From: a virus
Lineage: Duplodnaviria; Heunggongvirae; Uroviricota; Caudoviricetes
Virus record (IMG/VR): IMGVR_UViG_3300013902_000001
Coordinates: 84,000 to 147,999 of that record
DNA: 64,000 nucleotides
Direction: 5' to 3' (one strand)
Shown: positions 1 through 64,000 of the stretch, piece by piece
Layout: each line of letters opens with the position of its first letter
Position numbering within the stretch: position 1 is the first letter of the stretch
Notes under the pieces: generated by a model
Databases searched by the model: none
What the model was told of the DNA's origin: nothing
Seen by the model: only the letters and a program-made list of their open reading frames with translations
Made by a program: the position numbers and the translations under genes

Positions 1-1773
1 GGCAAAAGTGTAAAAATTTCCTTTTTATCCCCTAGGATTAACTGTCCAGTCATTCCCTTCTTGTAAACTTTCTTTGCTTTATTAAGAGCATCGGTTAGAA
101 TTTCCTGAACTAAGGTGTCCATAGCTTGGTAATACTGCTTAGTAATCACATAGGACTACTGCATACCCATTTCTACGTTAGCAACAGCATCACGAGCTTC
201 AATCCCACCCAATCGCTCTCGAAATACACCAGTAATAGAACTAGCGGTTTCTTCTACTCGCTAAATAGCCAAATCAATCGCCTGAATGGTATTTACGTTA
301 ATGGAATCATCATAACCATTAAATATAGTATTCATCATTTCTCCCTCCTAAGAAGAATCAAATAATGCCATACCAGTTTTACGATAAGCCATATATTTAG
401 CCAGTCTTTCCTCCAACGAATCCCCTAACACTTCTGGCAAATGAGCAATATCAATATTAGCTCCTTTTGTTCCAGAAAGGGCTATGGCGTTATCCTTGAA
501 GTAAAAAAGGAGGTCGAACTTATCCTACAAAAATGTTGTAGCTAGCATTAACGAATATGGATAATTACCAGTTCCATAATACATTCCATTAATGCTCAAT
601 CTCATCTCATTAGGAGAATCCATATCACGAACAGCACTTTTATCTTCACCCTTTAATACATAAATATCAGATCCGATTCGCACTACTTCGTAACGTTTAC
701 CTACAACTTTGTCTTTCTGCTTTTCGTAATCAATCCACTCAACTTCATAAACTGGAATCAAATCCCATTTATCTCCGTCGAAAAAGTGGCTATCATCGTC
801 GTTATCAAAATAAACTCCGGTATTATGCCACATTCCTGGATTTCTATTAGATTCGCCACATCTAGCAGCCTAATCTGTTAAAAGCCGAAAGTGTCTATTA
901 TTAGAATCGTTTCTGACCTAAGAATCTAAATTATCAATATCTTTCTGGGAAAGATCTTCGCCATACTAGATCATAATCTATTCTACAGTCATCCACTTTC
1001 TAACAACTGATTTATAACCATCTTTCATATATTTGCTTTTAGGATCTTTGTCCACAAATACATTTAATGGGTTATAAACTTCTATTTTAAAATTTGTCCC
1101 AGCACCAGATTCAACTACTTTAAAATAAGCCTAACCAGCAATTAGTAAATCTAAAAGCATTTGCTGAAGCTTATTTTTAAAATCCATCTTCCTGGACTGG
1201 AGGATATACTGAACAATATTTTGTCCAGCGATCTCATAATTAGAAATAAAATCTCGATTAACCGATTCTTCTATATTCTTCAATTCCTTATCTATTATAG
1301 GGTCTTGAAGTTTTTGGTCTTGTGGATTCTTTCTAGCGATAGCGTCTAGAACAGCATTATCGAGAAACTATTTCAAATAATCGTGAGTTTTCTTACTAAC
1401 CTATAACTATTTATCTCGATAGATATTAGTTAAGGTCTTCTCATCTTTACAAGAAATCTTAGGACTGATCTTTGTGGAAAGATACTCCCCTACAATAGCG
1501 TCAATGTGCTTTCTAATTAGAGGCACAAAATCTACTGAGGTGGGATTTCCGATACCGAAATTCTTTTCGAGACTTTCATATTGGAAAACATCACGGATTC
1601 CATTATAGTAATCATAGGCTTTATAGAGAGATTCTTTCTCCCTCACCAAATCCCCTATAATGAAATCTGCGCAATCCATCAAATAATCATTAGACCCCTT
1701 CTTGTAATGATTCACATTCCGATATATACTCATACGGCTAAATGATTAGTTGCTAAAATTTCTAACTTCCTAA

Positions 1774-1986
1774 CTAACTTCGTTTTAATTCCTTAGTCAA
1801 AAACTCGATAAATTCTTCTTCTGAATTACACTGCTTCGCTAAGGTAAATCCTCCGAAGTTAGGATCGTTTATGAATATTTCTAATTTATATAAATCTCCA
1901 GAAATAGTTACTTTTAATTGCCCTATAAATATACAATTATATAACTTTTCTATGAGGTCAGTAATACGTTTTTCGAGACCATCCAT
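1774..1986 (-). CDS. Hypothetical protein; start overlaps the terL stop
   Basis: ATG at 1984-1986. The ORF ends at a TAG and may read on. Confidence 0.3.
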   Translation of the reverse strand: MDGLEKRITDLIEKLYNCIFIGQLKVTISGDLYKLEIFINDPNFGGFTLAKQCNSEEEFIEFLTKELKRS

Positions 1987-4900
1987 AAAGCATAGTTGAA
2001 TTATTTGTCTATTTTACTTCTCCATACTAAACTCGTCCATATTCATCCCTATAATAGCCTACATTACCTAGAAGTTTGACCCGAGATTCTGTTTTAACTA
2101 CTTTGTTAATCATTTCTTCATCTGCTAATAGAGCCATTCCTAAAGCAGCTACATAGTCGAATTTTCTTTTATTGGCATAAGAATACCTGAGTAATTCATC
2201 TATAATAGCTGGAAACTAAATTGTTTCGCAATAATCGGTTATATATTGTTGAATTAAATCGAGTTGATGGTCAATAATAGTCGGTGTTGCAGGAACTCCA
2301 AATTGTTTAAAATTTGTTTTCCCAGAAGAATTGGCGGTCGCCTAAGGACGGTGCATCATATAGGACAAAGCTCCAAATCGCTCAAAATACTATTTAACAC
2401 TAACACGAGTTGCCTCCATTAACATAGGTGCATTATAGAATTTACACAGTTTTAAAGCATTATCATAAGCAGTCTTAACGTCTTTCGGCCGATCCTTGTA
2501 AGTCGCCACTATTTTAGGTTGTTGTAATCCATAGGCTCGTCGAAAAACAACGACAGCAAACTAAGACACATCATCCTGACCAGTTGAGGTTGTACTATCT
2601 CCGTCTATTGAATCGCAGTTATGCGTTGGAATATAATGACACATAAAGGTACTTGTCTCACAGTGATAATTATAAACAATTCCAGTATATTTAGAAACTT
2701 CTATTTCAGAAATCTTAATATAAATATAATTACAGGTTTCATCCTCAAAGAAGCACCTTGGAATTGCATGATCCGTATAAGTTTTATATTCCCATTTATC
2801 CAATTTTAAATCCGGTGCAGAATACATTCTTTTAAATTTATTGATCATATCACCGTGAACATCTAATGTCCATGCTTGATTCACAACACTGAGTCTCTGT
2901 TGACTAGTAATCTGATGAACTTTCTTAGTTGATCTCATCCAATGAACTGTAGAAATAATTCCCAATGAGAAGAGAATATCTTGCATATCCTCTAATAATT
3001 TTAAGGAACAACTTACAGCATTATAAGAATCCCTACTTTTACATAAACAACCGTCAGCGGAAAAATATCCTACAATTAAATTCATTTTTAAATCATTCGG
3101 AAGAAACTTTACCCATTCTGGCAAATTTTTATTTTTTGCTCCAATTCCAAAATTTTCTTTGAAAAAATTCCAAAATTGTTGACAATTAAACAGAACTTCT
3201 GCAGAATTTCCGAGGCCTTTCTGCCTACTTTTTACATGTCTATTTAAAACTTCCGATATAATTCTTTTTGCCTTTTCTATATAAAAAGTTTCGTTTAGAT
3301 TAAATGTAATTCCGACACATCCACAAGGTCGGTTTTTAGTGGGAGTTGCGCACCAACCATCTCCTAAAATTAATCCTACTAACCACCAAAAATCTTTATT
3401 TCCTAATGGATTGCCGACTCTTTGATCTATACGAATATTCGATTCGTCCCATTTTTCCCACGGAATAGGTTTCTCGTGCTTGTAAATATTAGGAACTTTT
3501 ACAAAATCTCCAACTTTTACGTCCTTCATAAGTTTGAATCTAAAATCATATACGTAATATCGTCTATGAAGTCCGTGTTTTTGGGCATAGGCACCTCCAT
3601 GATAATGCTATTTAGGAGTTGCACAATATATAGGATGTTCGCCTGTAAAAGTTGTGGTGCTAAAGATATTATTCAACTTAACTTTGTAGATATTTTCATC
3701 TTCCTTTTGATATTGTTGAAGGTTTATGATATTTACCGGTTTTCCGTTAATTGAATATAATTTATCATCTAATGTTACGTCTTCAACTTTTTTAAGTCCA
3801 TCCTAAGTAAGAACTTTCTCGCCTGGAGTTAAACATCCAACGCAGTATAAATTCTTAAAAGGAACCCCAGCTGAGTCGCATAATGGCAATTCCGCGATTT
3901 CTATCTTTCCGGAACTATCGAACTGAATCATTGGCCTTTGAGTTCGATCACAATTATCTCCGTCCATCGGCCAGATTAATTTAGCCTTTTTAGGTTTTTC
4001 TACGATTTTATGGATTTCTATCGCTGCTAATTGATCTGCTAATTTCTCTCGATCAAATCGATTCTCGCCTTCCATAATAAAGGCATCTTCCGGGGTAAAG
4101 CAATACTCCGACTTTTTAATTAGAAGCGATTGTGGATCGTCTATTTGAGCCCACTGATCAAGATAATACTTTTTAGCACGCTCTTCGTCAACGACTCCCC
4201 TTTCATCAAATCCCACCTCACCATCTTCTCCACCAAACCACATCGAGTAAGATGGAATAAAATAGCCAGTCATTTGTGGTTCGCCATTAGCCATAGAAGT
4301 ATTATAGAAAGGAAGCATCGTATAACCTCTAGGATTATAAAACATCTTTTTCAAACCTTCTACAGCAGGACCCATATCCTGAGACGTTCCGAAAACAAAT
4401 CGATTCCCAACCCTTCGACCAAGAATTCGCACAAGTGCTTCCCCACGCTCATAAGTGGAAATCAAACAAGGGTTGTTACCAGACTCTTCGAAATAGATAT
4501 TTTCAGTACGACCACCACGGAGTTTATCTGGAGTATCGGCAGTAATTCCTTCAACTATAGATTTCTTTCCAGCTTCTACACCGTCCTGATCTACAGTCGA
4601 AGCGACTTTCTTCATTAAAGTATTAGTTTTTTGTTTATGAAGGCCTAACGCACCTTCAGTGCAAGAATCCAGAAAATCAAATTCTTGCCAGACTTTTGAT
4701 AGTGTGTCTTTCACATATTTTTCTAGAAAAGCAGTAACTACATTATTACTCTAATCTATAAAAGTAAAAGCATGAGCACAATTGGAAGCGGCTATCTCAC
4801 TCGCTCCGACTCCACGGCTCTTGAAAGCCAATCCATCATATCCAGCCTTTTTACACATATCTAGATAGTGGAAATACTCATACTATTTATTTACAAATAT

Positions 4901-5476
4901 AGGAAAATCTTCAGCACGCTGAGCTACACTACCTTCAGCTACGATAGGACTTAAAAGCCTATAATAGTTAAGAAAAAAGTAATTTTGCCCAGTAATAGTA
5001 TATTTCCCAACTGTATATCCATAAGTGCATCTTCGGATTTCTTCTGTCCAGTGTTGCTACCATTTATAGGTATCAGGGTAATAATCTGTATATCGGCCAA
5101 ATTTCCTATAATGATCTGCAGCTTCTGTAAAAGCTTTTGGATCGAAATCCAGTCCTTTATCTTTCGTTATAGGGCGATAGCCTGTAAGTTCATAAGATAA
5201 GGAAGGATCAAAATATTTGATTTTTTCAGTTTTAGGAACATCCCATTCCTTTACTGATTGAATGAGCTCTGGTTCTGGTTCTGGAATGGGATTTTTTTCT
5301 GCTTCCAGATACTCAGTCATAGCTTTTAATTCCTCAGCATCTTTTTGTGCTTTGGTTTTAGTTTTTCTAACATAAGCTTTTTTAGGAAGCTTAGAAACCA
5401 TTTGTGCTCGTTCTTCCGCTGTGGGAGCATTAACCCAAGCACTCTTTTCAAAAGATTTACTTTCTTTCTTTTTCAT
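1958..5476 (-). CDS. terL: Terminase large subunit (ATPase plus nuclease) interrupted by an intein. Read through six in-frame TAG codons; ends at TGA 1958-1960
   Basis: ORFs 5057..5476, 3803..4714 and 2561..3529 are in one frame, separated only by TAG. Plus-strand cta triplets sit at 5057, 4883, 4751, 3803, 3608 and 2561. The C-terminal nuclease-like region reads ...IWPMDGDNCDRTQRP...; an ATPase-like stretch FKSRGVGAS lies N-terminal to it. Confidence 0.7.
2615..3835 (-). mobile_element. Intein (about 407 aa) with a LAGLIDADG homing-endonuclease domain, inserted in terL
   Basis: Intein block A follows the extein ...KNLYCVG: CLTPGEKVLT(TAG)DGLKKVEDV. Two LAGLIDADG motifs are present (LVGLILGDGW and IVGYFSADGC). 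The C-terminal end reads ...FMCHYIPTHN followed by the extein Cys (CDSIDGD...). Confidence 0.7.
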
Positions 5477-5679
5477 CGTTCCATTAAGAAGGGTTTCTTA
5501 TCACCTCTCAACCCAGAACTCTCTTCCTGCTCCTCTTTATATTTTCTTTCGAGTGCTTTTAAACCATCTAATGCTTTTTCTATCTATTGCATTTCATTAA
5601 GAAAATCTCGAATTTTAAATACTGGAGCACCAGAATCTAGGCGTTCGTCAAAATCTATACTTTTAACAAACTCTTTCAT

Positions 5680-6054
5680 CTAATGGATTTTGTTAGTGTA
5701 AGTTTCCACTAACTGACCTGTAAGTGAAGATTTTTCCTGAATTTCTCTATACTTTTTACAAGCAGCTCGGAAAACAGGATCGTTATATTCGTCTTCTGTT
5801 AATCCAGAAGCTTCCATAGCCACTTTATGGCGATTGGCCGGAGTGTCCTTTGCCATAGGAGCACTCCAGTCAATTTCCATGTATATACAGATTAATTCTT
5901 TAAAACCTCTAAGTTTTTCATGCCCAGAAGGATCTTCAGGGCATTTATTTCTTTCATCAGTCCATAGATCAGCAAATTCTTTTATTAGAAGAATTTCTGG
6001 TTGATTAATAGTGATTTTGTTATTTTGATAATCGTAACCAAAAAATTTAATCAT
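5680..6054 (-). CDS. Hypothetical protein just upstream of terL; terminase small subunit is possible by position only
   Basis: 124-aa ORF ending in TAG, so it may be longer. No motif recognised. Confidence 0.25.
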   Translation of the reverse strand: MIKFFGYDYQNNKITINQPEILLIKEFADLWTDERNKCPEDPSGHEKLRGFKELICIYMEIDWSAPMAKDTPANRHKVAMEASGLTEDEYNDPVFRAACKKYREIQEKSSLTGQLVETYTNKIH

Positions 6055-6059
6055 CTCTG

Positions 6060-8267
6060 TTAATCTTTAATATATTGTGTTATTTTTCCACCGTGTTTAA
6101 AGGAATAATTATTTGTTCCAATATAAGGTCCGTAAGTTACCCCTCTATCAAATTCTGGCACAGGAGTGGTAATAGGCTAATATGTAGGGTATTGCAAATT
6201 TTCACCGTGAATTGCCGGTATTAGGGCTGCATCAGGCGCATCCCAATAAACATAACGTGTATATCCAGGACTTCTAAGTTGTCCCTTTTTATGACCTTTG
6301 GTCGGACGTGTGGTAATCGTTTTTTCTCCGGTTTTAGTAAAATTGCCGACATCATTATTGAAAGGGTTTGCTTCTATATATCCAGTATCATATCTGATCG
6401 TTCTCGATTTTTTAGGCCGAACTGTCTTTTTCCAATAAGTTGGTTTTGTACGAGTTCGGTATCTCATCCCAGAGCCCTTAGTAGCAAATCCAAGATAAGT
6501 TTCCGGAGCAAAGGCTGTGTCTAGAACAGTATCTACGAATCCGTTACCAGTAGATCCAGTAACGTCAGTAAAGTAAGTTGGGGCCCCTCCGGAATATCCA
6601 CTTAAAATAGTATTATTCAGTCGATTACTAGTCCAATCACCAAATTTATAAGATCTTTCACCACTTGCCCAATCTCTAATATCTTTTACCGTTCCCCACA
6701 TCAACTCACTCGCTGGAGTTAAAGAATTTATAATGCCGACTCCAGCTTTATTTTCAGCATCTGCTACTTCATTCTAAAATCTTCTAGCTTGAGCTGCTTG
6801 GGAATTAACGCGACCGTTATCAGCAATAACGCCCGCTGCTGACATTGCCTTTTGAGCTTCTGGATCATTAACGAGTTCTTGCATTTCCTATTTTGATAGG
6901 TTGTGATCCTTCATCCACTTATCATATCCATCAGCTTTTAACGCTCCTGAGGCTACAGCATTTTTAAATTCTCGAATTCCCACGGATCTATTATAACTTT
7001 CACCCCGATTTTTAGATACCTCTTGATCGTAGGCATCCCCTTCATCATTCAAAGCTCGAAGTTTAGACGCCACTTCTGGAGAAACATAATTCAAAGCATT
7101 CTAATAATGATTATAATACTAGGGATCAGTAACAGCATTAGAAGCGTTCATTAAATATTTTAACATTTCTGGAGAGTTGTAATATTCACTAGCGCGAGCA
7201 TTTTCTGCAGAACTCACCCCTTGAATTTTACCAGCAGGCTGTTTTCCTTGATACTAACCTTTTCGAGTAGCGGTAAGAGTAGAGTCTCCGAGACCAGTAA
7301 TCCCTAAAGCGGAAGCTGTTTGATCTCCAACCAAACCATCAACTTTTAGAATATCCTTGTGTTGATTTTGGAAATTTTTAATCGCTGCTAATGTTTCTGG
7401 TCCAAATTTACCGTCTTCTGCAATCTGTTTACCTAAAGCCTGTTTATTTAGTGCTTGCTGAATTTGCCTTATTTGATCGGAGGAATATCTTCGATTATGC
7501 CAATAAGAAGCATTAACCCCTCCTTGCTAGAAAAAATTTATTTCTCCGCCTTTCTTTTTTATAGGCAACCCAGTACAACTATCCACTTCCATAATCTTCC
7601 CACCTACTCGAGCCAACTTGCATTTACAAGGTTTGATAGGAAGCCCTCTTTGAGCTTTTTTAGCTTTCTTGGCTTTTCCGCCACATTTCATTTGCTGAGC
7701 ACCTTGCATCATTTGCTGAATAACTTCTGCATATTGTATAGCTTGAGGATCGCCTTGCTAAGCTCTTTTAAGAATTTCTTTAATAGCACTTTGAGCTTGT
7801 GGATTTCCAGTCATGGCGTCTTCTACTAGCGTTTTAATTTCTTCCATAGGATCGGCAGTTACTCCGCCTTCTTGCATATAATCTGTTACCATTTTACCTC
7901 CTGTTTTAAACCAATTCGGGTTAATTGAATGCAGTAAATCTTGAAACCAATTACGATAATCATTGGCCTTAATACCTTCCTCTACGTAACTTCTATAACG
8001 CTTTAGTCTTTCAGGGTTATTTCCAGTTACTTCTACTGTATTTGTTACCGGGTAACCAATCATAGAATTATCCTCTGGTTCAGTCTAAGTTTTATATTTA
8101 TAATGACTATCAGGCCCACTTAAATGAACTTCGTACTCACTAGTACTCCCCCAGGGAGAAGATCCTGTTACTGTAAAAGTTGTATCAGATTTAAGAGTAT
8201 TAGGATCGGTGATTACTTGAGGTTGAGATACCCTACGTCCATCAGATGTCGTTCTAAATTTTGTCAT
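6060..8267 (-). CDS. Virion-associated protein with a peptidoglycan-binding domain, about 735 aa, read through several TAG codons
   Basis: ORFs 8085..8267, 7758..8063, 7527..7712, 6888..7094 and 6177..6704 share one frame and are separated only by TAG. There is a PG_binding_1-like segment: QALGKQIAEDGKFGPETLAAIKNFQNQHKDILKVDGLVGDQTASALGI. The 5' boundary is a TAA at 8283-8285; the 3' boundary is a TAA near 6060. Confidence 0.5.
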
Positions 8268-8487
8268 GCTTCCATCAAATCTTTAGTGTTGAAAACTGCT
8301 TCTTGAATATACCCATCAGTTGTGAACCATCTGCAAACCATCCCTTGAAGGATTTTACCAGGGTTCTTTTCATCGTGAATGGTCATAGATTTCTTACGAT
8401 CTACGATCATAATAGGCTTGTTAGGAATGTCCTACTTTAGTGTTACGAGCATTCCTGGAGTAAAATAGAATTTCTCTTCTGTCATAA

Positions 8488-8820
8488 TTACTTCATTAAT
8501 GTTAAAAGTGAAGGTTCAGCAATAATCCAGTAATACTCGTCTCTGAATTTTACGATCCTGCACGTTCTAACATCGAAGTAACAATCATCCCCAGGGTTAG
8601 CATATTTACAATCTTTTCCGACTTCAATAATCTTACCGCATTTAATAGGATGTTCTTTCTTATCTACTTCTCCGGAATCTGGATTTTCAAATTCACCGTC
8701 TGATACTGTGAATCCCTCCTTAGTTTCTTTTACATCATAGGGATCCTCTTCATACATTTGAACCATTACGTTGTTATACAAAGGTACAATTTCATTTTTT
8801 AAATCATTAGCCATAATCAT
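8488..8820 (-). CDS. GroES-like co-chaperonin (cpn10 or T4 gp31-like)
   Basis: 110 aa. IVPLYNNVMVQ resembles GroES IRPLHDRVIVK; GKIIEVGKD...GDDCYFD...YWIIAEPSLLTLM resembles GEVLAVGNG...VGDIVIF...ILAIV. It lies directly downstream of the groEL homolog and ends in TAA. Confidence 0.5.
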   Translation of the reverse strand: MIMANDLKNEIVPLYNNVMVQMYEEDPYDVKETKEGFTVSDGEFENPDSGEVDKKEHPIKCGKIIEVGKDCKYANPGDDCYFDVRTCRIVKFRDEYYWIIAEPSLLTLMK

Positions 8821-8821
8821 A

Positions 8822-10270
8822 TTATTTTAAAATTAAACAATCACACGTTAAAATTAAACTAGCTGTATTAACAGCATTTAAAAGGGAATGTTCTGTAACT
8901 GCAAAAGGTTCTATAATTCCCATTTCATACAAATCTCCGTATTCTCCGCTTTTAAAGTTATAGCCATTCCAGAAAACATCGTCAGTGTTCAGATCTTTTC
9001 CTTGACTTAAAAGCTTAAATGGAATTTGTAATACATCATACAATTTACCGGAAACAGAACTTGGCACTCTCCGTATACTTCCGGAACCTGGTAAAATACC
9101 ACTTTCCAAAGCTGCTTGAGTGGCCATTACAGAATCTTCCACGCGATCTTTTCTCTCTTTTATTTCAACTTCAGAATATCCTCCAACATAAATAGTGGCA
9201 ATGCCAGAAGTAAAGTTAGCCAATCTTTTCTTGTGAAAATTCATTTCCATTTCAGTAACTTTTCCTTCTTCTATAATGCTTCTAATAGATGTTATTCGAT
9301 TCTTGATCTTTTCAGGATCCCCTTCAGTTCCTATAAAAGTTGTATTATCTTGTGAGATAATTACTTTCCGACAGGTCATTGATTCTCCTAAAAGAATCCT
9401 AAGATCTTCGATAGCAATTTCTCTAAAATTTCTATGTTCAGGACTTTTAACAGTGCACGATTTCAGCTTATCGTTACCTTGCTTATCATATAGATTACGA
9501 GCGAGGTTAAGAATAATTTCAGAATCGAAATCTGGTGCTATTAAAAGTAAAGATTTATCGGCTACCATAGCTCTGCCAGCTATTTCCGAAATCTTTTTGG
9601 TTTCTTCCATTTTAGTATCGGAAATATAAACCATTACATTTTCCAACACACATTGCCCCTTAAAGTTATTAACAAAATAAGGGGAAGAAAATCCACTATC
9701 GATTCTAAATCCTTCAGTATATTCAACTCGATCTGAAACATCTTCAGATTCAACAAACTGAACAATTCCATCTTTTCCAACTTTTGTAAAAGCTTCGGAA
9801 ACTAATTTGCCAATAACAGGATCATTATTAGCCGATAAAGTAGCAACTTTCTATAAATCCTCTGGAGAAGTTACTTCTCTTTTAAAAGTTTTAAGGTAAT
9901 CAATCGTTTTAGAACAATCCTGAGAAAGTTCTCGAGATAGTTCTATAGGATTTTCACAATCCTTAAATTCATTTACTAGTGCTCTAGCGATTACCAAACT
10001 AGTAGTGGAACCATCTCCAATAGTTTGAGCGGTTTTAACTGATATATCCCTCATTACTTCTATACCCATAGAAATATAAGGATCGGGATCATTTACGGCT
10101 GCTGCCACAGTAGCACCATCTTTTGTTATCTTGACCGAGGAAGGATATTTAATACACACATTCTTTCCTTGTGGTCCATACGTTTTTTCGACTGCATCTG
10201 CAATCAAATTTACACCTTCGATCAGCTTTTCTCTAGCATCTTGATCGAATTTTACATTAGCATAATTCAT
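8822..10270 (-). CDS. groEL: GroEL-like chaperonin (Hsp60). It contains one in-frame TAG (9851-9853) and a 60-nt segment (9781-9840) that is out of frame
   Basis: N-terminal MNYANVKFDQDAREKLIEGVNLIADAV...TAQTIGDGSTTSLV resembles GroEL [27 protein letters not shown]...AGDGTTTATVL. The middle KVGKDGIVQFVESEDVSDRVEYTEGFRIDSGFSSPYFVNN resembles [41 protein letters not shown]. The C-terminal ...GILPGSGSIRR...MGIIEPFAVTEHSLLNAVNTASLILTCDCLILK matches the GroEL C-terminus. Ends in TAA. Confidence 0.85.
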
Positions 10271-10467
10271 TCTCCAAATAATTTATTATATTCTTCTTTT
10301 GAGATCCAACGTTCAGTTGAATAAACTCCTAATAATTTCTTGTAATATTCTGGATTATCAGAAGTATTAATTTTATATTGAACCCAAATTCTTTGCTGAT
10401 CAAAATCTATCCATCTTAATCCAGCATCTATTAGTTTTAACATTCTTTCGCAGGTCATATTTCCCAT
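10267..10467 (-). CDS. Hypothetical protein; its TGA stop overlaps the groEL ATG (ATGA)
   Basis: ORF track. The stop, plus-strand tca at 10267-10269, shows TGA working as a true stop in this module. Confidence 0.4.
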   Translation of the reverse strand: MGNMTCERMLKLIDAGLRWIDFDQQRIWVQYKINTSDNPEYYKKLLGVYSTERWISKEEYNKLFGE

Positions 10468-10508
10468 TTATTCAATACACATTTTGAGGATGGACTTTTA
10501 CTTTTGGG

Positions 10509-10787
10509 CTACATCTTGCATCCACACCCCATTACAATATCTTTACCGGGGTATTTAACTAACTCTCCCGTCTTGATATTTATTCCCCTGCCACTATCGC
10601 ATCTATCAGTATCCTCATTATATAATGGGCATTCTCTACATATTTTCATTCGAGCTTCTGACAACTCGTCTTCTCGACCTAATGCCCAATTTGTATAGCC
10701 TTCGGCTATTTCCTTAACTTGATGAAAAGAGTTTATTCCAAACATATTAAATTTCAATAACGCATTTTTTTCCAGATAAAAGATCAT
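10509..10787 (-). CDS. Cys-rich zinc-ribbon protein
   Basis: CRECPLYNEDTDRCDSG...MGCGCKM. Confidence 0.35.
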   Translation of the reverse strand: MIFYLEKNALLKFNMFGINSFHQVKEIAEGYTNWALGREDELSEARMKICRECPLYNEDTDRCDSGRGINIKTGELVKYPGKDIVMGCGCKM

Positions 10788-10929
10788 TATACAATGATTT
10801 AATAATTGGATCTTTTGCGTGATCGTATTCTATTTGATAGCGTTTACGCTGATCCTCTGATATGCATTGTAGTATAACATATTTAGGAGTTCTTTTCTTC
10901 CGAAAAAGATTTTTAAGAAATTTAATCAT

Positions 10930-12341
10930 TCTTCTTTTGCATTAATAAAGGTAGTGCAAACATTGACGATTCTTTACTCAACCAGTTTGCAGCCTGATCG
11001 TAGTTTTTAATACTTCTAAAAAACTCGGTCATGTTATTATCCCAATTACCATCTTTAATATAATGCTTCTATGCATATTTAAGCATCTCTGGAGTTAATT
11101 TCTAAGTTGACTTTGTAAATCCGTAATAATCCTTTAACTAACTACCCCTAGCGGATAATTCTGTATTATTACCGTGTTCTAAGTAATATTGCATCTCCGG
11201 AGATTCTGCAGAGACATCAAATCCCTTTGCTTTCGTTTTAGGTGTGTGCGCTACATGGTCCATTTCATGAGAAATAACCTATGAATAATTATCCCGTATT
11301 TGAGGCACTTTAGAGTTGTATAATACAATAGGTTCGTTTATAACTCCAGGAGCACTAATTGTATGTGCTCCACCCTCACGAGTTGATGTAATTTCAAGCT
11401 ATTTCTAAAATGCAGCTTTTTGTGCATCGGGTAAGTCAGGACGAGTGGCCTTTATAAATGCATCAAATGACTCTTTATTAGCTATATCATAAGTTTTAGG
11501 TGACTATGTAGATAGCCGTGCTTTATGATATTCCAATGGACTTTTACCAAAATATTTTACCCACTTTGACCGAGCTAAAGGCTTTAATAGTCGGATTCCT
11601 TTCGAAATTCCCTGTATAGCTAAATCAAATGGTCCACTTAAAACAGTTCCTGCTACAACAAATTCTCCAACAGGATCCGTTCCAGACAGTGGTTGATCCT
11701 GCTCATATAATTTCTAAACCTTATCAAAAGCTTCTGGATCTTTAGGCAGTGGCCCAGAAGGATTCTAATATTTCTTTATTTTATTATCAAAAAATTCTAA
11801 GTAATTCATCATTTTATCCTCCAACTAGGCCCAATAACAACTCCCACTCCAATCTCTAATCCGTGATTTACTTGCATAGGATTAGTAGGGGTAGCGTTTA
11901 ATCCGTAACCTATATAAGGACCAACAGTAATATCCCACCCAAACTTTTTAGGCTTCTAAACAATCAACTCATTTTTCTGCAAATAAGAATGATTAAGCCT
12001 AACAGAATCAATATCAGAATTATAGCCATGGAAATTAATCTTTAGAGTTGTTTTGGTAGAATCAGTAGCTATAGTGTCTATATACTCCTTATAATCAATA
12101 GGAATATCTTTTACATAGACGGTATCACCTTTTTCTGTTACATAGACTGTATCAATCCGATCAATATACTTGATCTTAGTCTTTTCTTTAATAACTTCCT
12201 AGTCGATAAAAACAGTGTCGTGAACCTAGATATATTCTATATTAGATCCAGGTTTATTACAAGCAGGAATATTTACTAAAATCCCAATTCCAAACCCTAT
12301 AAATAGAATTAAGATATATTTCCAAATCTTTTTAAAATCCA
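10930..12341 (-). CDS. Membrane-anchored protein with an HExxH metallopeptidase-like motif, TAG-interrupted; possibly a lysis or peptidase function
   Basis: The reverse complement of about 12339 reads MDFKKIWKYILILFIGFGIGILV (N-terminal TM segment). The reverse complement near 11230-11270 reads ISHEMDHVAHTP (HExxH). No ORF of at least 60 aa appears in the track because TAGs break it up. Confidence 0.35.
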
Positions 12342-13184
12342 TTAGTATTCTATTTGTTTGCACTTATCTAATTCTCGTCTAAGTTTAAGATGCTTAACGT
12401 GATATTTTATCAACATTTCAGCTTCATCGGAAAGATATTCCACTGGAAATTCTTTCTTCTTCTTAAGATCCTTAACCTGAACTATTACAAGGCTTTTAAT
12501 AATAAAATCTGGATTAAGAGATTCAATCATTTTCGCGTATAAAGACAATTGCAACTAATATCGAATTCCGTCGCAGTCATCTAATTTATTAAGCGGAAAT
12601 TTCATTCTCTTAGTCTTTTTCTTTCCCACTTCAAACATAGACCGGAATTTAATCGAATCGTTCGTTTTCCAATCTATTATAGTGATTTCATTACCATCTT
12701 TTATTACTAAATCGGGAATCCCTACTAAAGTAAATTCCTCGTCTATAGGCAATTCTATTCTAAATTCTGGGAAAATTCCCTTTTCTGTATTTAGAAAGTT
12801 TTCTATTTTTTGCACCTAATAAAGATCGGTATCTACTCCTAGATTTTTAATTCCTTTTAAATCAGTGCAAAACATATTATGGATAGTTTCGTGAGTTGAA
12901 GTTCCTATCGATTTAGCTTCTTCGTTCTTTTGCTTCCATTCTGCCTATAATAGATTTCGCTCAGTTTCAAATAAAACAGGATCAGGGATAAATCTTTTAT
13001 CGATTCTTTTAGATCTTAGAAGAACCATTTTTATAGAATCAAAATCCGGATGGATTTTCTCCAAAGTTTTATAAGAAAGCCAAAACTCAGAATCGAAGTT
13101 ATGGTAATCATTTAGAATTTGAGTTACGCTCAATTTTTCCATACACATGTATTCATTTATCATGCAAAGATAGATAAAATTCAA
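12342..13184 (-). CDS. PD-(D/E)XK-family nuclease-like protein (Cas4/RecB-like fold), TAG-interrupted
   Basis: ORFs 12555..12815 and 12342..12554 are adjacent codons in the same frame, separated by TAG. Motif: GIPDLVIKDGNEITIIDWKTN (D...E.K). 12945..13184 probably forms the N-terminal part. Confidence 0.4.
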
Positions 13185-13287
13185 CTTTTAAAAAATAAAA
13201 AATCGTAAGATCCCAATTAGGAACCTTACGATTAGTTTATTTCTATTACAAATCCCACACCACTGCGGGATAATAGAATAAATCAAA

Positions 13288-13521
13288 TTACTTTTTAACA
13301 GCTTGTTTCTTAGGTTTCTCCAAAAGCTGCTTCAAATGCCATTCTACGAGCTTAATAATTTCAGGACTGTAATTATCCTTATTCTCCATCATTTGAATCA
13401 GCTTACCCCATTGCTCACCCAGTTTATCAGCACGAAGTGCTTGGTATTCAGCTTGTAATTGTTGTGCTTGCTGAAGAAGCTGATCATAAGCTTCTTTTAA
13501 CTTGTCATAATCATTTTCCAT
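13288..13521 (-). CDS. Small coiled-coil protein
   Basis: Q/E/K-rich heptad-like sequence, 77 aa. Confidence 0.3.
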   Translation of the reverse strand: MENDYDKLKEAYDQLLQQAQQLQAEYQALRADKLGEQWGKLIQMMENKDNYSPEIIKLVEWHLKQLLEKPKKQAVKK

Positions 13522-13900
13522 AAGTCTATTTTATTTTATTAAATTGCTCTATTGGATCGATTTCTGGAGATAATTTTTTTAACTCCTCAAAAAATCTTTC
13601 ATTATACTAACTCTTTTTTGCCCCTAGATGTGTAAATCCGATTTCCAGTGCATATTGATTACATTCTTCGTTTATTCTAGGAACTAAAGTCTAAATTGAA
13701 TAATCTTTTACTATCTGAGTAAGATGCCATTGTTCTAAAATAATATCAGGCCAAAGTTCACCGAAATTCATATTCTAGCAAATATCTACATTGCGCTTGT
13801 AAAGATTTATATATTTATCTTTTAATTCCTGATTATTAAATCGCATTACGCTGGTATTATACCACCCTTCGATATTTTCTTGAATTTGTGGTTGAATTTC

Positions 13901-14236
13901 CTAGATTTTTCTTACGGTTTCTATCAGTCTTATATTCTTATCAAATCGATTTAATAATTCTTCGTCTTCATAAAGCGCTGTTAAAACATCAGCCTGACAT
14001 TTTTCTACTTCTGCATAAACTCTTCCTTTTTTAAAAAACGCGTCCCCGTCGATTAAAATATCTCCTAGATTCATTTTTTCCAACGCTATAAATTTCATAC
14101 TGGCGGCAAAGTGATAATTATTAGTAATAGTGTTTTTAGATACGATAACTTCGTCATACGGGACGTGTGATAAAATTTCAGCTCCTAGTGGGTCAGTTAC
14201 CAAATAAATTTTATATCCGTTATTTTTTACTAACAT
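13901..14236 (-). CDS. Hypothetical protein
   Basis: ORF track, 111 aa, ends at TAG. Confidence 0.3.
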   Translation of the reverse strand: MLVKNNGYKIYLVTDPLGAEILSHVPYDEVIVSKNTITNNYHFAASMKFIALEKMNLGDILIDGDAFFKKGRVYAEVEKCQADVLTALYEDEELLNRFDKNIRLIETVRKI

Positions 14237-14337
14237 CGCCGAATACGCATAATCTAAAAGTAAAGTAGCTAGTGACGTATCGAACTAATCGAACTTATTG
14301 CATAATAATGGAGCACTCCAAAAGGAATGATAAAAAT

Positions 14338-14754
14338 TCATTTAACTTTATAATTGTTTATACAAACATGTTTACTACTTGAAGGGTCATAGCTAATATG
14401 CAACCAGATAGACCCACGACTATTAGATTCGAAAAGACATTCCGAAAATTTACCCAATCGTTTTGCGATATCAAATATTTCTTTTGTCTTAGCATTAGTG
14501 TCCCCTATAATATCGGCAGCACAGCCTCTAAGATGAAACGAGTTAGGCTAACCTCCTACTTCTTTATTGAGTTTAGAACACCGATAACCGCTTGTAACAG
14601 TTATCGGCTTACCAAACTCTTCTCTTATAGGATCTAGAACTTCATTAATTAAACGTTCTAGATTAACCTTTACTTCCTCTGAGGGAGTATTGTCGATTTT
14701 CTTTTTAGAGGCTACAGAAGACTTGCACAACTCATTAATCGTGAAGTACTTCAT
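14338..14754 (-). CDS. Peptidase M15-family (VanY / L-Ala-D-Glu peptidase-like) endolysin, with one in-frame TAG
   Basis: MKYFTINELCKSS...ITVTSGYRCSKLNKEVGG(TAG)PNSFHLRGCAADIIGD... matches the M15 signature (SGYR...SxHxxGxAxD). Ends at TGA 14338-14340. Confidence 0.6.
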
Positions 14755-15124
14755 CTTTCTTTTTCTTATTATACTTACGCTTAGGCTTTTTAACTGGTTC
14801 TGGAGCTGCTTCTACTTTTACTAGGTTAAGCAACGGAAGAACCTTATCAGCAACAGCCTTAAGTTTCTTAAGAACCTCATCAAACTTCCCTATAGGAAAA
14901 GCTTTTACCAAATCATCTTTCAAACTATCCAACTCTTTAATCTTACCATTAAGGGTGTTAAGAGTGGCCTTAAGTTTCAATTTAGTTTCATCGAGCTCAT
15001 TCATAAGATCGATATTCTTTTTACGAAGCTTATCCACGTATTCTGCATAAATAGCTTCGTATATAGCTTCTTTAAGCCATTTGCAGTTGAGCAACTGCTT
15101 TACAATCCATTTTTTCAATTTCAT
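14735..15124 (-). CDS. Coiled-coil protein
   Basis: K/L/E-rich, 129 aa. Confidence 0.3.
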   Translation of the reverse strand: MKLKKWIVKQLLNCKWLKEAIYEAIYAEYVDKLRKKNIDLMNELDETKLKLKATLNTLNGKIKELDSLKDDLVKAFPIGKFDEVLKKLKAVADKVLPLLNLVKVEAAPEPVKKPKRKYNKKKKDEVLHD

Positions 15125-15279
15125 ATATTAATTATAATTAATTTCGGACTGAGTAGGAGTTTATGCGATCTAAAAAATTAAGCACTTCTTGCTCATCTTG
15201 TAATCCTTCAGATACTATATAACTCCATATATCTTCCAATTCATTTATGGAAGAGTCTAGTTTCTTTTGTAAGGTTTCG

Positions 15280-15618
15280 TCAATCATAAATCCCGTAACG
15301 CCTTTTTAAATCATTAAGATCTTTCTCATTATAAGCTGATAAAACTGTATTTACATTCAGCCTATATTTATAAGGAGCTTCTCGAACATAAGGTTGGTCG
15401 CTCACTATCTTCTCTTTAGTTTCAATCCCCTTAATCTTATTTTCTAATTTTTTTAACTCCTTTTCTACTAATCGAAAATCTTCTGGGATGGGATTTAGAT
15501 ATTCCACCTTATAATTAGTAGGAGTATTCTTAGCAACCCATTTCTTTACTTTTGTAGTACGGGTAATTTTATCACCCTGGATTATTACTCCAGGTAAATC
15601 TTTTAATTCATTAGTCAT
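15280..15618 (-). CDS. Hypothetical protein
   Basis: ORF track, 112 aa. Confidence 0.3.
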   Translation of the reverse strand: MTNELKDLPGVIIQGDKITRTTKVKKWVAKNTPTNYKVEYLNPIPEDFRLVEKELKKLENKIKGIETKEKIVSDQPYVREAPYKYRLNVNTVLSAYNEKDLNDLKRRYGIYD

Positions 15619-15634
15619 AAGTCATTGATTATTA

Positions 15635-15934
15635 GTTGCTTCGCCTGGATTCGAACCAGGACTCCAAGTTTTCTTCACCACTCTATATTACTATAGCCAT
15701 TTCTGTTGTGGTCCGGACTTTGTCTTCACCTTACTTTTACAAGCTTAGGTGTCTCGTATAAAGTCTCTACACTCGGCTTAATAGCCTAGCTCGGCGTTGT
15801 CCCTAAGGAGTTTCACCGACTTAGCGAGATTTACATCTGAAAGTTTCCTACCAGAGCTCCTGTCTGTAACTTACTGAAAATCAAGTAGTTACAAGGAAGA
15901 GACTTGTTTGCTAACCCTTACAATTCACGAAGCA
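15635..15934 (-). tRNA. Candidate amber-suppressor tRNA (anticodon CUA) interrupted by a group I-like intron of about 225 nt. By plus-strand coordinates the exons are 15898-15934 and 15635-15672
   Basis: Minus-strand 3' end: T-arm CCTGG-TTCGAAT-CCAGG, then acceptor CGAAGCA plus A. The exactly complementary 5' acceptor strand TGCTTCG lies 300 nt upstream (plus-strand cgaagca at 15928-15934). Anticodon stem CAAGT/ACTTG. 5' loop part CUCU, 3' loop part AAA. Only the split CUCU|...G|AAA satisfies the group I rule (exon ends in U, intron ends in G), giving loop CU-CUA-AA. A GGAG candidate internal guide sits about 40 nt into the intron. U1:A72 is a Gln-like feature. Confidence 0.5.
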
Positions 15935-16026
15935 GTAAAAATCCTCCCGTGTTTCACAACATGAGGAGGAAAATCATTTATATGAAAAAATAATAATTCA
16001 TCAACCCACAGTAGGTTCGTTGCATA

Positions 16027-16284
16027 TTATGTATTCGTCAAAATCTTCTTCAAATCTTCTTCTGTAAATTTTCCTTTATGAGTTGCTATTCTTCTTCCTG
16101 ATTCCGATAATACTAAGAAAGCAGGAGGATTACCATAAACATTATAATCAGACATAACATCTGGATCTTCATCACAATCGAATATCTCGTAATCGAGACT
16201 ATTCTCAGAACAAAATCTTTGAATCAGATCCTTCATAGATTTACTATATCTGGAGCAACACGTGTGGAAATAAATTATTTTCAT
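16027..16284 (-). CDS. Small thioredoxin/glutaredoxin-like protein, tentative
   Basis: 85 aa, N-terminal HTCCSRY. Weak. Confidence 0.25.
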   Translation of the reverse strand: MKIIYFHTCCSRYSKSMKDLIQRFCSENSLDYEIFDCDEDPDVMSDYNVYGNPPAFLVLSESGRRIATHKGKFTEEDLKKILTNT

Positions 16285-16943
16285 TTGAACTTTACAGTCA
16301 ATTTATTATCCTTAATTTCAATCCTAACGTTTTCATCAGAATGCCAGATAGCACTAGTAACTTCAGTAAGAATCGGAGTTGGAAGTTCTATAGTTTCCTT
16401 TTCGCGAAGTTCTTCTATACAAGCTTCTATAACAGAATCTTTAATAGCATCAAGCAAATCCCCACTCATTTCGTCAGAATCCTCATAATCATCAGCTTCA
16501 TCAATTATATCCATTATAGGCGTATAATCAGTAACCATTTTCAGATAATATTCCAACCAGATATGTTCATTCTCAGGAATTTCATTAAGCAGTGTGGCCA
16601 GTAATTGAGCTTTGAACTTAGGATCCTCATCCTCTTCTGGAGTTTCGTCAGATTTAATTTCTCGTTCAACGTCGTTAAGAATACACTTCAGCGTAATTGC
16701 TACCAAAGGAAGGAGATCTCGATGTTTCTTACTAGCGAGCTCAGCGTCATAAACATCCTCAGTTTGTGTGCAGTAAGCACTAATCAATTTAGTAATTTTA
16801 CGAAGCGTAAAATATTCAGATTCATTCATTCCGAGATACTCAGAAATAAACTTTCTCCAACCCAGTTTCTTAAGCAAATTCTTTTCGGTTTCGGTAAGAT
16901 CTCTCAAAAGATCTTTTTCCAAAAGCATTAATTCATCATTCAT
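16281..16943 (-). CDS. Acidic hypothetical protein
   Basis: 220 aa, D/E-rich. Confidence 0.35.
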   Translation of the reverse strand: MNDELMLLEKDLLRDLTETEKNLLKKLGWRKFISEYLGMNESEYFTLRKITKLISAYCTQTEDVYDAELASKKHRDLLPLVAITLKCILNDVEREIKSDETPEEDEDPKFKAQLLATLLNEIPENEHIWLEYYLKMVTDYTPIMDIIDEADDYEDSDEMSGDLLDAIKDSVIEACIEELREKETIELPTPILTEVTSAIWHSDENVRIEIKDNKLTVKFK

Positions 16944-17281
16944 TGTAAAAATAATTTAAAAGTTTTTCAAATTCGTTAATTTCCTCATCAGTTTGAGTGT
17001 TTTCAGCTATATGTCTCTTAAGAGCTTTCCACTTTCTCATAACCTTCTTTTGAATCCCTTGTTGTATGAACTAATAACTCAGTTCGTCAGGAATTTCAAT
17101 ATCATCTATTTCATTTAAATAATCATTATCCATATTTCTCTTAATTTGACAATGCAAAGTTACTGCTTTTTCAGCAGTTAAAAAATCGAGATATATGGAA
17201 TTTATAAAATCAAATAAAATCCCACCTCATTTCGATAGAAATAATAAAAGCGAGCCTTCTAATAAGAAAACTCGCTTTAAC

Positions 17282-18390
17282 TTAAACTTGCCAAAATTTA
17301 TAAGCATTTTTATCTCTACCAACGTGATAGTGAGCACCAGTTCCTCCAGTTCTAGCTAACATCTCTTTAGAAGTTTCATCCAAAACTCCTAATTTATGTG
17401 ATTTCATAAAATTAGCTATTTCGGGAGTGTTTCTAATTATATCAGCTATCTCTTGGAAAGTATGTCCTTCAGTAGGAACAATATCCATAGCTTCTCCACT
17501 AGCGTGAAAGGAAGGAGATCCATTAGAAGTAACAGCACCTTCCCTATATCCGCTTGTAATAGTTATAGGAAGATTGTATTTAGTAAAAAGATTTTGAAGA
17601 TCAACCAAATCTTGGTGCATCTTTCCTGATGATTTACTAATAGGAGTTCCGAGTAATGTATATCCAGAAAAATCCTAATCTTTAGGAGTTACCGTGGAAG
17701 TAATAGTTAGTTTCTCAGGTTCACTATAATTAGAAACAAAATCCCATAACCTCGTTATCGGGGTAGAATCGTCAGACTTTACTTTAGTAGCTTGCATAAA
17801 AACTCGTCCACCAGTCTAATGTTTAAAATGCCTTGCGTTCTCAGCAAAAGTGGCTCTTTTTCTCGTAGTAGGATTAGAAGAATGTTTTCCTTTCTAAATA
17901 CACTCCTCAGTCACCTTACCTCCACAAAATTCGGTAAATTTCCCCCTATTCTTCTTTTTAATGTGGATACCACTTCCGTTTTTGAAAAAATCTATATATC
18001 CCCCATTTTTAAAAGACTATCCTGCAGCGTCAAAAGCACTAGAACCTAGAGTAGTCGCACCCGCTGCTTTATACCATCGTCTCGCCTAATCGGCACTCTT
18101 TGCAGCTTCCTGCGCTTTTGCTGCTGACATGTTAAATAAAGTTGTTGGAATTTCCGCAGAAGCTTTATTAGCAGCAGCTGCTTGCTGTGCAAATTCAGAA
18201 GCTTTAGAAGCTTCTTGCTTAGCTTTTGCTTCGCCTTCAGCACGACGATTTTGTTCACGAGCATTTATCTCAGGATCATTACCAGCAATAGCTTTATGAT
18301 AATTATTAGCATCAGAACCAGTATCCTAAAATACAACACCACTACCTTGAGCTAGTTTTCTCTCTACCTCCTCTAGCTATTCAACAGTCA
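17282..18390 (-). CDS. Structural (probably tail-associated) protein with a C-terminal peptidase M15 domain, TAG-interrupted
   Basis: The C-terminal domain reads ITITSGYREGAVTSNGSPSFHASGEAMDI (M15 signature). Upstream in-frame segments are joined through TAGs back to an ATG near 18388-18390. Confidence 0.45.
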
Positions 18391-18883
18391 TTCCCTTCTT
18401 TTTAGCCTCTTCTGCTCTAGGATGGACAATCGGTTCAAAAACCACTGGAGCATAAGAATGAATAGTACTACTAGGTAAGGACTACATTAAAGTAAGATAA
18501 TTTATATCACCTTCTGCATTTACCACCATGATTAATTTTATACCATTTAATAATTATACAAATACACAGGAATAATCCTGCAATTAACGCTATCCACCTA
18601 AGTGGAGTTAGTAAAATACCTAAACCGATAGCTTTCTATAAATCCATCAGTAAGGTTACTATAATAGTATACCAAATACACGATTTGTGTAATGGACACA
18701 TATCAAATAAAATAGAACTAGTAATCAGTAAAGATCCTCCTAAGAAAGAAGAATCTACTAAATACTAAGTAAAAGGAATATTTATTCCGTGTAATAAGAA
18801 AGCTACATGAGTAGTAAGTAATATAACAAAGACCGGGGGAAGATATTGAAATAACTTAATAAAAGCTTGTTTGTGAGTGTCTT

Positions 18884-19700
18884 TCATTTCTTGAAGAAAT
18901 CTAAATAGTTGAGAGTTCCGTCTTCTTTTAAGAAATTATTAAGATAGTTTAATAGACTTTCTCTGTCGTAATATTCTATTAGATCATTTATATTTGGATC
19001 AGTTCGATATAAACTAGGATTCGTTTCGAATTCTTCTAAAAGTTGTTTATAAGGTTTATTAGTAGTTTGATGTAATCTACGAAGAGACATCGCTCTAGCG
19101 CGAAGTTCTGAAGGATCTGAATAATACTAGTTAACCCCATCTTTTGTTTTTACTGGAAATTTTTGATTAAATTGCGTAATGAAAGTATTAACATTGTCTG
19201 AAGCTTGACCTCCAGCACGAACTTGTTTGTGAAACATTAACTTTCGAAGCTCCTCCTGATTTATAACATTTTGGTCAATCAATGCTTTGACAACATCGTC
19301 GTTTAGTCGTATTTCAGGTTTGGTTTGCGAAATTTTTCTCCATGTTTCTTTAGGAATTCCCCAATACTGCTTTACATACTATTCAGGGGTAATATTGATA
19401 TTATTAGCTTTTAAATAATGTTTGACCCAGTTTTCCCATTCCGAGAAAGTGCACCAATAGTTAGTTCCTGGAATTTGGTAACTATTGATTGTGCTCATCA
19501 TTGAACTTATAGGATTATTTGGAGGGAGTTCCGCAATTATACTTTTATTTGCTTCCTGTAATTGAGATTTTGATAATATTTGCGCAGTAGATTCAGGAAA
19601 CTATTTTCTAAGAGCTTCTTGATATTCTGCATCTTTAATTGTTCTTTCAAACCTTTTAGTTCCCTACTGTAAAAATTCATCACCTGTAAACAGTTTCTTC
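18884..19700 (-). CDS. Hypothetical late protein, TAG-interrupted; ends at TGA 18884-18886
   Basis: The C-terminal ORF 18884..19090 and upstream same-direction segments are joined through TAGs. Boundaries are approximate. Confidence 0.3.
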
Positions 19701-20229
19701 GGTTTTGGTCCCGACATTGTGAGCCCGGACTAAGTCATTACTGATCCAGATGCTATAGGTTTTCCTGAAGTACTTGTCCACACTTTAATAAGAGGCTTAG
19801 AAGTTCCAGCGAAAGGTGCTAATCCTACAGCCGCCATTAAAGCGTGTCCGAGAACTTGTAATCCAGTTCCAATGGATCTTCTATAATCTTTTTCTTTTAT
19901 GTATCCTTGTAATCTATTAATTTTTCTGCTCCAGCTGTCAGTTCTTCTTGTGTTAAGACACCTGGTAATGAATATTTAACAAAATCCTTAGCAAAGTTTC
20001 CAACTGGCTCTGGAATTGACTCTACGATAGTTTTTGTTCCAGGGTTTTGTTCTATTATTGGAATTTCTTCTGGCATAAATCTAAATAATTTGGTTTTACA
20101 AACTAAGTCAAATCCCACTTAGGAACCAGTTTTTGTCTAACAGTCTAACCCCAGGCAGTCCCCGGATTGTTAAACTATGTATTAAAGTTAGAATACTAAG
20201 ACTATTTAGAATAAACAGTATTATTATGT

Positions 20230-20693
20230 TTAGGATCGTATACTCCTAATAACATAGCAGCTCTACGTTGTTTACGGTCTTTTACTCCACCTTCTGCTGA
20301 GTCTATATCTAATTCCTTTATAATAGACTCTGCTTCTTTGAGAGTAAGTCTATTATCAGCATAAGCGTCTTGAAGAGCTTTAGTAAACTTGGGGCTTTTA
20401 GCAAAAGCACCTTGACCTCCTCGATAGAGTTGGTCTATAAGAGCATATTTAGTCTACTCAGGAAGAGAATCGTAATTTGGGAAGTACTGTCGAATATATT
20501 TTTCCTTTTTATTAATATAAGCCGGAATGAGTTTTACAGCTTCTTGCTCAGTAATGGTAGAATCTGCTTTTACTGGAGTTCCGTCTGGCATTGTGTCGGA
20601 ACCATATCCTATTGAATAATGGTCAACATCCCAGTAGGCTTTTGGCTTGAAGCCTTCATACTATTTTAATAAATCTATAAACCAATCTTGCAT
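20230..20693 (-). CDS. GH24 (T4 e-like) lysozyme, with in-frame TAGs
   Basis: The reverse complement reads MQDWFIDLLK(TAG)YEGFKPKAYWDVDHYSIGYGSDTMPDGT..., which resembles the GH24 lysozyme N-terminus (EG.r..aY.D..G..TiGyG). No ORF appears in the track because of TAGs. Confidence 0.5.
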
Positions 20694-20958
20694 ATACACT
20701 ATTTTTTGCAAAAATACTAAAAACTTTTAATAGAAAAAAGGAGAAAAGGTAAATGCTAAGATATGCGAATAAACTTAAGATAGAGATTATAAAAAAATTT
20801 ATACCAGGGAGGTCATTTAGAATACCCCCGGTATCTTAATATGAGAGTGGTGGGGGAGGGGAAGGTATCACCTTTCCGACCCCCGGAGTCCGCTTGGGCG
20901 GAAATCAAATTTGAAATCCGCTTCGCGAATTTAAATTTGAAAATTAAAATTTCTCACT

Positions 20959-21510
20959 ATGTTCGAAATTAAAAATCTTTCTGCAGCTGCACAAGCAGCA
21001 GCGAAAGCTACTGCAGCACAGCTGAGTAGCGACAAAAGTCTCGAGGCTACCCTCGAGAAACTCATCACCGCAGCGAAGGGTCTGCCGACCCTGCTCGACG
21101 GTGACGAACTGCAACTTGTAGACCAAGTTGCAAAAGTCTTAACTTTCACCGATAATAACGGTGAAAGTCGCGACTATTTTGCCTTTGGTGCGGATATTAT
21201 CCGCAAAGGCAAGAGGTTCCGCTCCGTCAATCTCGGAGTCTCTTCCTTTGTCAGAGGCTCCTTGCTTGTCGCAACGGAGATGCCGGAAGCCGGCAAAGTG
21301 AGCGGCTCAGAACTGAGACCGCGTTTCACTGGTGCCGATGTCGACTTCGTCGACTTCGACGGCGTGAAACTGCCTGCTATCACAGGCATCACCTTGAAAA
21401 TCAAAGGAACAAAAGTATTTGTTCCTGATTTTCAGGAGAATGCCTTTAGAAAAGGCAGCCAAGCCGTATGGGCTTGGACGGAAAAAGAAAATTATGGTAT
21501 CACTCTGTGA
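20959..21510 (+). CDS. Hypothetical protein encoded in a compositional island of about 50% GC. It has its own terminator and uses the standard code
   Basis: 183-aa ORF with GC-rich codons (CTC, GAG, GCT, ACC, GAC, GGT), in contrast to its roughly 30%-GC surroundings. No family recognised. Confidence 0.5.
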   Translation: MFEIKNLSAAAQAAAKATAAQLSSDKSLEATLEKLITAAKGLPTLLDGDELQLVDQVAKVLTFTDNNGESRDYFAFGADIIRKGKRFRSVNLGVSSFVRGSLLVATEMPEAGKVSGSELRPRFTGADVDFVDFDGVKLPAITGITLKIKGTKVFVPDFQENAFRKGSQAVWAWTEKENYGITL

Positions 21511-21527
21511 TACCATAATTTTTTTTG
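21491..21527 (+). terminator. Rho-independent terminator
   Basis: ATTATGGTATCAC-TCTG-TGATACCATAAT followed by TTTTTTTT; it overlaps the gene's TGA. Confidence 0.6.
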
Positions 21528-22127
21528 TACTAGTATAAAAGCATACTAATGCAAAAGTATAATGGTGCAAAAGCTGCAGTATGTTTGCGGTAACTTGTTC
21601 CTCGACTCAACGAATAATTATGTATTTTACAAATTATTTAGCTGGGTTGGGGAATTAATTCCCAATCAGTTCTATTATTGTAATATTACAAATGGTAGAA
21701 TTGATGAAATTGTGCCTATTAGTAGTTGCTCAGACTAATTGACCAAAGGAAAGACTTTGACTGTAGGAAAGATTACTCACCTAAGAGAGATTGGTTTCTC
21801 TCTTAGGTTCTAACTCCTTGCAACGAGTCTTGTGGAGTATAAATCAGGAAAGGCACGTATCTATTATTAATTTCTTTTAATAGTTTTCTTTGTAGATAGA
21901 CCAAACTGAGTCATTCTCAGCATGAATATTTAAAGTAAAACTATTACTTATATAGAATAAGTTAAAACACGATAGGGTCATTGTAAGTTCGACTCTTACA
22001 ACCTCTTAGAGATATATAATAGTTCTAGACACCATTATATATTGCTCAGATGAGTAAAGTGGATGACGGTTCGTCACTTATTCTATTCTTTACTTATAAG
22101 GGATTGGTTTCCCTTATAGGTTCTAAT

Positions 22128-22197
22128 TTTAAAATAACAAAAATCCCACACCATAACTAAGCAGACTGGATCTTGACTTAGGACTGGTGTGGGATTT
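22128..22197 (-). terminator. Rho-independent terminator for the minus-strand gene 22206..22679
   Basis: Inverted repeat AAATCCCACACCA (22141-22153) and TGGTGTGGGATTT (22185-22197). On the minus strand it is followed by TTTTTGTTATTTT. Confidence 0.55.
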
Positions 22198-22205
22198 AAT
22201 TCAGA

Positions 22206-22679
22206 TTATTCGGCATCAACAATTTCATAAGTTACCTGCAATTCTTTATCTTTATATAGTTCATCTTTACGTATCTTTTGATTGCCCTTCCAAAATATTT
22301 CTGGATTAACTTTATAGATACCTTTCTTTATTACAGAGATTAGGTTATCTTCTTTTAATGCTTTTAATGCATTTGTTAATTGATTAGTGCTGATATCAGC
22401 TTCAGCACATATTTCTTCGCGTGTTCCTGGAGCAACAGTAATTATTCCAGTATCAAATCCGGCTCGTTTACATAGCTGTTGTAACACAATGTTGTTAATT
22501 CCAGATTTTTTCAAACTTGGAAACACTTGTAAATAATCAAAGAAAACCATATAAAAGTTTTCTGCATTTACTTTTCTTCTGATTTTTTTCTCAGATTCAT
22601 ATCGTAGGTATTCCCCATTTTCATCTACGACTTCTTTTACTATTATTTGTTCTGTCATAGTTAAATTTAATTTTAGCAC
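22206..22679 (-). CDS. Winged-helix/HTH DNA-binding protein: a regulator or replication-initiator-like protein
   Basis: 157 aa. HTH-like segment GIITVAPGTREEICAEADISTNQLTNALKALKEDNLI. It is divergent from a repeat-rich AT-rich region. Confidence 0.4.
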   Translation of the reverse strand: MLKLNLTMTEQIIVKEVVDENGEYLRYESEKKIRRKVNAENFYMVFFDYLQVFPSLKKSGINNIVLQQLCKRAGFDTGIITVAPGTREEICAEADISTNQLTNALKALKEDNLISVIKKGIYKVNPEIFWKGNQKIRKDELYKDKELQVTYEIVDAE

Positions 22680-22900
22680 AAAATTACTATAATCTAATAC
22701 ATAAAAAAAGTGTAATTTATTATTTTATAAATGTGCACTTTACACTAGCCTGATTAATTTTTTACACAAAATGAAGTGTATAAAATTCATTTTAAAAGTG
22801 TAATACACAAATAAAATGTAAACTTTCTCCTTTTACGACAATTAATTTATCGTATACGTGTAGACAATTATCGGAGAAGTGTAAATCAAATTTCCTCAAA
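22680..22900. promoter_or_regulatory. Divergent control region with iteron/operator-like GTGTAA repeats
   Basis: AAGTGTAAT at about 22707, GAAGTGTATAAAA at about 22773, AAAAGTGTAATACAC at about 22794, GAAGTGTAAATC at about 22876. Reverse copies TTACAC at about 22741 and about 22765. Confidence 0.4.
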
Positions 22901-22918
22901 TCCCTTTATTGATGGGGC

Positions 22919-23155
22919 TTGCAGAGGAATTTTGGAGTAATTTCCTTCTTATCTAATACTACCGTTAAAATCAGTAATATGAAACAGTTTTGTAAGTATA
23001 CCTTCCTAGCTATGTTTGTAATAGCTATGGTGTTAATAATAGGCGGTTGCTTCCGCTTTGTAATAGAAGCAGAGTTCGTTTCTTGGTTTGGATGTGCAGG
23101 GATACTATTAGTTGCTAGTAGTATTCCAGCACTAATCTACGAGATGATGCCATGA
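22919..23155 (+). CDS. Small membrane protein
   Basis: 78 aa with two hydrophobic segments. Confidence 0.35.
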   Translation: MQRNFGVISFLSNTTVKISNMKQFCKYTFLAMFVIAMVLIIGGCFRFVIEAEFVSWFGCAGILLVASSIPALIYEMMP

Positions 23156-23398
23156 TAGATTGGGTTGTTTCATGATTTTTTGTTTTTGTTCCTTCCTCAA
23201 GTCGTGATGATTCGGGATAGGATTTTTAAAATCAGCTGAGGATTAAATAGATATTTTAGTTTTGTTAAGATCGAGTTTTTCTTTTATAAAGGAAATGATA
23301 TCTTTGCATACCGGACACTAAGTCTAGCGCAAATTAGGGTCTGGGTGTATTATAGAAAAAGCGGACACGATAGATAACTATTTGATAATCAGTGAGTT

Positions 23399-24856
23399 AT
23401 GACGACAAAAATTATTACTATGGACAGATTAGATTATCTGTCAAACAAATTTGAACAGCTTCCGTCGAACTGTATCTTCAATAAAGGCATGACTGGATGT
23501 GGTGGAAGTTACTTAGAATTACATTCAAAGCGAGATTCAATTATTCTTGTTCCAACTGTTGAACTTGTAAAGAATAAAACCGAAAAGGGTATTCAGCCAA
23601 TTTATTCAGCTGTCAAGGATAGTGCAGTAACAAAATATCTCGAATCAGATATTCCTTATAAAAAGATAATTGGAACTTACGATTCTATTTCTCGTATTAT
23701 AAGGTTAATTGATCCGAAGAAATATTTCCTTTTAATAGATGAGTATCATGTTCTATTTAATAGCTATGTCTTTCGAGATGAAGCTATAAAGAATGTGCTT
23801 AATCATTATAAGGATTTCAAAGCATTTTGTTTTATGAGTGCTACCCCGTTAGAGGATTTATGTATTCTTAAAGAACTAGAAGATATTGATCAAATAACGT
23901 TAAAATGGAAAGATTCAGTACCAGTAAAGATTAATATTATCGATACTTATTTTACGACAAATGAGTTATTTAATCTATTTAATAATGACACAAATCCTGG
24001 TAATTGGCATATTTTTCTCAATTCTGTTGGAACCATCCGACAAATAGTTCCAAAACTTGACGACGAATATAAAGTAGTTTGTTCGGCTATTAATAAAAAG
24101 CAAGCAAAACTTAATTATGGAACAACACTAGATAAACCAAAGAAATATAATTTCTACACATCTTGTTCATTTGAGGGATGTGATATTTATGACAAATATG
24201 GAAAAACTGTAATAGTTTGTGATACTAGTATATCCACAACTATTCTTGACATATCAACTCTTATTCGACAAATCTGTGGAAGATTAAGAGATTCTGTTTA
24301 TAAAGATCAGATTACTCTAATTCTTAATACACAAAAACATAGATATGCTGCAGTAAAGCCATATAACTTTCAATTAATGGTTCAAGATAATATTCGAGAT
24401 GGTAAACGATGCGAAGAACAGTTCAGAAATTTTTCAGATCGTGATAAGGCTTTGGAACGAAGAAAGTATTCTCCTGAAACTTATAATTCCTTTTATGCTA
24501 ATATGTATGAGGGAAATATCTTTTATGACGATAATCTTCGTAGAATGGATGAATATAACTATAAATTAGTTAGTGAGATTTATGATAATTCTATTACAGT
24601 AATGAAAAAGTGTGAAGAAACTCATTTCGAATCAACGAATCAATTTACTAAAGGGGATACTTGGGTTAAGGAAAAGCTTTTAAATAAAGAATATACTTAT
24701 GAAGAAATTGAAAGTATTTTTAAACCTATTGCTGAAAGTTTAGGTTTGACTTGGTCTAGAAGAACTAGTATTGATGAGTTCTTTCCCCATTATATTAAAA
24801 AGCGAAAGATTATTCAAGGTATTAAACATACAGTATATAAATTTAATTTTCAATAA
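23399..24856 (+). CDS. SF2 helicase-like protein (DExH/SAT-like motifs)
   Basis: GMTGCGGSY (P-loop-like), LLIDEYHVL (DExH), CFMSATP (motif III-like). Confidence 0.4.
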   Translation: MTTKIITMDRLDYLSNKFEQLPSNCIFNKGMTGCGGSYLELHSKRDSIILVPTVELVKNKTEKGIQPIYSAVKDSAVTKYLESDIPYKKIIGTYDSISRIIRLIDPKKYFLLIDEYHVLFNSYVFRDEAIKNVLNHYKDFKAFCFMSATPLEDLCILKELEDIDQITLKWKDSVPVKINIIDTYFTTNELFNLFNNDTNPGNWHIFLNSVGTIRQIVPKLDDEYKVVCSAINKKQAKLNYGTTLDKPKKYNFYTSCSFEGCDIYDKYGKTVIVCDTSISTTILDISTLIRQICGRLRDSVYKDQITLILNTQKHRYAAVKPYNFQLMVQDNIRDGKRCEEQFRNFSDRDKALERRKYSPETYNSFYANMYEGNIFYDDNLRRMDEYNYKLVSEIYDNSITVMKKCEETHFESTNQFTKGDTWVKEKLLNKEYTYEEIESIFKPIAESLGLTWSRRTSIDEFFPHYIKKRKIIQGIKHTVYKFNFQ

Positions 24857-24860
24857 AATA

Positions 24861-25214
24861 ATGAAAAAACTCCTTCTCGCCTTTCTATTACTAGGTAGTA
24901 GTCTGGCTTATGGCAAAACTGTTTATACACACAGATTCTATGCCATAGAAAATCTCATCACATCTCAAACGCTTGTAATAGAAGGATCTATTCGAATAGA
25001 ACCTGATGTTATGCTTACCATGCACTTTAATGAGATGGATGAAGGTGATACTTATAAGATTTTATCAGTAGTAAGATCTTATGAGAATGTAATTTATTAT
25101 TTGAAAAGTTATACAAATGATAAATGTGCTAAATTAATTTTTAATAGATCTTGGTCTCGTGCTAGATTTATTTCAGATACATTAGATCTTAATTTTCACT
25201 TTTATCAGGTATGA
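24861..25214 (+). CDS. Secreted or lipoprotein-like protein with a signal peptide
   Basis: MKKLLLAFLLLGSSLAYGKTVYTH... starts just after the previous stop. Confidence 0.45.
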   Translation: MKKLLLAFLLLGSSLAYGKTVYTHRFYAIENLITSQTLVIEGSIRIEPDVMLTMHFNEMDEGDTYKILSVVRSYENVIYYLKSYTNDKCAKLIFNRSWSRARFISDTLDLNFHFYQV

Positions 25215-25450
25215 GAACCAGAATTAACAAAATTCCCGTCTATATCGATGGATCTAGACGATATAATCGTAGTGGAGAAGCTACTAAAGATAAAATCTCA
25301 CGTCTAAAGAAAGAGCTAGGTCCGATTGAAATCATAACTCATACTGTTATGAGCTTCGGAGAAGAAATCATCATCGATGAGAGTGACATTGAGATTTATC
25401 GTGAGTTAAACATAGAAGTTCGGGAGAAAATTGTAATCAAAAATCGGTGA
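25211..25450 (+). CDS. Hypothetical small protein
   Basis: ORF track, 79 aa. Confidence 0.3.
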   Translation: MRTRINKIPVYIDGSRRYNRSGEATKDKISRLKKELGPIEIITHTVMSFGEEIIIDESDIEIYRELNIEVREKIVIKNR

Positions 25451-25779
25451 TTTTGGAGGGAAAAGTGGAAAATAGTCCGTTTCACGCTCTTGGGAAGCCT
25501 ATTTTCTCATTTTCCCCTCAAAAAATTCCGTGAGGGCGCGGGGCCACTACACTCGAACGAAAATTTTTTATGTTTTTCCCAAAAATTCCCTTACATTACT
25601 CTCACTTCAATTTCACTACCCTAACTTTCAATAAAACCCATTTTAATTTAAACCAATAATATGTATACTTATTTAGTCGGAGGTCATCCATATCACAGTG
25701 GCCAAAAAGCGTCTGATTATCAGTGTGATTGCACTGGAAAAATTATTCAAATTTCCTTCCCAGAAGGAGCTAAAGTAAC

Positions 25780-26100
25780 TTGGTGATGGACTATTTTTCT
25801 AGACCTATTGGAGATATTTTCTCATTAAAAGATAAAACCTATCAAGTGATTAAACGTCTTGATAGATATGCTTGTTGCGAGTGTGATCTTAACTATGAAA
25901 CCTGTTATAAATATCTTGATCTGACTGGCTATTGCGATGCTTCTCGTAACGATGATAAACGTGTAGCATTTAAACAAATAAACAATATGACAGAAGTTAA
26001 AATTACCGTTCCTGAAGGAATGGAAATTGATGAAGAAAACAGCACTTTTGAATGTATTAAGTTTAAACCTGCAAAATCTCATTCTTGGGATGAGAATTGA
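25780..26100 (+). CDS. Cys-rich small protein
   Basis: CCECDLNYETCYKYLDLTGYCD. Confidence 0.35.
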   Translation: MVMDYFSRPIGDIFSLKDKTYQVIKRLDRYACCECDLNYETCYKYLDLTGYCDASRNDDKRVAFKQINNMTEVKITVPEGMEIDEENSTFECIKFKPAKSHSWDEN

Positions 26101-26363
26101 AACAAAATACTTATTTCTCTTCTGATGAAATTAAAAGTTTTATTGCATTATTCAAACTTCGACTTCTTCGAAATGAATGGGTAAATCGGCCTATAACTGA
26201 AAAAGAAGTTTTCTTTCCGACTAAAGTTAGTGGTAAAGTTTGGGATGTCAATCAAAAACCTCGAGTAAACAGTAATTTGACAGATTGGCTGATATTTCCA
26301 AATAGAGACTTGTGTAATCTGTTTATACATTACTTTGGATATCTTCTCAACGAAACAATATAA
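26097..26363 (+). CDS. Hypothetical protein
   Basis: ORF track, 88 aa, overlapping starts and stops. Confidence 0.3.
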   Translation: MKQNTYFSSDEIKSFIALFKLRLLRNEWVNRPITEKEVFFPTKVSGKVWDVNQKPRVNSNLTDWLIFPNRDLCNLFIHYFGYLLNETI

Positions 26364-26651
26364 TCTTCACCTTAATCAGAGTCAGTTCGCCGCTGTATGA
26401 TAGATAAAAGAATGACTGTTTAGTGTTGAGCTGTAGGTCATTATTAGTGAAGATTTAAGAACCTAGCACCCTAATCACACATAAAGTAAACTGTACAAGT
26501 AGGGTAACGCATATCAATTATAGGAATAACTGCCCGTGTGAGCTGTAGGTTATTTTTAGTGCTAGGTTCTTTTTTATGAAATTATGGGTATCTAATAAAG
26601 CTGACAACTAGGAAAGACTAACAGGTTACCAGATCCTTAAAACTGGTTTTT

Positions 26652-26994
26652 GCTGCTGTGGCGAAATCGGAAGTACGCATCAGACTTATTATTGAGTGCT
26701 TTAAGAGAAATCTTAGAAGTAGAATTCCCCTAACAAACCGAAACCTCGTTTATGGCGACATAAACTTTGGCGAGGGCTCTCTAAATTGAGGTAATTTTTT
26801 GATCGAGAATATCTACCTCATAAATGGCGTAGAGGCCATACAGGGAATACCTATACTGATAAAGTGTTATCAGCATGGTAAAGAAATGGTCCAGACTACA
26901 AAATCTCTCTGAGATTGCTCGTATCAAAGCGAGTGTGGTTTCGAAAATCTGAGGGTTTGAAAAAACCGTGTGGGTTCAAGTCCCACCAGCAGTA
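26652..26994 (+). tRNA. tRNA-Leu(UAA) with a group I intron of about 256 nt (26688-26943) between U34 and A35
   Basis: Acceptor GCTGCTG/CAGCAGT. D-arm GCG-AAATCGGAAGTA-CGC (Leu type II-like). Anticodon stem TCAGA/TCTGA. Loop CTT|intron|AAAA: only this split has the exon ending in U and the intron ending in G. Long variable arm GGGTTTGAAAAAACCGT. T-arm GTGGG-TTCAAGT-CCCAC. Confidence 0.65.
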
Positions 26995-27367
26995 CAAAAG
27001 TTTTTTCATATATATTAAGGTATAAACTTATTGTAGGGGAAGTTTCTCGTTTTATAACCTATCCCTCTTTACGAATTGAAACCGACTAAAGTAAGGTTAT
27101 AAGTGGGTTTCAAAAACTTGACTTCCCGGGAGTCTTTACTGCTAAGTTATCCTAGATGGTTATAAGCAGATTTTTAACTGTTTCCGAGGCAAATAAAAGA
27201 TAGTATATAATATCTTTTATGGTTGGGGCGCGGCGAATAATAAGTTTTCCGGACCTTATTATTCGGATAGGAAACAGTTTTTGCCTATTAGATTAAAGGC
27301 AGATCGTTAGCTTTTCAAGCTAAAGAACTAGGATCGTTACCTAGATAGGCTACTAATTACAATTATT

Positions 27368-27562
27368 ATGTTTGGATTTTTTATTTGTCTCAGTATAATC
27401 CTATATGTAATTGCTATAGGAGTAATGATGTTCTTTTTAGACCCATTTACTGATAGTTTTATTCTTCAATGGATAGGTTCTTTATTTTGGCCTATTACAG
27501 TATGGATAGTTAGTTTAATCATCATCATTAAATATCTAAGAAATGAAAGAAGTAACTTATGA
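27368..27562 (+). CDS. Small membrane protein
   Basis: 64 aa, two TM-like segments. Confidence 0.35.
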   Translation: MFGFFICLSIILYVIAIGVMMFFLDPFTDSFILQWIGSLFWPITVWIVSLIIIIKYLRNERSNL

Positions 27563-29465
27563 AATTTTCCAACAGAAGTTGGAGAAATTCAGAAATCATT
27601 CAGATTTTATTTTTGACTTAAAAATCTGGGTTAATAAGCATTTAAAACCTATCTGGTTAAACTCTATAGGTCATTGGTTTATAGAGCATATTTTTCCTAG
27701 AACTTGGTGGGATATGTATTCTTTCCCTTACTATTACGAAGCCAATAAAGATAATTATCCTTATACTAAAGAACTATCTATGATTGGTAAAAAGATTACT
27801 GATGGCTGTAAAGAAGGAGTAGTTCAAAGGATTATAGTATTCTTAGACGACTCTTATTATGAAGTAACAGATGATGGTTGTACCCATCTTATATTGTGTA
27901 ATTCGCAAATAGAAGTATTATGAGTAATTACGAAGGAAAACTAGAAAAACTCATACAGAAATGCTATGATGACATTGCTGCTTATGTAAAAACTTATTTT
28001 ACTTCTGTAGAACAAGGTAATGGTATGGTTGATGTAGTAATTTATGAAAAGAAATTACCAGAATTACGAGCAGTAACTCACCTAAATCCTGGCGATGATA
28101 CTTTAATTACAGTTTATATTGATACCATCCGTTATATGGATTTTGGTAGTAGTGGCTCTATCTATCTTAGAGGACAGTTTGTTAATATCCCTATAGAAGA
28201 ACTTACTAATAATGATGTTTGTTGTTTAGCAGATTATGTAAATAGTTTATGATATAATGAATTACAGCCAAACAAATAAATTGAAGAATAAAGCCATTAA
28301 ATTAGGAATGATTAAATGGCTTCAAGTTCTTGATTTACTGGAGCAACACAAATGGAAAACTATAAGTTTTGGAATCATTATTTTAATTTATTTATAAAAA
28401 TTTATGAAAAGTAAGTTTTTTATTACTCCTATTATTTCAAACATACTAGAAAAGAAAAGATGTCCTTTTCCTCATACCTATTGTGTAATTATAGATTGGC
28501 TAGATTCAAAAGGCTACGTAATAACCATAGAAGTTGCTTATTATGATATAAATAATTATTCTTTTAGAAGTAACTTATATTATAAAGCTGAAAAGATATA
28601 TACTTCTGAATGGATGCAATCTAGAGAAAAAGCATTAGATGCTAGTATTCTTAAAACGTTGGAAGATTATTTATGACAAAAGAAGAACAAGAACAATGGA
28701 AACAATAAAAATAAACGGTAAAGAGTATTTGCTTGATATAGAGCAAGCAAAATCTCAAGGTCTACTTAGAGAGAAATACAATAGACCACGGAGTTGGGAG
28801 GAGTATGTCAATACTCAACCGTGTGGTGTTAATTCTACAAATGATGTATATCATATTGGAGAATATGATTCTTTCAATTCTTTAGAAGAAGCCAAAGCCT
28901 TTTGTGCTCTCGGCAAGTTAATTCAACTCCGAGACGCTTGGTGGGGTGATTGGAGACCTAACTGGGAAGATAATGAATATAAATATAATATTGAAATATA
29001 TTTTAACAGGATTGATATTGCATATCATGCCAATCTGTCGTATATTCTCGCTTTTCCAACGGCAGAAATGAGAGATGATTTTCTTAATACTTTCCGAGAT
29101 TTAATCGAACAAGCTAAAATGTTTTTGTAATGAATATTTTATTATTAATTTTACTAATTCTTTGTTGGATATGTAGTTTTATGTTATTAGCAGGCACAGT
29201 ATTATCTAACAGATATTTATGGGCTGCTAAAATAATGTATAAACTATTACTTCCACAAGATTACAGGGACTATAAAGAAGCACTTTCTTTACCAAGTATT
29301 CCTATTTGTAATAAAGATAGTGAAAAACCAAATGGATATTATATCTATTGGTTTAACGATAAACATCAGGCATTATTTTATGATACTGAGTGTGTATTAA
29401 GCGATGGTCCTTTGTTAAAAAATCTTATTAAGAAACAACAGCTGTCCGAAGTGACGTCCAAGTAA
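27543..29465 (+). CDS. Run of six small early hypothetical genes (27543..27923, 27920..28252, 28404..28676, 28639..29130, 29130..29465) with overlapping starts and stops
   Basis: ORF track. No recognisable domains. Genes are tightly packed in the same direction. Confidence 0.3.
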
Positions 29466-29555
29466 TACAGATCGTAACACATATTTATTCGTATTATAAA
29501 TATTCGCATCGTATGGCGACAAGTGTGAGGACTTGGTGGTTTTCCTCTTTTTATT

Positions 29556-30476
29556 ATGAAAATAGGTAATGTAGTTCAAATATCTCCAAATATTCGAGAA
29601 TCTGTTCGTGGAGTTGTATCATCTATGTTAAAATATGCTGGTAAAATAGCTATAGTAACAAAAGTTCGAGATAATGTTGTTAATTTGGACATTTCTCGAG
29701 ATGATTTTGATTGGAATTGGGATGTTTTAGATCTTATTCCAGTAAACTTATCAGAAGGAGATATTGTTAAAATCTCGAATGAACTAGAGGGTAAAGATGG
29801 AATAACTGATGATATGTTAAAATATGCCGATAAGACTACTAAAATTATTAGTTTGTCAGATAATAAAGTTGTATTAGAGATAAATTCAGATTATGTTTGG
29901 CATATTGAAAATCTAATTACATTAAATACAACATTTCAATCCGGAGATAAAGTTCAAATTATTTCCGATTTATCTGTCTATGAATATGGTGTAACTGAAA
30001 AAATGCTTCAATATGCTGGAAAAACAGCAACAATTATATCACAGTGTGATGGATATTATCGTTTATCAATTGATAATTCTGAATGGGCTTGGCATCCAGA
30101 TGTTTTGACGTATAATATTATTACTTTAGATTCTCTAATTAATAGTAAGGAGATAGTTTGTTCATTTGTTGGTGGTGATAGGGAATTTCTTAGAAGTTCT
30201 ATATTAGAAGTTCGAACTAATCGTTCTGCTGTTAAATTAACAGATTGGGATAAATGGATTCCAGTTCAGCAAATTCATGCTGATGCTAAAACATTATCAG
30301 ATAAACTTTCTTCTGGCAGAGTATTTTATCAATCTCCTTATTTAGGTAAAATAGAAATATTAGAATGGGATCCTTCTGAAGAATATCCATTATTAATTAA
30401 AACTTCTGATGGAGACGAGTTTGAATTAACTCAAGAAGGTAAATTATTTAAAGATTCACAATTTTCAGTTTTATGA
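29556..30476 (+). CDS. Protein with three internal repeats of about 60 aa
   Basis: Repeated units (I/V)xISxxL...ML(K/Q)YA(G/D)KT(A/T)xIxS...W(N/H)xxxL. Confidence 0.4.
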   Translation: MKIGNVVQISPNIRESVRGVVSSMLKYAGKIAIVTKVRDNVVNLDISRDDFDWNWDVLDLIPVNLSEGDIVKISNELEGKDGITDDMLKYADKTTKIISLSDNKVVLEINSDYVWHIENLITLNTTFQSGDKVQIISDLSVYEYGVTEKMLQYAGKTATIISQCDGYYRLSIDNSEWAWHPDVLTYNIITLDSLINSKEIVCSFVGGDREFLRSSILEVRTNRSAVKLTDWDKWIPVQQIHADAKTLSDKLSSGRVFYQSPYLGKIEILEWDPSEEYPLLIKTSDGDEFELTQEGKLFKDSQFSVL

Positions 30477-31021
30477 TAGATTTTTTTCAAATTTCAGGTG
30501 CTTTTGATTGGATCATTACCCTGTTAGCATTAGGTACTTTAGTTATTTTAATTTTACAGCTTCTTCTTGGTATTTTAGGTGCTGGGGATTGGGATGTAGA
30601 TTTTAATAGCGATGGTGTATGGGATTTTGATATGTCAGCAATCCTTTCGCCTATAGGCATTATCAGATTCCTTTGTGGTTCTAGTTGGTATTTAGTTTTG
30701 GTTAATATGTCCTGTCGAAGTATTATGTGGTGGGATTTTGTTATTGCTATTATTATAGGCCTTCTGTGTGTTATAGCTATGCTTCTTCTTTATAGGCAAA
30801 CTGCTAAACTTGCTAATCACATAGAACCAGAAACAAATCTTATAGGTAAAACTGGAACTGTTTATCTAAGGTTTGGAATTGATACTTTTGAAATAGTAAC
30901 AACTATTAATGATACTTCAACCCATATTACTGTTAAATCAGAACCTGATTTTCAGTTCGATAAATTAGGACAATTAGTAACTATTACTAGTTACAAAGAT
31001 GGAATATATTATATAAAATAA
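30473..31021 (+). CDS. NfeD-like membrane protein (partner of SPFH/flotillin)
   Basis: About four TM segments, then a C-terminal beta/OB-like segment TGTVYLRFGIDTFEIVTTINDTSTHITV. Sits immediately upstream of the flotillin homolog, as in bacterial nfeD-floT operons. Confidence 0.5.
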   Translation: MIDFFQISGAFDWIITLLALGTLVILILQLLLGILGAGDWDVDFNSDGVWDFDMSAILSPIGIIRFLCGSSWYLVLVNMSCRSIMWWDFVIAIIIGLLCVIAMLLLYRQTAKLANHIEPETNLIGKTGTVYLRFGIDTFEIVTTINDTSTHITVKSEPDFQFDKLGQLVTITSYKDGIYYIK

Positions 31022-31024
31022 GAT

Positions 31025-32983
31025 ATGAGTATTGTACTTTTTATTGCTTTAGGAGTAGTTTTACTTCTAGTGCTGGGGACTTTTATCCTCTTGATGACTC
31101 GATATAAAAAGGTCGAGCCAGATTCAGTAATGTTCGTCTTTGGTAAAACCAAAGGAATCTCAGCTGCAAAAGCTTATCATGGCGGTGCTGCATTTATATG
31201 GCCTGTAATACAAGGTTATAAAACAATGTCCATGAAGCCTATGCAAATTACCTGTGATTTGAAAGAAGCTCTTTCTCGCCAAAAGATTAAAGTAAACGTT
31301 CCTACTGTGGTAACAGTAGCAGTTAGTAAAGATCCGACTATAATGATTAATGCTGCTGTTCGTTTATTAGGTCTTGATGAAAATGAAAAAGAGAATCAAA
31401 TCAAAGATGTTATCTGGGGTCAGATGAGGTTGGTAATTGCTGAGATGGATGTTGAACAATTGATTTCCGATCGAGAGAATTTCTTAGGTTCTTGTAAAAA
31501 GAATATCGAAGAAGAGCTTAAGAAGTTTGGTTTGGATTTGCTTAATATCAATATCGCTGATATTACTGACGAAGCCAACTATATTACTAACCTAGGTAAA
31601 GAAGCTGCTAAGAAAGCAGAATATGAAGCTCTGGCTAGTATAGAGAAACGAGAGAAAGAAGGAAAGATTGGTATTGAAACTCAAAGGAGTGAGCGAGATA
31701 TTAAACTTTCTGAAATTACTCGTGATCGAGAAATCAACGTATCTGAAAACCAGAAACAACAAGCAATCAAAACTACTGAAATTAATCGAATTAAAGCAAC
31801 TACTACTTCTAATACTGAGAAGGAACGTGATATTCAACTTCGAGAAATTGAGAAGGAGAAGAATGTCAAGGTAACTGAACAAGAAAAAGAAGAGGCTGTT
31901 TCTGTTGCTTCCATTCAGAAAGATCAGGCTGTTGCAGTGGCAACAGTCGATTCTGAAAAGAAACAGCAAGTTGCTGAACAGGAGAGATTGCGAGATGTTG
32001 AGGTTGCTAAGCAAGCTGCTGAAAGAGATGCTGAAGTTGCTGAAAAAAATGCTGCTTCTGCTACTAAACAAGCACAAGCTAAACAACAATCTCAAGCTGC
32101 TATTGTAGAAGCAGAACAAGATTCTCAAGCTAAGCAAGTAGCTGCAGGTCAAAGGTCTGAAGCTGCTAAAGTAAAAGCAAAGCAGGAAAAAGAATCTAAT
32201 ATCGCTCAATACGAAGCAGACACTCGTAAGAAGAAAGCAGATGCAGAAAAAGATGCTAAAGTTACTGAGAATAAAAATGGTGTAGAGATTGCAAAATCAA
32301 ATGCCATTCTCGGTAAAGAGCAAGCAGAAGCAACTCGAATTGTAGGCGAATCAAAAGCCCTCGCAGACGAAGCTGTAGGTAAAGCCGAAGCTAAGAAGAA
32401 TGAAGAGATTGCTAAGGCACTAGCCAAAGCAAAACAAGAAGAGTTAAATGCAACTGTAATTGTTCAAGCAGAAGCTGAAGCCAAACGTAAGAAAACTGAA
32501 GCTGAAGGTATTAAAGCTAAGACTATAGTTGAAGCAGAAGCTGATGCTGAGGCGATACGTCTCAAAGCACAAGCAGAAGCTGATGCTATCAGGCTTAAGA
32601 AACTAGCTGAAGCAGAAGGCGAACTTCGTATGGCAGAAGTAACCAAAGCACTCAAATCTGCAGAAACTCAAAACATTGTAAATCTTAAACAGTCTGGTGT
32701 TGATGATGCTACAGTTGCTCAGTATATTCTTCGTGATGAGTATAAGCTCATTGCTGAAGCAGATGCCAAGAAGTTTGAGCACGTTCAGACTGGTAATGTT
32801 ACAGTGGTTGGAGATGCAAGTACTGCTGGAGATTTTATGCTTAACACAGTTAAGAAAATCTCAGAACTTTCTTCTGTTAAAGGGTTAATTCCTGGTCTTC
32901 CTGGACTTTTTGGCAAATTGAATCAGTTTGACGATAAGAATACTAAGACGGAAGAATTTCCTCCTGTAGAGAATAAAGATTAA
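31025..32983 (+). CDS. Flotillin-like SPFH/band-7 domain protein with a long EA-rich coiled coil
   Basis: N-terminal TM segment, then an SPFH-like region (VMFVFGKT...FIWPVIQGYKTMSMKPMQITCDLKEALSRQKIKVNVPTVVTVAV...). Then about 350 aa of (A/E/K/Q)-rich repeats. Confidence 0.65.
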   Translation: MSIVLFIALGVVLLLVLGTFILLMTRYKKVEPDSVMFVFGKTKGISAAKAYHGGAAFIWPVIQGYKTMSMKPMQITCDLKEALSRQKIKVNVPTVVTVAVSKDPTIMINAAVRLLGLDENEKENQIKDVIWGQMRLVIAEMDVEQLISDRENFLGSCKKNIEEELKKFGLDLLNINIADITDEANYITNLGKEAAKKAEYEALASIEKREKEGKIGIETQRSERDIKLSEITRDREINVSENQKQQAIKTTEINRIKATTTSNTEKERDIQLREIEKEKNVKVTEQEKEEAVSVASIQKDQAVAVATVDSEKKQQVAEQERLRDVEVAKQAAERDAEVAEKNAASATKQAQAKQQSQAAIVEAEQDSQAKQVAAGQRSEAAKVKAKQEKESNIAQYEADTRKKKADAEKDAKVTENKNGVEIAKSNAILGKEQAEATRIVGESKALADEAVGKAEAKKNEEIAKALAKAKQEELNATVIVQAEAEAKRKKTEAEGIKAKTIVEAEADAEAIRLKAQAEADAIRLKKLAEAEGELRMAEVTKALKSAETQNIVNLKQSGVDDATVAQYILRDEYKLIAEADAKKFEHVQTGNVTVVGDASTAGDFMLNTVKKISELSSVKGLIPGLPGLFGKLNQFDDKNTKTEEFPPVENKD

Positions 32984-33149
32984 TGTTTTCATATTTTGTT
33001 TTTAATTGGTTATTTTAAGAAAATTTTCGTTGTGAAACGAGAATTACTTAGGGAAAGTGGATTGGTTTCCACTTTCCTTTCTCAGTTTTGCGTTTTTGTT
33101 ATTTTATTTTTTATTTTCTTCCTACTGTCGTGAGATAGGAGGAAGTTTT

Positions 33150-33290
33150 GGCTCCTTAGCTCAGCTGGATAGAGCAACAGCCTTCATAGTGATAATAACA
33201 CTTAAAAATTGCGTGTAAAAGGTTAATATAGGTTCGATTCCTATTACATGCCTAAGCTGTGGGTCGAAAGTTCAAATCTTTCAGGAGTCA
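33150..33290 (+). tRNA. tRNA-like gene (cloverleaf intact) interrupted by a 67-nt insertion in the anticodon loop. Arg(CCU) if spliced at a U/G junction
   Basis: Acceptor GGCTCCT/AGGAGTC. D-arm GCTC-AGCTGGATA-GAGC. Anticodon stem ACAGC(33177-33181)/GCTGT(33256-33260). Loop residues CT|...G|CCTAA. Variable GGGTC. T-arm GAAAG-TTCAAAT-CTTTC. The insert 33184-33250 contains a T-arm-like ATAGG-TTCGATT-CCTAT. Confidence 0.4.
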
Positions 33291-33308
33291 CTAACTATTT
33301 ATAGGAAT

Positions 33309-33593
33309 ATGGTTAAAAATTTAATTTCATCGAAAGTTGCAGTAGAAACTGCACAGAAGGTAAACCGCGACAATTGGTTGCGGAATGCAGCTAGTAAGCT
33401 GAATGAGCAAATTCTTAATGCTTCTAATCAAGGTCGTCGTGAATTGTGTGTAGATCTTCAAGACATGGTTCAGGGTGCTGAAAACATGTATGAGGCAGGT
33501 GAGATGCTCGTTTTGCTGTCTGATGCTCTTAATCAAAAGGGTTATCAGTCAGTAATTACCTTCCCGAGTGCTTGCTGTGTTATTACATGGTAA
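33309..33593 (+). CDS. Hypothetical protein
   Basis: ORF track, 94 aa. Confidence 0.3.
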   Translation: MVKNLISSKVAVETAQKVNRDNWLRNAASKLNEQILNASNQGRRELCVDLQDMVQGAENMYEAGEMLVLLSDALNQKGYQSVITFPSACCVITW

Positions 33594-33621
33594 GTTTTAT
33601 CCCTCTATTTAGAGGGATTTT

Positions 33622-34077
33622 TTGATTATTATGAATAAGAAAAATATAAAAGGTAGCAAGCAGAATAATAGTAAGCCTGTTGCCAAAACTCAGACCAAAA
33701 AGAGTGGTCGAGTAAAAGTTGGTTCGGAAACTGTAGTAGTTTTGACTATTACTGAGCAAGGTCGTTTTTCTAAACGGCAATCTAATGCTTCTTCTAAAGC
33801 ACTTTGTCAGAAATTAGCCTTTGCTCCAGGTAAGTGTCCAAAAGATGCTCCTAAACCAAAAGGAATGGAATATCGAGAGCCAATCTATCACGATTGTGTG
33901 CGTCGTATGACTATTTCTGCAGAAGCTATTCGTTACTATATTAGTGATGATGCTTGTCCTTGGCGAGGAAAAGATGCTATGAAAAAATGGCGTAATGCTA
34001 CTCAACAAGAGCGTCTTGAAGCAAATCTAGCTACTACAGCAGAAGGAAAGCCTTTTGTTTTTGAAATTCTTAACTAA
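33622..34077 (+). CDS. Basic hypothetical protein
   Basis: K-rich N-terminus, 151 aa. Confidence 0.3.
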   Translation: MIIMNKKNIKGSKQNNSKPVAKTQTKKSGRVKVGSETVVVLTITEQGRFSKRQSNASSKALCQKLAFAPGKCPKDAPKPKGMEYREPIYHDCVRRMTISAEAIRYYISDDACPWRGKDAMKKWRNATQQERLEANLATTAEGKPFVFEILN

Positions 34078-34111
34078 TTAGTATCCCACTCCAGAAATGG
34101 GGTGAAATTTT

Positions 34112-35311
34112 TTGTTTATGAAAACTCCAGAAAATATAAGAAAATTTCGAAAATATCTAAAGGATAATAACATTCAAGAACATGTGATAGATTTCTCGGA
34201 TCCAGAAGCAATTGTTATTGGAGCATATTGTAGTTTAGCAGGACCTTATAAATTTCATTTTTATGAGTTTAGTAAATTCGGAATGATTCATTTTACTCCT
34301 AGAGGGCAAGTTACTAGTAATTTTGGAATTTATAGACTATTAATAGAATCAGCTTTAATTGATAAAAAATTAATAAAATTAGGTATTGTTTTAACAGTTT
34401 ATAGGTATAGTATTCTTAAATGGATTTATGATCACCAAAAACTTGTTAAAAATCTCAATGATTTAGGATTAAACTTCGATGAATATCTATATGATAGAAT
34501 TATTTCTGAAGATTCCAATCCTAAAAAAGCCTTTAAATATGATCCTAGAATTTATTTAAGTGCTCAGCATAATCATAATAATTATGACACTACTTATAAA
34601 GCAATTGATTATATTCAAAGTGTTTTAAAAGAATCGTGGAAATTTTATCAAGATAAAAACTATGATTATAATACTAGAGTTTTATTATTAAGTAAATCTG
34701 AATTTAGTTATGGTCCAGCCTTAGGTAATTATACAAAAGATCCTAAGTTAGTCCGATATATTGCCGAACACAATAGTTCGAAGTTGCGCGATTATTGGAA
34801 TATGAGAGATAAACTTAAAGAATTTGTAAATCTAAAAGATTATCCGAAATTTCCACAAAATTTGTCTAAAAAACATGATGAATTAGTAGTTTTTTACAAT
34901 AAATATCAAGACAAGCTTCAGAAAGAAAAGTTAATTCCACTACAAAAAGAATATGAGAAAAAATTCTTAAAATCTGCTAAAAAATATGAGTATGAATTTG
35001 AGGATTATATAATTAAAACATGTTCTGATTTAATGGAATTGATTGTCGAAGGACGAGAATTAAATCATTGTGTAGCTAGTTATACAGATTCCGTTTCAAA
35101 AGGTAAAGAATATATCTTATTTTTAAGAAAGAAATCTGAGCCAGAAATTCCTTTTTATACTATTGATCTTATCCCTGATGGGCGAATTCGACAAATTCGT
35201 GGAAAATGTAATTGTTTGCTTACTCCAGAATTAAAACAAATTATTCAACCTTGGATTCAAAAGTTTAATTTAACTGGAAATCCAGACGAAATTCATTATC
35301 ATTTATGGTAG
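34112..35311 (+). CDS. PcfJ-like domain protein
   Basis: The C-terminal EGRELNHCVASYTDSVSKGKEYILFLRK...IPDGRIRQIRGKCNCLLTPE resembles the PcfJ-like family. Confidence 0.35.
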   Translation: MFMKTPENIRKFRKYLKDNNIQEHVIDFSDPEAIVIGAYCSLAGPYKFHFYEFSKFGMIHFTPRGQVTSNFGIYRLLIESALIDKKLIKLGIVLTVYRYSILKWIYDHQKLVKNLNDLGLNFDEYLYDRIISEDSNPKKAFKYDPRIYLSAQHNHNNYDTTYKAIDYIQSVLKESWKFYQDKNYDYNTRVLLLSKSEFSYGPALGNYTKDPKLVRYIAEHNSSKLRDYWNMRDKLKEFVNLKDYPKFPQNLSKKHDELVVFYNKYQDKLQKEKLIPLQKEYEKKFLKSAKKYEYEFEDYIIKTCSDLMELIVEGRELNHCVASYTDSVSKGKEYILFLRKKSEPEIPFYTIDLIPDGRIRQIRGKCNCLLTPELKQIIQPWIQKFNLTGNPDEIHYHLW

Positions 35312-35457
35312 ATAGTAAAGAATTAATCGATCAAAGACAATATGCAGTCTATGCTCATCAATTTAGGGCATGGTTTACAGCATTTTATGATAAGGATAGT
35401 AATTCCTGGGACACTGAAACCAGTAGAATTCCTATTGGAGAAACTGACGAATGTATT

Positions 35458-35486
35458 CTATTACCTAGTTATGACTAGGTAATAGA
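35458..35486 (+). terminator. Perfect 12-bp hairpin; a possible terminator or RNA structure
   Basis: CTATTACCTAGT-TATGA-ACTAGGTAATAG. Confidence 0.35.
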
Positions 35487-35865
35487 TTTTATGGGCCTAG
35501 TTGGTTTTGATTCACATTAGTGAAATATAAATCTGTCAGGATGGTAACGCCCTACGTTGTTGTGTATATCCTTCAATTTTTTTACATTTCAACAATACGT
35601 TACGAAAACAATAAATGCAGATAGCTACAAAGCTTTCCGTGCTGCTGCTTAATTAGCAAGCACCTGGTAATGCTCAACCAAGGAACATAATGAGCATGGC
35701 AGTTTCCTCGTTCTTAAAATGAGGTGGTGGAGGTGGATATCAAACCGATATCCCCGAAGAGATAAAACACTCTTAAAAAGGTTATGACAGTAAAGAATTT
35801 ATATTAAACGGTGCTGAAGACGACAGTTCGATTCTGTCTAGGTCCACATTAAATTTTTAATCAAT

Positions 35866-36900
35866 ATGAATGCAATAATTCAATCAGGAAACATTTTCTC
35901 ATTTGCAGATATAGATTCTGCGAATGAGAAACTTCCATTAGGAGTTTACACTGTAGCATTTTCCGATCTTAAGGGATTTTTCTTGCAAAAATCAAATCCC
36001 CTAACACTTCCAGAGAAAATCTATGGTGATATGTCTATAGTTCAACGAGCTATAGATGTTTATCAAAGAAAAGAAGGCAATTTTGGGTTACTTCTTTCTG
36101 GATTAAAAGGCGCTGGTAAAACTCTTACTATGCGTAAGTTAGCTATAGATTTGAATCAACCTGTAATTATTCTTAATGATGCTTTTGTTAAGTATCAAGT
36201 AGAATTAATCAAATTCCTTTCAGATCCTCGATTAGGTGATGTAACTATTCTCATAGATGAATTTGAAAAGATCTTCGAAAATGATGATGCAACTCCCCTC
36301 TCACTTCTAGATGGCTTATTTAATTGCCATAATTTTTATATATTAACCTGTAATAAGGCTTATGTTAATGAAAATCTCATTAATCGGCCAGGTCGAATTT
36401 ATTATCATAAAAATTATGAAGGGTTAGATGAGCCTATAATAGAAGAAGTAATTAATGATATGTTAATAAACAAATCTAATAAAGAAGAATTAATAATGGA
36501 ATTAGATTCTATTCCTAATCTATCTTTTGATATGCTAATTTCCATTATCAACGATCTTAATCAATTCGGAGATACACCTAAGAAAACAATTTCTTATTTC
36601 GGATTTGAAAAGGAAGGAATTCTATTTACAAGTTATCAGATTATGAATGGACATGCTATTCAACGTGATCAAAATATATCATTTACCCCAGAAGAAGATG
36701 AACTTTTATGGCTCGAGTACCGATATATTAGCGATGATGGGAAAGAAATTTCTGATACATGTCGAATAAAAATCGCTAACTTAGTTAAAATTGCTCCGAG
36801 AAGATATAAAGTTTCTACTACAGATGGTACTTTTAATAAACAAGTCGTAACATTTGAATTAGAAATTCAAAGAAAAAGAATTTATAATTATATTCTATAA
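35866..36900 (+). CDS. AAA+ ATPase
   Basis: Walker A LSGLKGAGKTLT; Walker B VTILIDEFEK. Confidence 0.55.
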   Translation: MNAIIQSGNIFSFADIDSANEKLPLGVYTVAFSDLKGFFLQKSNPLTLPEKIYGDMSIVQRAIDVYQRKEGNFGLLLSGLKGAGKTLTMRKLAIDLNQPVIILNDAFVKYQVELIKFLSDPRLGDVTILIDEFEKIFENDDATPLSLLDGLFNCHNFYILTCNKAYVNENLINRPGRIYYHKNYEGLDEPIIEEVINDMLINKSNKEELIMELDSIPNLSFDMLISIINDLNQFGDTPKKTISYFGFEKEGILFTSYQIMNGHAIQRDQNISFTPEEDELLWLEYRYISDDGKEISDTCRIKIANLVKIAPRRYKVSTTDGTFNKQVVTFELEIQRKRIYNYIL

Positions 36901-36901
36901 T

Positions 36902-37219
36902 ATGGTTAATTACACAGTAGATCAGGCAACAAAAACAGTTCGTTGCATTATTAACATTTCTACTGGAAATGTTAAAGGAACTTACGTAGGTAAGGCGGTT
37001 TGTAGTATTCACGATAATTTTGATAAAGATCGTGGAGAAAAGATTGCTTTTAAACGAGCTTTACTCAAACTTAAACGAGCAGAAGTTCGTTATCACACGA
37101 GTCAAGCTAAATGGGCTAAAGAGTGGGCAGATGTCTATTCTAAATCCTTAAAAGCTATTGATCACAACACTCGTAGGATTCAAGAATTGATTGGAGAGAT
37201 TGACGATTTGTCAGTATGA
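36902..37219 (+). CDS. Hypothetical protein
   Basis: ORF track, 105 aa. Confidence 0.3.
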   Translation: MVNYTVDQATKTVRCIINISTGNVKGTYVGKAVCSIHDNFDKDRGEKIAFKRALLKLKRAEVRYHTSQAKWAKEWADVYSKSLKAIDHNTRRIQELIGEIDDLSV

Positions 37220-37479
37220 TTTTAGTTATTTATTTACTTTTAGGAATATTGTTTAGTGGAATCTGTCTAAATACTTATTTAGATGGATTTCCACTAAAAA
37301 ATATTATTCCTATAATGTTAATTATTATAGTATTTTGGCCATTAGTATTAGGATTTTACCTATTTCTATGGTTTACTAAATAGGCAATAGTTTAAGTAAA
37401 ACGCATAATGTGGGTTTGAATCCCGCTTGCCTTCTATGGAAGAATTAATCAAAATGTTATCCTATTGAAATAGCAATTT

Positions 37480-37803
37480 ATGGAAACGTCCCATCTCTTC
37501 AAGATAATCGAACTCTTAAAAAGTAATGATGAAGAATCTCGCAATCTAGGAATGAAGCTTTTAAAAGAACACAAAAATGAGTTTGGAAAGAAAGCTAAAT
37601 ATTATTATAATGGGAAAGTTATGCCTATTAGATCTTTTCCGTTTCGAAAAGTTTTATTAACTTTTTCAAATCCATATAATGAGGATCATGTTTCTGGAAG
37701 ATTTAAGAATTTTAATGTTTGGAATATCGATTTAAAAACTTTAGAAAATGCGATATATTATCAAGAACAAGTGGAGAAAAATGCTTCAGAGCGAAGATCC
37801 TGA
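37480..37803 (+). CDS. Paralog-family member A (HEAT-like N-terminal motif)
   Basis: FKIIELLKSNDEESRNLGMKLL. Confidence 0.4.
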   Translation: METSHLFKIIELLKSNDEESRNLGMKLLKEHKNEFGKKAKYYYNGKVMPIRSFPFRKVLLTFSNPYNEDHVSGRFKNFNVWNIDLKTLENAIYYQEQVEKNASERRS

Positions 37804-38122
37804 AGTTCAAAATTTAGCTTTACAAGCTATTAAATCTGATAAATGGATTAGATTTTGGATTAAGTTTATAGGAAATACTGTTTGTATAGAGTGTCCTGCT
37901 TTTAAAAATTGGATCTCAAAATCCTATATCATTAATAGGAATTTTATTGAAATTAAGGAAATGGGAGATATTTCATTAAATTGTTTGATAAATTTAAAAT
38001 ATCCGTCTATTAAAAAATTGCGATATTCTATTATATATAACTTTAAACATGGATATTATAGAAATGATTTCGTCTCTAGATTGAGAAGTAGTAATTCTAG
38101 GATTGAAGATGATTCAAGATGA
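37781..38122 (+). CDS. Paralog-family member B
   Basis: MLQSEDPEVQNLALQAIKSDKW, starting at the internal ATG 37781. Confidence 0.35.
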   Translation: MLQSEDPEVQNLALQAIKSDKWIRFWIKFIGNTVCIECPAFKNWISKSYIINRNFIEIKEMGDISLNCLINLKYPSIKKLRYSIIYNFKHGYYRNDFVSRLRSSNSRIEDDSR

Positions 38123-38305
38123 TTTTTTAAAATGGTTTCAAATTCATTTTTATAATTCATCATATTGTAGATTTACTTATAATGAAGTTATAGCCTTATT
38201 TAAAAATTTAAATACCTTAGAAATATATCAAATTATATTCAATTTATTTATCATACTTATATTACAGCAAGGTTAAGAAACCTTTTATTAATATGATTAA
38301 AGCTT

Positions 38306-38533
38306 ATGAAGATCAGCGAATTACTGGCTAACAAGGATATTGAAACGTTTTTATTAGGAGTTAGGGCTTTACCTGAAGATTTTTATCAATGGGCTAGAGA
38401 AGTTAAACAATATACAATTTGTCATACAGTTTCAATTTCTGTTAATATTTCCAGAATTACTGCTATTTTATATTTCGAAAAAGTTTGGTTTGAAGATTTA
38501 TCGGGAGTGAAGTTTTATTATGAACATATCTGA
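38306..38533 (+). CDS. Paralog-family member C
   Basis: MKISELLANKDIETFLLGVRAL. Confidence 0.45.
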   Translation: MKISELLANKDIETFLLGVRALPEDFYQWAREVKQYTICHTVSISVNISRITAILYFEKVWFEDLSGVKFYYEHI

Positions 38534-38804
38534 ATTACTATCTTCTAAAGATCCAGAAACTATTCTTTTAGGCATAAAATTAATACCATTTGTTAAATTT
38601 TATCGATATATTAAATCTAGTAAACCTATTGCCTATAAAGCAATTTTATTACTATTAAGACATAGAAATCATTTAGAATTCTTATATCAGCCTTTTAATG
38701 AATATTATTCAGTCAGAATAAATATGAATAATTTTATAGGATTTCCTATATCAGTTCCGTACTTAAATCAATTATATCAACAATTCGAAAATGAAAATAT
38801 CTGA
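38520..38804 (+). CDS. Paralog-family member D
   Basis: MNISELLSSKDPETILLGIKLI ... LYQQFENENI; its start overlaps the stop of C. Confidence 0.45.
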   Translation: MNISELLSSKDPETILLGIKLIPFVKFYRYIKSSKPIAYKAILLLLRHRNHLEFLYQPFNEYYSVRINMNNFIGFPISVPYLNQLYQQFENENI

Positions 38805-39078
38805 TTTACTTAATACCAAGGATTCTGAATCTATTTCATTAGGAATAAGATTACTTTCTCAAACTGATTTTTTAGAATGGATAATATTAAATAAACATTA
38901 TCACGTAAGTTATGATTTAAGTCGAATATTTTATGGAAATGATTGGATTTATAATATGAAGCAAGCTATGATTGTATTTGAGGATTCGTATCAATCCATA
39001 AGATCTATATATCATTTCTTTAGTGTAAAATATTTATCAGAATTATGTCAAAAATATGAAGATTTCAGAAATGCTTAG
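38791..39078 (+). CDS. Paralog-family member E
   Basis: MKISDLLNTKDSESISLGIRLL ... QKYEDFRNA. Confidence 0.45.
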   Translation: MKISDLLNTKDSESISLGIRLLSQTDFLEWIILNKHYHVSYDLSRIFYGNDWIYNMKQAMIVFEDSYQSIRSIYHFFSVKYLSELCQKYEDFRNA

Positions 39079-39409
39079 TTCTTCAGATATAGAAACTGTG
39101 ATATTAGGATTATCGTTAATAGATAAATCCTTTTATGATTGGTTGCCTCAGAATTTATTTAAGATGGGTATAAAATTAAATTTGGAATATGTAAGTACAA
39201 TATTCTTTGACGAACAAGATACAATTGATTCGATTACTAAAATTTGTAATTCCAATTCAGTATATTTTTCGCATCCAATTCCTAAATTGTTATGGTGTAC
39301 TATGGGCTATTTATGTATTGATTCTGAAAATCAATTATATAAAATTAAGCAATCTGATTTAGTTACGTTATATGAACAATTTGAAAATTCTAGAAATTCT
39401 AAATTCTAG
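39056..39409 (+). CDS. Paralog-family member F
   Basis: MKISEMLSSSDIETVILGLSLI ... LYEQFENSRN. Confidence 0.45.
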   Translation: MKISEMLSSSDIETVILGLSLIDKSFYDWLPQNLFKMGIKLNLEYVSTIFFDEQDTIDSITKICNSNSVYFSHPIPKLLWCTMGYLCIDSENQLYKIKQSDLVTLYEQFENSRNSKF

Positions 39410-39662
39410 AGATTTGGAAAGTTTTTTACTGGGATTAAAACTATTGCCTCAAGATAAATTTATAGCATGGGCTAATGATTACGGATTTGATCATAGTAAA
39501 CACTTAACACATTCTATATATAAGTGTCTAAAACATCACATAGAATTCATATTAATAGACGAAAAACCTGTAATACTGGCAATGAGTCCTGGACAAACTT
39601 TTATTCAGCATCAATCTGAATTTGTAAACAATATAAAACAATTTTTCAATGAAATTTCTTGA
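39372..39662 (+). CDS. Paralog-family member G
   Basis: LKILEILNSRDLESFLLGLKLL. Confidence 0.4.
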   Translation: MNNLKILEILNSRDLESFLLGLKLLPQDKFIAWANDYGFDHSKHLTHSIYKCLKHHIEFILIDEKPVILAMSPGQTFIQHQSEFVNNIKQFFNEIS

Positions 39663-41361
39663 TTATTATTTAAAAGCTTGTAATGTTTTAGAATCTTGTC
39701 AAAATCTAGAACAGTGTGCTACCGCTAGAAATTATCTTTTACTTTTAAGAAAGAAATTTCCAGTTGAAGAGTCTGTGGTTAAGTTGTTGGATCTGCTTTC
39801 TATAAAACAAAATGTTGTAAATTCACCTAATTTAATAGAAGAATAATGGGTTGTTTTCATAAAATTTTTGCTCGGCAAGAGCGAAAGAAAAAACTAATTG
39901 CAGAAGTTAATCGTGGAGAAGATTGGGACTGGGGATATATTTATTCACTTCTTGCAGTTAAGTTGGAGAATATTCGAGATTATGCTCAAAATGATTCTGT
40001 TTGCGACCCAAAAGACTGGGGAATTGAATGGCTAACTAGAGCTATTAATCTATGTCGGCATTTATCTGGAAAGTCAAAGTATCCGAGTAAAATTAATATT
40101 AATAATGATTTTAGATTTCTTAGTAAATCAGAGCTTCAATTTTACCACAATCCAAAAAATAGATTAGATTATGTCTATTATAGGGAAATTTATGATTATA
40201 AAGCTAAAAATCTTTTATTCGAAATTCTTAAGAATAAAATAGAGTTATGGTGGGATTAGATAATAATTTTTAGATACTAATTAAAATGAAGAGACGTGAA
40301 ATTTACTTTAAACGAGGTTATCCAACAATTTGACCCTGATAATATAGAAAAAAATTTATATTTATCAGCCTGGATAAGAAATTATTCTAGAGTTTGGATA
40401 AATGATTGGATTCCAGTTTATGGATTCAGAGGGGCTAGTTCTCAGCTTCAAACATTCCTAACGGCAACTAGTAATGAAGAAAAATGTGTTCGAGAAATCG
40501 CTATAAAATCTTTACAAGAATGGTATGGAGATAATTAAGGAACATTTTAAATCGATTCATTCGTTATTAAATACTTTAAACAGTCGTCCTAATAATTCAG
40601 TAATGGCAATCGAAGATTCTTCTGAATCAGGGAGTTATGATTTTACTGGAAGTCATAGTTATGATGAAGCTGTTCAGTTATTTAAAGAGGGATATGTAGA
40701 AATTCTTCCTAAAATAATGTCTAAAATGAAGAAGATGGAGAAAGATCTATATTCTGAATTTCAATTTACAAAAAAGATACGTCCACAAAATTCGATAGAA
40801 GGAGTTGTTCCTAATGTTCCAAATGCTATATTAGGTCTTCCACAATCTATGATTGATATGAAAAGATTTCCACAAAAGCAGAAAACTTTAAATATTATCT
40901 ATGAAATGGGAGCTAATTGTGGAACTGATAAAGAGTTGTTTATAAATGCAGGAGTAGTTTTATTAACGGCAATTAAAATCTTAGAAACTAAGAGAATTTC
41001 TGTTAAATTAACACTCGGATTTATGGCTGTAAAAGCTGATGAACAAGGGGGTTTTCCAACTGTTGATTTAAAAGATTATGGACAAAGATTAGATTTGCAG
41101 AAGTTATGTTTTCCATTAGCTCATCCTTCTATGTTTAGAAGAATCGGGTTTAAATGGCTAGAAACTAATCCTGATATTACAGATAAAGACTTTCGATTTG
41201 GTTATGGTAGAAGTCCTGCTGATCAAACGGAAGAATGGAAAGATTTTGTCAATCAGTTAAATTTACTAAAAAATGCTCGTGTATTACGAGCTCAAGATAT
41301 TGAAGAAATGAGATTCGATGTTAGTAAATTAATTGACTATTTAAATATAAATAATGCCTAG
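39649..41361 (+). CDS. Four hypothetical genes (39649..39846, 39846..40259, 40296..40538, 40525..41361)
   Basis: ORF track. No motif recognised. Confidence 0.3.
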
Positions 41362-43407
41362 AATTAAATCGGGAGATTCCGTTTCTCAAATTCCAGAATT
41401 GACTAGTTCTTTGGATCAATTGAATATTGTATATAGTAAGATGCTATCTTCCTTAATAGGAATGTTTGATCCAAAAGATATATTTGATAAGCTTTCACCA
41501 GAAGTAGAAAAGATGTTTATGGAACATTTTGGAGGAATTCCCCAAGTTCATAAATTGCTTTTACCAGATGGAGAAGAACATCCTTTTACAGGAGTAACTC
41601 ACGAAATGTTTGATACAGTGCTTAATTTAGTCAATCTAGATATTCCAGTTTATCTTTGTGGACCTGCTGGGGTTGGTAAAAATTATCTGGTTAAACAAGT
41701 TGCGGAAGCTTTAGGAAAAGAGTTCTATTTTAGTAATGCTGTTACTCAAGAATATACATTAGTCGGTCAAATTAATTAATATTTTTCAAAATTGAAGGTT
41801 ACGAAGAAAAAAATTACAGACGACCTTCGTAAACAAATGAACTAGTTGTTTAATGAAGGTAAATCCATTACTGAAATTGCAACAATTTTAGATGTAGATA
41901 GACATACTGTTGCTAGACATTTAGTAGATAAAAGTAAGTATAATGAAAATTGTTTTTCAACTATTACTGCTGAATCTGCATATTGGCTAGGATTTATGTA
42001 CGCAGACGGATATGTCGGATCTACTCGAAATACTGTTGGAATTTCATTAATGAAATCAGATTTCAATCATTTACAAAAGTTTTCTAAATTTATATAGTAT
42101 AAAGGAAATTGTGTAAGAATTTTTCATGGGAAGTCATCTTTTGGAGATCATTATTATTGTAGAGTTAATCTTCGTAATAAGAAAATGCACGATGATTTAG
42201 TATCCCTAGGTTGTGTTTCTCTTAAAACTCATATATTACAATTTCCTAAATTTATGTATAAATCTGAATATTTAAAAGATTTTGTGCGAGGATTTTTTGA
42301 TGGAGATGGATGTCTAAGTTTAGACAAACGTGGAAACAGAGTCGAAGCTTCATTTATATGTGCAGTTGAGTAGTTTATAATTGATTTACAAGCTGCTATT
42401 AAAATTTTAGGTTTTGAATCTACAAAATCTAAAAGTAATAAATGTCATCGAATCCGCGTAAAAAATGCTTTTAAGTTTTTAGATTTCATATATAAAGATG
42501 CTGCTGTATATTTAGATAGAAAATTTGAAAAGTATTATTCTCTCAAGCAGAGGAGAGAAGGCCGTCTTATGGAGTAATCTATAAGATTATTACAGGACAA
42601 TATCGGTGAAGCCGTTTAGGTAATACCGAGATAATCTAACAAATTGCGAAAGGTTGTTAGACATCGTAACGCATAGAGAGTGAATAAATATAATCTCTCC
42701 ACGAGTGCCCTGCGCCCTTAGGGGTGAAAATATATGCTGAGCTAGACTAGAATTAACTAGTCGTATTCCATTAGGATATGAGAGAAATCTCTAGAAGTTT
42801 TGGATAAAAAACCAAAACGATAACAAAACTGTTTCGCGACGCGAATGGTATATTCCATGAAACTCAGTTTTATGATGCTTTTACTAAAGGAGGAATTTTC
42901 TTTTTGGATGAGATAGATGCTTCTATTCCTGAGGTTTTAATTATCTTAAATGCTGCTATTGCTAATAGATATTTTAACTTTCCATGTGGTAGAGTTTATG
43001 CTCATCCGGATTTTCGTGTAGTTGCTGCTGGTAATACATTAGGAACTGGTGCAGATTCTCAATATACAGGCCGCTATTGTTTGGATAGAGCAAGTCTAGA
43101 TCGATTTGCTATAGTTCATATAGACTATTCGCCTAAAATTGATTTGGAAAGTGCTGGAGGAGATTCTGAATTATCTAAATTTGCTCAGACTTTTCGGCAA
43201 GTTTGTGCAGATACTGGTATTCAGTGTTTATGCTCTTACAGAAGTATTTCTCGTATTCATTCTATGGAATCTGTAAATTTAGCCCCATTAAAGGAAATTA
43301 TGAAAATGGCTTTAGTAAAAGATTTGGATATTGATGATATTAATATTCTTCATTCTGAATTACAAAAGCGAATTCCTTCTAATAAATATGTAGATGCTTT
43401 AAAATGA
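41354..43407 (+). CDS. AAA_5 (MoxR/dynein-related) ATPase gene split by a group I intron. Exon 1 is 41354-about 41779; exon 2 is about 42846-43407
   Basis: Exon 1 carries Walker A: VYLCGPAGVGKNYLV. Exon 2 reads ...GIFHETQFYDAFTKGGIFFLDEIDASIPEVLIILNAAIANR...VVAAGNT (Walker B and sensor). The intervening 1.1 kb holds a LAGLIDADG ORF and a P-like element aaattgcgaaaggttgttag (42641-42660). Confidence 0.6.
41846..42577 (+). mobile_element. Intron-encoded LAGLIDADG homing endonuclease, intact only if two in-frame TAGs (42095, 42371) are read through
   Basis: Motif 1 LGFMYADGYVG; motif 2 GFFDGDGCLSL. 41846..42097, 42098..42373 and 42374..42577 are one continuous frame broken only by TAG. Confidence 0.6.
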
Positions 43408-43946
43408 AAAGAAAAAATGCAGAAGAATTCGTAAAAATTATTCAATTTTTAATGAGTCCTGATGAAGAAAATTGGATTTTAGGATTGAGCCTTTTGTCAG
43501 AAACTTCTTTTTACAAAAATTTAAATAAGCATACTGTCTATCATGTTCCATGTATATATTCTAAATTAGGAAATTTAAATGCATCATGGGATTATAGATG
43601 TGGTCCAACAGATATTAAATTAAAAACTTATGTTCAGAATATGTTAGAAACTCCGCCAAAAAAAATTTGGAATAATTTAGCTCCTCCTTCTGTAGGAATT
43701 GTAGGAACTATTTTATTTAAATTATTATGGGATGATCAAAGTAAAAGAACTCGGAACTCTTCTATTATATGGGAAATGTTTTATCAGAGTGACTTTACTA
43801 AGTCACCTCATGATAAATCAAAACATGTGCGGAATTTTGGTCGTAGAAAATTTAGAAAATTTACCTATGATCGAGAATTGAATTATTATGAACAGGTGTT
43901 AAATTCTCCAGTATTCAATTATTTCGATAATAAATCTCGAAATTAA
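43404..43946 (+). CDS. Paralog-family member H
   Basis: FVKIIQFLMSPDEENWILGLSLL. Confidence 0.35.
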   Translation: MKRKNAEEFVKIIQFLMSPDEENWILGLSLLSETSFYKNLNKHTVYHVPCIYSKLGNLNASWDYRCGPTDIKLKTYVQNMLETPPKKIWNNLAPPSVGIVGTILFKLLWDDQSKRTRNSSIIWEMFYQSDFTKSPHDKSKHVRNFGRRKFRKFTYDRELNYYEQVLNSPVFNYFDNKSRN

Positions 43947-44219
43947 GGATTCTTTATCTCGTCGTTAGATATGTTGTAATACTATAATAACTATGATGTA
44001 TTACATTATCATATACTAATGATACACCCCACTTAATTATAGATAATGCTATAATACGGGCAGCTTAGGATAATCCATAAAACTAAGCGTTTGACTTCAT
44101 GAGATGGAATTGGGTTACCGATTAAATGAAGAAGGTGTTGAATAAAGATAATCCTGTCTTAGATCGACTTGTTAAAACCCGACCTAGAATTTAAGACGAA
44201 TATTGGTAAATAGGCAGAA

Positions 44220-45192
44220 ATGCCAGCTAGAGTGGTTCTATACTTCGGTATTTGGGGTTCAATTCCTCAACTAGTTTCTATGATTGAAGAATTAATAAAA
44301 AGAGTAAATTCAAAAATTGATTTTGATAATTTCCAAGATTGTTTTAATGTTATTCAAACATTTAAAAAAGATTATATTGATAATTGGAATAAAGGAATTT
44401 CAGTGTCTCGAGAATTTTATCAAGAAAAATATAATGAATATTTAGATCAGCTTCGGCAAATGGTAGATACTTATTTGGAATCAAAAAAATTATGACAAGA
44501 ACTGATTACCAAGCACACTTAATTAATGAATATCAAAAGTATATTCAGAAAAGTATCAAAGATCACGAAAATGAAGAAGTTAAATTTATTAAGCGTGATT
44601 TAGCAAATTCACTTATTAAAGCTTTTGAGAAAGGTGTAATGAAAGGAATTTTGTTTGAATCGGTAAATGATTTTAATTTCTTCATGCAACAAGTTGATGG
44701 GACAGATGAAGAATTGAAACTTATTAAGTCTGAACCTGAGAAAAAGGAATTTAAAATTCCTGAAAAGATTCAAATAGATGACAAAACAATTGAAGATGTG
44801 TTAAATCGAATTTTTGGTTGGAATGGATAAAAATGATTATAAATTTCCATTAGTAGCTCAACTCACTTGTAGTTTTGTAGAAAGAAACGGTCTCGATGTA
44901 TCCGATGAAGATTTAACGAAGATTTCTGAACTTGCAGATAGAATCGTTACATCAGTGTTTGGAAATGAAACCGTTTAATATCGAAGAATCTAAAAAAGGA
45001 GCGAAATTAATTACTAGGAATGGTCGGTCTGCTCGAATTATTTGTTATGATAGAATGACTAATGGTAAGCCTGGAGTTATAATTGCCCTTGTAAAAGGCC
45101 AAAAAGGTGTATTTGAGAGTCTTATTTATTATAACAAAGAAGGTCAGCAAATTGACCACATTAAAGATTTAGATTTATTAATAGATGACTAA
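44220..45192 (+). CDS. Three hypothetical genes (44220..44495, 44492..44830, 44932..45192)
   Basis: ORF track. Confidence 0.3.
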
Positions 45193-45592
45193 CTTTTATA
45201 CAGATGGTGCTTATAGTCCCAATCGTGATAGAGGGGGATGGGCGTTTTATTCTCCAGAATTAAAATTACGAGTAGTTGGAAATAAAAACCAGACTACTGT
45301 CAATAGAATGGAATTAACTGCTGCTATTAAAGTTTTGGAATATATTTCAGATTCTAATTTAGATGATAAAGATATTACTATTTATTCTGATTCTATGTAT
45401 TTAGTTGGTGGAATGAATTTGGGTTGGAGTAAAAATACAAATGAAGATTTATGGTGTCAAATTGACTTTTTAAAAAGTCTTTTATTTGACAAAGTAATTA
45501 CTTTTATCCATATAGATGGACATTCTGGAAATACTGGAAATGAAATAGTGGATGAATTAGCAGTAAAATTAAGTCACATTGAAGAAATATGA
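45185..45592 (+). CDS. rnhA: Ribonuclease HI
   Basis: FYTDGAYSPNRDRGGWAFY...NRMELTAAIKVLEY...IYSDSMYLV...IDGHSGNTGNEIVDELA. Confidence 0.75.
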   Translation: MTNFYTDGAYSPNRDRGGWAFYSPELKLRVVGNKNQTTVNRMELTAAIKVLEYISDSNLDDKDITIYSDSMYLVGGMNLGWSKNTNEDLWCQIDFLKSLLFDKVITFIHIDGHSGNTGNEIVDELAVKLSHIEEI

Positions 45593-46167
45593 GAGGAAAT
45601 ATACAAGTTTTAGAAACTGGTAATCAAAGAATGGTAAGTTTGGATCTTCAGTCTAAACTTCTCCAAGATAATATTATTATGATTGCCGATGAAATTGATA
45701 CTGAATCAGTTACAGATTATCAAACTCAGTTGTTTTATTTAATGTCTAAACTTCAATCTGGGGATATAATTACGTTATATATTAATTCTCCAGGAGGATC
45801 AGTGTTGGATGGATTGGGATTATATGATACTATTCAGTTAATCAAACAAAAAGGAATAATCATTAGGACAGTAAATGTCGGAAGTGCCTGTTCTATGGCT
45901 TCTATTATTTTAATGTCTGGGTCTGAAGGTTATAGAGAATCAACTGCTAATAGTTCAGTTCTTATTCATGAAGTGTCTGCTTGGTGGATGGGTAAAACTC
46001 CAGATCTTTTAGATCAGGCAGAAGAGATTAAACGACTTCAAACTGTTTTAGATGGAATAATTTCTAAGCACTCGGATAGTAAACTAATAGAACTGTGTAA
46101 AAGGAAAGATCTTTGGCTTAATGCAGAAGATGCTTTGAAATATCATATTATTGATAAAATTCTTTAA
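45589..46167 (+). CDS. clpP: ClpP-family serine protease
   Basis: GSACSMASIIL resembles GQAASMGAFLL; VLIHEVSA resembles VMIHQPLG; LNAEDALKYHIIDKIL resembles the ClpP C-terminus. Confidence 0.75.
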   Translation: MRGNIQVLETGNQRMVSLDLQSKLLQDNIIMIADEIDTESVTDYQTQLFYLMSKLQSGDIITLYINSPGGSVLDGLGLYDTIQLIKQKGIIIRTVNVGSACSMASIILMSGSEGYRESTANSSVLIHEVSAWWMGKTPDLLDQAEEIKRLQTVLDGIISKHSDSKLIELCKRKDLWLNAEDALKYHIIDKIL

Positions 46168-46227
46168 TGCAAACGCTTTTTCTTATAATTATTATAGGAT
46201 TTGTAGCATATTTAATATTTTCAGATA

Positions 46228-46614
46228 ATGATTCTTAAATTGTTATTTTCGGTATTGTTAGGCTTTCTAATAGGTTTAGAACGAGAAATTCACGGTAAGT
46301 CTGTTGGAATAAAAACAGTATCGTTAATAACTTTAGGAAGCACATTATTTGTAATAATGTCTCCACAAATATTTAATGGAGATAATTCTCGGATTATAGC
46401 ACAGGTAGTTTCTGGGGTGGGATTTATTTGTGCTGGAGTGCTTATAAAAGAAAATAATAAAGTTTCCGGTCTTACCACTAGTTCTATATTATGGGTTAGT
46501 GCCGCTATAGGTTGCTTAGTAGGATCTGGATTTTATTTAGAAGCTTTTATAGGAACTTGTTTAATCTTATTTATTACTTGGATTTTTCCTTATTTTAAGA
46601 AATATAATGATTAA
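46228..46614 (+). CDS. MgtC/SapB-family membrane protein
   Basis: N-terminal LIGLEREIHGKSVGIKT motif plus TM segments. Confidence 0.5.
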   Translation: MILKLLFSVLLGFLIGLEREIHGKSVGIKTVSLITLGSTLFVIMSPQIFNGDNSRIIAQVVSGVGFICAGVLIKENNKVSGLTTSSILWVSAAIGCLVGSGFYLEAFIGTCLILFITWIFPYFKKYND

Positions 46615-46733
46615 AAATCTTATTTTGGCTATTTGCCTATCAGAATTTAAAAAAGATTTGGAAATAACCAAAATGTTTCCAAATTATGTATCACCCAGTT
46701 CAAATTCATTAACTTATTTAATTTACTGGCTAA

Positions 46734-47250
46734 ATGGAAGAAGAGAAAAAAGAGCCAACTCCTGAGGAATTGGAAGCACAAAAAGAGTTTTATCTACAGA
46801 AAGGAAAACAAGAATTTCGGAGATTTATATCAGATATTACTAACTATAAAAACTTCCACAACCTAACTTTACAGGCAATTTCTGACGAGATTGATAATAA
46901 AACTTCTAAGTTATCAGTTTCAAGAAGACAGTTCTTTAAGACTATAAAGATGGAAGTTTGGGAAAAATGGATTCCAGAAAAGAAACCGTTAATAGTTAAT
47001 AATTATGAATAGATTTTTAGTAACAGTTTTAGAACCTGATCCAGATAATTATAATAATATCTGGTGTTCAATTTGTGACGCGAATGATCCGAAAATTAAA
47101 CAAGATCTTCTTCCGGATTATACGCCAGAATGGCTATACGATAAAATTCAAGAAATTGATTCTACTATTGAAGAAGTTCAAGAATCTATTTTTAGCGTTC
47201 CTAGGATAACTTTACCAAAACTTTTAAAAGCTTCCGATGAAAATAATTAA
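46734..47250 (+). CDS. Two small hypothetical genes (46734..47012, 47005..47250)
   Basis: ORF track. Confidence 0.3.
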
Positions 47251-48085
47251 TCCCTCTGTCATTTTACTAGAACAATCTCCTGGATTGTTAGGCGGTTATG
47301 AGGCTATTGCTAGAGCAGGAAGAATCTGTTATGCTTCTGACCAAACTGGACACGAAGTCGAATTTGTTGACAGATTACTAACTGCTAAGCATTATCGTCC
47401 ATTAGAGTTCTTTACAGTCTATCTTATCTTTCCTCGAATGGAAGATACTCCCTGGAAGAAATATCGTGAGAATAATTGGTCAAGAGTAATAGAATTTCCT
47501 GATAATGAAAAAGTCTATGTAACTACTAATTATAGAGTTATAAAAGAACATCATTGGGAAAACGATATTGAATATCTATCAGATACTCCTACTAAATGGC
47601 ATAAACTTCGATATACTTTCCTCTGGAATATCTCTCGTTCTGTGGCTGATGAGGGGAGAACCCATGTTGCTTTGAGCTCACTAATGCAAAGTACAAGATA
47701 CTGTGCATACACTAAAAAGAAATTTGGAAACCAATTGGCCTTCATAAAGCCCTCTGACAGCGACGAAAATAAACGAGTGGATAGATTGACCAGACTCTTC
47801 TGGAAAGTGTCTGAGATCGGCTATAAATGGCTTATACGAGCTCATGCGAAAGCAGAACAAGCTCGGAGAATTTTACCGTTGGATATAAAGACGGTAATGA
47901 TACAGTGTGGTTTTGAGGAAGATTGGGATAATTTCTTTAACCAACGTTACTTTGGAACCACTGGTCAACCTCACCCTGATATGAAATATATAGCTAAACA
48001 AGCTTATGAACAATATCAAACTGCCAAACAGAGATGGGAGCAGTGTTGTGCTCAAATTTCTGAAAGAATCCCAGGAGACTTTTGA
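47237..48085 (+). CDS. thyX: Flavin-dependent thymidylate synthase ThyX-like
   Basis: N-terminal ...AIARAGRICYAS...AKHYRPLEFFTVYL (HxSPxEH-like), plus an R(T)H...S..RY segment. Confidence 0.5.
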   Translation: MKIINPSVILLEQSPGLLGGYEAIARAGRICYASDQTGHEVEFVDRLLTAKHYRPLEFFTVYLIFPRMEDTPWKKYRENNWSRVIEFPDNEKVYVTTNYRVIKEHHWENDIEYLSDTPTKWHKLRYTFLWNISRSVADEGRTHVALSSLMQSTRYCAYTKKKFGNQLAFIKPSDSDENKRVDRLTRLFWKVSEIGYKWLIRAHAKAEQARRILPLDIKTVMIQCGFEEDWDNFFNQRYFGTTGQPHPDMKYIAKQAYEQYQTAKQRWEQCCAQISERIPGDF

Positions 48086-48276
48086 GTTTCTTTTAGAAGC
48101 TAAATGGCCAAATGGAGAAGAGCTACCCGTATGGATCCATAGACAAAATCGGAAGATTTATGCTGTGGATCCATGTGGAGGTCCTTTTATAGGATTAGGA
48201 TATGTAATAGACGATTTGAAATTAACTCAAATCAGAAATGTAAAAGAACAAGGTTTAACGTTGTTTTTTAAGAAAA

Positions 48277-48867
48277 ATGAAACAGAAGAAAGAAATTATT
48301 AATGAAGCTCTTCTAAATTGTTTGGAAGATCTTTATAAATATGCAGTTCCGACTACTTCCTATGCAGCACTATTAGAAGCACACAAACAAGGCCAACCTT
48401 ATGATAAAGAATATTGGGCTCATCATTATTTGCCTGAAAAGTTATTTCGAGAGATAGTGGATCATTATAAGCACGCTTATAGTCTAGAACCCTATTTTAA
48501 GGAATACACTGATGTTCTAAAAGACTATCTTTTGGATGGAGGAACAACCGAAATCTATGTAAAAGACGACTCTCTAGTAGGAGGTCGAAGGGAATATACT
48601 AAAACTCCTAAACTCAAAGATGTAATTGGTGAGGAAGCAGCTGATAAAGTTGCAGAACTTATTAAGAAATGTCAAGAGTTTTATAGGGTTGATTGGTCTC
48701 GAACTGAAGGTTTTGAGTTTGAAATATTTAATTGTGGTCCATGCTGTAATGCAGAACCTGTAAAGAAGTATTGGGAATCTCAAGGTGTAGAAGTTGATTG
48801 TGATGACGATAAAATTATAAAAAACTTCTATAAAGAAGAATATGGCGATGATGAGGAGGATAACTGA
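48277..48867 (+). CDS. Hypothetical acidic protein
   Basis: ORF track, 196 aa. Confidence 0.3.
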   Translation: MKQKKEIINEALLNCLEDLYKYAVPTTSYAALLEAHKQGQPYDKEYWAHHYLPEKLFREIVDHYKHAYSLEPYFKEYTDVLKDYLLDGGTTEIYVKDDSLVGGRREYTKTPKLKDVIGEEAADKVAELIKKCQEFYRVDWSRTEGFEFEIFNCGPCCNAEPVKKYWESQGVEVDCDDDKIIKNFYKEEYGDDEEDN

Positions 48868-49802
48868 TGAAGACGACCCTGACTTCGAGTGAGAAAATTT
48901 CTCACGAGTATTGTTGCACTATCGTTAAAATAGGTGAAATTAAGCCTATAGAAGGTGCTGATAAGATAGTTCAAACTGAGGTTGAAGGAAGAACTATTAT
49001 TATAGGTAAAGACGAAGTGAAAGAAGGAGATATAATGTTTTATGTCTCTAATGAGTGTGAGTTAAATAAAGATTTTCTTTTTGTAAACAATCTTTTTGAT
49101 GATCCCACTCTTAATAAAGATCCTGAAAAGAAAGGATATATTAACAAACGAGGTCGTGTTCGGATGATCAAACTTCGTGGAGTATATTCTATGGGGTTTT
49201 TGTTTACAGTGGAAGCAATGAAAAATTATTTTCCTGCTTTTAATGTAGAAGAGGAAAATCTTTCTGAACGAATTGGTGAAGATTTCGATACCGTAGATGG
49301 AACATTATTTGTAAAAGCTTATGTTCCTCCTATGCCAGAACCTAATATTCGACTGACTCGAGAACAGCATCGAGCTAAGAAATTAGCTTTTGATCGAATG
49401 ATTCCAGGGCAATTTGCACTGCATTATGACACAAAACAGCTCCAGAGGGAAATATCAAGATTAAATCCTGATGATGTTGTTTGTGCCAGCACTAAGGTTC
49501 ACGGATGTGTGGATGCAGAAACATTAATTAATACCAATTTAGGTCAGTTTACTATTAAGCATATAGTATATAATAAACTTGATTGTTTAATAGAAGCTTA
49601 TGATACTTATACTCAGCAAAAAGTTTTTGTTCCAATCGATCAATATTATCATATTTCTAATGATGGTGATTGGTATGAATTAGAACTGGAAAACGGAATA
49701 AAATTAACTATAACTGGTAATAATCCGGTGTTTTTACCGGATCGTAATTGCTATCGTAAAGTTTGGGATCTTAAACCTGGAGATAGTGTATTATTTTCAT
49801 AA
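48867..49802 (+). CDS. RNA ligase N-terminal half (tRNA-binding OB-like domain plus nucleotidyltransferase motif I, KVHG), fused to an N-terminal split-intein fragment (49506-49799)
   Basis: EIKPIEGADKIVQTEVEGRTIIIG is like a Trbp111/CsaA tRNA-binding domain. ...ASTKVHG matches motif I (KxHG). Then CVDAETLINTNLGQFTIKHIV (intein block A), ending 98 aa later at TAA. Confidence 0.55.
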   Translation: MKTTLTSSEKISHEYCCTIVKIGEIKPIEGADKIVQTEVEGRTIIIGKDEVKEGDIMFYVSNECELNKDFLFVNNLFDDPTLNKDPEKKGYINKRGRVRMIKLRGVYSMGFLFTVEAMKNYFPAFNVEEENLSERIGEDFDTVDGTLFVKAYVPPMPEPNIRLTREQHRAKKLAFDRMIPGQFALHYDTKQLQREISRLNPDDVVCASTKVHGCVDAETLINTNLGQFTIKHIVYNKLDCLIEAYDTYTQQKVFVPIDQYYHISNDGDWYELELENGIKLTITGNNPVFLPDRNCYRKVWDLKPGDSVLFS

Positions 49803-49885
49803 AAACTGTTAACTTATTTTTTAATTTTTTTCTAATATTTTACTTTTGTACTAAAAAAATTCACGAACCATTAATTTTAAATATT

Positions 49886-50587
49886 ATGAAATATCGAAAT
49901 TGTCCTTTTTGTGGAGAGTAGATTGCTTTAGGTAATCCACATCACTTAAAAAATTGTCAGAAATATAAAGAATTTCTTGATACTAATTTAGAAGAACTAT
50001 TGAAATTATATAAAGATGGTTACTCTGTTGTTGAGTTAGCAGAAAAGTACCACATCTTGTATCATCAAATTCAAAAAATTATTAAAGATAGCGGAACTCC
50101 ATTACGTAATATTAAAGATGCTTGCACTACTAAAAGACGTAAAGAACGCTATAAAAAAACATGTCTTGAACATTTTGGTCAACCTCATAATTTCTGCAAA
50201 GAGAGCGAATCTCGAAAAGCTTGGGAAAAACGTCTTTTAGATGAGGAAGGTATTGTAAATGTTTTTCAACGGAAAGAAGTAAAAGAAAAAATAGTAGATT
50301 CACTTATTAAACATTATGGATTAAATTACAAACAGGTTTGTAATTCGAAAGAATATTATATTAATAAGTGGATTCAAGATGGTGCAACTTCAGAAGAAGC
50401 ACAGGCTCGTTATGAACGAATGTGTTTTTTAAAAGGGGAAGCTAATACTAAACAGCATTATATCAATAAATACGGTGAAATAGATGGATTAGAAAAATGG
50501 AAAGAACATGTAAAGAAATTACGTCCTAATTTTCAGATTTCTTCACAATCTACTTATATATCGTCACTTAATATTAACTTTTATTAG
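49886..50587 (+). mobile_element. Free-standing gene between the intein halves: Zn-ribbon plus HTH protein (homing-endonuclease-associated), with one in-frame TAG
   Basis: MKYRNCPFCGE(TAG)IALGNPHHLKNCQKY... runs on into ORF 50000..50587 in the same frame. The HTH-like segment is YSVVELAEKYHILYHQIQKII. Confidence 0.4.
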
Positions 50588-50590
50588 CTT

Positions 50591-50932
50591 TTGGTTGAAA
50601 ATAATATTGATTTTGAAGTAGAATATTGTTTAACTAGTTCAGATGGGCATGCTAGATACTTTGATTTTAAAGTTGATAATTATTTGATTGAATTAAACGG
50701 TGATTTTTGGCACGCTAATCCTAAAATTTATGCTGAAAACGATATTATTAATTTACCTGGTTCTGACGGGGTTTTAGCTAAATCTTTGTGGGAAAAAGAT
50801 GCTCAAAAACTACAATTAGCTCAACAAAATGGTTTTACGGTCATTACTTTATGGGAGTGTGATCTTAATGATAGTAAAAAATTAGAAAAAATTAAACGAA
50901 TTATGAAATTATATGCAAATAATAAAAATTAA
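50591..50932 (+). mobile_element. Vsr/DUF559-like (PD-(D/E)XK) endonuclease; a candidate free-standing homing endonuclease
   Basis: ELNGDFWHANPKIY...NGFTVITLWECDL. Confidence 0.5.
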
Positions 50933-51794
50933 AAAAATAACTCCAGTTTCAATTCGTGATCGATACGATTTAACTGTAAGCTCCACACATAATTTTTTTG
51001 CTAACGGTATACTGATTCATAATACTAGCGCCATTTTTGGTAACATTTTGACACTTCAACCGCGATGGGGTGGGATTTATTCTAAAATCTTCAACTATCT
51101 TCCGAAATTCCTTCAATTTACTAAGAAAGGTTATGATGTAATTTATTCTTCCAGAACAGTTATTAAGAATAAAACTATTAATCCAAAAGTTAATGGTGGT
51201 TATTATGATACTGATGTTTGGGGAGAGTATTATGAGCTTCTAAAAGATGTGATTCCTGCTGGTATTACTATTTATGGGGAAATATTCGGGTATCTATCTG
51301 ATTCAACTCGTATGATTCAAAAAGGTTATGACTATGGGTGTAATCCTGGAGAAAATAAACTAATGATTTATCGAGTTACCAAGACTGAAGAGGATGGGAG
51401 TAAGAAAGAGTATAATATTAACGAAGTAATGACTTTTACTTTGAAAATTAAAGATTCTTTACAAGAAATTGGAAAAGATCCTAATAAACTATTCTTACTA
51501 CCATTACTTTACCATGGAACTTTGAAAGATTTGTATCCAGAAATTGATCCTGCTAATCATTGGCATGAAAACGTATTAGAAGCATTGAAAAATGATACTG
51601 AGCATTTTGGTATGGAGAAGAAAGAACCATTATGTCGTAATAAAGTGCCTAGAGAAGGCATTTGTCTACGTATTGATGATGATCCTATAGCAGAATGTTT
51701 TAAATTGAAGGCCCTAAGCTATCTTCAGAAAGAGGGAGCTGAAATAGATTCCGGAACTTATGAAGATATTGAGACACAAGAACGATATGAGTAA
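50913..51794 (+). CDS. C-terminal split-intein fragment (50913-51023) fused to the RNA ligase C-terminal half
   Basis: MQIIKIKKITPVSIRDRYDLTVSSTHNFFANGILIHN|TSAIF (intein blocks F/G, then the +1 Thr). Downstream ligase-like motifs: YGEIFGY, EGICLRID, KLKA. Confidence 0.55.
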   Translation: MQIIKIKKITPVSIRDRYDLTVSSTHNFFANGILIHNTSAIFGNILTLQPRWGGIYSKIFNYLPKFLQFTKKGYDVIYSSRTVIKNKTINPKVNGGYYDTDVWGEYYELLKDVIPAGITIYGEIFGYLSDSTRMIQKGYDYGCNPGENKLMIYRVTKTEEDGSKKEYNINEVMTFTLKIKDSLQEIGKDPNKLFLLPLLYHGTLKDLYPEIDPANHWHENVLEALKNDTEHFGMEKKEPLCRNKVPREGICLRIDDDPIAECFKLKALSYLQKEGAEIDSGTYEDIETQERYE

Positions 51795-51984
51795 TAATAA
51801 ACAAATTGTAACTTCAGGAGGAACTGGAGTATGTGGTATGACTTTCGTAGCTTTAATGGTATTGAAGTTATGTGGAGTTATTAATTGGAGTTGGTGGTGG
51901 GTTACTGCACCACTGTGGATTCCTTGCGGCTTAGGTATAATAATACTAATTATAGCCGGTATAATTTATCTTTGTGTAAGTTAA
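51760..51984 (+). CDS. Small membrane protein
   Basis: 74 aa with TM segments. Confidence 0.3.
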   Translation: MKILRHKNDMSNNKQIVTSGGTGVCGMTFVALMVLKLCGVINWSWWWVTAPLWIPCGLGIIILIIAGIIYLCVS

Positions 51985-52649
51985 TGAAAATTGGAGCATT
52001 AAGTGATATGCATGGTGATTTCCCTTATGTAGAGAACTGTGATGTTCTCTGCATTTGTGGAGATACTGTCCCGTTAAAACTCCAGTGGGATGACGACAAA
52101 TGTATTCCTTGGATTATTAATGAGTTTTTTGATTGGGTTTACGGATTGCCTTGTTTATATGTAGTTTGGATTGCAGGGAACCACGACGCAACGTTACAGT
52201 CTTGGGGAAAAGAAGCCATTCGAACTGCTATTAGAGAGAGTAATCTAGCTAATAAACTTTTTTATTTAGAAGATGATCTAATTGAACTAGATGGAGTAAA
52301 ATTTTATGGCTGTCCTTGGTGTATTAATCTTGACCCTTCTCGTTGGGCTTTTGTAACTGGTGGTGAAAAATATCTTAAAATTCCAGATTGTGATGTTTTG
52401 TTAACTCATCAGCCACCTTTTGGTGATGTAGGATTTGATCCATGGCAACGAAGAAATTTTGGTAGCACCTATCTTAGAAGTGTAATTGAAGATAGAAATA
52501 TCAAAGTATGCTGCAGTGGCCATACACATCAAGGTATGAGAGGTCCGGAAACTATTGGAAAAACGAAGTGTTACAATGTTTCTGTTAAAGACGATTATTA
52601 TAATTTAAGGTATCCTGTAACTTATATAGACTATGAAATTGTTCAATGA
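51985..52649 (+). CDS. Calcineurin-like metallophosphoesterase
   Basis: MKIGALSDMHGDF...ICGDT...WIAGNHD...GHTH. Confidence 0.6.
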
Positions 52650-53198
52650 AACAGAAATTGCTTCTATGGAGGAATTTGCTGAAAATCACAAAAAATGTTA
52701 TGAAAAGAATAATTCTAATAAGAAACCTCTCGGATTTACTATTACTACTAAATCTACTGGAATTGGGGCTCAAATTAAAATTACTTGTGATTGCTGCGGA
52801 GAAACCTCTGATGTTAGCGATTACAGCACATGGTGATTATGAAAACGTTATTATGGCTCGATGATTGGAGAGATCCTTTTGAAAATCCAGAATGGCTTAA
52901 CTTTTCTCCTATAGGTAAAGATGTGGAAGTTCACTGGGTTAAGTCCTATGATGAATTTTCAGACTGGATTGTTAAAAATGGATTGCCAACTGCTATTTGT
53001 TTCGATCACGATTTAGGCGATATTGATGATAAAACAGAGTTTACTGGATATGACTGTGCTAAATGGTTAGTAAGATACTGTATTAACTATCACAAACCAT
53101 TACCTATTTGGAAAGTAATATCTTCTAATCCAGTTGGCAAAGAAAAAATTGAAAGTTGGCTAAGTAATTTTCAAAAATATCAACGAGAAAATGAATAA
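52633..53198 (+). CDS. Two small hypothetical genes (52633..52836, 52830..53198)
   Basis: ORF track. Confidence 0.3.
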
Positions 53199-54117
53199 AA
53201 TTATTGTTTTGAGTGGTCCCCCTGCTTCAGGGAAAACTGTTTTTGCTAGAGACTATATTCAAACTCATAAAGATTGTGTAATCGTTAATAGAGACGATTT
53301 CCGATCTTCCAGAGGAGATTATTTGGTTCCTTCTCAGGAAGACTATATCTCGGATATAGAAGAAGCTGCTGTTCGTTCTGCACTTAAAAGAGGACTTACA
53401 CCTATAATAGATGCTACTAATCTAAATCCTAGGACAATTTCTAAATGGAATACCATTGCTGACGAGTTCGGAGTGGAAGTAGAAACAAAATCGTTTTATA
53501 TACCATTTAAAGACGCTGTAGAGCGAGATCGTCTTAGAGGTGAGGCAGGTGGTAGATCTGTCGGAGAAAAGGTCTTAAAAGACTTTTATTTGCGTTATTT
53601 CGAAGAAGAGTTTCGGAAAGAGGTTTATACCGACCATACTTTTATTAGAAATGACGATAATCTCGATTTGCCTCCTTGTATAGTAGTTGATTTAGATGGA
53701 ACGGTAGCATTACATCAAGGTAGAAGTCCTTTTGAATGGGATAAAATAGACACCGATAAATGTGATCCTCGAATGAAGCAAATAATAGAAAGATATATAC
53801 TCGATGGAGTAAATGTTATCTTTCTTACTGGTAGAAACAAAACTGCTGTAGCTTACGCTAAAACGTTTGATTGGTTAGCAAAATATTTCCCATATTATAA
53901 AACTGATATGAATACACTCAAGAAGTTTTATAAATGGAATCTAATCATGCGAGCTGAAAAGGATTATCGACCAGCACCTATTAGTAAAAAAGAACTTTTT
54001 GAACAATATGTGGATGGTAAATATAATGTTTTAGCAGTTTTTGAAGACTCTAACAGATGTGTGGAAATGTGGAGAAGTTTAGGATTATTAACTTTACAAC
54101 CTGCAGATAATAAATGA
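53191..54117 (+). CDS. pnk: Polynucleotide kinase-phosphatase (T4 PseT-like)
   Basis: N-terminal P-loop kinase VLSGPPASGKTVFA; C-terminal HAD phosphatase IVVDLDGT. Confidence 0.7.
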   Translation: MNKIIVLSGPPASGKTVFARDYIQTHKDCVIVNRDDFRSSRGDYLVPSQEDYISDIEEAAVRSALKRGLTPIIDATNLNPRTISKWNTIADEFGVEVETKSFYIPFKDAVERDRLRGEAGGRSVGEKVLKDFYLRYFEEEFRKEVYTDHTFIRNDDNLDLPPCIVVDLDGTVALHQGRSPFEWDKIDTDKCDPRMKQIIERYILDGVNVIFLTGRNKTAVAYAKTFDWLAKYFPYYKTDMNTLKKFYKWNLIMRAEKDYRPAPISKKELFEQYVDGKYNVLAVFEDSNRCVEMWRSLGLLTLQPADNK

Positions 54118-54728
54118 GTAAACGCCATTATGATTATTCTTTTTCGAAGGGGAAGGGGATTTGGTTTAGTAGCGATAGTCACTATTATCATCGTAACGTA
54201 ATGGATTTCTGTCATAGGCCCTTTTCTTCAGTAGAAGAAATGAATCAAAAACTGATAGAAAACTGGAACTCGGTTGTTGGAAAAGATGATGTAGTTTTCC
54301 ATTTAGGAGATTTTTGTTTCGGAGATACGGAAAAGTGGAAATCTATATTAGAACAATTAAACGGAAAGATTTATTTAACCAAAGGTAATCATGACGATGA
54401 TATGCCTGCAGGAGTAAAAGAATATTTTCAAGATGTTCAATATCAATATCAAATTAAAGTTGAAAATCAAAGAATTATTCTTAATCACTATCCATTGTTA
54501 TGCTATGCTGGTTCTTATAAAGAGACAAATCCTGTTTATAATTTTTTTGGACACTGCCATAGTGGTCCACTTTCTATCGGGAGGGATATTTCTAGACTTT
54601 CGGTATGTTTTCCAGAGCAATATGATGTAGGAGTTGATAATAATAATTACTTTCCAATATCTTTCTATCAAGTGCAAGAGAAAATAAAACAGCGTCAGGA
54701 AGATGCCAAAAACAAAGAAAAAATTTGA
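54114..54728 (+). CDS. Metallophosphoesterase
   Basis: FSSDSHYYHRNV...HLGDF...GNHDDD...GHCH. Confidence 0.55.
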   Translation: MSKRHYDYSFSKGKGIWFSSDSHYYHRNVMDFCHRPFSSVEEMNQKLIENWNSVVGKDDVVFHLGDFCFGDTEKWKSILEQLNGKIYLTKGNHDDDMPAGVKEYFQDVQYQYQIKVENQRIILNHYPLLCYAGSYKETNPVYNFFGHCHSGPLSIGRDISRLSVCFPEQYDVGVDNNNYFPISFYQVQEKIKQRQEDAKNKEKI

Positions 54729-54868
54729 TTGGGAAGTTTATGATAATCAAGGGGAATTTTTAGATATTCTTTCTATGACTCGGCATGAGTCAAAAGAATA
54801 TCTGAAGAAATTTCCAAATTATAAACTTCAAGAGATAGGTTATAGTGACGGAGTAAATAATAGTAAAT

Positions 54869-56327
54869 TTGATGATTGAAAAAACCTATCATGGTAAAGT
54901 TGTTGGAAAAAAGAGTGGAATTTATACAGTTTATGTTTTTCAATTAGATGATAATTCTTATGAAATGTGTACATTACTTCCAAATTGGGGAGTTGATTAT
55001 CAATTAAATATAGGAGATTCTGGATTTGTAACTTCTAGAGAAGTTCATGCTGGAGAACCTTATTTTGATAGAATTACTGGAGAGCAAAAATCGTATCAAT
55101 TTGACAAAATTTATTTACAAGAATTTATAAAGGATAAAGTCACAAACAAGATTATTTTATGAGTAAGATTGATACTTACGTATGGAAAGACAAACGTCTT
55201 ACTAAAGATCGACAAGAAAAGCAAGTAGAATACAAACTCGTCGATATGGATGAATATACGCTTAATAAAGCGTATGAACATTGCAAGGAAATGCTGTATA
55301 ATGATGACAAGAAATTTCCTGGTCGCGAGTTAATTCTAAAAATGATTTCTGAACAACTAGATTGTTGTGGAGCAGAATTAGCACTTAGATACTTCAAGAA
55401 TTTGAAAAACGAAGATGGAACTTTTAAGTATTCAGAACAAAGTTTACTTTCTGATTTGAGAGAGTGGTTTCCAGACTATAATGAGAGGACTTATAAATTA
55501 CAAGATCTTCCCGTTCAAGTCGATAAAATCGATAGTAAATTTTATAGTGTAAATGTAAATTCTCTTATGAAAGCGTGTCGAGATGCTCTAGGAGCTTTTG
55601 ATCACTCTAAGATTACTCTTACGTTTTTGTATAATAATGGAGTTTATTTTACGCAGGAAGAATCTATGGAGTTGGATCGATATACTCTTAGAAATTCCTT
55701 AGCAGAAAAATTGGATATTCTTAAGTTGCAATTAGGTCTTCCTGAATCTACCGATGTTCATGTAAATCCTAAAGGATTGACTGAAAAGGAATTTCGTGAT
55801 ATGATTCACATGAAGAAGCTTAAAGGTTTTCGTTCCTGTAAATATTCAGATCTAACTACTTCACAATTAGAAACGCTTCGTAATAAAGTTTTATATGCTC
55901 TGGAAGAAAAAGTTGCTTATCAAGCAATGATGTGGAAAGAACTTATGAGGCAAATCGAAGAAGTTGCTAAGTTTAAAAATTATACACTTAAATGATAGAA
56001 CAAGAAATTAATCCCGAATTGCTAGAAGGAGTAAAATGGGAATCTGATCAAGAATTTCTTCAAATTCTTCGAGAAATGGGAGAAACTTATTTGTCTAAAA
56101 ATGCTGATTATGGCAATAGTTTCGACAAAACTCTCGATCAATTTGGATTAGTAGCAGCAGCTGTTCGATTAAACGATAAAGTTAATCGAGTAAATAATCT
56201 GATTACTAATAAAGAATTTTCTGTAAAAGATGAATCTATCGAAGATACTCTGTTGGATATGGCTAATTATGCCGTAATGACATTAGCTTATATCAGAAAA
56301 CATAGGACTTCTGATGAATCAATTTGA
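54869..56327 (+). CDS. Three hypothetical genes (54869..55162, 55159..55995, 55992..56327)
   Basis: ORF track. Confidence 0.3.
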
Positions 56328-58242
56328 GGTTTATGATATAGAAACTCTTTCAAATCTTTTTACTTATACTGGATATAATTGCAATACCAAAACATGGAGT
56401 CAATTCGTTATATCTAATTGGAGAAATGATTTGCAAGATTTAATTCTACATCTAAAAAAACCTAACATAATTCAAGTTGGATTCAATAATGAAAATTTTG
56501 ATTATCCTGTAATACATCACATTTTAAATCATCCAGAATATACATATAAATCTGGACAAGAGGTTGCTCAAGCAATCTATGAAAAATCTCAAGAAGTTAT
56601 TAATAACGAATTTAATACTATTGCCGATAAAAATAAGTTTATTCCTCAAATAGATTTGTTTAAGATTTGGCATTATGACAATAAAGCTCGATTAACTTCA
56701 TTAAAAGATTTAGAGATTTGTATGAGAATGGAGTGTGTTGAAGAAATGCCTATTCATCATACTACGTGGTGCAAAAAAGGGGATGAAGATTGTGTTCTAG
56801 AATATAATAAAAACGATGTTCAAGCTACTTATCAATTTTTCTTAACTACCTTAGGAAGAACTGATTATTCTATTTATAAGGGAAAAGATAAAATGCAATT
56901 AAGAACCGATTTGCAAAAAAAATTTGGAATTAATTGTCTTAATCTTCCCGATGTTAGAATGGGAGAACAATTAATGTTAAATTTGTATTCTCGAGCAGTT
57001 AATAAGAATCCATTTGATGTAAAAAAACTAAGAACAATTCGATCTGAAATTAAGTTAATTGATTGTATTCCGTTTTGGTGTGATATTAAATCAAATTCTT
57101 TTAATAAGTTTTTAGATTTGATTAAATCCACTACTATTCCAGTCCCAATTCCAAAAGATTCATTTTCTTTTTCGGTAATAGATCATGAATATAAATGGGA
57201 TTTTGGATTAGGAGGTAGTCACGGATGTATTCGTCCTGGAGTATATAATTCTGATGACAATCATGTAATTCTAGATTTGGATGTATCTTCTCTATATCCA
57301 AGTATTGCTAGATCTTTACAAATATATCCTCATCATTTAGGCCCTGAGTTTATGCAATTGTATGAACAATTTATTGATAAACGAATTCAAGAAAAGCATA
57401 AACCGAAGGCAGAACGAGACAATGTTCTAATTGAAGGATATAAACTTATCTTAAACGGAACTTATGGTAAATCAAATGAAGAAACTTCATTTATGTATGA
57501 TCCATTATATACTCTTAAAACAACGATTGCTGGTCAAATTTTTATTTGTATGTGGTCTGAAAGGATGATTCAAGCTTGTCCTGATGTAAAGTTTTTACAA
57601 ACTAATACAGATGGACAAACAATATTAATTCCTAGAGATAAGTTAGAAGCAATTAGGGAAGTCAACAATCAATTAACAAAAGAAACTACTCTTGTAATAG
57701 AAGAAGCAATTTACAAATCAATGATTATTAGAGATGTGAATAATTATATGGCAATTTATGACGATTCTACTGATGAATCTGAACATTTAAAACTCAAAGG
57801 AGATTTTGAAATTGATAAAGAATATCATAAAGATCCATCTATGAGAATTGTTCCTATTGCTGTAAAAGATTATTTTGTTCATAATATTCCGATAGAAGAA
57901 ACTATTAAAAATCATACAGATATTTATGATTTTTGTATGAGATTAAAGCTTAATTCTTCTACTAAAGGGATATTCAAACACATGTCTAATGGCGAAATTA
58001 TTGATGATAAATTATCTAGAACTACTAGATATTATATTGCAAGAGGCTCTCAGTCAGGATCATTGTATAAAATATTTGAAGGAGACAAAATGCAGGCAGT
58101 AAATAAAGGTTTTCAAGCAATTATTTTTAATAAATATGTTAAGAAACCTATTAGCGACTATAATATAAACTATTCTTTTTATATTCAAGAAGCTTATAAA
58201 TTGAAAAATGCAGTTGACTCCGGACAATTAAGTTTATTCTAA
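56314..58242 (+). CDS. Family B DNA polymerase
   Basis: Exo I YDIET. Motif A DLDVSSLYPSIA. Motif B KLILNGTYGK. Motif C QTNTDGQ. Confidence 0.65.
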   Translation: MNQFEVYDIETLSNLFTYTGYNCNTKTWSQFVISNWRNDLQDLILHLKKPNIIQVGFNNENFDYPVIHHILNHPEYTYKSGQEVAQAIYEKSQEVINNEFNTIADKNKFIPQIDLFKIWHYDNKARLTSLKDLEICMRMECVEEMPIHHTTWCKKGDEDCVLEYNKNDVQATYQFFLTTLGRTDYSIYKGKDKMQLRTDLQKKFGINCLNLPDVRMGEQLMLNLYSRAVNKNPFDVKKLRTIRSEIKLIDCIPFWCDIKSNSFNKFLDLIKSTTIPVPIPKDSFSFSVIDHEYKWDFGLGGSHGCIRPGVYNSDDNHVILDLDVSSLYPSIARSLQIYPHHLGPEFMQLYEQFIDKRIQEKHKPKAERDNVLIEGYKLILNGTYGKSNEETSFMYDPLYTLKTTIAGQIFICMWSERMIQACPDVKFLQTNTDGQTILIPRDKLEAIREVNNQLTKETTLVIEEAIYKSMIIRDVNNYMAIYDDSTDESEHLKLKGDFEIDKEYHKDPSMRIVPIAVKDYFVHNIPIEETIKNHTDIYDFCMRLKLNSSTKGIFKHMSNGEIIDDKLSRTTRYYIARGSQSGSLYKIFEGDKMQAVNKGFQAIIFNKYVKKPISDYNINYSFYIQEAYKLKNAVDSGQLSLF

Positions 58243-59696
58243 TGCAAACAGTATCATCCGCTGTTAAAAAAATTATGTTATCTGAGCCTTTTTATGGGCT
58301 CTTTTTATGTGGTATAAATAAGAGGTTTACTGAAAAGATTCCTACAGCTGCTGTTGGATTGGAAGGTATTAATTATTGCTTAATGATTAATAAAGACTTC
58401 TGGTATGGATTAAAGGATGACTATAGGTATGCTATTCTTAAGCACGAATTACTACATTTATGTTTCTTCCATCTTTCTGATTTATATAATAAAGCTTCTG
58501 ATAATCACATGATATTAAATATCGCTATGGATTTGGAAGTGGAATCTTATATAGATGAGAAATATTGGGTTAAAAACGAGAAAGGGGAATTTACTGGTGC
58601 TGCTGATCGATTCTTCGAACTATTTCCATCATTACCGAAGCAAGCTGGAACTAAGTATTATTTAGAGTATCTAAAGCACTTAGAGAAAAAAGCTTTTGAA
58701 GAAGTGGATAAAGGAAATCCACAAACTCCACAATCTAGTAACGGACAACAAGATCAAGGATCGTCCTCTCAACAAGGCAATCCACAGTCTGGTAGTGGAA
58801 GTTCCAATGGCTCGAAATCTTCTCAACAGTCCGGAAAGAGTTCTTCAGGCTCAAAATCTTCTTCTGGAAGATCCAATAGAAGTCGAGGAGAAAATCCTGA
58901 GTATTCTCAAGGAGATCAACCTAATCCTTCTAAAATAGACAAGGAATGGAATGATCTTAGTGATTCCGAAAAGCAACAAGTTCGGGATCAATTTATCTAT
59001 GCTAGAACTCTACATTCTACATGGGATGATCTTAAGAATCTTCCTGAAGAGGAACAAAAGCTTATAAAAGAACAGTTAAAATATCAGTTAAAGCAAGTGG
59101 CTCAATCTATTAAAGATAAAGGAAATATTCCTGGAGAATTATCAGTTTTAATAGATGAATTACTAAATCCCAGACCACCTGTATTTAACTGGAAAGCTTA
59201 TTTTCGCAGATTATTAGGAACAAGTTTCGATATTAATCTTAAGAAAACCAGAAGGAAAGAATCGTTAAGATTTGAAGATGCTTTTGGTTTGAAGAAGAAA
59301 AAGAAACACAAGATCCTGGTAGCAATCGATACTTCAGGATCAGTTTCTAATGCTGATTATGTGGATTTTTTCAATGAAATTAATCATATTTACAAAGCTG
59401 GAGCAGATATTCATGTTCTTGAATGTGATACGCAAATAGCAGCAGAATACGATTTTAAAGGAAAAATCCCATCCCAACGCTGTGGAAATGGAGGAACTAG
59501 CTTCCAAGCTCCTGTGCAGTATTTTAATGACCATAGAAACGATTATAGTGTCTGTGTGTATTTAACCGACGGATATGGTGATCAAGAATTATGTCACCCT
59601 CTCGGTAAAATGATTTGGATTATCACAAGTGACGGTAATCAAGGATCAAATTATCCTGGAATAAAAGTTTGTATTCCAGAAACAATTAAAAAATAA
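58242..59696 (+). CDS. VWA-domain protein with an N-terminal HExxH putative metallopeptidase domain (DUF2201-like); partner of a MoxR ATPase
   Basis: ILKHELLHLCFFH (HExxH). An S/G/Q-rich linker. MIDAS ILVAIDTSGSVS. Confidence 0.55.
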   Translation: MQTVSSAVKKIMLSEPFYGLFLCGINKRFTEKIPTAAVGLEGINYCLMINKDFWYGLKDDYRYAILKHELLHLCFFHLSDLYNKASDNHMILNIAMDLEVESYIDEKYWVKNEKGEFTGAADRFFELFPSLPKQAGTKYYLEYLKHLEKKAFEEVDKGNPQTPQSSNGQQDQGSSSQQGNPQSGSGSSNGSKSSQQSGKSSSGSKSSSGRSNRSRGENPEYSQGDQPNPSKIDKEWNDLSDSEKQQVRDQFIYARTLHSTWDDLKNLPEEEQKLIKEQLKYQLKQVAQSIKDKGNIPGELSVLIDELLNPRPPVFNWKAYFRRLLGTSFDINLKKTRRKESLRFEDAFGLKKKKKHKILVAIDTSGSVSNADYVDFFNEINHIYKAGADIHVLECDTQIAAEYDFKGKIPSQRCGNGGTSFQAPVQYFNDHRNDYSVCVYLTDGYGDQELCHPLGKMIWIITSDGNQGSNYPGIKVCIPETIKK

Positions 59697-59711
59697 TTAA
59701 ATTTTACAAAG

Positions 59712-60920
59712 ATGAATATAGAAGAAGTTAGTAAAACTATTAACTATTTGTTAGATAACAATCTCAGATTAATTGAGAAAGGTCAAGATAAGATTGCAAT
59801 AAATATTGTCGGACCCTGCGGATGCGGAAAAAGCTCGATTATTAAGCAAATAGCTGAGCAACGTGGAGCTGGATATACTCGATTGAATCTTAGTGAACTC
59901 GAGGAGATAGGAGATTTATGTGGTGTTCCTGTCAAAGAATACATTATGCATAAAAACGGTGAAGAAAAGTGGATAAGCGAGAAACTTATTGATCGCTATA
60001 TCAACATGGGCTGGGAGCTCTGTGAGCACTGCGAACCTCGAATGAGCTATGCAATACCGAGCTGGGTGCCCAATGATCCTGATCAAGAGTACATTTTGAA
60101 CATCGACGATTATTCAAGAGGATCAAGTCTTTTTATGCAAGCTATCATGTCTTTAATTCAATTTGGAGAATACGTTTCTTGGAAACTTCCAAAAAAGTGT
60201 CATGTTCTTCTTTCTAGCAATCCGGACGACGGATCCTATAGCGTAACCTCTCTGGATCCAGCTCAGAAGTCTCGTTTAATCAATTTCGACGTTGAATTCG
60301 ACGCTAAGGTTTTTGGTAAATGGTGTGATAAGGTTGGAATGCGAGATGAACTCATTAACTTCATGCTTCTTAATCCAGAAATTTTTGACAAAAGTGCTGT
60401 GATTAATGCCAGAACTTATACAATGTTTGCAAATGCAATCTCTGGGATCGATAATTATGATACCCCAGAAAACCTTTCTTTAATTTCTCTTATCGCAAAA
60501 GGTTGTTTTGGAGACGATAATGAAGTAGTTAGTAATTTGTTTATTACCTTCATTCATAATCATCTTGATAAACTCATTACTCCTGAAGAAATTCTTAAGG
60601 GAGAATGGGATAAGGTCCACAAACAGTTAAAAGAGAATGTCTATACTGGAACTCAATATCGTTCTGATATAGCTTCCACTTTAACGTTACGCTTTATTAA
60701 TTATATGGAAACATTTTTTAATAAAGAGAAAGATGGAGATGATGATAAAAAGAAATCTGAGAAAGCTATTAATCGTCTAACAGAACTGATTACTTGTGAC
60801 GAACGATTGCTTTCTGAGGATTTGATATTTAAGCTTGTTAAAACGCTTATGTATCGTTATCCACAACGTCTTTCTAAACTGATTGCAAATCCAAAAATTA
60901 AAGCAAAAATATTGTCTTGA
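59712..60920 (+). CDS. MoxR-like AAA_5 ATPase
   Basis: Walker A NIVGPCGCGKSS; Walker B-like HVLLSSNPDDG. Confidence 0.55.
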   Translation: MNIEEVSKTINYLLDNNLRLIEKGQDKIAINIVGPCGCGKSSIIKQIAEQRGAGYTRLNLSELEEIGDLCGVPVKEYIMHKNGEEKWISEKLIDRYINMGWELCEHCEPRMSYAIPSWVPNDPDQEYILNIDDYSRGSSLFMQAIMSLIQFGEYVSWKLPKKCHVLLSSNPDDGSYSVTSLDPAQKSRLINFDVEFDAKVFGKWCDKVGMRDELINFMLLNPEIFDKSAVINARTYTMFANAISGIDNYDTPENLSLISLIAKGCFGDDNEVVSNLFITFIHNHLDKLITPEEILKGEWDKVHKQLKENVYTGTQYRSDIASTLTLRFINYMETFFNKEKDGDDDKKKSEKAINRLTELITCDERLLSEDLIFKLVKTLMYRYPQRLSKLIANPKIKAKILS

Positions 60921-61990
60921 TAGAAATTTTTAAAATTATTAAAGGTAATACCTGTAATGCAGCCTATGATATTAATAGGATTATAAAAGGTAATACCTAT
61001 CAACAGTCCGATTACTCAGGAGTGTATCTTTATACAGATACACTACCTGAGTTAAAAGGCCTTTCTAAACAAAAACCAGTAATTACAAAACAAATTCAAT
61101 CAAAAGATAAAGTTTATTTTGCTAGTGGATGTGGCTATCCATCACTTCTATTTAGTAAATATAAATCTGACAGTAATATTAAGCTAGACTTAACTAGAAC
61201 TACTTCTCCTGATAGAGCTGATGTTATTGTTATAAGTCCAGAGTGGATGGATGATTATAATCCTTGGAATTGCCATTTGTCTACCCTCTATAATGATAAT
61301 AACGTTAGATGGCAATCTAACACTTTTGATGGTTTTAATGAATCTGCAGCTGCTATTAATAGGCAAAAGTTAACTACTTTCTTAGGTCGCGAGGCTTATT
61401 TTATGATGAAAATATCTAATATTCAGGCAGAAACTTTTGAATTAGTCCGAAAATATCCTAATAAAATAGTATATACTATGGATCTGATTGAATATGTCTT
61501 TCCATTTCTGCCTGTAATGACAGATAGTGAGTTGGATATTATTATTTCCATGCTAAAAACTTCTGATGAACAGGCTAGAGCTACGGGAATTCAAATGTTT
61601 CAATATTCTAATTTTTCTGATAAAATTTATACGATTGTTAGAAGACTAAAAACAGAAGTTCCTTATGTTTATTTTCCATCAGAATCAGCAGCTTCAGCAG
61701 CTTGGAAATATCTTTATTCTTGTCTAGGAATTCCAGTGGAAAAATTTACCAGTGGACAATCTTATGCTAGTAATATAACATTTTATGCTACTAAAGTTAT
61801 GGGAAATCCTTTAAATACTCAAAATCTAGATGATTTAAAAGCCGATATTTTATCTCAATTAGTTGAAAAATTGAAATCAGATACTCAATTTTCCACTTTT
61901 AGGGAAGATTTAGCATTAGTGGGGTATCGGTTAACAGTAGAGCCTATACCTGAAGATGACTCGGACGGAGAGACAGAATCTAGGGATTGA
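60917..61990 (+). CDS. Hypothetical protein
   Basis: ORF track, 357 aa. Confidence 0.3.
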   Translation: MIEIFKIIKGNTCNAAYDINRIIKGNTYQQSDYSGVYLYTDTLPELKGLSKQKPVITKQIQSKDKVYFASGCGYPSLLFSKYKSDSNIKLDLTRTTSPDRADVIVISPEWMDDYNPWNCHLSTLYNDNNVRWQSNTFDGFNESAAAINRQKLTTFLGREAYFMMKISNIQAETFELVRKYPNKIVYTMDLIEYVFPFLPVMTDSELDIIISMLKTSDEQARATGIQMFQYSNFSDKIYTIVRRLKTEVPYVYFPSESAASAAWKYLYSCLGIPVEKFTSGQSYASNITFYATKVMGNPLNTQNLDDLKADILSQLVEKLKSDTQFSTFREDLALVGYRLTVEPIPEDDSDGETESRD

Positions 61991-63415
61991 TAGGTGGAGA
62001 GATGCTGGAGGGCGAGGATCCGTTGTTTATCCGACCGGAACAGGGAAGTCGAGGACAGCTTTAATGGCAATTGAACGGGTGACTTCTAGAAATCCGAATT
62101 TGGTTATTAGAATTATAGTACCTACAAAAGTTTTAAAAGACCAATGGGAACGGTTAATTGAACAACAACAATGGGATTTAGATTTAAAAGTTTTAATTCT
62201 CAACTCTGCTGCCAAAAAGTCATTTAAATGTGACTTTTTGATACTAGATGAAATCCACCGCTCGAATTCTCTATCCTTTAGACAGATTTTTACTCAATGT
62301 TCTCCCATTTTGATACTTGGATTAACTGCTACTTATGAAAGGTTAGATGGATTTGAAAAAGAAGTGGTAGATCATTACTGTCCAGTCTGTGATACAATTA
62401 CTGTTAAAGAAGCTACTGAAAACGGATGGCTTTCTCCTTATAAAGAATATAAAGTTCTGCTTAATGTCGATTTAACAGAATACAATAAAGCTAATAAAGA
62501 ATTTATTCAGCATTTTTCCTTTTTTGATTTCGACTTTAATTTAGCATTATCTTGTGTAACAAACGTATTTGCACAACAAAAAGTTGCTAAAATGATGAAT
62601 TGTCAATTAAAAGAAGTAAAAGCTCATGCTTTTGCTTGGAATAGGGCTTTACATTTTAGAAAAGAATTTATTGCCAATCACCCAAAGAAAATTGAGATTG
62701 CGAAGAAAATTATAGAAGCTAGAAGTGATAAGAAAATTATTACTTTTAATACTAGTATAGAACAGTGTGAAAAATACGGATTTGGATATATTGTTCATTC
62801 TAAACAATCTAAAAAGAAAAATGCAGACATTCTAGAAGAATTTTCTCATTGCACTTCTGGGGTGATTCATAGTAGTAAACTTTTAATAGAAGGACTTGAT
62901 TGTCCTGGATTAAGTGTTGCTATTATTACAGGCTTCAATTCTTCTAAAACATCTAAAGTCCAAGAGGTTAATATATTTGCGTAGGCCTCTTAATCTGCCT
63001 AATTCTGGGGATGAACTCAAAGAGTCAATCCAGAGCTATAAAGAATGTGAAACGACTATCTCGAAAGAGAGTACACTATAAGCTAATGATAGTGGAAACG
63101 GCAGACGTATTAAAACGAAGATATAGTCTAATCTATATGGTGACATATAGCAGTTCATAAGAGAACGCATATAATCTTGCGAATTATATGGAATATAAAT
63201 GTGGGCGATGTATTCGAAAAGAAGAAGGAAAGACTGCAGAAATTTTTACGTTAGTTTTACGGGGAACAGTTGAGGATCAATGGTTTAAGAAATCTTCCGA
63301 AGACCTCAATTTCATAGAAATCAACGAATCCGAGTTAGACTTAGTATTACAAGGCAAATTAAACAAGAATGAAAAAACTCAAGATAAAGTCAATAATGAT
63401 CTTTTAAGAAAATGA
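61956..63415 (+). CDS. SF2 helicase (UvsW/RecG-like) interrupted by an ORF-less group I intron of about 200 nt (about 62985-63187)
   Basis: Exon 1 motifs: motif I YPTGTGKS, motif II FLILDEIHR, motif III LGLTATYER. Exon 2 (63188..63415) carries motif VI YKCGRCIRKEEG. The spacer holds a group I S-like element aagatatagtcta (63119-63131). Confidence 0.55.
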
Positions 63416-63744
63416 GAACTGGTAACGCTAATTCAAATTTTACAGTTACTGATAATACTTTATCAGGATCCGGAATATGGTCTCAAATCCATTACTCAGA
63501 CATTGATTTTATAGCTCCTTACATTTCAGGTGATAGAAAATGGGCATTGGATGAATTAGAAGATCCTAGTTTACCATTAGTAGAAGACTGGAATAAGGTT
63601 AAAAATTTAATTGATTCAGAAGACGATGAATCCGTAAATCTAGGTTTTGAGTTATTAAATGGACACAGATACCCTAGAGGTATTGTAAATAAATTAATTA
63701 TAATTAAAGGTTTAAATAAATTATTCAAAATTAAAAAATTCTAA
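63412..63744 (+). CDS. Paralog-family member I
   Basis: WALDELEDPSLPLVEDWNKV...DESVNLGFELL. Confidence 0.3.
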   Translation: MRTGNANSNFTVTDNTLSGSGIWSQIHYSDIDFIAPYISGDRKWALDELEDPSLPLVEDWNKVKNLIDSEDDESVNLGFELLNGHRYPRGIVNKLIIIKGLNKLFKIKKF

Positions 63745-64000
63745 ATTACAGGTAACTTACTAAACGGACTAAATCCTATACTTAGTATGAGTAATTGCGA
63801 GATTATTCATACCTATGAAGAATTTAGAATTATCGATTGAGAAAGAAATCGAATTTATGAACCGCTACCAATTAACCGCTGATGAGTTATTTCTCGTTAA
63901 GTTAATTTGGTATGCTCAGGATGAACATCCTGAATTTTTGGAAAACTATTTCTCTAGAAATTCTTTGGGAAAGTCGGTTAGGGAGCTTTTAATGTGTCTA

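Follow-up and report, generated by a model that had tools for sequence, protein, structure and literature searches.

How are the late genes of this phage decoded, into which residue, and by which tRNA? The stretch of DNA analysed (the window, 64,000 nucleotides) belongs to a crAss-like gut phage, and its minus-strand late module, which holds the packaging, chaperonin and lysis genes (1..20726), is interrupted throughout by TAG triplets. The use of TAG as a sense codon in late genes of crAss-like phages is already known. These phages recode TAG or TGA and carry suppressor tRNAs (PMC7886860; Yutin et al., 2021), a model in which recoding controls when late and lysis genes are translated has been put forward (Borges et al., 10.1101/2021.08.26.457843), and a further study reports proof of code 15 in these phages by proteomics (Peters et al., 2022; PMC9523058). 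The standout feature of this locus is the gene of the phage's own TAG-reading tRNA, which is split by an intron of a predicted self-splicing type and is invisible to standard tRNA searches.

Identity of the phage

The window is 100% identical, over the approximately 16.7 kb compared, to a locus of a public 172,287-bp contig, and the public gene calls for this genome already contain in-frame TAGs. Among the tblastn matches listed for the large terminase (TerL) and the portal protein, unannotated gut “Bacteriophage sp.” records reach 38–47% identity and crAss-like phages, the sole annotated records matched, 20–29%. The source is thus a crAss-like phage with a genome of about 172 kb, and by its features it probably belongs to the Zeta group. 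Zeta-group genomes measure 145–192 kb and are rich in introns and inteins (PMC7886860). The shared features are genome size, deep-branching crAss-like TerL and portal sequences, amber suppression in some clades, TAG stops of non-recoded genes that are soon backed by another stop, and frequent introns, inteins and homing endonucleases (PMC7886860; PMC12386605). In the window, the mobile elements comprise a TerL intein, an RNA-ligase intein, a group I intron and a LAGLIDADG endonuclease; the transcription block with the crAss-type RNA polymerase does not occur within it.

TAG as a sense codon in the late module

Gene density was computed greedily under four codes. On the minus strand between 1 and 20726 it amounts to 51% with the standard code. 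Reading TGA or TAA as sense raises it only to 58% and 59%, respectively, and reading TAG as sense raises it to 88%; under this last code stop-to-stop open reading frames (ORFs) tile the strand almost without gaps. The 17 late genes (5879 codons) contain 81 in-frame TAGs and not a single TAA or TGA, against 583 TAA and 345 TGA per 12126 triplets when the same DNA is read off frame. The initial annotation had proposed that TAG is sense throughout this module and that TAA and TGA remain stops; both parts are borne out by these counts, and in the comparison of recoded with standard readings, a substantial gain in density came only with TAG as sense. The apparent stops it had reported at 6177, 6888, 7527, 7758, 8085 and 12555 are all exactly in-frame TAGs.

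The genes concerned all lie on the minus strand. The N-terminal 577 residues of the portal protein (1..1733, running past the window edge) include 12 in-frame TAGs, and residues 11–560 match the portal family PHROG 6547 (E 6e-36). TerL (1958..5476; 1172 residues, stop TGA) matches PHROG 6681 (E 7e-63) and a homolog of the same length, P0121, at 99% identity. That it runs through TAGs was recognized before, with a count of six; the actual number is 11, nine in the extein and two in the intein. The latter, a LAGLIDADG intein (residues 548–953, 2618..3835; Pfam LAGLIDADG_3), is bounded by the junctions CVG|C and HN|C, and the intein-free allele P0122 has 766 residues, exactly the predicted extein length. 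Nine TAGs fall in a 735-residue protein with a peptidoglycan-binding domain (6060..8267; Pfam PG_binding_1, E 2e-10), where the coordinates agree with those listed in the initial annotation, and one in the 482-residue GroEL-like chaperonin (8822..10270; PHROG 5725, E 4e-106). This TAG is located at 9851–9853, where it had been noted previously, and the alignment to GroELs in the PDB continues across it without a break. The lysis genes include an M15 peptidase with one TAG (14338..14754; Pfam Peptidase_M15_3, E 6.5e-19). A 415-residue protein whose C-terminal M15 peptidase domain also matches Pfam carries eight (17282..18529), and the phage lysozyme (20055..20693; Pfam Phage_lysozyme, E 2.9e-10), with seven in 212 codons, is the most densely recoded gene of the module.

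Matches that span TAGs were obtained for the portal, TerL, GroEL, lysozyme, M15 peptidase, PG-binding and PD-(D/E)XK families, and the alignments of the late genes to their homologs are collinear and ungapped across these codons. Independent assemblies preserve the TAGs, and the called genes of relatives in public assemblies contain the same ones. The 3' ends of TerL and GroEL coincide with those of their homologs, in agreement with the proposed genuine ends (TGA at 1958 for TerL, TGA at 14338 for the M15 peptidase, TAA at 8822 for GroEL); the TGA said to overlap the GroEL start codon also exists, at 10267–10269, and closes a 66-residue gene. Judged from sequence and comparison, the late genes of this phage use TAG as a sense codon, and the homology across TAGs, the TAGs of relatives and the crAss-like TerL and portal support the earlier interpretation as late-gene recoding of the crAss-like type.

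The plus-strand genes

The early genes on the plus strand are compatible with the standard code, with the exception of two endonuclease ORFs. Density changes little between the codes (81% standard, 84% with TAG as sense), and the first stop of 58 ORFs is TGA in 27 cases, TAA in 23 and TAG in eight. Seven of these eight TAGs are followed by TAA or TGA within 1–15 codons, so that suppression would add only a short tail; the spacing between TAG and the second stop falls only slightly below what the AT-rich composition would give. The first exception, a LAGLIDADG homing endonuclease (41837..42577, plus strand), has three in-frame TAGs, one of them spanned by a Pfam LAGLIDADG_3 match (residues 146–204). 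The second (49886..50932, plus strand) is an endonuclease-like ORF with two in-frame TAGs and a weak DUF7487 match. It lies inside an intein-interrupted RNA-ligase-like gene, between ORFs that match the PHA02142 OB-fold and the C-terminal end of an intein splicing domain. The description of this strand as almost entirely standard therefore holds as far as compatibility goes, and needs amending for the eight TAG stops and the two exceptions.

The residue at TAG

The initial annotation named glutamine as the usual case and held the residue to be unreadable from the sequence. Glutamine stands; the residue can be read through comparison with homologs, relatives and strains. Four TAG columns of the portal are Gln in 117–120 of 120 homologs, and all 97 homologs of TerL have Gln at column 198; these five are the invariant TAG columns of the two proteins, and none is invariant for another residue. 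Opposite the window's TAGs, the relative L001 has 18 TAG, 12 CAA/CAG and 3 other codons, L028 has 5, 12 and 6, and L027 has 3, 11 and 13, respectively. Near-identical strains show three polymorphisms at TAG codons, each an exchange of TAG with CAG or CAA, and both TAGs of the L002 portal sit opposite Gln codons of the window. Since CAA is two mutations away from TAG, its frequency points to synonymy and not to mutational proximity. On this comparative evidence, TAG is Gln in the late genes (genetic code 15).

The suppressor tRNA and its intron

The amber suppressor tRNA(CUA) gene occupies 15635..15934 on the minus (late) strand, with lysis genes on one side and the chaperonin genes on the other. 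Scans with ARAGORN and Rfam at default settings do not detect it because it is split by a 225-nt group I intron (15673..15897; Rfam RF00028), and ARAGORN finds it with the intron option only. The intron separates the 5' exon (15898–15934) from the 3' exon (15635–15672) between U35 and A36 of the anticodon (CU|A). One of the “intron-split tRNAs” that the initial annotation mentioned in passing is thus the suppressor itself, which had been left unidentified there. In local searches RF00028 matches the intron over the full-length model with 42.5 bits (E 1.7e-9) and that of L027 with 46.6 bits (E 8e-11), against a gathering score of 50. In both, the exon sequence GUCUCU pairs with intron GGAG(CU) to form P1, with a U-G wobble at the splice site, and the window intron terminates in G (...GUGAAG). 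The joined exons fold in the ARAGORN model into a cloverleaf with a 7-nt anticodon loop, CUCUAAA; the D arm is irregular, CCA is not encoded, and a terminator-like hairpin lies directly 5' of the gene.

The gene is 99.3–100% identical in six independent assemblies. Its exons differ from those of L027 by six compensatory pairs in the acceptor and T stems, which bridge the intron, while the intron core is conserved. Suppressors of this specificity occur at the syntenic site in L027, L029 and L031, so that four lineages, the window included, share the place; in the more distant L029 and L031, whose TerL genes have 14 and 18 TAGs, it is intronless. Introns of this family interrupt tRNA(CUA) in no fewer than three distinct lineages of phages (the window clade, L027 and L032/L035). 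Recognition by the GlnRS of E. coli depends on a weak or unpaired 1:72 position, U35, G2-C71, G3-C70 and G73, the last two of which are found in the tRNA-Gln of that species. The window tRNA carries U1-A72, U35 and G2-C71, but C3-G70 and A73; the suppressors of relatives have U1.U72 or U1.G72. From sequence and position, this gene is very probably the phage's own decoder of TAG, with splicing and charging with glutamine as predicted steps.

Around the suppressor extends a TAG-free island of five small genes (14735..16943, minus strand). Its 597 codons include nine Gln-type codons and no TAG, which gives P of about 0.03 on only nine such codons; the equivalent seven genes of L027 contain 20 CAA/CAG and no TAG. 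These genes could be translated before suppression sets in.

Alternative explanations

The interrupted frames might reflect pseudogenes, faulty assembly, or genes divided by introns or frameshifts, with no change of code, and the phage does carry inteins and introns that fragment genes. This reading has next to no probability, as the interruptions are TAG in all 81 cases and recur in independent assemblies, and as the homolog alignments run through them; codon counts, the GroEL alignment and the conservation among strains refute it. It is also very improbable, if a little less so, that TAG is sense but specifies Tyr, Leu, Ser, Glu, Lys or pyrrolysine. Glu or Lys dominate some TAG columns in homologs, the long variable arm in the suppressors of L027 and L031 recalls bacterial tRNAs for Leu, Ser or Tyr, the window tRNA lacks G73 and G3-C70, and ARAGORN labels the CUA anticodon “Pyl”, by convention. 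However, the Glu/Lys columns are variable, surface-type positions where Gln occurs too, every invariant column is Gln, and CAA/CAG account for 12 of the 15 counterparts other than TAG in L001, for 12 of 18 in L028 and for all three strain-level changes. No genes for Pyl synthesis were seen within the 64-kb window, which counts against pyrrolysine.

The split tRNA itself could be a decayed relic, with suppression provided by the host or by a second suppressor encoded beyond the window. Of a genome of about 172 kb, the window shows 64 kb; a gene for a release factor or a synthetase was not found in it, and the approximately 108 kb outside could hold RF2, an aminoacyl-tRNA synthetase or such a suppressor. 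The irregular D arm and the group I scores below the gathering threshold fit such decay, and published surveys include recoded phages without a detectable suppressor (PMC7886860; PMC12386605). Against this stand the near-identity of the gene in six assemblies, the paired changes in its stems with a conserved intron core, and its constant place in four lineages; the early genes that stop at TAG argue against a host that reads it as sense. A relic is therefore unlikely, and the split gene as the working decoder is the reading followed here.

Relation to known systems

Code-15 crAss-like phages likewise confine in-frame TAG mostly to structural, packaging and lysis genes, with lysis genes among the most heavily recoded, keep early and replication genes in the standard code, encode a tRNA(CUA), and include a TerL with both intein and TAGs (Fig. 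7b in PMC7886860). The window differs in that its suppressor is split by a group I intron, is placed in a TAG-free island inside the late module instead of an early tRNA block, and is accompanied within the window by no release factor or synthetase. In the Zeta-group papers a suppressor could not be found in some recoded genomes, whereas here it was found once introns were allowed. Jade phages possess a “code-change module” upstream of the lysis cassette, consisting of a suppressor tRNA, TrpRS and RF1 in the standard code (10.1101/2021.08.26.457843). There too the suppressor adjoins lysis genes in a stretch without the recoded codon, but Jade recodes TGA to Trp, and the window recodes TAG to Gln with a tRNA that lacks a companion synthetase or release factor.

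The window intron resembles bacterial tRNA introns in its size (about 220 nt), the absence of an ORF, its position in the anticodon loop, the 5' exon U paired with a G in P1, and the intron-final G; its core may also resemble the Azoarcus type. Cyanobacterial and plastid tRNA-Leu(UAA), Azoarcus tRNA-Ile and Agrobacterium tRNA-Arg contain such introns. By contrast, the host gene is here a phage amber suppressor, and insertion at 35/36 means that P1 pairs with positions one and two of the amber anticodon itself (CUCU). Group I introns in bacterial anticodon loops are treated in a review (PMC3984707), and no description of an intron-split suppressor was found in the literature searched.

Proposed mechanism and implications

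Taken as a whole, an explanation with code-15 late genes, a phage-supplied intron-split tRNA(CUA) as decoder and standard-code early genes is very probably correct. The early plus-strand genes would be translated under the host's standard code, with internal TAG avoided. The intron would have to self-splice before the tRNA can fold, gain CCA and be charged, presumably by an enzyme of the host, whether through GlnRS or by way of GatCAB, and the TAG-free genes around it could be translated before suppression begins. We infer that the mature suppressor then accumulates and outcompetes release factor 1, whereupon the virion, packaging and, above all, lysis genes with their many TAGs could be translated at full length.

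It is conceivable, though at somewhat less than even chances, that amber suppressors of some recoded phages escape annotation through an anticodon split by a group I intron, a wider reading that includes a splicing checkpoint and homing. As the intron guide pairs with the amber anticodon loop, the intron may home specifically to suppressor genes. If true, this would explain part of the repeated mismatch between clear TAG recoding and “no detectable suppressor tRNA”, and the code switch that releases the late and lysis proteins could gain a delay or checkpoint from ribozyme splicing combined with the standard-code island.

TAG as a Sense Codon in the Late Module

The late module (minus strand, 1-20726) is tiled almost gap-free by stop-to-stop ORFs once TAG is taken as sense, and yields only short fragments under the standard code. 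In a simple greedy gene call run under four code settings, the coding density of this region is 88% with TAG as sense vs. 51% with the standard code, 58% with TGA as sense and 59% with TAA as sense. Across 5879 codons, the 17 late genes have 81 in-frame TAGs and neither TAA nor TGA; out of frame, this DNA has 583 TAA and 345 TGA (G+C of the window, 32.8%). TAG accounts for 31% of the Gln-type codons (81 TAG, 48 CAG, 130 CAA); its use is densest in the lysozyme (7 of 212 codons) and the gene at 10922-11812 (9 of 296), and sparsest in GroEL (1 of 482).

Family searches were run with TAG masked as X, and the matches span the TAG positions. On the minus strand they identify the portal (1-1733; PHROG 6547, E 6e-36), TerL (1958-5476; PHROG 6681, E 7e-63), a PG-binding protein (6060-8267), GroEL (8822-10270; PHROG 5725, E 4e-106), a PD-(D/E)XK nuclease (12342-13163), a DUF6734 protein (13511-14341), two M15 peptidases (14338-14754 and 17282-18529) and a lysozyme (20055-20693). 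The initial annotation had already proposed that TAG is sense here; the densities, the stop counts and the family matches of recoded TerL and GroEL, which cross their TAGs, bear this out. Of the breakpoints that it listed, 6177, 6888, 7527, 7758, 8085, and 12555 are exactly in-frame TAGs, and the GroEL TAG is at 9851-9853, where the alignment to solved GroELs has no gap. The gene ends also stand (TGA at 1958 and 14338, TAA for GroEL, and the TGA overlapping the GroEL ATG), but TerL contains 11 TAGs rather than the six first counted. TerL includes a 406-aa LAGLIDADG intein (aa 548-953, nt 2618-3835), leaving a predicted extein of 766 aa; a public intein-free allele, 97% identical, measures exactly 766 aa, and one with the intein, 99% identical, 1172 aa. 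In terms of annotation, the late region needs translation with code 15 (TAG read as Gln).

The chaperonin neighborhood is nearly TAG-free (1 TAG in 658 codons), unlike the TAG-rich remainder of the module. This count covers GroEL, a candidate GroES-like 110-aa gene beside it (8488-8820, minus) and a 66-aa reading frame overlapping the GroEL start (10267-10467, minus). The 110-aa protein has no match to Pfam Cpn10, and a faint one appears only in its homolog from the related locus L029. In L001, a 95%-identical relative, the portal gene is called in two pieces, of 404 and 343 aa, on either side of a DUF723 (endonuclease-type) ORF (L001 10001-13333), which suggests a mobile-element insertion absent from the window.

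The Residue Encoded by TAG

In an alignment with 120 homologs, 4 of the 12 portal TAG columns have Gln in all or nearly all sequences (117-120), and the remaining ones are variable, with Gln beside Glu, Lys, and Ser. One of the nine TAG columns of the TerL extein has Gln in every one of 97 homologs, and no TAG in either alignment occupies a column invariant for another residue. Since some database proteins had already been translated with TAG as Gln, codons were compared directly. Opposite the window TAGs, L001 (90% nucleotide identity) has 18 TAG, 12 CAA/CAG and 3 other codons; L028 has 5, 12, and 6, and L027 3, 11, and 13, respectively. Among near-identical strains only three changes affect TAG codons, all of them exchanges with CAG or CAA. 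Reciprocally, TAGs of the relatives fall on Gln codons of the window, one of them in a column where all 120 sequences have Gln. Because CAA lies two substitutions away from TAG, the exchange pattern is read as synonymy and, together with the invariant columns, these sequence comparisons point to Gln as the residue inserted in the late genes, which the initial annotation had considered unreadable from the sequence.

Other residues have been hinted at by the tRNAs themselves. ARAGORN labels a CUA anticodon as Pyl, and the long, class-II-like variable arms of the suppressors of L027 (2098-2411) and L031 (4163-4255), absent in the window and L029, would hint at Tyr, Leu or Ser. All four are rejected here, since the invariant columns and the codon exchanges favor Gln. 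Despite its long-arm suppressor, L027 still places a TAG on an invariant-Gln column.

A Predicted Suppressor tRNA Interrupted by a Group I-Type Intron

A default ARAGORN run and an Rfam gathering scan of the window returned tRNA-Glu and a tmRNA only, with no suppressor. With introns allowed, ARAGORN predicts a tRNA with anticodon CUA (15635-15934, minus) in the late module's one sizeable non-coding gap, composed of a 37-nt 5′ exon (15898-15934), a 225-nt intron (15673-15897) and a 38-nt 3′ exon (15635-15672). The intron is inserted between U35 and A36 (CUCU|AAA), and the predicted exon junction is GUCUCU|AAAACUUGG. A local search aligns it to the full-length group I model of Rfam at 42.5 bits, below the gathering score of 50 (E 1.7e-9). 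The last base of the 5′ exon is U and that of the intron is G; in the consensus fold of the window and L027, exon GUCUCU pairs with intron GGAG(CU) to form P1, with the splice site at a U-G wobble, a hallmark of group I P1 helices.

The tRNA(CUA) gene is 99.3-100% identical across six independent assemblies, and one of these loci, from a 172,287-bp contig, matches the window at 100% identity throughout the ~16.7 kb compared. Between the window and L027, six compensatory changes preserve the acceptor and T stems. The window tRNA displays an irregular D arm, A73 and C3-G70; E. coli tRNA-Gln has G73 and G3-C70. We infer splicing, aminoacylation, and timing of the suppressor. A scan for sigma-70 promoters was at chance level (38 found, 37.7 expected) and is therefore uninformative on its transcription. 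A terminator-like G+C-rich hairpin with a T run (15941-15975, minus) ends only a few nucleotides ahead of the tRNA, and an equivalent one (2073-2097) lies just before the suppressor of L027.

L027 (TerL 63% identical) encodes its tRNA(CUA) at the syntenic site (2098-2411), with a homologous 221-nt intron at the same position (46.6 bits against the group I model). L029 and L031 (TerL 55-57% identical) are also TAG-recoded, with 14 and 18 TAGs in TerL, and carry an intronless tRNA(CUA) at the syntenic site, upstream of the M15 peptidase. By this synteny the late-module suppressor is ancestral to this lineage and the intron a later arrival. L027 and L029 suppressors have a common acceptor stem, the intron being present in L027 only.

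An intron-core scan revealed a third lineage with a tRNA(CUA) split by this intron family (3300045988_085724, ULRB01095163.1). There the split genes lie on the minus strand of L032, a 97-kb IMG/VR contig (2978-3240), and L035, a 93-kb metagenome contig (2858-3120), adjoining tRNA-Ile and tRNA-Val genes in a local 10 kb that appears standard-coded. The 16 IMG/VR loci fetched via the M15 peptidase had no suppressor nearby, so the endolysin is too promiscuous as a marker; an exact scan of IMG/VR with the 3′ exon gave no match, and a GroEL-profile scan gave two distant loci only, both without tRNAs.

Layout of the Two Codes

The plus strand (20.7-64 kb) has a coding density of 81% under the standard code and of just 84% with TAG as sense. 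The first stops of its 58 ORFs are TGA (27), TAA (23) and TAG (8); seven of the eight TAGs have a TAA or TGA 1-15 codons further on, so that these genes work with or without suppression. The distances are only marginally shorter than composition predicts. The stop usage argues that the host reads TAG as stop. Two ORFs of this strand, which the initial annotation had described as almost wholly standard-coded, contain internal TAGs: a LAGLIDADG endonuclease (41837-42577), with three, one within the Pfam match, and an endonuclease-like ORF (49886-50932) inside an intein-interrupted RNA-ligase-like gene. Both are mobile-element endonucleases, paralleling a recoded intron endonuclease noted previously (10.1101/2021.08.26.457843).

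On the late strand, the suppressor is flanked by five genes (14735-16943) whose 597 codons include nine of Gln type and no TAG (P ~0.03); seven flanking genes in L027 have 20 CAA/CAG and no TAG (P ~8e-4). These genes may form a standard-code island that would be expressible before suppression. No release factor or aminoacyl-tRNA synthetase gene was found in the 64-kb window of the ~172-kb genome. The switch region between the modules (20727-23400) is compositionally odd; it includes a stretch (20931-21510) where both strands carry long ORFs, a TAG-free RepL-like gene (22209-22658, minus) and several terminator-like hairpins on both strands.

Other RNA genes are located on the plus strand. A tmRNA (35493-35849; Rfam 49.8 bits, gathering score 47), missed by ARAGORN, has an apparent tag frame GCA GAU AGC UAC AAA GCU UUC CGU GCU GCU GCU UAA (ADSYKAFRAAA), and a ClpP protease gene (45589-46164) lies on the same strand. 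Speculatively, TAG suppression would push ribosomes beyond host stops, and the phage tmRNA and ClpP might handle the products. In tRNA-Leu(UAA) (26652-26995), U34 and A35 are separated by 256 nt inserted at the classic tRNA-Leu intron site; the group I model of Rfam does not match this insert, which gives only a weak LOOT RNA match (26848-26967, 29.5 bits). ARAGORN's tRNA-Arg(CCU) (33150-33291) has a 67-nt anticodon-loop insert, which falls short of group I intron length. Elsewhere in the window, a weak tRNA-like match (37381-37434) was absent on local search. The region 48864-54117 (plus) looks like an RNA-repair cluster: it includes the RNA-ligase-like gene (PHA02142 OB-fold), with the TAG-containing ORF as a separate frame mid-intein, followed by two metallophosphoesterases and a polynucleotide kinase-phosphatase (53191-54114).

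Lineage and Implications

Among the annotated phage matches listed, the TerL and portal relatives are crAss-like phages, with identities of 20-29%; some unannotated “Bacteriophage sp.” records from the gut reach 38-47%, and megablast of 1-20700 against annotated phages gave no match. In genome size (~172 kb), in carrying introns and inteins and in its amber suppression, the phage would fit the Zeta group of crAss-like phages (PMC7886860; PMC12386605). The recoding of TAG to Gln in late genes, together with suppressor tRNAs, is already established for crAss-like phages (PMC7886860; 10.1101/2021.08.26.457843), for which proteomics of recoding is also available (PMC9523058), and public gene calls on these very contigs include in-frame TAGs and are untranslatable when read with the standard code. 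The recoding thus adds one more example to a known strategy and confirms it.

No description of a suppressor tRNA interrupted by a group I intron turned up in the literature searched, the coverage of which is incomplete. A good share of recoded genomes are listed without a detectable suppressor, for which host suppressors or aberrant tRNAs have been speculatively proposed (PMC7886860; 10.1101/2021.08.26.457843; PMC12386605). Default finders overlooked the decoder here, and an intron-aware rescan is a cheap and direct test of this gap. If splicing is rate-limiting, the intron would place a ribozyme step in the genetic-code switch of the infection.

Follow-up and report, generated by a model that had tools for sequence, protein, structure and literature searches.

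A compact GroEL homolog and a divergent GroES-fold partner encoded in the TAG-recoded module of a large gut phage

Gene content of the chaperonin locus

We analysed a stretch of 64,000 nucleotides (positions 84,000 to 147,999 of IMG/VR record IMGVR_UViG_3300013902_000001), referred to here as the window. At positions 8488-10270, on the minus strand, a cpn10-like gene comes after the gene for a full-length Hsp60 homolog, as the initial annotation had proposed (Table 1), and one base lies between the GroEL stop and the co-chaperonin start. The ATGA overlap of GroEL with the ORF that precedes it suggests operon-like translational coupling; that ORF had no Pfam match, and a small ORF stands at the equivalent place 5' of GroEL in relatives. 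The conserved ORF that follows the pair has one in-frame TAG (codon 18, 8434..8432), and its homologs, 44–97% identical, lie directly after the co-chaperonin in five related loci and nearby in a sixth. A resemblance of its product to the DUF2158/YodC-type small proteins was considered and dropped, as the ORF had no Pfam match. No PHROGs family was found for either the co-chaperonin or the 73-aa protein. Promoter and terminator scans around the pair stayed at shuffle level, and a megablast search of window positions 6000–14000 against GenBank phages returned no match.

Table 1. Features of the chaperonin locus in window coordinates
Feature	Coordinates	Strand	Remarks
66-aa ORF	10267..10467	minus	TGA stop overlaps GroEL ATG (ATGA overlap)
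GroEL/Cpn60 homolog	10270..8822	minus	482 sense codons and TAA stop
In-frame TAG, GroEL codon 140	9853..9851	minus	single TAG of the GroEL frame
Divergent Cpn10/GroES-fold co-chaperonin	8820..8488	minus	110 aa, no TAG
Conserved 73-aa ORF	8264..8485	minus	directly 3' of the co-chaperonin gene

The pair had also been described as lying among capsid and tail genes, and here the neighborhood did not agree. The identifiable neighbors encode PG hydrolase/PG-binding proteins, a PD-(D/E)XK nuclease, terminase and portal; the pair has lysis-type/cell-wall genes on one side and the genes for terminase and portal on the other, and none of its identified neighbors is a capsid or tail gene.

The window comes from a large gut phage whose relationship to crAss-like phages is distant. 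Its TerL was 29–31% and its portal 20–29% identical to those of named crAss-like phages, and the two were 43–47% identical to proteins of unclassified gut "Bacteriophage sp." records. TerL has an apparent intein with a LAGLIDADG domain, and the contig of one relative (ERZ15609937) is 172 kb. A large genome, inteins/introns and late-gene stop-codon recoding belong to the description of the large-genome Zeta group of crAss-like phages (Yutin et al. 2021, PMC7886860), with which the apparent intein, the late TAG recoding and the 172-kb contig agree when compared by description. Literature searches on crAss-like phages together with GroEL or chaperonin produced nothing specific, and the terms "GroEL" and "chaperon" are absent from the main text of two papers on large crAss-like genomes (PMC7886860, PMC12386605).

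Both genes of the pair belong to a same-strand, late module that is TAG-recoded, in agreement with the initial annotation, and translation of GroEL needs TAG read-through. The long minus-strand ORFs in 1..20.7 kb have up to 12 in-frame TAGs each, and the plus-strand genes have almost none. TAG is a sense codon, most likely read as Gln, throughout the minus-strand module from 1 to about 20.7 kb, and is not a sense codon in the plus-strand replication module. Exchanges between TAG and CAA/CAG accounted for 42 of the 67 changed TAG sites in comparisons with close relatives. The chaperonin genes use TAG at 1 of 13 Gln-type codons, versus 30% overall; we considered low TAG use as a signal of timing and rejected it, as this difference was not significant (Fisher p=0.12) and the timing of expression is therefore not readable from TAG use.

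The GroEL homolog

The HMM search with Pfam Cpn60_TCP1 (PF00118) matched the GroEL homolog at E=1.6e-37, its 129.8 bits well above the cut-off of 34.3, and PDB GroEL structures matched it at E values down to about 5e-84. Its residues 5–398 aligned to about GroEL 4–416 and its residues 436–481 to about GroEL 478–523. An AlphaFold2 model, made for a protein 98% identical to the window GroEL (P0107), had a pLDDT of 89.8 and TM scores of 0.84–0.90 to GroEL/Hsp60 chains (GroES/Hsp10-bound subunits). Together, the alignment and the model indicated that the recoded translation covers the apical, intermediate and equatorial domains, so the lack of domain coverage that had been raised as a possible objection to the GroEL assignment does not apply.

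The nucleotide-binding and catalytic residues of the GroEL homolog, as read from the alignment, are intact. Ten ATP-binding/catalytic residues (T30, G32, P33, K51, D52, G53, D87, D398, G414 and G416) are kept in the window protein and, position by position, in 113–120 of the 120 GroEL family members. Two changes at the nucleotide site of the window protein are conservative (GDGTTT to GDGSTT, and G415 to S); Y203 and F204 are retained, with F in place of Y199.

Other regions of the protein are reduced. The inter-ring contact positions K105, E434 and V464 are gaps and A109 is D; the gaps at K105 and E434 recur in 120/120 family members and that at V464 in 98/120. R452 is K, at a variable position, and N and T stand at the positions of E461 and S463, where most of the family has gaps, although the alignment is uncertain in this shortened region. 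The canonical E. coli set of inter-ring contacts (K105, A109, E434, R452, E461, S463 and V464) is therefore missing from the window GroEL, and based on these residues being deleted or changed the complex may cycle as a single ring. In addition, there is an apical deletion of 18 aa (GroEL residues 301–318), about 24 aa are missing from the equatorial region corresponding to GroEL 417–477, and the protein ends at approximately GroEL residue 523, without the C-terminal Gly-Gly-Met repeat tail. The hydrophobic residues of helices H and I, which bind GroES in E. coli, are also changed (L234S, L237A, V263A and V264R).

The dN/dS ratios (0.03–0.05 for the GroEL segments on either side of the TAG, about 0.03 for the co-chaperonin) indicate that both genes are under strong purifying selection. 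The two genes are real and probably functional.

The co-chaperonin

On its own the 110-aa protein scored 15.8 bits against Pfam Cpn10 (PF00166), below the cut-off of 21.1 (E=0.014). However, 36 of 80 family members matched Cpn10 at E<=0.01, and a profile of the 80 homologs matched the whole length of Thermus thermophilus GroES (E=3e-8). The homologs came from an exhaustive search, a word-indexed protein search having returned one near-identical cluster.

The predicted model of the 110-aa protein (pLDDT 90.4) has the Cpn10 fold, and its top 33 PDB matches in Foldseek were all Cpn10/GroES/gp31 chains. Among its top viral structural matches about ten were nameless, and the named ones were all GroES/Cpn10 with the exception of one uncharacterized protein of phi14:2; the closest have the UniProt name "10 kDa chaperonin" and a label mentioning mHsp10.

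In the alignment with GroES, the co-chaperonin lacks the roof hairpin (a 9-residue gap at GroES positions of about 47–55, with no strand between model residues 68 and 78), and its mobile-loop region is about 16 aa longer. Aligned to GroES GGIVL is the loop motif EGFTV in the window, or SGL-x-L in the family, with a polar middle residue. The loop region was predicted to be at least partly ordered (pLDDT 83–93, with two short strands), and it has two conserved motifs, NPY and NPDSGE, which none of the aligned GroES and phage Cpn10 sequences contains. Based on this predicted order and these motifs, the loop may not act as a classical mobile loop. The roof hairpin is not required for co-chaperonin function, since it is reportedly absent from gp31 as well and is deleted in some viral GroES proteins. 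Such a deletion is outlined for three viral GroES cluster representatives by Marine et al. (PMC5649160).

Comparison with known systems

Phage GroEL>GroES pairs have been known since 2017, when viral operons of this kind were described from marine virioplankton (Marine et al. 2017, ISME J, PMC5649160), and the combination is not unprecedented. Both genes are also present in GenBank records of Flavobacterium phage immuto, Cellulophaga phi38:1 and Podoviridae sp. ctfjg026. The window pair is like the marine operons in its GroEL>GroES order, which is reversed relative to bacteria, in a viral GroEL clade distinct from cellular ones, in a GroES of the type that in some marine clusters lacks the roof hairpin or has a polar loop-tripeptide residue, and in a tie to podovirus-like phages related to Cellulophaga phages. 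It differs in coming from a gut lineage with contigs of about 155–177 kb and TAG recoding, and in a shorter GroEL (482 aa) that has lost its inter-ring contact residues. The initial annotation had called such a pair rare in phages, which is only relatively true: among 50,697 phage records, 270 had a GroEL-like match, and a few of these 270 are bacterial contigs.

The pair resembles the E. coli GroEL-GroES and T. thermophilus Cpn60-Cpn10 (4v4o) systems in its three-domain GroEL fold (TM up to 0.90), in the nucleotide-binding/catalytic residues with Y203 and F204, and in a lid barrel with a Gly-hydrophobic loop motif. It differs from E. coli GroEL, to which the window protein is 30–35% identical, in the absence of K105, E434, V464, residues 301–318 and the Gly-Gly-Met tail, and from the E. 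coli pair in the changed helices H and I, the roofless lid with its longer loop, and the gene order.

Structures of mitochondrial Hsp60-Hsp10, a group I chaperonin that can function with one ring and a lid of its own, were among the best structural matches (9es0 and 6mrc, TM 0.85–0.86). Identity to mitochondrial Hsp60 is about 30%, and for the phage protein a single ring is suggested by the missing contact residues.

The co-chaperonin gp31 of T4 adapts the GroEL of the host for folding of the capsid protein gp23, and it reportedly lacks the roof hairpin and has a longer mobile loop. The window lid is similar to it in size (110 vs about 111 aa) and has the same fold (1g31_A, E=6e-4, TM 0.57, 15% identity), although this likeness is structural and GroES chains match the lid as well or better. 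Unlike T4, the window phage also encodes its own GroEL.

Phages EL (gp146), OBP (gp246) and AR9 (gp228) also encode GroEL homologs; the OBP protein, like those of EL and AR9, is not known to have a phage-encoded lid. The EL chain 6tmt matched the window GroEL at E=1.7e-31, but the match was partial and much weaker than those of cellular GroELs, and EL belongs to a different clade. Single-ring forms are documented among phage-encoded GroEL homologs, and the EL and AR9 proteins are described without a phage-encoded lid (PMC7185714, PMC9598537).

The GroELs of Steigviridae (Crassvirales; Cellulophaga phage phi14:2 g105 and uncultured phage cr108_1) and of Dulem virus 41 are, like the window protein, short, at about 490 aa. 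They too lack residues at the positions of E434 and V464. The proteins of phi14:2 and cr108_1 also have a gap at S463, and in these two phages the gene precedes those for terminase and portal, with the same orientation. However, the window GroEL is 30–33% identical to them, and no TAG recoding is noted in their annotations. In all three, the gene immediately 3' of GroEL was not GroES-like on reading its sequence, which indicates that the pairing of GroEL with a lid is not general to short phage GroELs.

Proposed function of the pair

We consider it likely that the two genes encode a group I chaperonin system of phage lineage, in which a compact GroEL-type ATPase works with its own GroES-type lid as part of the late TAG-recoded module. 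The GroEL would form a heptameric ring and the 110-aa protein a heptameric lid, whose long loop would dock through its Gly-hydrophobic-x-hydrophobic motif on the diverged apical groove of the GroEL. The complex may cycle as a single ring in the manner of mitochondrial Hsp60-Hsp10. In T4, a taller cage results from the roofless lid of gp31 with its long loops, and the roofless, long-looped lid of the window phage might likewise make the cage taller. The pair would be made while TAG-reading suppressor activity is present, i.e., late in infection, and would fold proteins of phage morphogenesis, for example the capsid protein. A role in the dedicated late folding of virion proteins, as the initial annotation had suggested, is a reasonable inference.

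The arrangement of related loci bears on which GroEL the lid serves. The co-chaperonin adjoins the 3' end of GroEL in L004-L012 and L098-L100, and in 9/9 related loci with this GroEL clade it begins 0–16 bases after GroEL. The order GroEL, co-chaperonin, 73-aa gene is kept in the family down to about 48% GroEL identity, with the terminase-portal genes further downstream in the loci that reach them. In a related contig type, represented by contigs of 54–132 kb, the co-chaperonin occupies this locus too, and within 4 kb of it there is no GroEL. Its form there is a long homolog of 180 aa (P0044), preceded by a nuclease and a Zn-ribbon gene and followed by a 73-aa-like gene and then by a putative terminase and portal; in one of these loci (L101) the ORF after the co-chaperonin has 87 aa and is clearly similar to the 73-aa ORF as judged by eye. 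A lid gene alone beside packaging genes would fit the gp31 strategy, and these contigs indicate that the lid may also, or originally, serve host GroEL.

An alternative is, then, that the lid works mainly with host GroEL, as gp31 does, and that the phage GroEL is a later addition acting alone or on other clients. The loop of P0044 (SGLLI), which is closer to GroES GGIVL, would fit this arrangement, as would the missing roof and long loop that the window lid reportedly has in common with gp31. We regard it as rather unlikely, given the strict placement of the lid after this GroEL and an apical groove that has diverged together with the lid; moreover, a GroEL could lie elsewhere in the GroEL-less genomes, as 8.5 kb of each contig was inspected.

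It is more doubtful still that the 110-aa protein is a GroES-like barrel with no co-chaperonin role, beside a phage GroEL that is lidless as reported for phage EL. For the EL chaperonin, the published work found no interaction with E. coli GroES and suggests a mechanism that does not depend on encapsulation (PMC7185714). A non-chaperonin barrel would agree with the sub-threshold Pfam score of the single sequence, with the predicted order of the loop, and with the occurrence of the GroES fold in the N-domains of alcohol dehydrogenases, which appeared as weak matches. Those matches, however, were at E values of about 0.008 over about 25 residues, compared with a full-length match of the profile to GroES. 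The Gly-hydrophobic motif at the mobile-loop position, the strict and conserved adjacency to GroEL, and the UniProt names of the viral structural matches likewise argue for a co-chaperonin.

The in-frame TAG raises the question of whether the GroEL gene is broken, either as a pseudogene or as a 139-aa fragment with a separate C-terminal ORF. Under the standard code the frame does stop at codon 140, leaving a 139-aa ORF and a 275-aa ORF with a GTG start, and ARAGORN and Rfam found no suppressor tRNA within the window. Yet the low dN/dS continues downstream of the TAG, conserved GroEL sequence continues in frame through the 203 nt that separate the two standard-code ORFs, and the neighboring essential portal and terminase genes carry 11–12 in-frame TAGs each. 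Relatives of about 89% nucleotide identity have GAG/GAA (Glu) at codon 140 and TAGs at two other codons (47 and 122) of an otherwise intact gene. A broken GroEL is therefore highly improbable.

As to the origin of the GroEL, the choice between host derivation and a phage lineage fell to the latter. The clade comprises at least 120 metagenomic protein clusters, all of 465–530 aa and on contigs of up to 177 kb, whose members are 46–98% identical. Bacterial and archaeal genomes gave 597 matches, the best of which were 30–35% identical and spread over many phyla, a distance that points to a phage lineage and not to recent host capture. In a crude NJ tree the family stood on its own long branch apart from cellular GroELs; a faulty 3-residue "Bacteroides" entry distorts tip P0115 in this tree, and we used only the gross separation of family and cellular sequences. 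Some phage GroELs are host-like, such as that of Bacteroides phage DAC16, which grouped with Phocaeicola and other Bacteroidota (crude tree), and the approximately 70%-identical Bacteroidetes-like viral GroELs reported by Marine et al. (PMC5649160), but a recently captured host gene or mis-assembled bacterial DNA is very hard to reconcile with matches of such low identity and no phylum preference, with the same short form in all these clusters on phage-like contigs, with a gene that holds a recoded TAG and overlaps its neighbors' stop and start codons, and with a GC content equal to that of its surroundings.

Implications

Building on the likely phage-lineage GroEL and lid, we tentatively speculate that the GroEL is a minimal, obligately single-ring group I chaperonin, without inter-ring interface, apical hairpin or C-terminal tail, which co-evolved with a roofless, long-looped lid. 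The lineage might have begun with the lid only, taking over host GroEL in the manner of gp31, and have added the ring later. If this speculation is correct, the window protein would be the first case of a phage GroEL shown to work with a co-chaperonin of its own, and the pair a single-ring GroEL-GroES system that occurs naturally outside organelles. A phage GroEL that has a conserved lid dedicated to it would be useful for asking what minimum size a group I chaperonin can have and whether one ring with a lid is sufficient. The clade is large, with the cluster count given above, and is common in gut metagenomes. The principles known for viral chaperonins are unchanged by the window pair; to the phage GroEL>GroES pairs already known, it adds a gut lineage with TAG recoding and a compact 482-aa GroEL. 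On a practical note, gene calling under the standard code splits this GroEL into pieces of 139 and 275 aa.

Chaperonin Genes and Their Genomic Context

Analysis of the minus strand of the window identified a GroEL homolog followed by a gene for a Cpn10-fold protein at 8488-10270, and the initial annotation was correct in proposing this pair. The GroEL start overlaps the stop of a 66-aa ORF upstream (ATGA). Promoter-like and terminator-like matches between 8000 and 11200 were no more numerous than the shuffle level. The arrangement of 66-aa ORF, GroEL, co-chaperonin and 73-aa ORF looks like one compact, co-translated block. The 73-aa product had no match in a Pfam search; it could serve the chaperonin module as a third component or be its client. 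Its homologs (44-97% identical) took up the equivalent position in five related loci and were nearby in a sixth.

Features of the chaperonin region and of the two coding modules
Feature	Position	Strand	Remarks
GroEL homolog, 482 sense codons, TAA end	10270..8822	-	one in-frame TAG, codon 140
In-frame TAG, GroEL codon 140	9853..9851	-	
Co-chaperonin, 110 aa	8820..8488	-	TAG-free; begins 1 base past the GroEL TAA
Conserved ORF, 73 aa	8485..8264	-	one TAG; 2 bases after the 110-aa gene
Cys-rich Zn-ribbon-like small protein (CxxC...CGC motifs)	10455-10880	-	phrog_13558, E=5e-8; upstream of the chaperonin block
Portal fragment	within 1..~20.7 kb	-	12 in-frame TAGs
Terminase, 1180 codons	1958-5497	-	11 in-frame TAGs
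Peptidoglycan (PG)-binding protein, 741 codons	within 1..~20.7 kb	-	9 in-frame TAGs
ORF, 320 codons	within 1..~20.7 kb	-	10 in-frame TAGs
Genes apparently ending in TAG with nearby TAA/TGA (examples)	34106-35326, 39831-40280, 40507-41367, 61935-62993	+	

The pair had been described as lying among capsid and tail genes, which was not borne out. The identifiable genes around it encoded cell-wall hydrolases (a lysozyme and two Peptidase_M15 proteins), a PD-(D/E)XK nuclease, the PG-binding protein, terminase and portal; no adjoining capsid or tail gene was identified in the window, which stops within the portal gene.

The portal and large terminase (TerL) proteins were 20-29% and 29-31% identical, respectively, to those of named Crassvirales, and 43-47% identical to those of unclassified gut "Bacteriophage sp." records. 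Judged by these two proteins, the phage is probably a distant crAss-like relative. TerL has an in-frame insertion of ~430 residues, from CLTPGEKVL to ...THN/C, that matched LAGLIDADG_3 (Pfam, E=8e-7) and resembles an intein containing a homing endonuclease. Compared by traits only, the genome size, inteins and late-gene recoding are consistent with what Yutin et al. (PMC7886860) reported for the Zeta group, which has large genomes.

TAG Recoding

When only TAA and TGA were taken as stops, the minus strand from 1 to ~20.7 kb yielded long ORFs with many in-frame TAGs, and the chaperonin pair lies inside this module, as had been noted. The standard code splits the GroEL frame into a 139-aa ORF and a 275-aa ORF with a GTG start; the 203 bases separating them are in the same frame and encode conserved GroEL sequence. 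The same GroEL was present in human-gut metagenome contigs (L004-L009, ~89% nucleotide identity, longest 172 kb), with no TAG in one contig and TAGs at codons 47 and 122 in the others, and codon 140 was GAG or GAA in all of them. Over ~4,700 aligned codons, TAG was matched by a sense codon in the aligned genome at 67 sites, and this codon was CAA or CAG at 42 of them. These comparisons suggest that glutamine is the most likely meaning of TAG, in line with the proposal made for crAss-like phages (PMC7886860). Nei-Gojobori dN/dS values against L004 and L005 were 0.03-0.05 for the GroEL parts on both sides of the TAG, indicating that the whole frame is translated and constrained, and ~0.03 for the 110-aa gene. 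TAG made up 1 of 13 Gln-type codons in the chaperonin genes versus 30% in the whole module (1-20700, -), a difference that was not significant (Fisher p=0.12). The ORFs at 14735-16955 were also TAG-free. No suppressor tRNA was found in the window with ARAGORN or Rfam, the sole tRNA being tRNA-Glu(TTC).

In-frame TAG was essentially absent from the plus-strand genes between ~21 kb and 64 kb, which encode a DNA polymerase, helicase, ATPases and an HNH endonuclease. Several of these genes (21000-64000) appear to end in TAG with TAA or TGA within a few codons. This pattern is expected if TAG stops translation early in infection and is read through late, the back-up stops limiting extension. A full-model Rfam tmRNA match was located at 35493-35849 (+) (49.8 bits, gathering score 47, E=1.2e-16), and ARAGORN reported no tmRNA at that position. 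A phage tmRNA in the standard-code module could bear on the handling of ribosomes stalled or terminating at stop codons.

The GroEL Protein

The GroEL homolog matched Cpn60_TCP1 (Pfam) with 129.8 bits (cut-off 34.3) and PDB chains of GroEL and Hsp60 with E=1e-84 to 1e-55. An AlphaFold2 model of P0107, a homolog 98% identical to it, had a pLDDT of 89.8 and aligned to GroES/Hsp10-bound GroEL or Hsp60 subunits with TM 0.84-0.90. Together, the PDB matches and the model indicated that the recoded translation covers all three GroEL domains, contrary to the outcome that the initial annotation had named as refuting its proposal.

We compared individual residues with Salmonella GroEL (E. coli numbering) and 120 family members. 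T30, G32, P33, K51, D52, G53, D87 (GDGSTT), D398, G414 and G416 were kept and show little or no variation across the family. Both Y203 and F204 were retained as well, Y199 was replaced by F, and hydrophobic residues of helices H and I were altered (L234S, L237A, V263A, V264R). Missing were four residues around K105, apical-domain residues 301-318, ~24 residues within 417-477 (E434 and V464 among them) and the last ~25 residues with their Gly-Gly-Met repeats. Since the regions of K105, E434 and V464 are missing and A109 is replaced by D, the canonical inter-ring contact set is absent. We infer that this GroEL forms a single ring or uses another ring-ring interface, the alignment of the shortened region being uncertain. 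Such a single ring may work together with the lid described below.

The Co-chaperonin

The co-chaperonin sequence alone scored 15.8 bits against Pfam Cpn10, below the cut-off of 21.1; the Pfam check proposed in the initial annotation was positive for GroEL and gave a sub-threshold match for the single partner sequence. With phmmer, its matches to PDB GroES had E=0.03-0.2. An exhaustive HMMER search provided 105 cluster representatives of its family. A profile built from 80 of them gave a full-length match to Thermus thermophilus GroES (E=3e-8), and its matches to alcohol-dehydrogenase GroES-like domains covered only ~25 residues (E ~0.008). Cpn10 matches at E<=0.01 were found in 36 of the 80 members. 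The top 33 PDB structural matches of the AlphaFold2 model (pLDDT 90.4) were Cpn10, GroES or gp31 chains only, and T4 gp31 (1g31_A) was among its PDB matches with E=6e-4. In a viral structure library the model matched viral GroES proteins. The two best hits (TM 0.75) came from gut viromes; one bears the name "10 kDa chaperonin" and the other a label mentioning mHsp10.

Alignment with GroES and phage Cpn10s revealed that the 9-residue roof hairpin is absent and that the segment from the first strand to the GK(I/V)IEVG strand is ~16 residues longer than in GroES. This segment contains a Gly-hydrophobic-x-hydrophobic motif, EGFTV (SGLxL in the family), aligned to GroES GGIVL, together with conserved NPY and NPD(S/T)GE motifs. 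The loop is predicted to be partly ordered, unlike the classical mobile loop. The lack of a roof and a longer loop are reportedly the two features by which Hunt et al. in 1997 set T4 gp31 apart from GroES. The best description of the pair is that of a compact group I chaperonin of phage lineage equipped with a gp31-style lid of its own, with predicted expression from the recoded late module.

Lineage and Conserved Gene Order

The GroEL clade comprised at least 120 metagenomic clusters (46-98% identical, 465-530 aa) on contigs of up to 155-177 kb. Among one-genome-per-species bacterial and archaeal contigs, the best of at least 597 confirmed matches were 30-35% identical and came from many phyla. 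A crude NJ tree, with one faulty entry disregarded, placed the clade apart from every cellular GroEL and from those of other phages; the GroEL of Bacteroides phage DAC16 grouped there with Bacteroidota. The low cellular identity, the lack of a phylum focus and the tree separation argue that the GroEL belongs to an old phage lineage and is not a recent host capture, the alternative raised initially.

In six further loci from across the clade, with GroELs 48-57% identical, a co-chaperonin homolog (111-117 aa, 39-50% identical) directly followed GroEL, and next came usually the 73-aa gene and then a PG-binding protein. Beyond these, locus L012 had a long ORF at the terminase position and a portal gene (Pfam P22_portal). 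The same arrangement of GroEL and co-chaperonin was seen in its sister locus L011 (GCA_030526175.1, JAUNDJ010000001.1, 155,709 bp), deposited as a "Bacillota bacterium" MAG; the two proteins are identical in L012, which continues to the portal gene. The L011 contig most likely represents a phage genome that was assigned to a bacterial bin.

Relation to Known Systems

The pairing of viral GroEL and GroES is itself already known, and the window pair adds another member. Marine et al. reported GroEL>GroES operons in 70 of 133 paired viral contigs, roof-hairpin deletions and polar loop positions in viral GroES, and links to Cellulophaga podoviruses (2017, PMC5649160). Both genes are also present in GenBank records of Flavobacterium phage immuto (GroES>GroEL), Cellulophaga phage phi38:1 and Podoviridae sp. 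ctfjg026 (GroEL>Cpn10). The rarity claimed initially was overstated; apart from this and the structural-module context, the initial interpretation was largely right. The words "GroEL" and "chaperon" are absent from the main text of two papers on large crAss-like genomes (PMC7886860, PMC12386605).

The Crassvirales phi14:2 and cr108_1 have annotated short GroELs upstream of terminase and portal, with no recognizable lid in the gene directly downstream of GroEL. An uncharacterized 129-aa protein of Cellulophaga phage phi14:2 (BFVD S0A2F3) matched our co-chaperonin model structurally (E=7.5e-4), and phi14:2 may have a cryptic GroES-fold protein elsewhere. The phage EL chaperonin (6tmt) is of a different clade, with a weak partial match to the window GroEL; no interaction of it with E. 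coli GroES was reported, and its mechanism does not appear to depend on encapsulation (PMC7185714). The AR9 chaperonin is a single ring (PMC9598537).

In related phage contigs of 54-132 kb (L101 and L102, 2099-8543), the equivalent slot was filled by P0044, a 180-aa form of the lid with an N-terminal extension of ~65 aa, in the order nuclease, Zn-ribbon gene, P0044, 73-aa-like gene, putative terminase and portal. No GroEL was found within 4 kb of P0044 (tblastn E>0.4; 8.5 kb inspected per contig), suggesting that the lid gene has a broader distribution than the ring gene. Of the 105 family representatives, roughly half are of this long form. Either a gp31-like strategy relying on the lid alone acquired the ring, or the ring has been lost. 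In L101, visual comparison suggests that the 88-aa ORF (3718-3984) immediately preceding the co-chaperonin gene is similar to the Zn-ribbon-like protein of the window, and that the 87-aa ORF following the co-chaperonin gene clearly resembles the 73-aa ORF.

Follow-up and report, generated by a model that had tools for sequence, protein, structure and literature searches.

Group I introns of the IC3 type that interrupt tRNA genes, such as those of cyanobacterial and plastid tRNA-Leu(UAA), Azoarcus tRNA-Ile(CAU) and cyanobacterial tRNA-fMet, are ORF-less elements of ~200-250 nt inserted in the anticodon loop. They form a short P1 on anticodon-loop bases that ends in a U.G pair, close with a terminal omega-G, carry GNRA tetraloops in P2 and the P9 region along with the motifs GUAGAGACU and AAGAYAWAGUC, and have an anticodon stem that keeps the two exons together, a requirement shown in Anabaena (Zaug et al. 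1993, listed in PMC3984707). In phages, a 2014 review placed all group I introns described to that date in protein-coding genes, despite the many tRNA genes that phages carry (PMC3984707). In Patescibacteria, group I introns cause annotation tools to miss tRNA genes (PMC13011429, 2026); phage tRNAs, suppressors and recoding are unmentioned in that work. Phages that reassign TAG to glutamine, such as the crAss-like phage cr7_1, encode tRNA(CUA) species that have been annotated as tRNA-Gln (Yutin et al. 2021, PMC7886860; Borges et al. 10.1101/2021.08.26.457843), whereas other recoded phages show clear reassignment with no detectable suppressor, and divergent, undetected tRNAs have been suggested to account for them (PMC7886860, PMC12386605). 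We found no published description of an intron-split phage suppressor tRNA in the literature, and the first-pass annotation of the present locus likewise knew of none.

The locus described here lies in a 64-kb stretch of DNA (the window) from a phage genome of ~172 kb. On the minus strand of the window, a gene split by an intron very probably encodes a functional amber suppressor tRNA of the glutamine type. The intron shares with the IC3 tRNA introns each of the features listed above, and many introns of its own phage family that reside in tRNA-Leu(UAA) occupy the classical 34/35 site, as IC3 introns do. It departs from them in its host, a phage nonsense suppressor, in its insertion between anticodon positions 35 and 36, in a 29-nt P1 extension and in an extra P9a. 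The 35/36 position is also used in Patescibacteria, but those cases concern cellular sense tRNAs (Asn, Asp), with the 35/36 introns assigned mostly to subgroup IA and none of the Patescibacteria tRNA introns to IC (PMC13011429). With the tRNA(CUA) of cr7_1 and its like the predicted tRNA has in common the loop CUCUAAA, U1, A73, a Gln-type D-arm, in-frame TAGs in late genes and the alignment of TAG with glutamine; unlike them, which are uninterrupted and within reach of standard tools, it is split by a ribozyme, and it is 68% identical and irregular in its D-arm. A ribozyme physically tied to suppressor-tRNA maturation is also seen in the theta (HDV-like) ribozymes of recoded gut phages, but these self-cleave and flank the tRNA, and introns are not mentioned in their description (PMC10879173).

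The tRNA gene runs on the minus strand from exon 1 (15934-15898) through the intron (15897-15673) to exon 2 (15672-15636), with 37 nt in either exon. The 5' exon comprises the acceptor strand TGCTTCG, the D-arm, the anticodon-stem strand CAAGU and the loop bases C32 U33 C34 U35; the 3' exon continues with A36 A37 A38, ACUUG, the 4-nt variable loop GAGU, the T-arm, CGAAGCA and the discriminator base A73 at 15636, with no encoded CCA tail. The first-pass annotation had read the acceptor strands as perfectly paired, the T-arm as canonical, and the exons as rebuilding a cloverleaf, and on all three points it proved right: TGCTTCG (15934-15928) and CGAAGCA (15643-15637) form a perfect 7-bp stem, the T-arm is CCTGG-TTCGAAT-CCAGG (15660-15644, carrying GGUUCGAAUCC), and the spliced product is a 74-nt cloverleaf that ARAGORN calls as a tRNA. 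The anticodon stem has 5 bp (CAAGT/ACTTG), and the 7-nt loop after splicing, CU-CUA-AA, has U33 and a purine at position 37. The D-arm, flagged from the start as atypical, has a stem of 3 bp (UUG/CAA), an acceptor-D connector of 3 nt rather than 2 and no nt 26; G18 and G19 are present in the D loop. A 3-bp D stem is usual in tRNA-Gln and recurs in cr7_1 and L305. In folding of the unmodified spliced RNA, which had been proposed as a check, the cloverleaf has an energy of -16.9 kcal/mol, and the computed minimum, at -20.5 kcal/mol, is a different fold. Upstream, a terminator-like hairpin on the minus strand, UCCUCC...GGGAGGA plus a U-run (15937-15970), stops 2 nt short of tRNA position +1; this hairpin was read from the sequence, as its loop is too long for the simple terminator scan that missed it, and an analogous hairpin precedes the tRNA in the related loci L309 and L310. 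It may mark the end of the upstream gene or act as a processing signal, and no convincing promoter was found.

When all splice registers with a terminal U in the 5' exon and a terminal G in the intron were enumerated near the omega-G as aligned to the family, exactly one yielded a tRNA. In this register ...CUCU (15901-15898) closes the 5' exon and AAAA (from 15672) opens the 3' exon, with ...CAAGUCUCU|AAAACUUGG... as the predicted ligation junction. As this sole group I-legal register yields CU-CUA-AA, the anticodon is CUA, in keeping with the original proposal of a single admissible register. The P1 exon strand CUCU (15898-15901) pairs with the internal guide sequence GGAG at intron nt 38-41 (15857-15860), where a guide had been anticipated about 40 nt into the 225-nt intron and where the guide column of the family falls; U35 (15898), the U of the 5' splice site, forms a U.G wobble with G38. 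P1 is short, with four exon pairs and one intron pair, and a P10 pairing was looked for in the window intron and not found.

The remainder of the ORF-less intron can be assigned element by element, all on the minus strand. Intron nt 5-33 (15865-15893) form the P1 extension hairpin UGUAACU...AGUUACA in both the MFE and centroid folds, and its GUAAC/GUUAC stem is also present in the orthologous intron of L309. P2 (15837-15854) is a hairpin with a GAAA tetraloop that the computed fold also recovers, and 7/7 of its pairs show two-sided changes in the family. The segment at 15772-15829 begins with the P3 5' strand (15829-15825), which is followed by J3/4 and then by the P4-P5-P6 domain (15819-15772). 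The catalytic core (15715-15767), which matches the RF00028 consensus GUAGAGACU...AAGAUAUAGUC, consists of the P7 5' strand GAGACU (15767-15762), in which one A is bulged, the P3 3' strand CGAGA (15756-15752), P8 with a GUAA loop (15751-15727), J8/7 AAGACAA (15726-15720) and the P7 3' strand AGUCC (15719-15715). P9 (ACCAC/GUGGU) encloses the P9a hairpin with its GUAA tetraloop and is followed by GAA and the omega-G at 15673 (together 15673-15712), which aligns with the terminal G of the family, ...GUGGU(G)AAG|. An alternative P9 (CCA/UGG), suggested by the Rfam alignment, was rejected, covariation being present only for ACCAC/GUGGU. The P3-P8 and P4-P6 helices and the guanosine-binding helix P7, with the P3/P7 pseudoknot, can all be drawn. 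The fold-energy z-score of the intron is -1.58, thermodynamic folding alone being weak evidence.

Sequence comparison places the intron in a large family of IC3-like group I introns, with covarying helices, that interrupt the anticodon loops of phage tRNAs, the label IC3-like being given by resemblance in core motifs, size and host site and by the match to RF00028. It is 66-76% identical to phage tRNA introns, and the family also resides in the Leu, Asn, Lys, Met, Arg, Thr and Gln sense tRNAs of phages; the tRNA-Leu(UAA) of the window itself holds a member, and the window contains three group I introns. A covariance model (R1) built from 24 other phage tRNA introns, from which the window sequence and CUA-type tRNAs were left out, matches the window at 15671-15835 on the minus strand with 126 bits (E = 1.8e-30), so a chance origin of the match is far excluded. 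In an alignment of 41 sequences 85.9% of paired cells are complementary, as against 32-41% in slid registers, and two-sided changes affect 383 cells, as against 45-95; in 500 shuffles the observed values were never reached. Pairing stands at 99% in P3, where 5/5 pairs covary, and at 100% in both P4, which is nearly invariant, and P7, which is essentially invariant. The covarying helices are P2, P3, P8, P9 (CCAC/GUGG to CUAC/GUAG) and P9a (94% paired, 5/5 pairs covarying). The guide column follows the host exon, reading ACUU/GAGU in Leu, GCUGU/GCAGC in Asn, CAU/GUG in Met, CUUU/GGAG or GAAG in Lys, AUUU/GGAU in Gln and CUCU/GGAG in the window. The group I core that the first-pass annotation had expected in the 225-nt spacer is thus present and covarying. 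The search with RF00028 that it had recommended gave a divided answer: the full model matches 15888-15693 on the minus strand with E = 1.4e-9 in a scan of the 471-nt region, but at 42.5 bits it falls short of the gathering score of 50. Given the 126 bits of the family-specific leave-out model, this shortfall is a limit of the general model and not of the sequence.

Because the intron splits the gene, default tRNA and Rfam scans overlook the suppressor: default ARAGORN calls nothing at the locus, and Rfam at the gathering threshold, as well as in whole-window E-value mode, misses the intron. The gene comes up at once in an intron-aware search or with a family model, and ARAGORN with intron search, as had been advised, returns a tRNA(cta) with a 225-nt intron at the predicted coordinates. 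The misses are a statement about the tools and not about the locus. Some further ARAGORN intron calls were set aside, namely 'Pyl(cta)' in L023 and L053 and 'SeC(tca)' in L025, L026, L036 and L106, which have poor stems or family-consistent sites that convert them to Arg(UCU), and a likely spurious call at 33150-33291, a tRNA-Arg(cct) split by an intron of 67 nt. The pattern CTCT..RGGAG..TCGGTGAA gave 120 matches, none with a group I core and all attributable to chance.

Comparison with other loci bears on the function of the gene. Among 19 loci of the same phage species both exons are invariant while flanks and intron vary, and the invariance supports purifying selection on the exon sequences. 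Three intron sites vary: one lies in the L6 loop, one changes an A-U to a G.U pair, and the change at the third, which falls in the P1 extension at the periphery, would disrupt an A-U pair of the predicted structure. Related phages were located through GroEL homologs and compared at the same syntenic gap, which in each holds a tRNA(CUA), intron-split in L309 and intronless in L310, L311 and L312, three phages with the same TAG-to-Gln recoding as the window. The L309 intron (221 nt) is 73% identical to that of the window and agrees with it in the P1 hairpin, in the guide and in the terminal GGUGAAG. The spliced L309 tRNA and the uninterrupted L312 tRNA are 85% identical and collinear across ...GGUCUCU.AAAACC... 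As the tRNAs of these relatives are of type II, with a long variable arm, and that of the window is of type I, the exons are not simple orthologs, whereas the introns are. BLASTN of the locus and of the type II pre-tRNAs against deposited phage genomes gave no match; nor did the exact 3' exon in IMG/VR or the exact ligated junction in JGI metagenomes, and no intronless allele of this exact tRNA was found there, a negative that is uninformative. The 415-aa M15 peptidase-domain protein, used as a query, recovered no relatives in IMG/VR.

The genomic setting is one in which such a tRNA would be needed. The late module had been described as TAG-recoded, and we count 73 in-frame TAGs in 15 minus-strand ORFs (1-20700), with almost none in the plus-strand module; reading through TAG restores ORF lengths, the longest open frame growing from 653 to 1179 codons. 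The TAG sites of the window align with ortholog sense codons that are mostly glutamine (Q 35, E 20, K 15), and at site 198 of TerL 109 of 111 homologs have Q. In the tRNA itself, the U1-A72 pair, A73 and the D stem of 3 bp speak for the Gln type. U1:A72 had been singled out as a Gln-like feature, and this agrees with the identity of the spliced tRNA to phage tRNA-Gln(CUG) (70%) and to the intronless tRNA(CUA) of cr7_1 (68%), in BLAST alignments that span the junction. The tRNA is, on these features, most likely charged with glutamine.

Homology, the unique register, the guide, the orthologs and the TAG-to-Gln recoding together support the initial call of an amber-suppressor tRNA(CUA) with a group I intron in its anticodon loop, and suggest how it might mature. 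Transcription of the minus strand would give a precursor of at least 299 nt, in which the 225-nt IC3-like intron would fold into P1-P9, with the GGAG guide pairing with the last four exon bases CUCU, the U35-G wobble marking the site, and the 5-bp anticodon stem also keeping the exons together. Free guanosine would then attack on the 3' side of U35, and once the last G of the intron has docked the exons would be ligated to a 74-nt tRNA with the loop CU-CUA-AA. After end processing, CCA addition and charging, most probably with glutamine, it would read the 73 in-frame UAGs of the structural, packaging and lysis module. Self-splicing, glutamine charging and the status of sole suppressor in the genome are here inferred from sequence. 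Weighing against the reading are the short P1 without a visible P10, the irregular D-arm, the lower-energy alternative to the cloverleaf, the modest z-score of the intron, the RF00028 score under the gathering score, the terminator-like hairpin directly upstream with no convincing promoter, and the type II form of the tRNA(CUA) in relatives. We regard the intron as most plausibly a selfish or neutral passenger, one of a family now dispersed over the tRNA genes of phages, which is the simpler account because relatives have an intronless tRNA(CUA) and the same family occurs in many sense tRNAs.

These same observations make it unlikely that the intron is a regulatory gate, kept because splicing holds back or adjusts suppressor supply and thereby times the switch to the late code. 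The gene does lie inside the recoded module, within a small cluster of genes that lack TAG (14735-15124, 15280-15618, 16027-16284 and 16281-16943), and a role in recoding has been proposed for ribozymes adjoining suppressor tRNAs (theta ribozymes; PMC10879173). However, the three close relatives with the same recoding dispense with an intron at the same site, as does cr7_1, the family is at home in seven kinds of sense tRNA and in the tRNA-Leu(UAA) of the window, and the element is a minimal 225-nt ribozyme in which no sensor-like feature was found. The suggestion in the first-pass annotation that splicing adds a regulatory layer is thus unsupported. It is very improbable that the gene is instead disabled or redundant, with splicing lost or poor and UAG read by another tRNA(CUA) or a host factor, as the elements of the catalytic core are all intact and match invariant columns of the family, the exons are invariant in the 19 loci with two of the three intron changes neutral to structure, and in synteny the locus corresponds to the tRNA(CUA) of relatives. 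The irregular D-arm and the sub-threshold RF00028 score could be cited for such a decay, and 98 kb of the ~172-kb genome lie outside the part inspected; in the ~74 kb inspected no second tRNA(CUA) was found. The notion that the locus is neither tRNA nor tRNA intron, being a chance cloverleaf around a tmRNA or sRNA or else a protein-gene intron, might appeal to the silence of default ARAGORN and gathering-threshold Rfam, but is already refuted by the leave-out match, the covariation, the unique tRNA-forming register, intronless homologs collinear with the junction, exons that sit in an intergenic gap with no reading frame continuing over the junction, and the presence of the tmRNA elsewhere (35493-35849), other Rfam matches in the region having E-values of 0.7 to 10.

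If the reading of the locus as a split suppressor gene is true, expression of the whole late proteome of this phage would hang on a ribozyme, and this would be a simple point of entry for experiments on code switching. Some of the 'missing' suppressors of recoded phages may also have a concrete, checkable explanation in an intron of this kind, and an intron-aware tRNA step is advisable in annotation pipelines for such genomes. A more sweeping proposal, which we put forward tentatively and consider rather doubtful, is that these genes form an overlooked general class: ORF-less IC3-like introns, by retargeting a guide of 3-5 nt, would have repeatedly invaded CUA (possibly UCA) suppressors, explaining many 'suppressor-less' recoded phages, and in some lineages would have been kept as useful, by pacing suppressor supply, by shielding the precursor anticodon loop from host anticodon nucleases or by guarding the gene from the endonucleases of competing phages. 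One motif scan of IMG/VR uncovered ~60 intron-split tRNA genes, and ten further intron-split tRNA(CUA) genes are present in IMG/VR contigs. Loci with intron-split sense tRNAs show no rise in ORF coverage with TAG read-through comparable to that of the tRNA(CUA) loci, most of which, where long enough for testing, show a clear gain; L262 and L291 gain little or nothing, and in L301 long-ORF coverage goes from 0.16 to 0.95. The junction CUCU|A is common to the window, L309 and the ten tRNA(CUA) genes from IMG/VR.

The two halves of the tRNA gene lie on the minus strand at 15934-15636 and are separated by 225 nt that start after ...CUCU and end in ...GAAG. Every element on which the first-pass annotation had based its proposal of a split amber-suppressor tRNA(CUA) is present in the minus-strand reading of 15500-16100: the acceptor strand TGCTTCG (15934-15928) pairs over its whole length with CGAAGCA (15643-15637), an A at 15636 serves as discriminator, the T-arm reads CCTGG-TTCGAAT-CCAGG and the anticodon stem CAAGT/ACTTG. 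The D-arm is indeed atypical, with the 3-bp stem noted earlier, a 3-nt connector and no nt 26. At default settings ARAGORN finds no tRNA at the locus in either a whole-window or a region-only scan; with intron search it places a tRNA(cta) split by a 225-nt intron precisely at 15934-15636. It also recognizes the spliced 74-mer as a tRNA with the anticodon loop CU-CUA-AA, but for the unmodified RNA the cloverleaf (-16.9 kcal/mol) lies above the computed minimum (-20.5).

A scan of the window at Rfam gathering thresholds reports a tRNA-Glu and a tmRNA only, and no intron at the locus. In a sensitive scan of a 471-nt region the group I intron model RF00028 matches the spacer over its full length (15888-15693, minus strand) with 42.5 bits, below the curated 50, and E = 1.4e-9; the match is absent in whole-window E-value mode because filters remove it. 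An IMG/VR search for J8/7-P7 motifs lying shortly upstream of a tRNA T-loop recovered at least 119 viral contigs, about 60 of which carry intron-split tRNAs by ARAGORN with intron search; across more than 200 nt their introns share 66-76% identity with that of the window. Aligned by MAFFT, the window pre-tRNA and 40 of these intron-split phage tRNAs display a common J3/4-P4, P7, J8/7 and P9/P9a architecture. When P2, P3, P4, P5, P6, the P7 pseudoknot, P8, P9, P9a and the T stem were scored on the alignment, 85.9% of the cells held a standard pair as against 32-41% in slid registers, 383 were changed on both sides as against 45-95, and none of 500 shuffles attained the observed pairing or covariation values. 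P4 and P7 do not vary and are paired in every sequence, 99% of P3 is paired and five of its five pairs covary, P2, P8, P9 and P9a covary, and P5 and inner P6 are length-variable and align poorly. A core covariance model built from 24 other family members, with neither the window nor any CUA-type tRNA among them, is covered in full at 15671-15835 (minus strand) with 126 bits and E ~2e-30, E-values here being rough because the calibration was short.

When the 3' site is kept close to the terminal G of the family alignment and the 5' exon has to end in U, exactly one register forms a tRNA, ...AAGUCUCU/UCCUUG...GUGAAG/AAAACUUG, with the anticodon CUA, in agreement with the single register derived earlier from the group I rule. 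The GGAG that had been picked out as a candidate guide about 40 nt into the intron occupies intron nt 38-41, the alignment column of the guide in all family members. Read by eye, this column varies with the exon end of the host tRNA: ACUU goes with GAGU in Leu(UAA), GCUGU with GCAGC in Asn(GUU), CAU with GUG in Met(CAU), CUUU with GGAG or GAAG in Lys(UUU), AUUU with GGAU in Gln(UUG), and CUCU with GGAG in the window. No P10 pairing was found in the window intron, and the exons would presumably be held together by the anticodon stem, as in classical tRNA introns.

Nineteen loci of the same phage species, recognized as contigs (up to 172-176 kb) encoding both TAG-free flanking proteins, are 98.7-100% identical across the locus with invariant exons. 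Only three intron positions vary among them: the L6 loop and the peripheral P1 extension have one each, and the third turns a P9a A-U pair into G.U. More distant relatives were reached through GroEL homologs. In L309, whose GroEL is 77% identical, the syntenic gap likewise holds a tRNA(CUA), with a 221-nt intron that is 73% identical to the window intron and has the P1 extension stem, the GGAGCUC guide and the GGUGAAG end in common with it. L310 (GroEL 75%), L311 (56%) and L312 (54%) carry intronless tRNA(CUA) genes that default ARAGORN detects, that of L310 in the same gap with the loop CUCUAAA. The spliced L309 tRNA is 85% identical to the uninterrupted one of L312 and collinear with it across ...CCGGUCUCU.AAAACCGUUAUA... 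This pattern of intron presence and absence fixes the ligation junction for this intron lineage, and we regard the comparison as the strongest evidence for the predicted splice junction. The tRNAs(CUA) of all four relatives are type II (long variable arm, U1.U72), whereas that of the window is type I; hence the introns of the window and L309 are orthologous, but their exons are not simple orthologs. A terminator-like hairpin with a U-run (15937-15970, minus strand) ends 2 nt short of the tRNA 5' end, and a similar arrangement is seen just upstream of the tRNA(CUA) in L309 and L310.

The combination of suppressor and intron recurs in other phage lineages. A second IMG/VR scan, for a GGAGC guide followed by the P4 and then the P7 motif, with splice-rule enumeration afterwards, recovered ten further intron-split tRNA(CUA) genes, six of them Gln-type and type I (L262, L264, L265, L287, L301, L305) and four type II (L064, L274, L291, L307). 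The core model scores 105-134 bits on all ten introns, and the L264 and L305 tRNAs are 88% identical to the intronless tRNA(CUA) of the crAss-like phage cr7_1, collinear across CUCU/A. Long-ORF coverage rises with TAG read-through in most of their host loci: from 0.16 to 0.95 in L301, 0.16 to 0.69 in L264, 0.19 to 0.42 in L064 and 0.12 to 0.38 in L307. It also rises in L305, L287 and L274, with TAA read-through raising L305 and L274 at least as much; the gain is small in L262 (0.31 to 0.32) and L291 (0.34 to 0.49), and L265 was too short to be included. No comparable rise is seen in loci whose intron-split tRNAs are sense tRNAs. Three intron-split tRNA(UCA) genes, at L093:6007-6275 (minus strand), L115:9400-9685 (plus strand) and around 6769-6936 (minus strand) of L271, are candidate leads, with exact junctions that are uncertain because the aligned guide pairs only weakly in P1. 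The first two are Trp-like (A1-U72, G73) and their loci open with TGA read-through instead (0.32 to 0.86 in L115); L271 is much less clear, its locus going from 0.45 to 0.62 only.

The window tRNA does lie, as described earlier, in a TAG-recoded module, with 73 in-frame TAGs in 15 minus-strand ORFs (1-20700) and nearly none in the plus-strand module; read-through lengthens the longest open frame from 653 to 1179 codons. Pfam identifies among the recoded genes a GroEL-like chaperonin, an M15 peptidase-domain protein, a PD-(D/E)XK nuclease and a 1172-aa LAGLIDADG-domain protein. Compared with sense codons in orthologs from L309-L312, the window TAG sites face Q 35, E 20 and K 15 times, and TAG sites of the relatives likewise face mostly Q (34 in L309, 65 in L312), TAG aligning with Gln in the window and in all four relatives. 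One conserved site in the 1172-aa protein is Q in 109 of 111 homologs, some of which were possibly translated with code 15. In line with the Gln-like character proposed from U1:A72, the spliced tRNA has U1-A72 and A73; its alignments to phage tRNA-Gln genes span the junction, and it is 70% identical to tRNA-Gln(CUG) of Streptomyces phage TunaTartare and 68% to the cr7_1 tRNA(CUA), labelled 'tRNA-Gln'.

The 1172-aa ORF (1958-5476, minus strand) has 11 in-frame TAGs and LAGLIDADG as its sole detected Pfam domain; it is probably the large terminase, and appears to contain a LAGLIDADG intein of ~400 aa, since homologs in related phages have ~766 aa. The chaperonin (8822-10270, minus strand) has one in-frame TAG, at residue 140, which would correspond to the Q of E. 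coli GroEL (AIAQVGTISAN). Its closest deposited relatives, from Flavobacterium and Bacteroides phages, are 33-35% identical, so this lineage has little representation in the phage genomes deposited to date; the deposited record of one relative is a MAG contig labelled 'Bacillota bacterium' (GCA_030526175.1). Around the suppressor tRNA lies a TAG-free island (14735-16943, minus strand) in the otherwise heavily recoded module, and its genes (14735-15124, 15280-15618, 16027-16284 and 16281-16943, all minus strand) could be translated ahead of suppressor supply.

Thus, the observation behind the first-pass annotation is confirmed and its main interpretation supported: the locus is best read as a functional Gln-type amber suppressor whose gene is split by an intron. 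Its maturation would proceed through group I self-splicing and then through the usual processing of the tRNA ends and addition of CCA. We infer its splicing, its charging and its uniqueness in the genome; a search of the window and the adjoining 10 kb on its right found no other tRNA(CUA). The further suggestion that splicing adds a regulatory layer to the code switch is unsupported, because equally recoded relatives use intronless versions and the same intron family interrupts many sense tRNAs, including the window tRNA-Leu(UAA) (26652-26995).

Group I introns in tRNAs and phage suppressor tRNAs are each already known, and their combination appears undescribed: like the earlier annotator, we met no report of a phage suppressor tRNA interrupted by an intron in full-text literature searches, which left most subscription journals outside their coverage. 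A 2026 paper (PMC13011429), which deals with neither phages nor suppressors, reports group I introns that hide bacterial tRNAs, some of them at the 35/36 site used in the window. Hausner et al. in 2014 (PMC3984707) stated that phage group I introns then known were all in protein-coding genes, with which the ~60 intron-split tRNAs from one IMG/VR motif scan (L020-L138; Leu(UAA), Asn, Lys, Met, Arg, Thr, Gln and others) are in conflict. Such introns are common in the anticodon loops of phage tRNAs, though part of the contigs may be of cellular origin and wrongly classed as viral. Recoded genomes in which no suppressor can be detected have been noted by Yutin et al. (PMC7886860) and in the Zeta crAss-like paper (PMC12386605); the direct practical consequence of intron-split suppressors is for the annotation of recoded phages.

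The tRNA-Leu(UAA) (plus strand) is interrupted at the classical site, after U34, by a group I intron of 256 nt and splices in silico to a clean 88-nt type II cloverleaf. Default ARAGORN overlooks it and RF00028 gives no match even in a region scan; its guide and P2 share ~90% identity with the Leu-intron family of phages, and the core model scores 37.9 bits. A third group I intron (62960-63170, plus strand), directly after a helicase-like ORF (61956-62993), probably splits a protein-coding gene; it scores 59.5 bits with RF00028 in a region scan, above the gathering score, and 32.5 bits with the core model, and is not reported by the whole-window gathering scan. The window also encodes a tmRNA (35493-35849, plus strand; RF00023 49.8 bits, just over the gathering score of 47) that ARAGORN does not call, and in L312 a tmRNA (tag GKNIRIAA) adjoins a tRNA-Glu in the same arrangement as in the window.

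What the first reader, a model, noticed from the sequence alone, without database searches (positions are those of the whole stretch)
26652..26994. tRNA-Leu(UAA) with a group I intron of about 256 nt at the classic U34/A35 position
All tRNA-Leu type II elements are present: GCG/CGC D-stem with a large D-loop, a 17-nt variable arm GGGTTTGAAAAAACCGT forming a GGTTT/AAACC hairpin, and a GTGGG-TTCAAGT-CCCAC T-arm. The anticodon loop is split as CUU | 256 nt | AAAA. The intron follows a U and ends in G, exactly like the ancient cyanobacterial/plastid tRNA-Leu(UAA) intron. I do not know of this intron being reported in a phage tRNA gene, so the presence of this and a second intron-split tRNA suggests a lineage of tRNA-targeting introns in this phage.
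Basis: partly seen in the sequence, partly recalled or inferred. Interest (0 to 1): 0.6.

Follow-up and report, generated by a model that had tools for sequence, protein, structure and literature searches.

The report
Self-splicing intron splits phage tRNA-Leu gene
A ~172-kb phage carries a leucine tRNA gene interrupted in its anticodon by a 256-base group I (self-splicing type) intron, one member of a large, apparently undescribed lineage of such introns in phage tRNA genes, whose core has an unusually reduced helix and so escapes the standard detector.

Summary
The joined exons give a clean 88-nt type II tRNA.

The insert is a group I intron of IC3-like architecture:
- U·G at the 5' splice site in P1, and a terminal G.
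- A P3/P7 pseudoknot, P8, J8/7 and P9.0/P9.
- Strong covariation across 12 homologues: 90% of cells paired against about 40% in slid controls.

Rfam RF00028 does not detect it. A covariance model built only from cyanobacterial tRNA-Leu intron cores picks out this intron (E 3e-5) and a second one in the window. Sister phage introns do pass RF00028.

The reason for the miss is a divergent P4-P6 domain. P4 has only 2 Watson-Crick pairs, next to a long invariant J3/4.

More than 25 phage contigs, including Lak megaphages, carry relatives in Leu(UAA), Lys(UUU), Asn and amber-suppressor tRNA(CUA) genes. Their guide sequences are retargeted to each exon, and one relative carries an HNH-like ORF.

The papers I could search report phage introns only in protein genes, or as unclassified short tRNA "introns". 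I rate this a new variant of a known kind. Splicing itself is untested.

The parts
26652..26687 (+). 5' exon of tRNA-Leu(UAA): acceptor 5' strand, D-arm, anticodon stem 5' strand, and loop C32 U33 U34
   Evidence: ARAGORN intron mode and joined-exon test; sequence
26688..26943 (+). Group I intron, 256 nt, without an ORF, IC3-like with a reduced P4 ('W-type')
   Evidence: Covariation on 12 homologues. Cyanobacterial-core CM hit. Profile HMM built without the window sequence, E 7e-48. Only 43- and 48-aa ORFs overlap it.
26944..26994 (+). 3' exon: A35 A36 A37 A38, anticodon stem 3' strand, 17-nt variable arm, T-arm, acceptor 3' strand, discriminator A. No CCA is encoded.
26684..26697 (+). P1: exon ACUU (26684-26687) pairs with the internal guide GAGU (26694-26697). 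U26687·G26694 is the wobble pair at the 5' splice site.
   Evidence: Sequence. Across the family the guide changes with the exon: ACUU/GAGU in Leu and Lys hosts, CUCU/GGAG in tRNA(CUA) hosts.
26699..26719 (+). P2 hairpin with a GAAA tetraloop (L2, 26707-26710)
26725..26729 (+). P3 5' strand UUCCC. It pairs with GGGAA at 26843-26847, forming a pseudoknot with P7.
   Evidence: 100% of cells paired; 4 of 5 pairs show compensatory changes. RNAalifold predicts the helix independently.
26730..26737 (+). J3/4, CUAACAAA: unusually long (8 nt) and nearly invariant in the subfamily
26738..26775 (+). P4-P5 arm.
- P4 has only 2 Watson-Crick pairs (26738-39 with 26774-75).
- J4/5 is GAAA and J5/4 is CGA, giving tandem G·A/A·G plus an A·C pair that is G·U in other members.
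- P5 is CC/GG.
- P5a is 6 bp (26748-53 with 26760-65).
   Evidence: The N-N' pair is always Watson-Crick (CG, AU or GC). The 146/174 pair is A·C, G·U or A-U. P5a has 6 of 6 pairs with compensatory changes.
26776..26828 (+). P6 (GCU 26776-78 with GGC 26826-28; no covariation available) enclosing P6a (26787-93 with 26814-20)
   Evidence: P6a: 7 of 7 pairs with compensatory changes. P6 is assigned by analogy with Azoarcus and cyanobacterial introns (inference).
26832..26838 (+). P7 5' strand: G26832, bulged A26833, then GGCCA. It pairs with UGGUC-C at 26887-26892. This is the guanosine-binding helix.
   Evidence: 100% of cells paired. The window's own U-A to C-G change is compensated, and L135 has an independent compensated change. 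Some cyanobacteria show the same GGCC/GGGUC variant.
26848..26880 (+). P8: UACC/GGUA base, a CCUAUAC...GCAUGG internal loop resembling the 11-nt GAAA receptor, and an inner 7-bp stem
   Evidence: A GAAA L2 co-occurs with the receptor-like P8; the 3 members with GCAA, GUAA or GCGA in L2 lack the receptor.
26881..26891 (+). J8/7 (AAGAAA) followed by the P7 3' strand UGGUC
   Evidence: It aligns to AAGgGA-GgGUC of the cyanobacterial core model.
26894..26943 (+). P9.0 (GACUAC 26894-99 with GUGGUU 26935-40) enclosing P9 (26902-07 with 26911-16) and P9a (26918-22 with 26929-33), then UC and the terminal G26943

Best explanation
The region 26652-26994 is a functional phage gene for tRNA-Leu(UAA). It is interrupted between U34 and A35 by a 256-nt group I intron that has no ORF.

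Proposed mechanism:
1. The precursor is transcribed and the intron folds into an IC3-like ribozyme.
2. The last exon bases ACUU pair with the guide GAGU (P1), placing the U34·G wobble pair at the active site.
3. A free guanosine bound in P7 (the G-C pair next to the bulged A) attacks the 5' splice site.
4. The terminal G26943 then enters the same pocket.
5. U34 attacks the 3' splice site and the anticodon loop CUUAAAA is sealed. The tRNA's own anticodon stem (UCAGA/UCUGA) holds the exons together.

A GAAA L2 docking into the receptor-like P8 probably clamps the fold.

What is shown: the tRNA, the splice boundaries, the conserved and covarying group I helices, homology of the core to cyanobacterial tRNA-Leu introns, and membership in a widespread phage lineage.

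What is inferred: the chemistry; autonomy from proteins, which is in doubt because P4 is reduced to 2 pairs; and origin by homing or retargeting, since relatives sit in other tRNAs with matching guides and one carries an HNH-like ORF.
For: tRNA and boundaries:
-.

Structure:
- 70 pairs, 90.2% of cells paired against 37-45% in slid controls.
- 43 pairs with changes on both sides against 16-20 in slid controls.
- Covariation score 0.464 against <0.1, with 0 of 500 shuffles reaching it.
- RNAalifold independently recovers P2, P3, P4, P5, P5a, P6a, P8, P9.0, P9 and P9a.

Core homology:
- Model R1 was built from 22 cyanobacterial tRNA-Leu intron 3' domains.
- In 64 kb it finds exactly two strong hits: 15671-15773 (40.4 bits, E 9e-8) and 26826-26947 (29.7 bits, E 3e-5). 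The next hit is at E 0.5.
- R1 scores 19 introns in the phage loci searched at 30-47 bits.

Sister introns sharing the GUCCAGACUACAA...AUCU 3' element:
- They pass RF00028 gathering: L022 at 54.4 bits and L016 at 54.3 bits.
- Cyanobacterial controls score 65-91 bits.
- The window's second intron scores 42.5 bits, E 1e-9.

Selection on this copy:
- P7 carries a compensated double change.
- The gene is identical in two independent assemblies.

Tertiary covariation:
- L2 GAAA co-occurs with the P8 receptor.

Mobility:
- The guide covaries with the exon.
- L032 carries an HNH-like ORF in the P1 loop of a Leu(UAA) intron at the same site.
Against: - RF00028 gives no hit at all for this intron, even on 291 nt at E<=10. 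It also gives none for the subfamily member L011.
- P4, normally 6-7 bp and part of the catalytic scaffold, has only 2 Watson-Crick pairs here. No partner was found for the invariant J3/4. Unassisted self-splicing is therefore not assured.
- P6 has no covariation support.
- An alternative local hairpin, AUGGC/GCCAU (26824-26839), competes with P6 and P7 in this copy.
- No intron-less allele and no spliced transcript could be found.
- E-values from R1 are rough because calibration was shortened.
Confidence: 0.87

Rival explanations
1. It is a decayed group I intron that can no longer splice, so the tRNA-Leu gene is a pseudogene. The reduced P4 would be a sign of that decay.
For: There is no RF00028 hit. 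P4 has only 2 bp. There is no homing endonuclease ORF.
Against: - The reduced P4 with its invariant J3/4 is shared by at least 13 diverged introns (65-72% identity). These sit in different phages and different tRNAs.
- Covariation is maintained in every other helix. That is a pattern of purifying selection, not decay.
- This copy carries compensated changes in P7.
- The exons are intact and score as a tRNA.
Confidence: 0.06
2. It is a group I-derived intron that needs a protein cofactor, either phage- or host-encoded and maturase- or CYT-18-like, to compensate for the vestigial P4. The ribozyme would be real but not autonomous.
For: The P4-P6 scaffold is weakened. Protein-dependent group I introns are established in fungal mitochondria (general knowledge; PMC4275181 was listed).
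Against: - No candidate protein was identified.
- The tandem G·A pairs and the longer J3/4 could compensate structurally (inference).
- The family occurs in very different phages, from Lak at 26% GC to this one at about 33% GC, so any cofactor would have to be widespread.
Confidence: 0.2
3. The insert is an unrelated structured RNA or mobile element (for example LOOT RNA) or a protein-spliced tRNA intron, and not a group I intron.
For: LOOT (RF03000) is the only Rfam family hitting the insert, at 25.7-29.5 bits, E 0.004-0.006.
Against: - The LOOT score is far below its gathering score of 46.4. The match rests on the P8 receptor hairpin and on two generic hairpins (P9, P9a), and LOOT's large second hairpin is absent.
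- The insertion site is 34/35, not the 37/38 site of protein-spliced introns, and there is no bulge-helix-bulge motif.
- The full set of group I helices covaries, and the core matches the cyanobacterial model.
Confidence: 0.02

Closest known systems
[quoted passage not shown] 1990, Kuhsel et al. 1990)
   Same: - Same host gene and same site: CUU/a...g/AAAA between U34 and A35.
- Same order of elements: P1 UUGAG, P2 with a GAAA loop, J4/5 GAAA, P7 AGAGNC..., P8 UACC...GGUA, J8/7 AAGARA, and a long P9.0 closing P9 just before the terminal G.
- A covariance model of the cyanobacterial 3' domain aligns end to end.
   Different: - P4 is 2 bp instead of 6 (CUCAGG/CCUGAG).
- The conserved GCAAUCCUGAGCCAA block is absent.
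- J3/4 is 8 nt instead of 3.
- P8 carries a receptor-like internal loop.
- Overall sequence similarity is marginal (nhmmer E about 0.003).
- RF00028 scores the cyanobacterial introns at 65-91 bits and gives no hit here.
- The host is a phage, and the closest relatives sit in other tRNA species.
Azoarcus pre-tRNA-Ile(CAU) group I intron (IC3)
   Same: A small intron without an ORF in an anticodon loop. An L2 GAAA paired with an 11-nt receptor in P8. P9.0 flanks P9. (The Azoarcus sequence and structure are from memory; the 2026 cryo-EM paper PMC13168695 was listed.)
   Different: Azoarcus has a 7-bp P4 and a 3-nt J3/4. No direct alignment to Azoarcus was made here.
Phage tRNA introns of the same lineage with a canonical P4 (IMG/VR contigs L016, L022, L007, L010, L017, and this window's own tRNA(CUA) intron at 15673-15897)
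   Same: The P7'-P9.0-P9 block (AUAGUCCAGACUACAACAUCU...GAGUAGUAAG) is near-identical. They sit in anticodon loops of phage tRNAs, several of them in Leu(UAA) at the same site.
   Different: They keep a 6-7 bp P4 and are recognised by RF00028 (54 bits for L016 and L022; 42.5 bits for the window's second intron).
'Enigmatic' tRNA introns of Lak megaphages (Devoto et al. 2019) and of jumbo phages (PMC13037316)
   Same: These are interrupted tRNA genes in large gut phages that use alternative codes. Lak genomes do carry a homologue of this intron in their tRNA-Leu(UAA).
   Different: The introns those papers list are about 90 nt long, sit in Tyr, Phe, Gly and Thr genes, were found with eukaryote-mode tRNAscan, and were left unclassified. 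'Group I' does not appear in the supplementary files that were searchable, one of which was cut when stored. They resemble the 67-nt insert at 33150-33291 in this window, not this intron.
[quoted passage not shown]
   Same: Anticodon-loop group I introns. Some are too divergent for RF00028.
   Different: Those surveys covered bacterial and archaeal genomes only, not phages.

Membership tests
Group I intron (general definition / Rfam RF00028) | The 5' splice site follows a U that forms a U·G wobble with an internal guide sequence (P1) | tested here: met
   U26687·G26694 within ACUU/GAGU. The guide switches to GGAG where the exon is CUCU.
Group I intron (general definition / Rfam RF00028) | Terminal guanosine (omega G) at the 3' end of the intron | tested here: met
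   G26943. It aligns to the omega G column of the cyanobacterial core model.
Group I intron (general definition / Rfam RF00028) | P3-P7 pseudoknot with P8 nested inside it, J8/7, and a P7 G-C pair next to a bulged base (the G-binding site) | tested here: met
   P3, P7 and the base of P8 are 100% paired, with compensatory changes. G26832-C26892 with bulged A26833 is seen directly in the sequence. Ligand binding itself cannot be tested here.
Group I intron (general definition / Rfam RF00028) | P4-P6 domain with a regular P4 helix (about 5-7 bp) and a short J3/4 | tested here: not met
   There are only 2 Watson-Crick pairs plus tandem G·A pairs, and J3/4 is 8 nt. P5, P5a and P6a are present and covary.
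Group I intron (general definition / Rfam RF00028) | Score at or above the RF00028 gathering threshold (50 bits) | tested here: not met
   No hit at E<=10 on 291 nt or on 3 kb. Positive controls: cyanobacteria 65-91 bits, sister phage introns 54 bits.
Group I intron (general definition / Rfam RF00028) | Guanosine-dependent self-splicing | not testable with these tools
   This needs in-vitro transcription and splicing, or RNA-seq junction reads.
Cyanobacterial/plastid tRNA-Leu(UAA) intron family | Insertion between U34 and A35 of tRNA-Leu(UAA) | tested here: met
Cyanobacterial/plastid tRNA-Leu(UAA) intron family | A recognisably homologous catalytic core | tested here: met
   R1, built from cyanobacterial sequences only: 29.7 bits, E 3e-5, model positions 1-112 of 112
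Cyanobacterial/plastid tRNA-Leu(UAA) intron family | Closest relatives are other tRNA-Leu(UAA) introns of that family (orthology) | tested here: not met
   The best matches are phage introns, in Leu(UAA), in Lys(UUU) (L103) and in tRNA(CUA) (L009). Cyanobacterial introns match only at nhmmer E about 0.003. No phylogeny was made.
LOOT RNA (RF03000) | Score at or above gathering (46.4 bits), with all hairpins present | tested here: not met
   25.7-29.5 bits. The second hairpin is missing. The match covers P8, P9 and P9a.
Protein-spliced (bulge-helix-bulge) tRNA intron | Position 37/38 or a BHB motif at the exon-intron junctions | tested here: not met
   The insertion is at position 34/35. The junctions lie in P1 and after P9.0 of a group I fold.

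The most novel reading that the evidence does not exclude
The 'W-type' introns are a distinct natural structural subclass of group I ribozymes. In them P4 has collapsed to two pairs and a long invariant J3/4 takes over its scaffold role.

The lineage is specialised on the anticodon loops of phage tRNAs. It is notably common in amber-suppressor tRNA(CUA) genes of phages that recode TAG, and it also sits in decoding tRNAs such as this Leu(UAA).

Under this reading, splicing acts as a timing or conditional switch on tRNA supply and on the code change. Alternatively it shields the tRNA gene or its transcript from anticodon-directed nucleases. Either way the intron would be more than a neutral selfish element.
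Probability: 0.15. Interest if true: 0.8.

Novelty: new variant of a known kind. Interest (0 to 1): 0.6.

Why it matters
Group I introns in tRNA-Leu(UAA) are a textbook case in cyanobacteria and plastids. For phages, a 2014 review states that all introns seen to date sit in protein-coding genes, despite the many phage tRNA genes (PMC3984707). Later papers on Lak and jumbo phages left their tRNA "introns" unclassified.

This locus, together with the more than 25 relatives recovered here, shows four things:
- A mobile, retargetable lineage of group I introns lives in phage tRNA genes.
- Standard annotation (tRNAscan or ARAGORN defaults, RF00028) misses both the tRNA and the intron. Phage tRNA repertoires, including suppressor tRNAs used to infer recoding, are therefore under-counted.
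- A conserved natural ribozyme variant with a 2-bp P4 exists. It is a ready-made test of how much of the P4-P6 scaffold is needed.
- The same family interrupts amber-suppressor tRNAs in TAG-recoded phages. This gives a concrete and testable link between splicing and code switching.

Tried and rejected
- **RF00028 on the window and on sub-windows.** No hit. I did not take this as evidence of absence, because it also misses L011 and both Lak introns, while it scores the controls.
- **LOOT RNA.** Sub-threshold, and explained by the P8 receptor hairpin.
- **Search for an intron-less allele.** The junction CAGACTTAAAATCTGAGGGTT gave nothing in IMG/VR.
- **Search for the variable-arm/T-arm string.** Nothing in JGI metagenomes.
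- **Second metagenome scan with a gapped W-type pattern.** Nothing. The pattern engine or the collection may be limiting.
- **GenBank phages.** Only Lak phages match the Leu intron. Nothing matches the second intron.
- **Alternative partners for the P4 5' strand.** I tried shifted registers with GGCUCW, pairing with AUAAAUGG, and pairing with the tRNA variable arm GUUUG. All were rejected, because the N/N' covariation fixes the register and the other segments are invariant or not conserved in the hosts.
- **Alternative hairpin AUGGC/GCCAU in place of P6/P7.** RNAalifold predicts it. It has no compensatory support and is broken in L135, while P7 has two independent compensated changes.

Full report
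**Observation**

ARAGORN's default run and Rfam at gathering thresholds see only the neighbouring tRNA-Glu (27282-27353) and a tmRNA.

With introns allowed, ARAGORN calls tRNA-Leu(taa) at 26652-26995 with a 256-nt intron after gene position 36. When the two exon halves are joined, they are called an 88-nt type II tRNA-Leu(UAA).

The intron runs 26688-26943. It follows U34 and ends in G, so the anticodon loop reads CUU|...|AAAA. The 343-nt gene is identical in two independent ~172-kb assemblies, ENA ERZ27300209 and Logan SRR1747037, so it is not an assembly artefact.

**What the insert is**

RF00028 gives no hit, even at E<=10 on a 291-nt slice. The only Rfam match is a sub-threshold LOOT hit.

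Homologues settle the question. GenBank phages match only in Lak megaphages. Two conserved motifs then retrieved more than 25 IMG/VR phage contigs with related inserts in tRNA anticodon loops.

I aligned twelve of them (A1) and tested an explicit group I model:
- 70 pairs, with 90.2% of cells paired against 37-45% when the partners are slid.
- 43 pairs with changes on both sides, against 16-20 in slid controls.
- Covariation score 0.464 against less than 0.1, with 0 of 500 shuffles reaching it.

The P3 pseudoknot (26725-29 with 26843-47) is 100% paired, with 4 of 5 pairs compensatory. P5a, P6a, P9 and P9a covary heavily.

P7 is 100% paired. The window's own GGCCA/UGGUC differs from the family's GACUA/UAGUC by a compensated change. 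The G-C pair next to a bulged A is in the canonical place (G26832, A26833, C26892).

RNAalifold recovers the same nested helices on its own.

L2 is GAAA, and P8 carries a CCUAUAC...GCAUGG loop resembling the 11-nt receptor. Across the family, a GAAA L2 goes with the receptor. The three members with GCAA, GUAA or GCGA in L2 lack it.

**Link to bona fide group I introns**

Real cyanobacterial tRNA-Leu(UAA) introns were fetched. They score 65-91 bits with RF00028, which serves as a positive control. Two phage sister introns sharing the same 3' block (L022, L016) pass gathering at 54 bits. The window's second intron scores 42.5 bits, E 1e-9.

A covariance model built only from 22 cyanobacterial 3' domains (P7-P8-P7'-P9.0-P9-omega G) finds exactly two strong hits in the 64-kb window. 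One is 15671-15773 (40.4 bits, E 9e-8). The other is 26826-26947 (29.7 bits, E 3e-5), aligned end to end with the terminal G on G26943. The next hit is at E 0.5. The same model scores 19 introns in the phage loci searched at 30-47 bits.

**Why RF00028 fails**

This "W-type" subfamily has a divergent P4-P6 domain. Canonical relatives have a 6-7 bp P4 and a 3-nt J3/4.

Here there are only two Watson-Crick pairs: an invariant C-G and a pair that is always CG, AU or GC. These are followed by tandem G·A/A·G pairs and by a position that is A·C, G·U or A-U. An invariant 8-nt J3/4, CUAACAAA, sits alongside.

The feature is conserved over at least 13 introns of 65-72% identity. I therefore read it as a selected variant, not as decay. 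Whether it still splices without help is open.

**Lineage and mobility**

Relatives sit in these genes:
- Leu(UAA) at 34/35: L008, L011, L032, L010, L022, L007, L016, L017 and Lak.
- Lys(UUU): L088, L103.
- tRNA(CUA) at 35/36: L066, L070, L118, L124, L009, and the window's own second intron.
- Asn(GUU): L012, L021.
- One RNR-like coding sequence: L018.

The internal guide tracks the exon: GAGU for ACUU, GGAG for CUCU. L032 carries a 164-aa HNH-like ORF in the P1 loop of a Leu(UAA) intron at the same site. The window's intron has no ORF.

Its nearest relatives are phage introns, in Leu(UAA) genes but also in Lys(UUU) and tRNA(CUA) genes. Cyanobacterial introns are only marginally similar overall. 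The shared site with cyanobacteria may therefore be ancestral or reacquired. No phylogeny was made.

**Mechanism**

I infer standard two-step group I transesterification, as set out under Best explanation. The anticodon stem would serve as the exon clamp. Only the anatomy is shown; the chemistry is inferred.

**Literature**

- A 2014 review states that all phage introns observed so far are in protein genes (PMC3984707).
- Devoto et al. 2019 reported "enigmatic" introns of about 90 nt in Lak tRNA-Tyr, Phe, Gly and Thr genes. They left these unclassified and did not list the Leu gene.
- A 2026 jumbo-phage survey repeats this.

Within the searchable library I found no description of group I introns in phage tRNA genes. 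That library is incomplete.

**Verdict**

The intron is a new variant of a known kind: a new host class and a reduced-P4 architecture. Interest is 0.6.

Noticed in passing
window 15635-15934 (minus strand); intron 15673-15897: A second split tRNA. It is an amber-suppressor tRNA(CUA) with a 225-nt group I intron between U35 and A36 (loop CUCU|...|AAA). It has a canonical P4. It scores 42.5 bits (E 1e-9) with RF00028 and 40.4 bits with the cyanobacterial-core model.
   Followed up: partly
window 1-22000 (minus-strand genes): Reading TAG as sense raises ORFs of at least 150 aa from 7 (1780 aa in total, longest 348) to 20 (6300 aa, longest 1179). The region 22000-64000 barely changes. The phage appears to recode TAG in one gene module. 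The intron-split suppressor tRNA lies inside that module.
   Followed up: partly
IMG/VR loci L066, L070/L074/L113, L118, L124, L009/L109: In several unrelated phage contigs the W-type intron sits in a tRNA whose spliced loop reads CUCUAAA, giving anticodon CUA. Amber-suppressor tRNAs therefore seem to be a frequent host of this intron lineage. These anticodon assignments were made by eye.
   Followed up: partly
L001 (Lak-C1, MK250029) 1152-1885; L002 (Lak-B1): The Lak megaphage tRNA-Leu(UAA) gene carries two group I-type introns. One is 308-309 nt in the D-loop, after GGU and ending in ...UUUUUG; in Lak-C1 the cyanobacterial-core model scores it 30.4 bits. The other is 340-348 nt at U34|A35. 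The middle exon is 15 nt. Removing both gives a clean tRNA-Leu(taa). The C1 and B1 acceptor stems differ by compensatory changes. The gene is not among the introns listed by Devoto et al..
   Followed up: partly
window 33150-33291 (+): A tRNA whose anticodon loop holds an insert of about 67 nt. The insert folds into an acceptor/T-arm-like minihelix (GCGUGUA...AUAGGUUCGAUUCCUAU...UACAUGC). ARAGORN calls it Arg(CCU) i(35,67). An alternative splice choice would give anticodon UCA. It resembles the 'tRNA within a tRNA intron' described for Lak phages.
   Followed up: partly
window 35493-35849 (+): A phage-encoded tmRNA: RF00023, 49.8 bits, just above its gathering score of 47.
   Followed up: no
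L032 (IMGVR_UViG_3300028805_000076), minus strand around 10700-11500: A W-type intron of 781 nt in tRNA-Leu(UAA) at the same site. It carries a 164-aa ORF with an HNH-like motif (Pfam HNH_3, E 5e-4, below the curated cut-off). The ORF lies between the 5' splice site and the guide sequence, and its end overlaps the guide.
   Followed up: partly
window 26892-26908: The intron segment CCAGACUACAAAAUCUC (P9.0/P9 5' strands) resembles the ligated anticodon arm CAGACUU|AAAAUCUG of Leu(UAA) hosts. The segment is also conserved in introns that sit in other tRNAs. Its meaning is unknown.
   Followed up: no
L009 785-993; L109: These family members have no G at the expected terminal (omega) position (...GUAGUAC|AAACCC). 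Either the splice site is shifted or the terminal nucleotide is atypical.
   Followed up: no
L018 (IMGVR_UViG_3300045988_147517): An intron with the same 3' block lies in what reads like a ribonucleotide-reductase coding sequence (...CLLGSINLAQF after the splice site), so the lineage is not confined to tRNA genes. The core model R1, which was run over this locus, gave no hit there at E<=0.01.
   Followed up: no
L022 4991-5605: A ROOL RNA (RF03087, 296 bits) lies next to a tRNA array that holds two intron-split tRNAs in a phage contig.
   Followed up: no
window 26427-26449 and 26539-26561: A 23-nt direct repeat, TGAGCTGTAGGTYATTWTTAGTG, occurs twice in the non-coding stretch upstream of the tRNA-Leu gene. 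It may be a phage promoter or regulatory element. The 287-nt spacer at 26995-27281 before tRNA-Glu is also non-coding.
   Followed up: no
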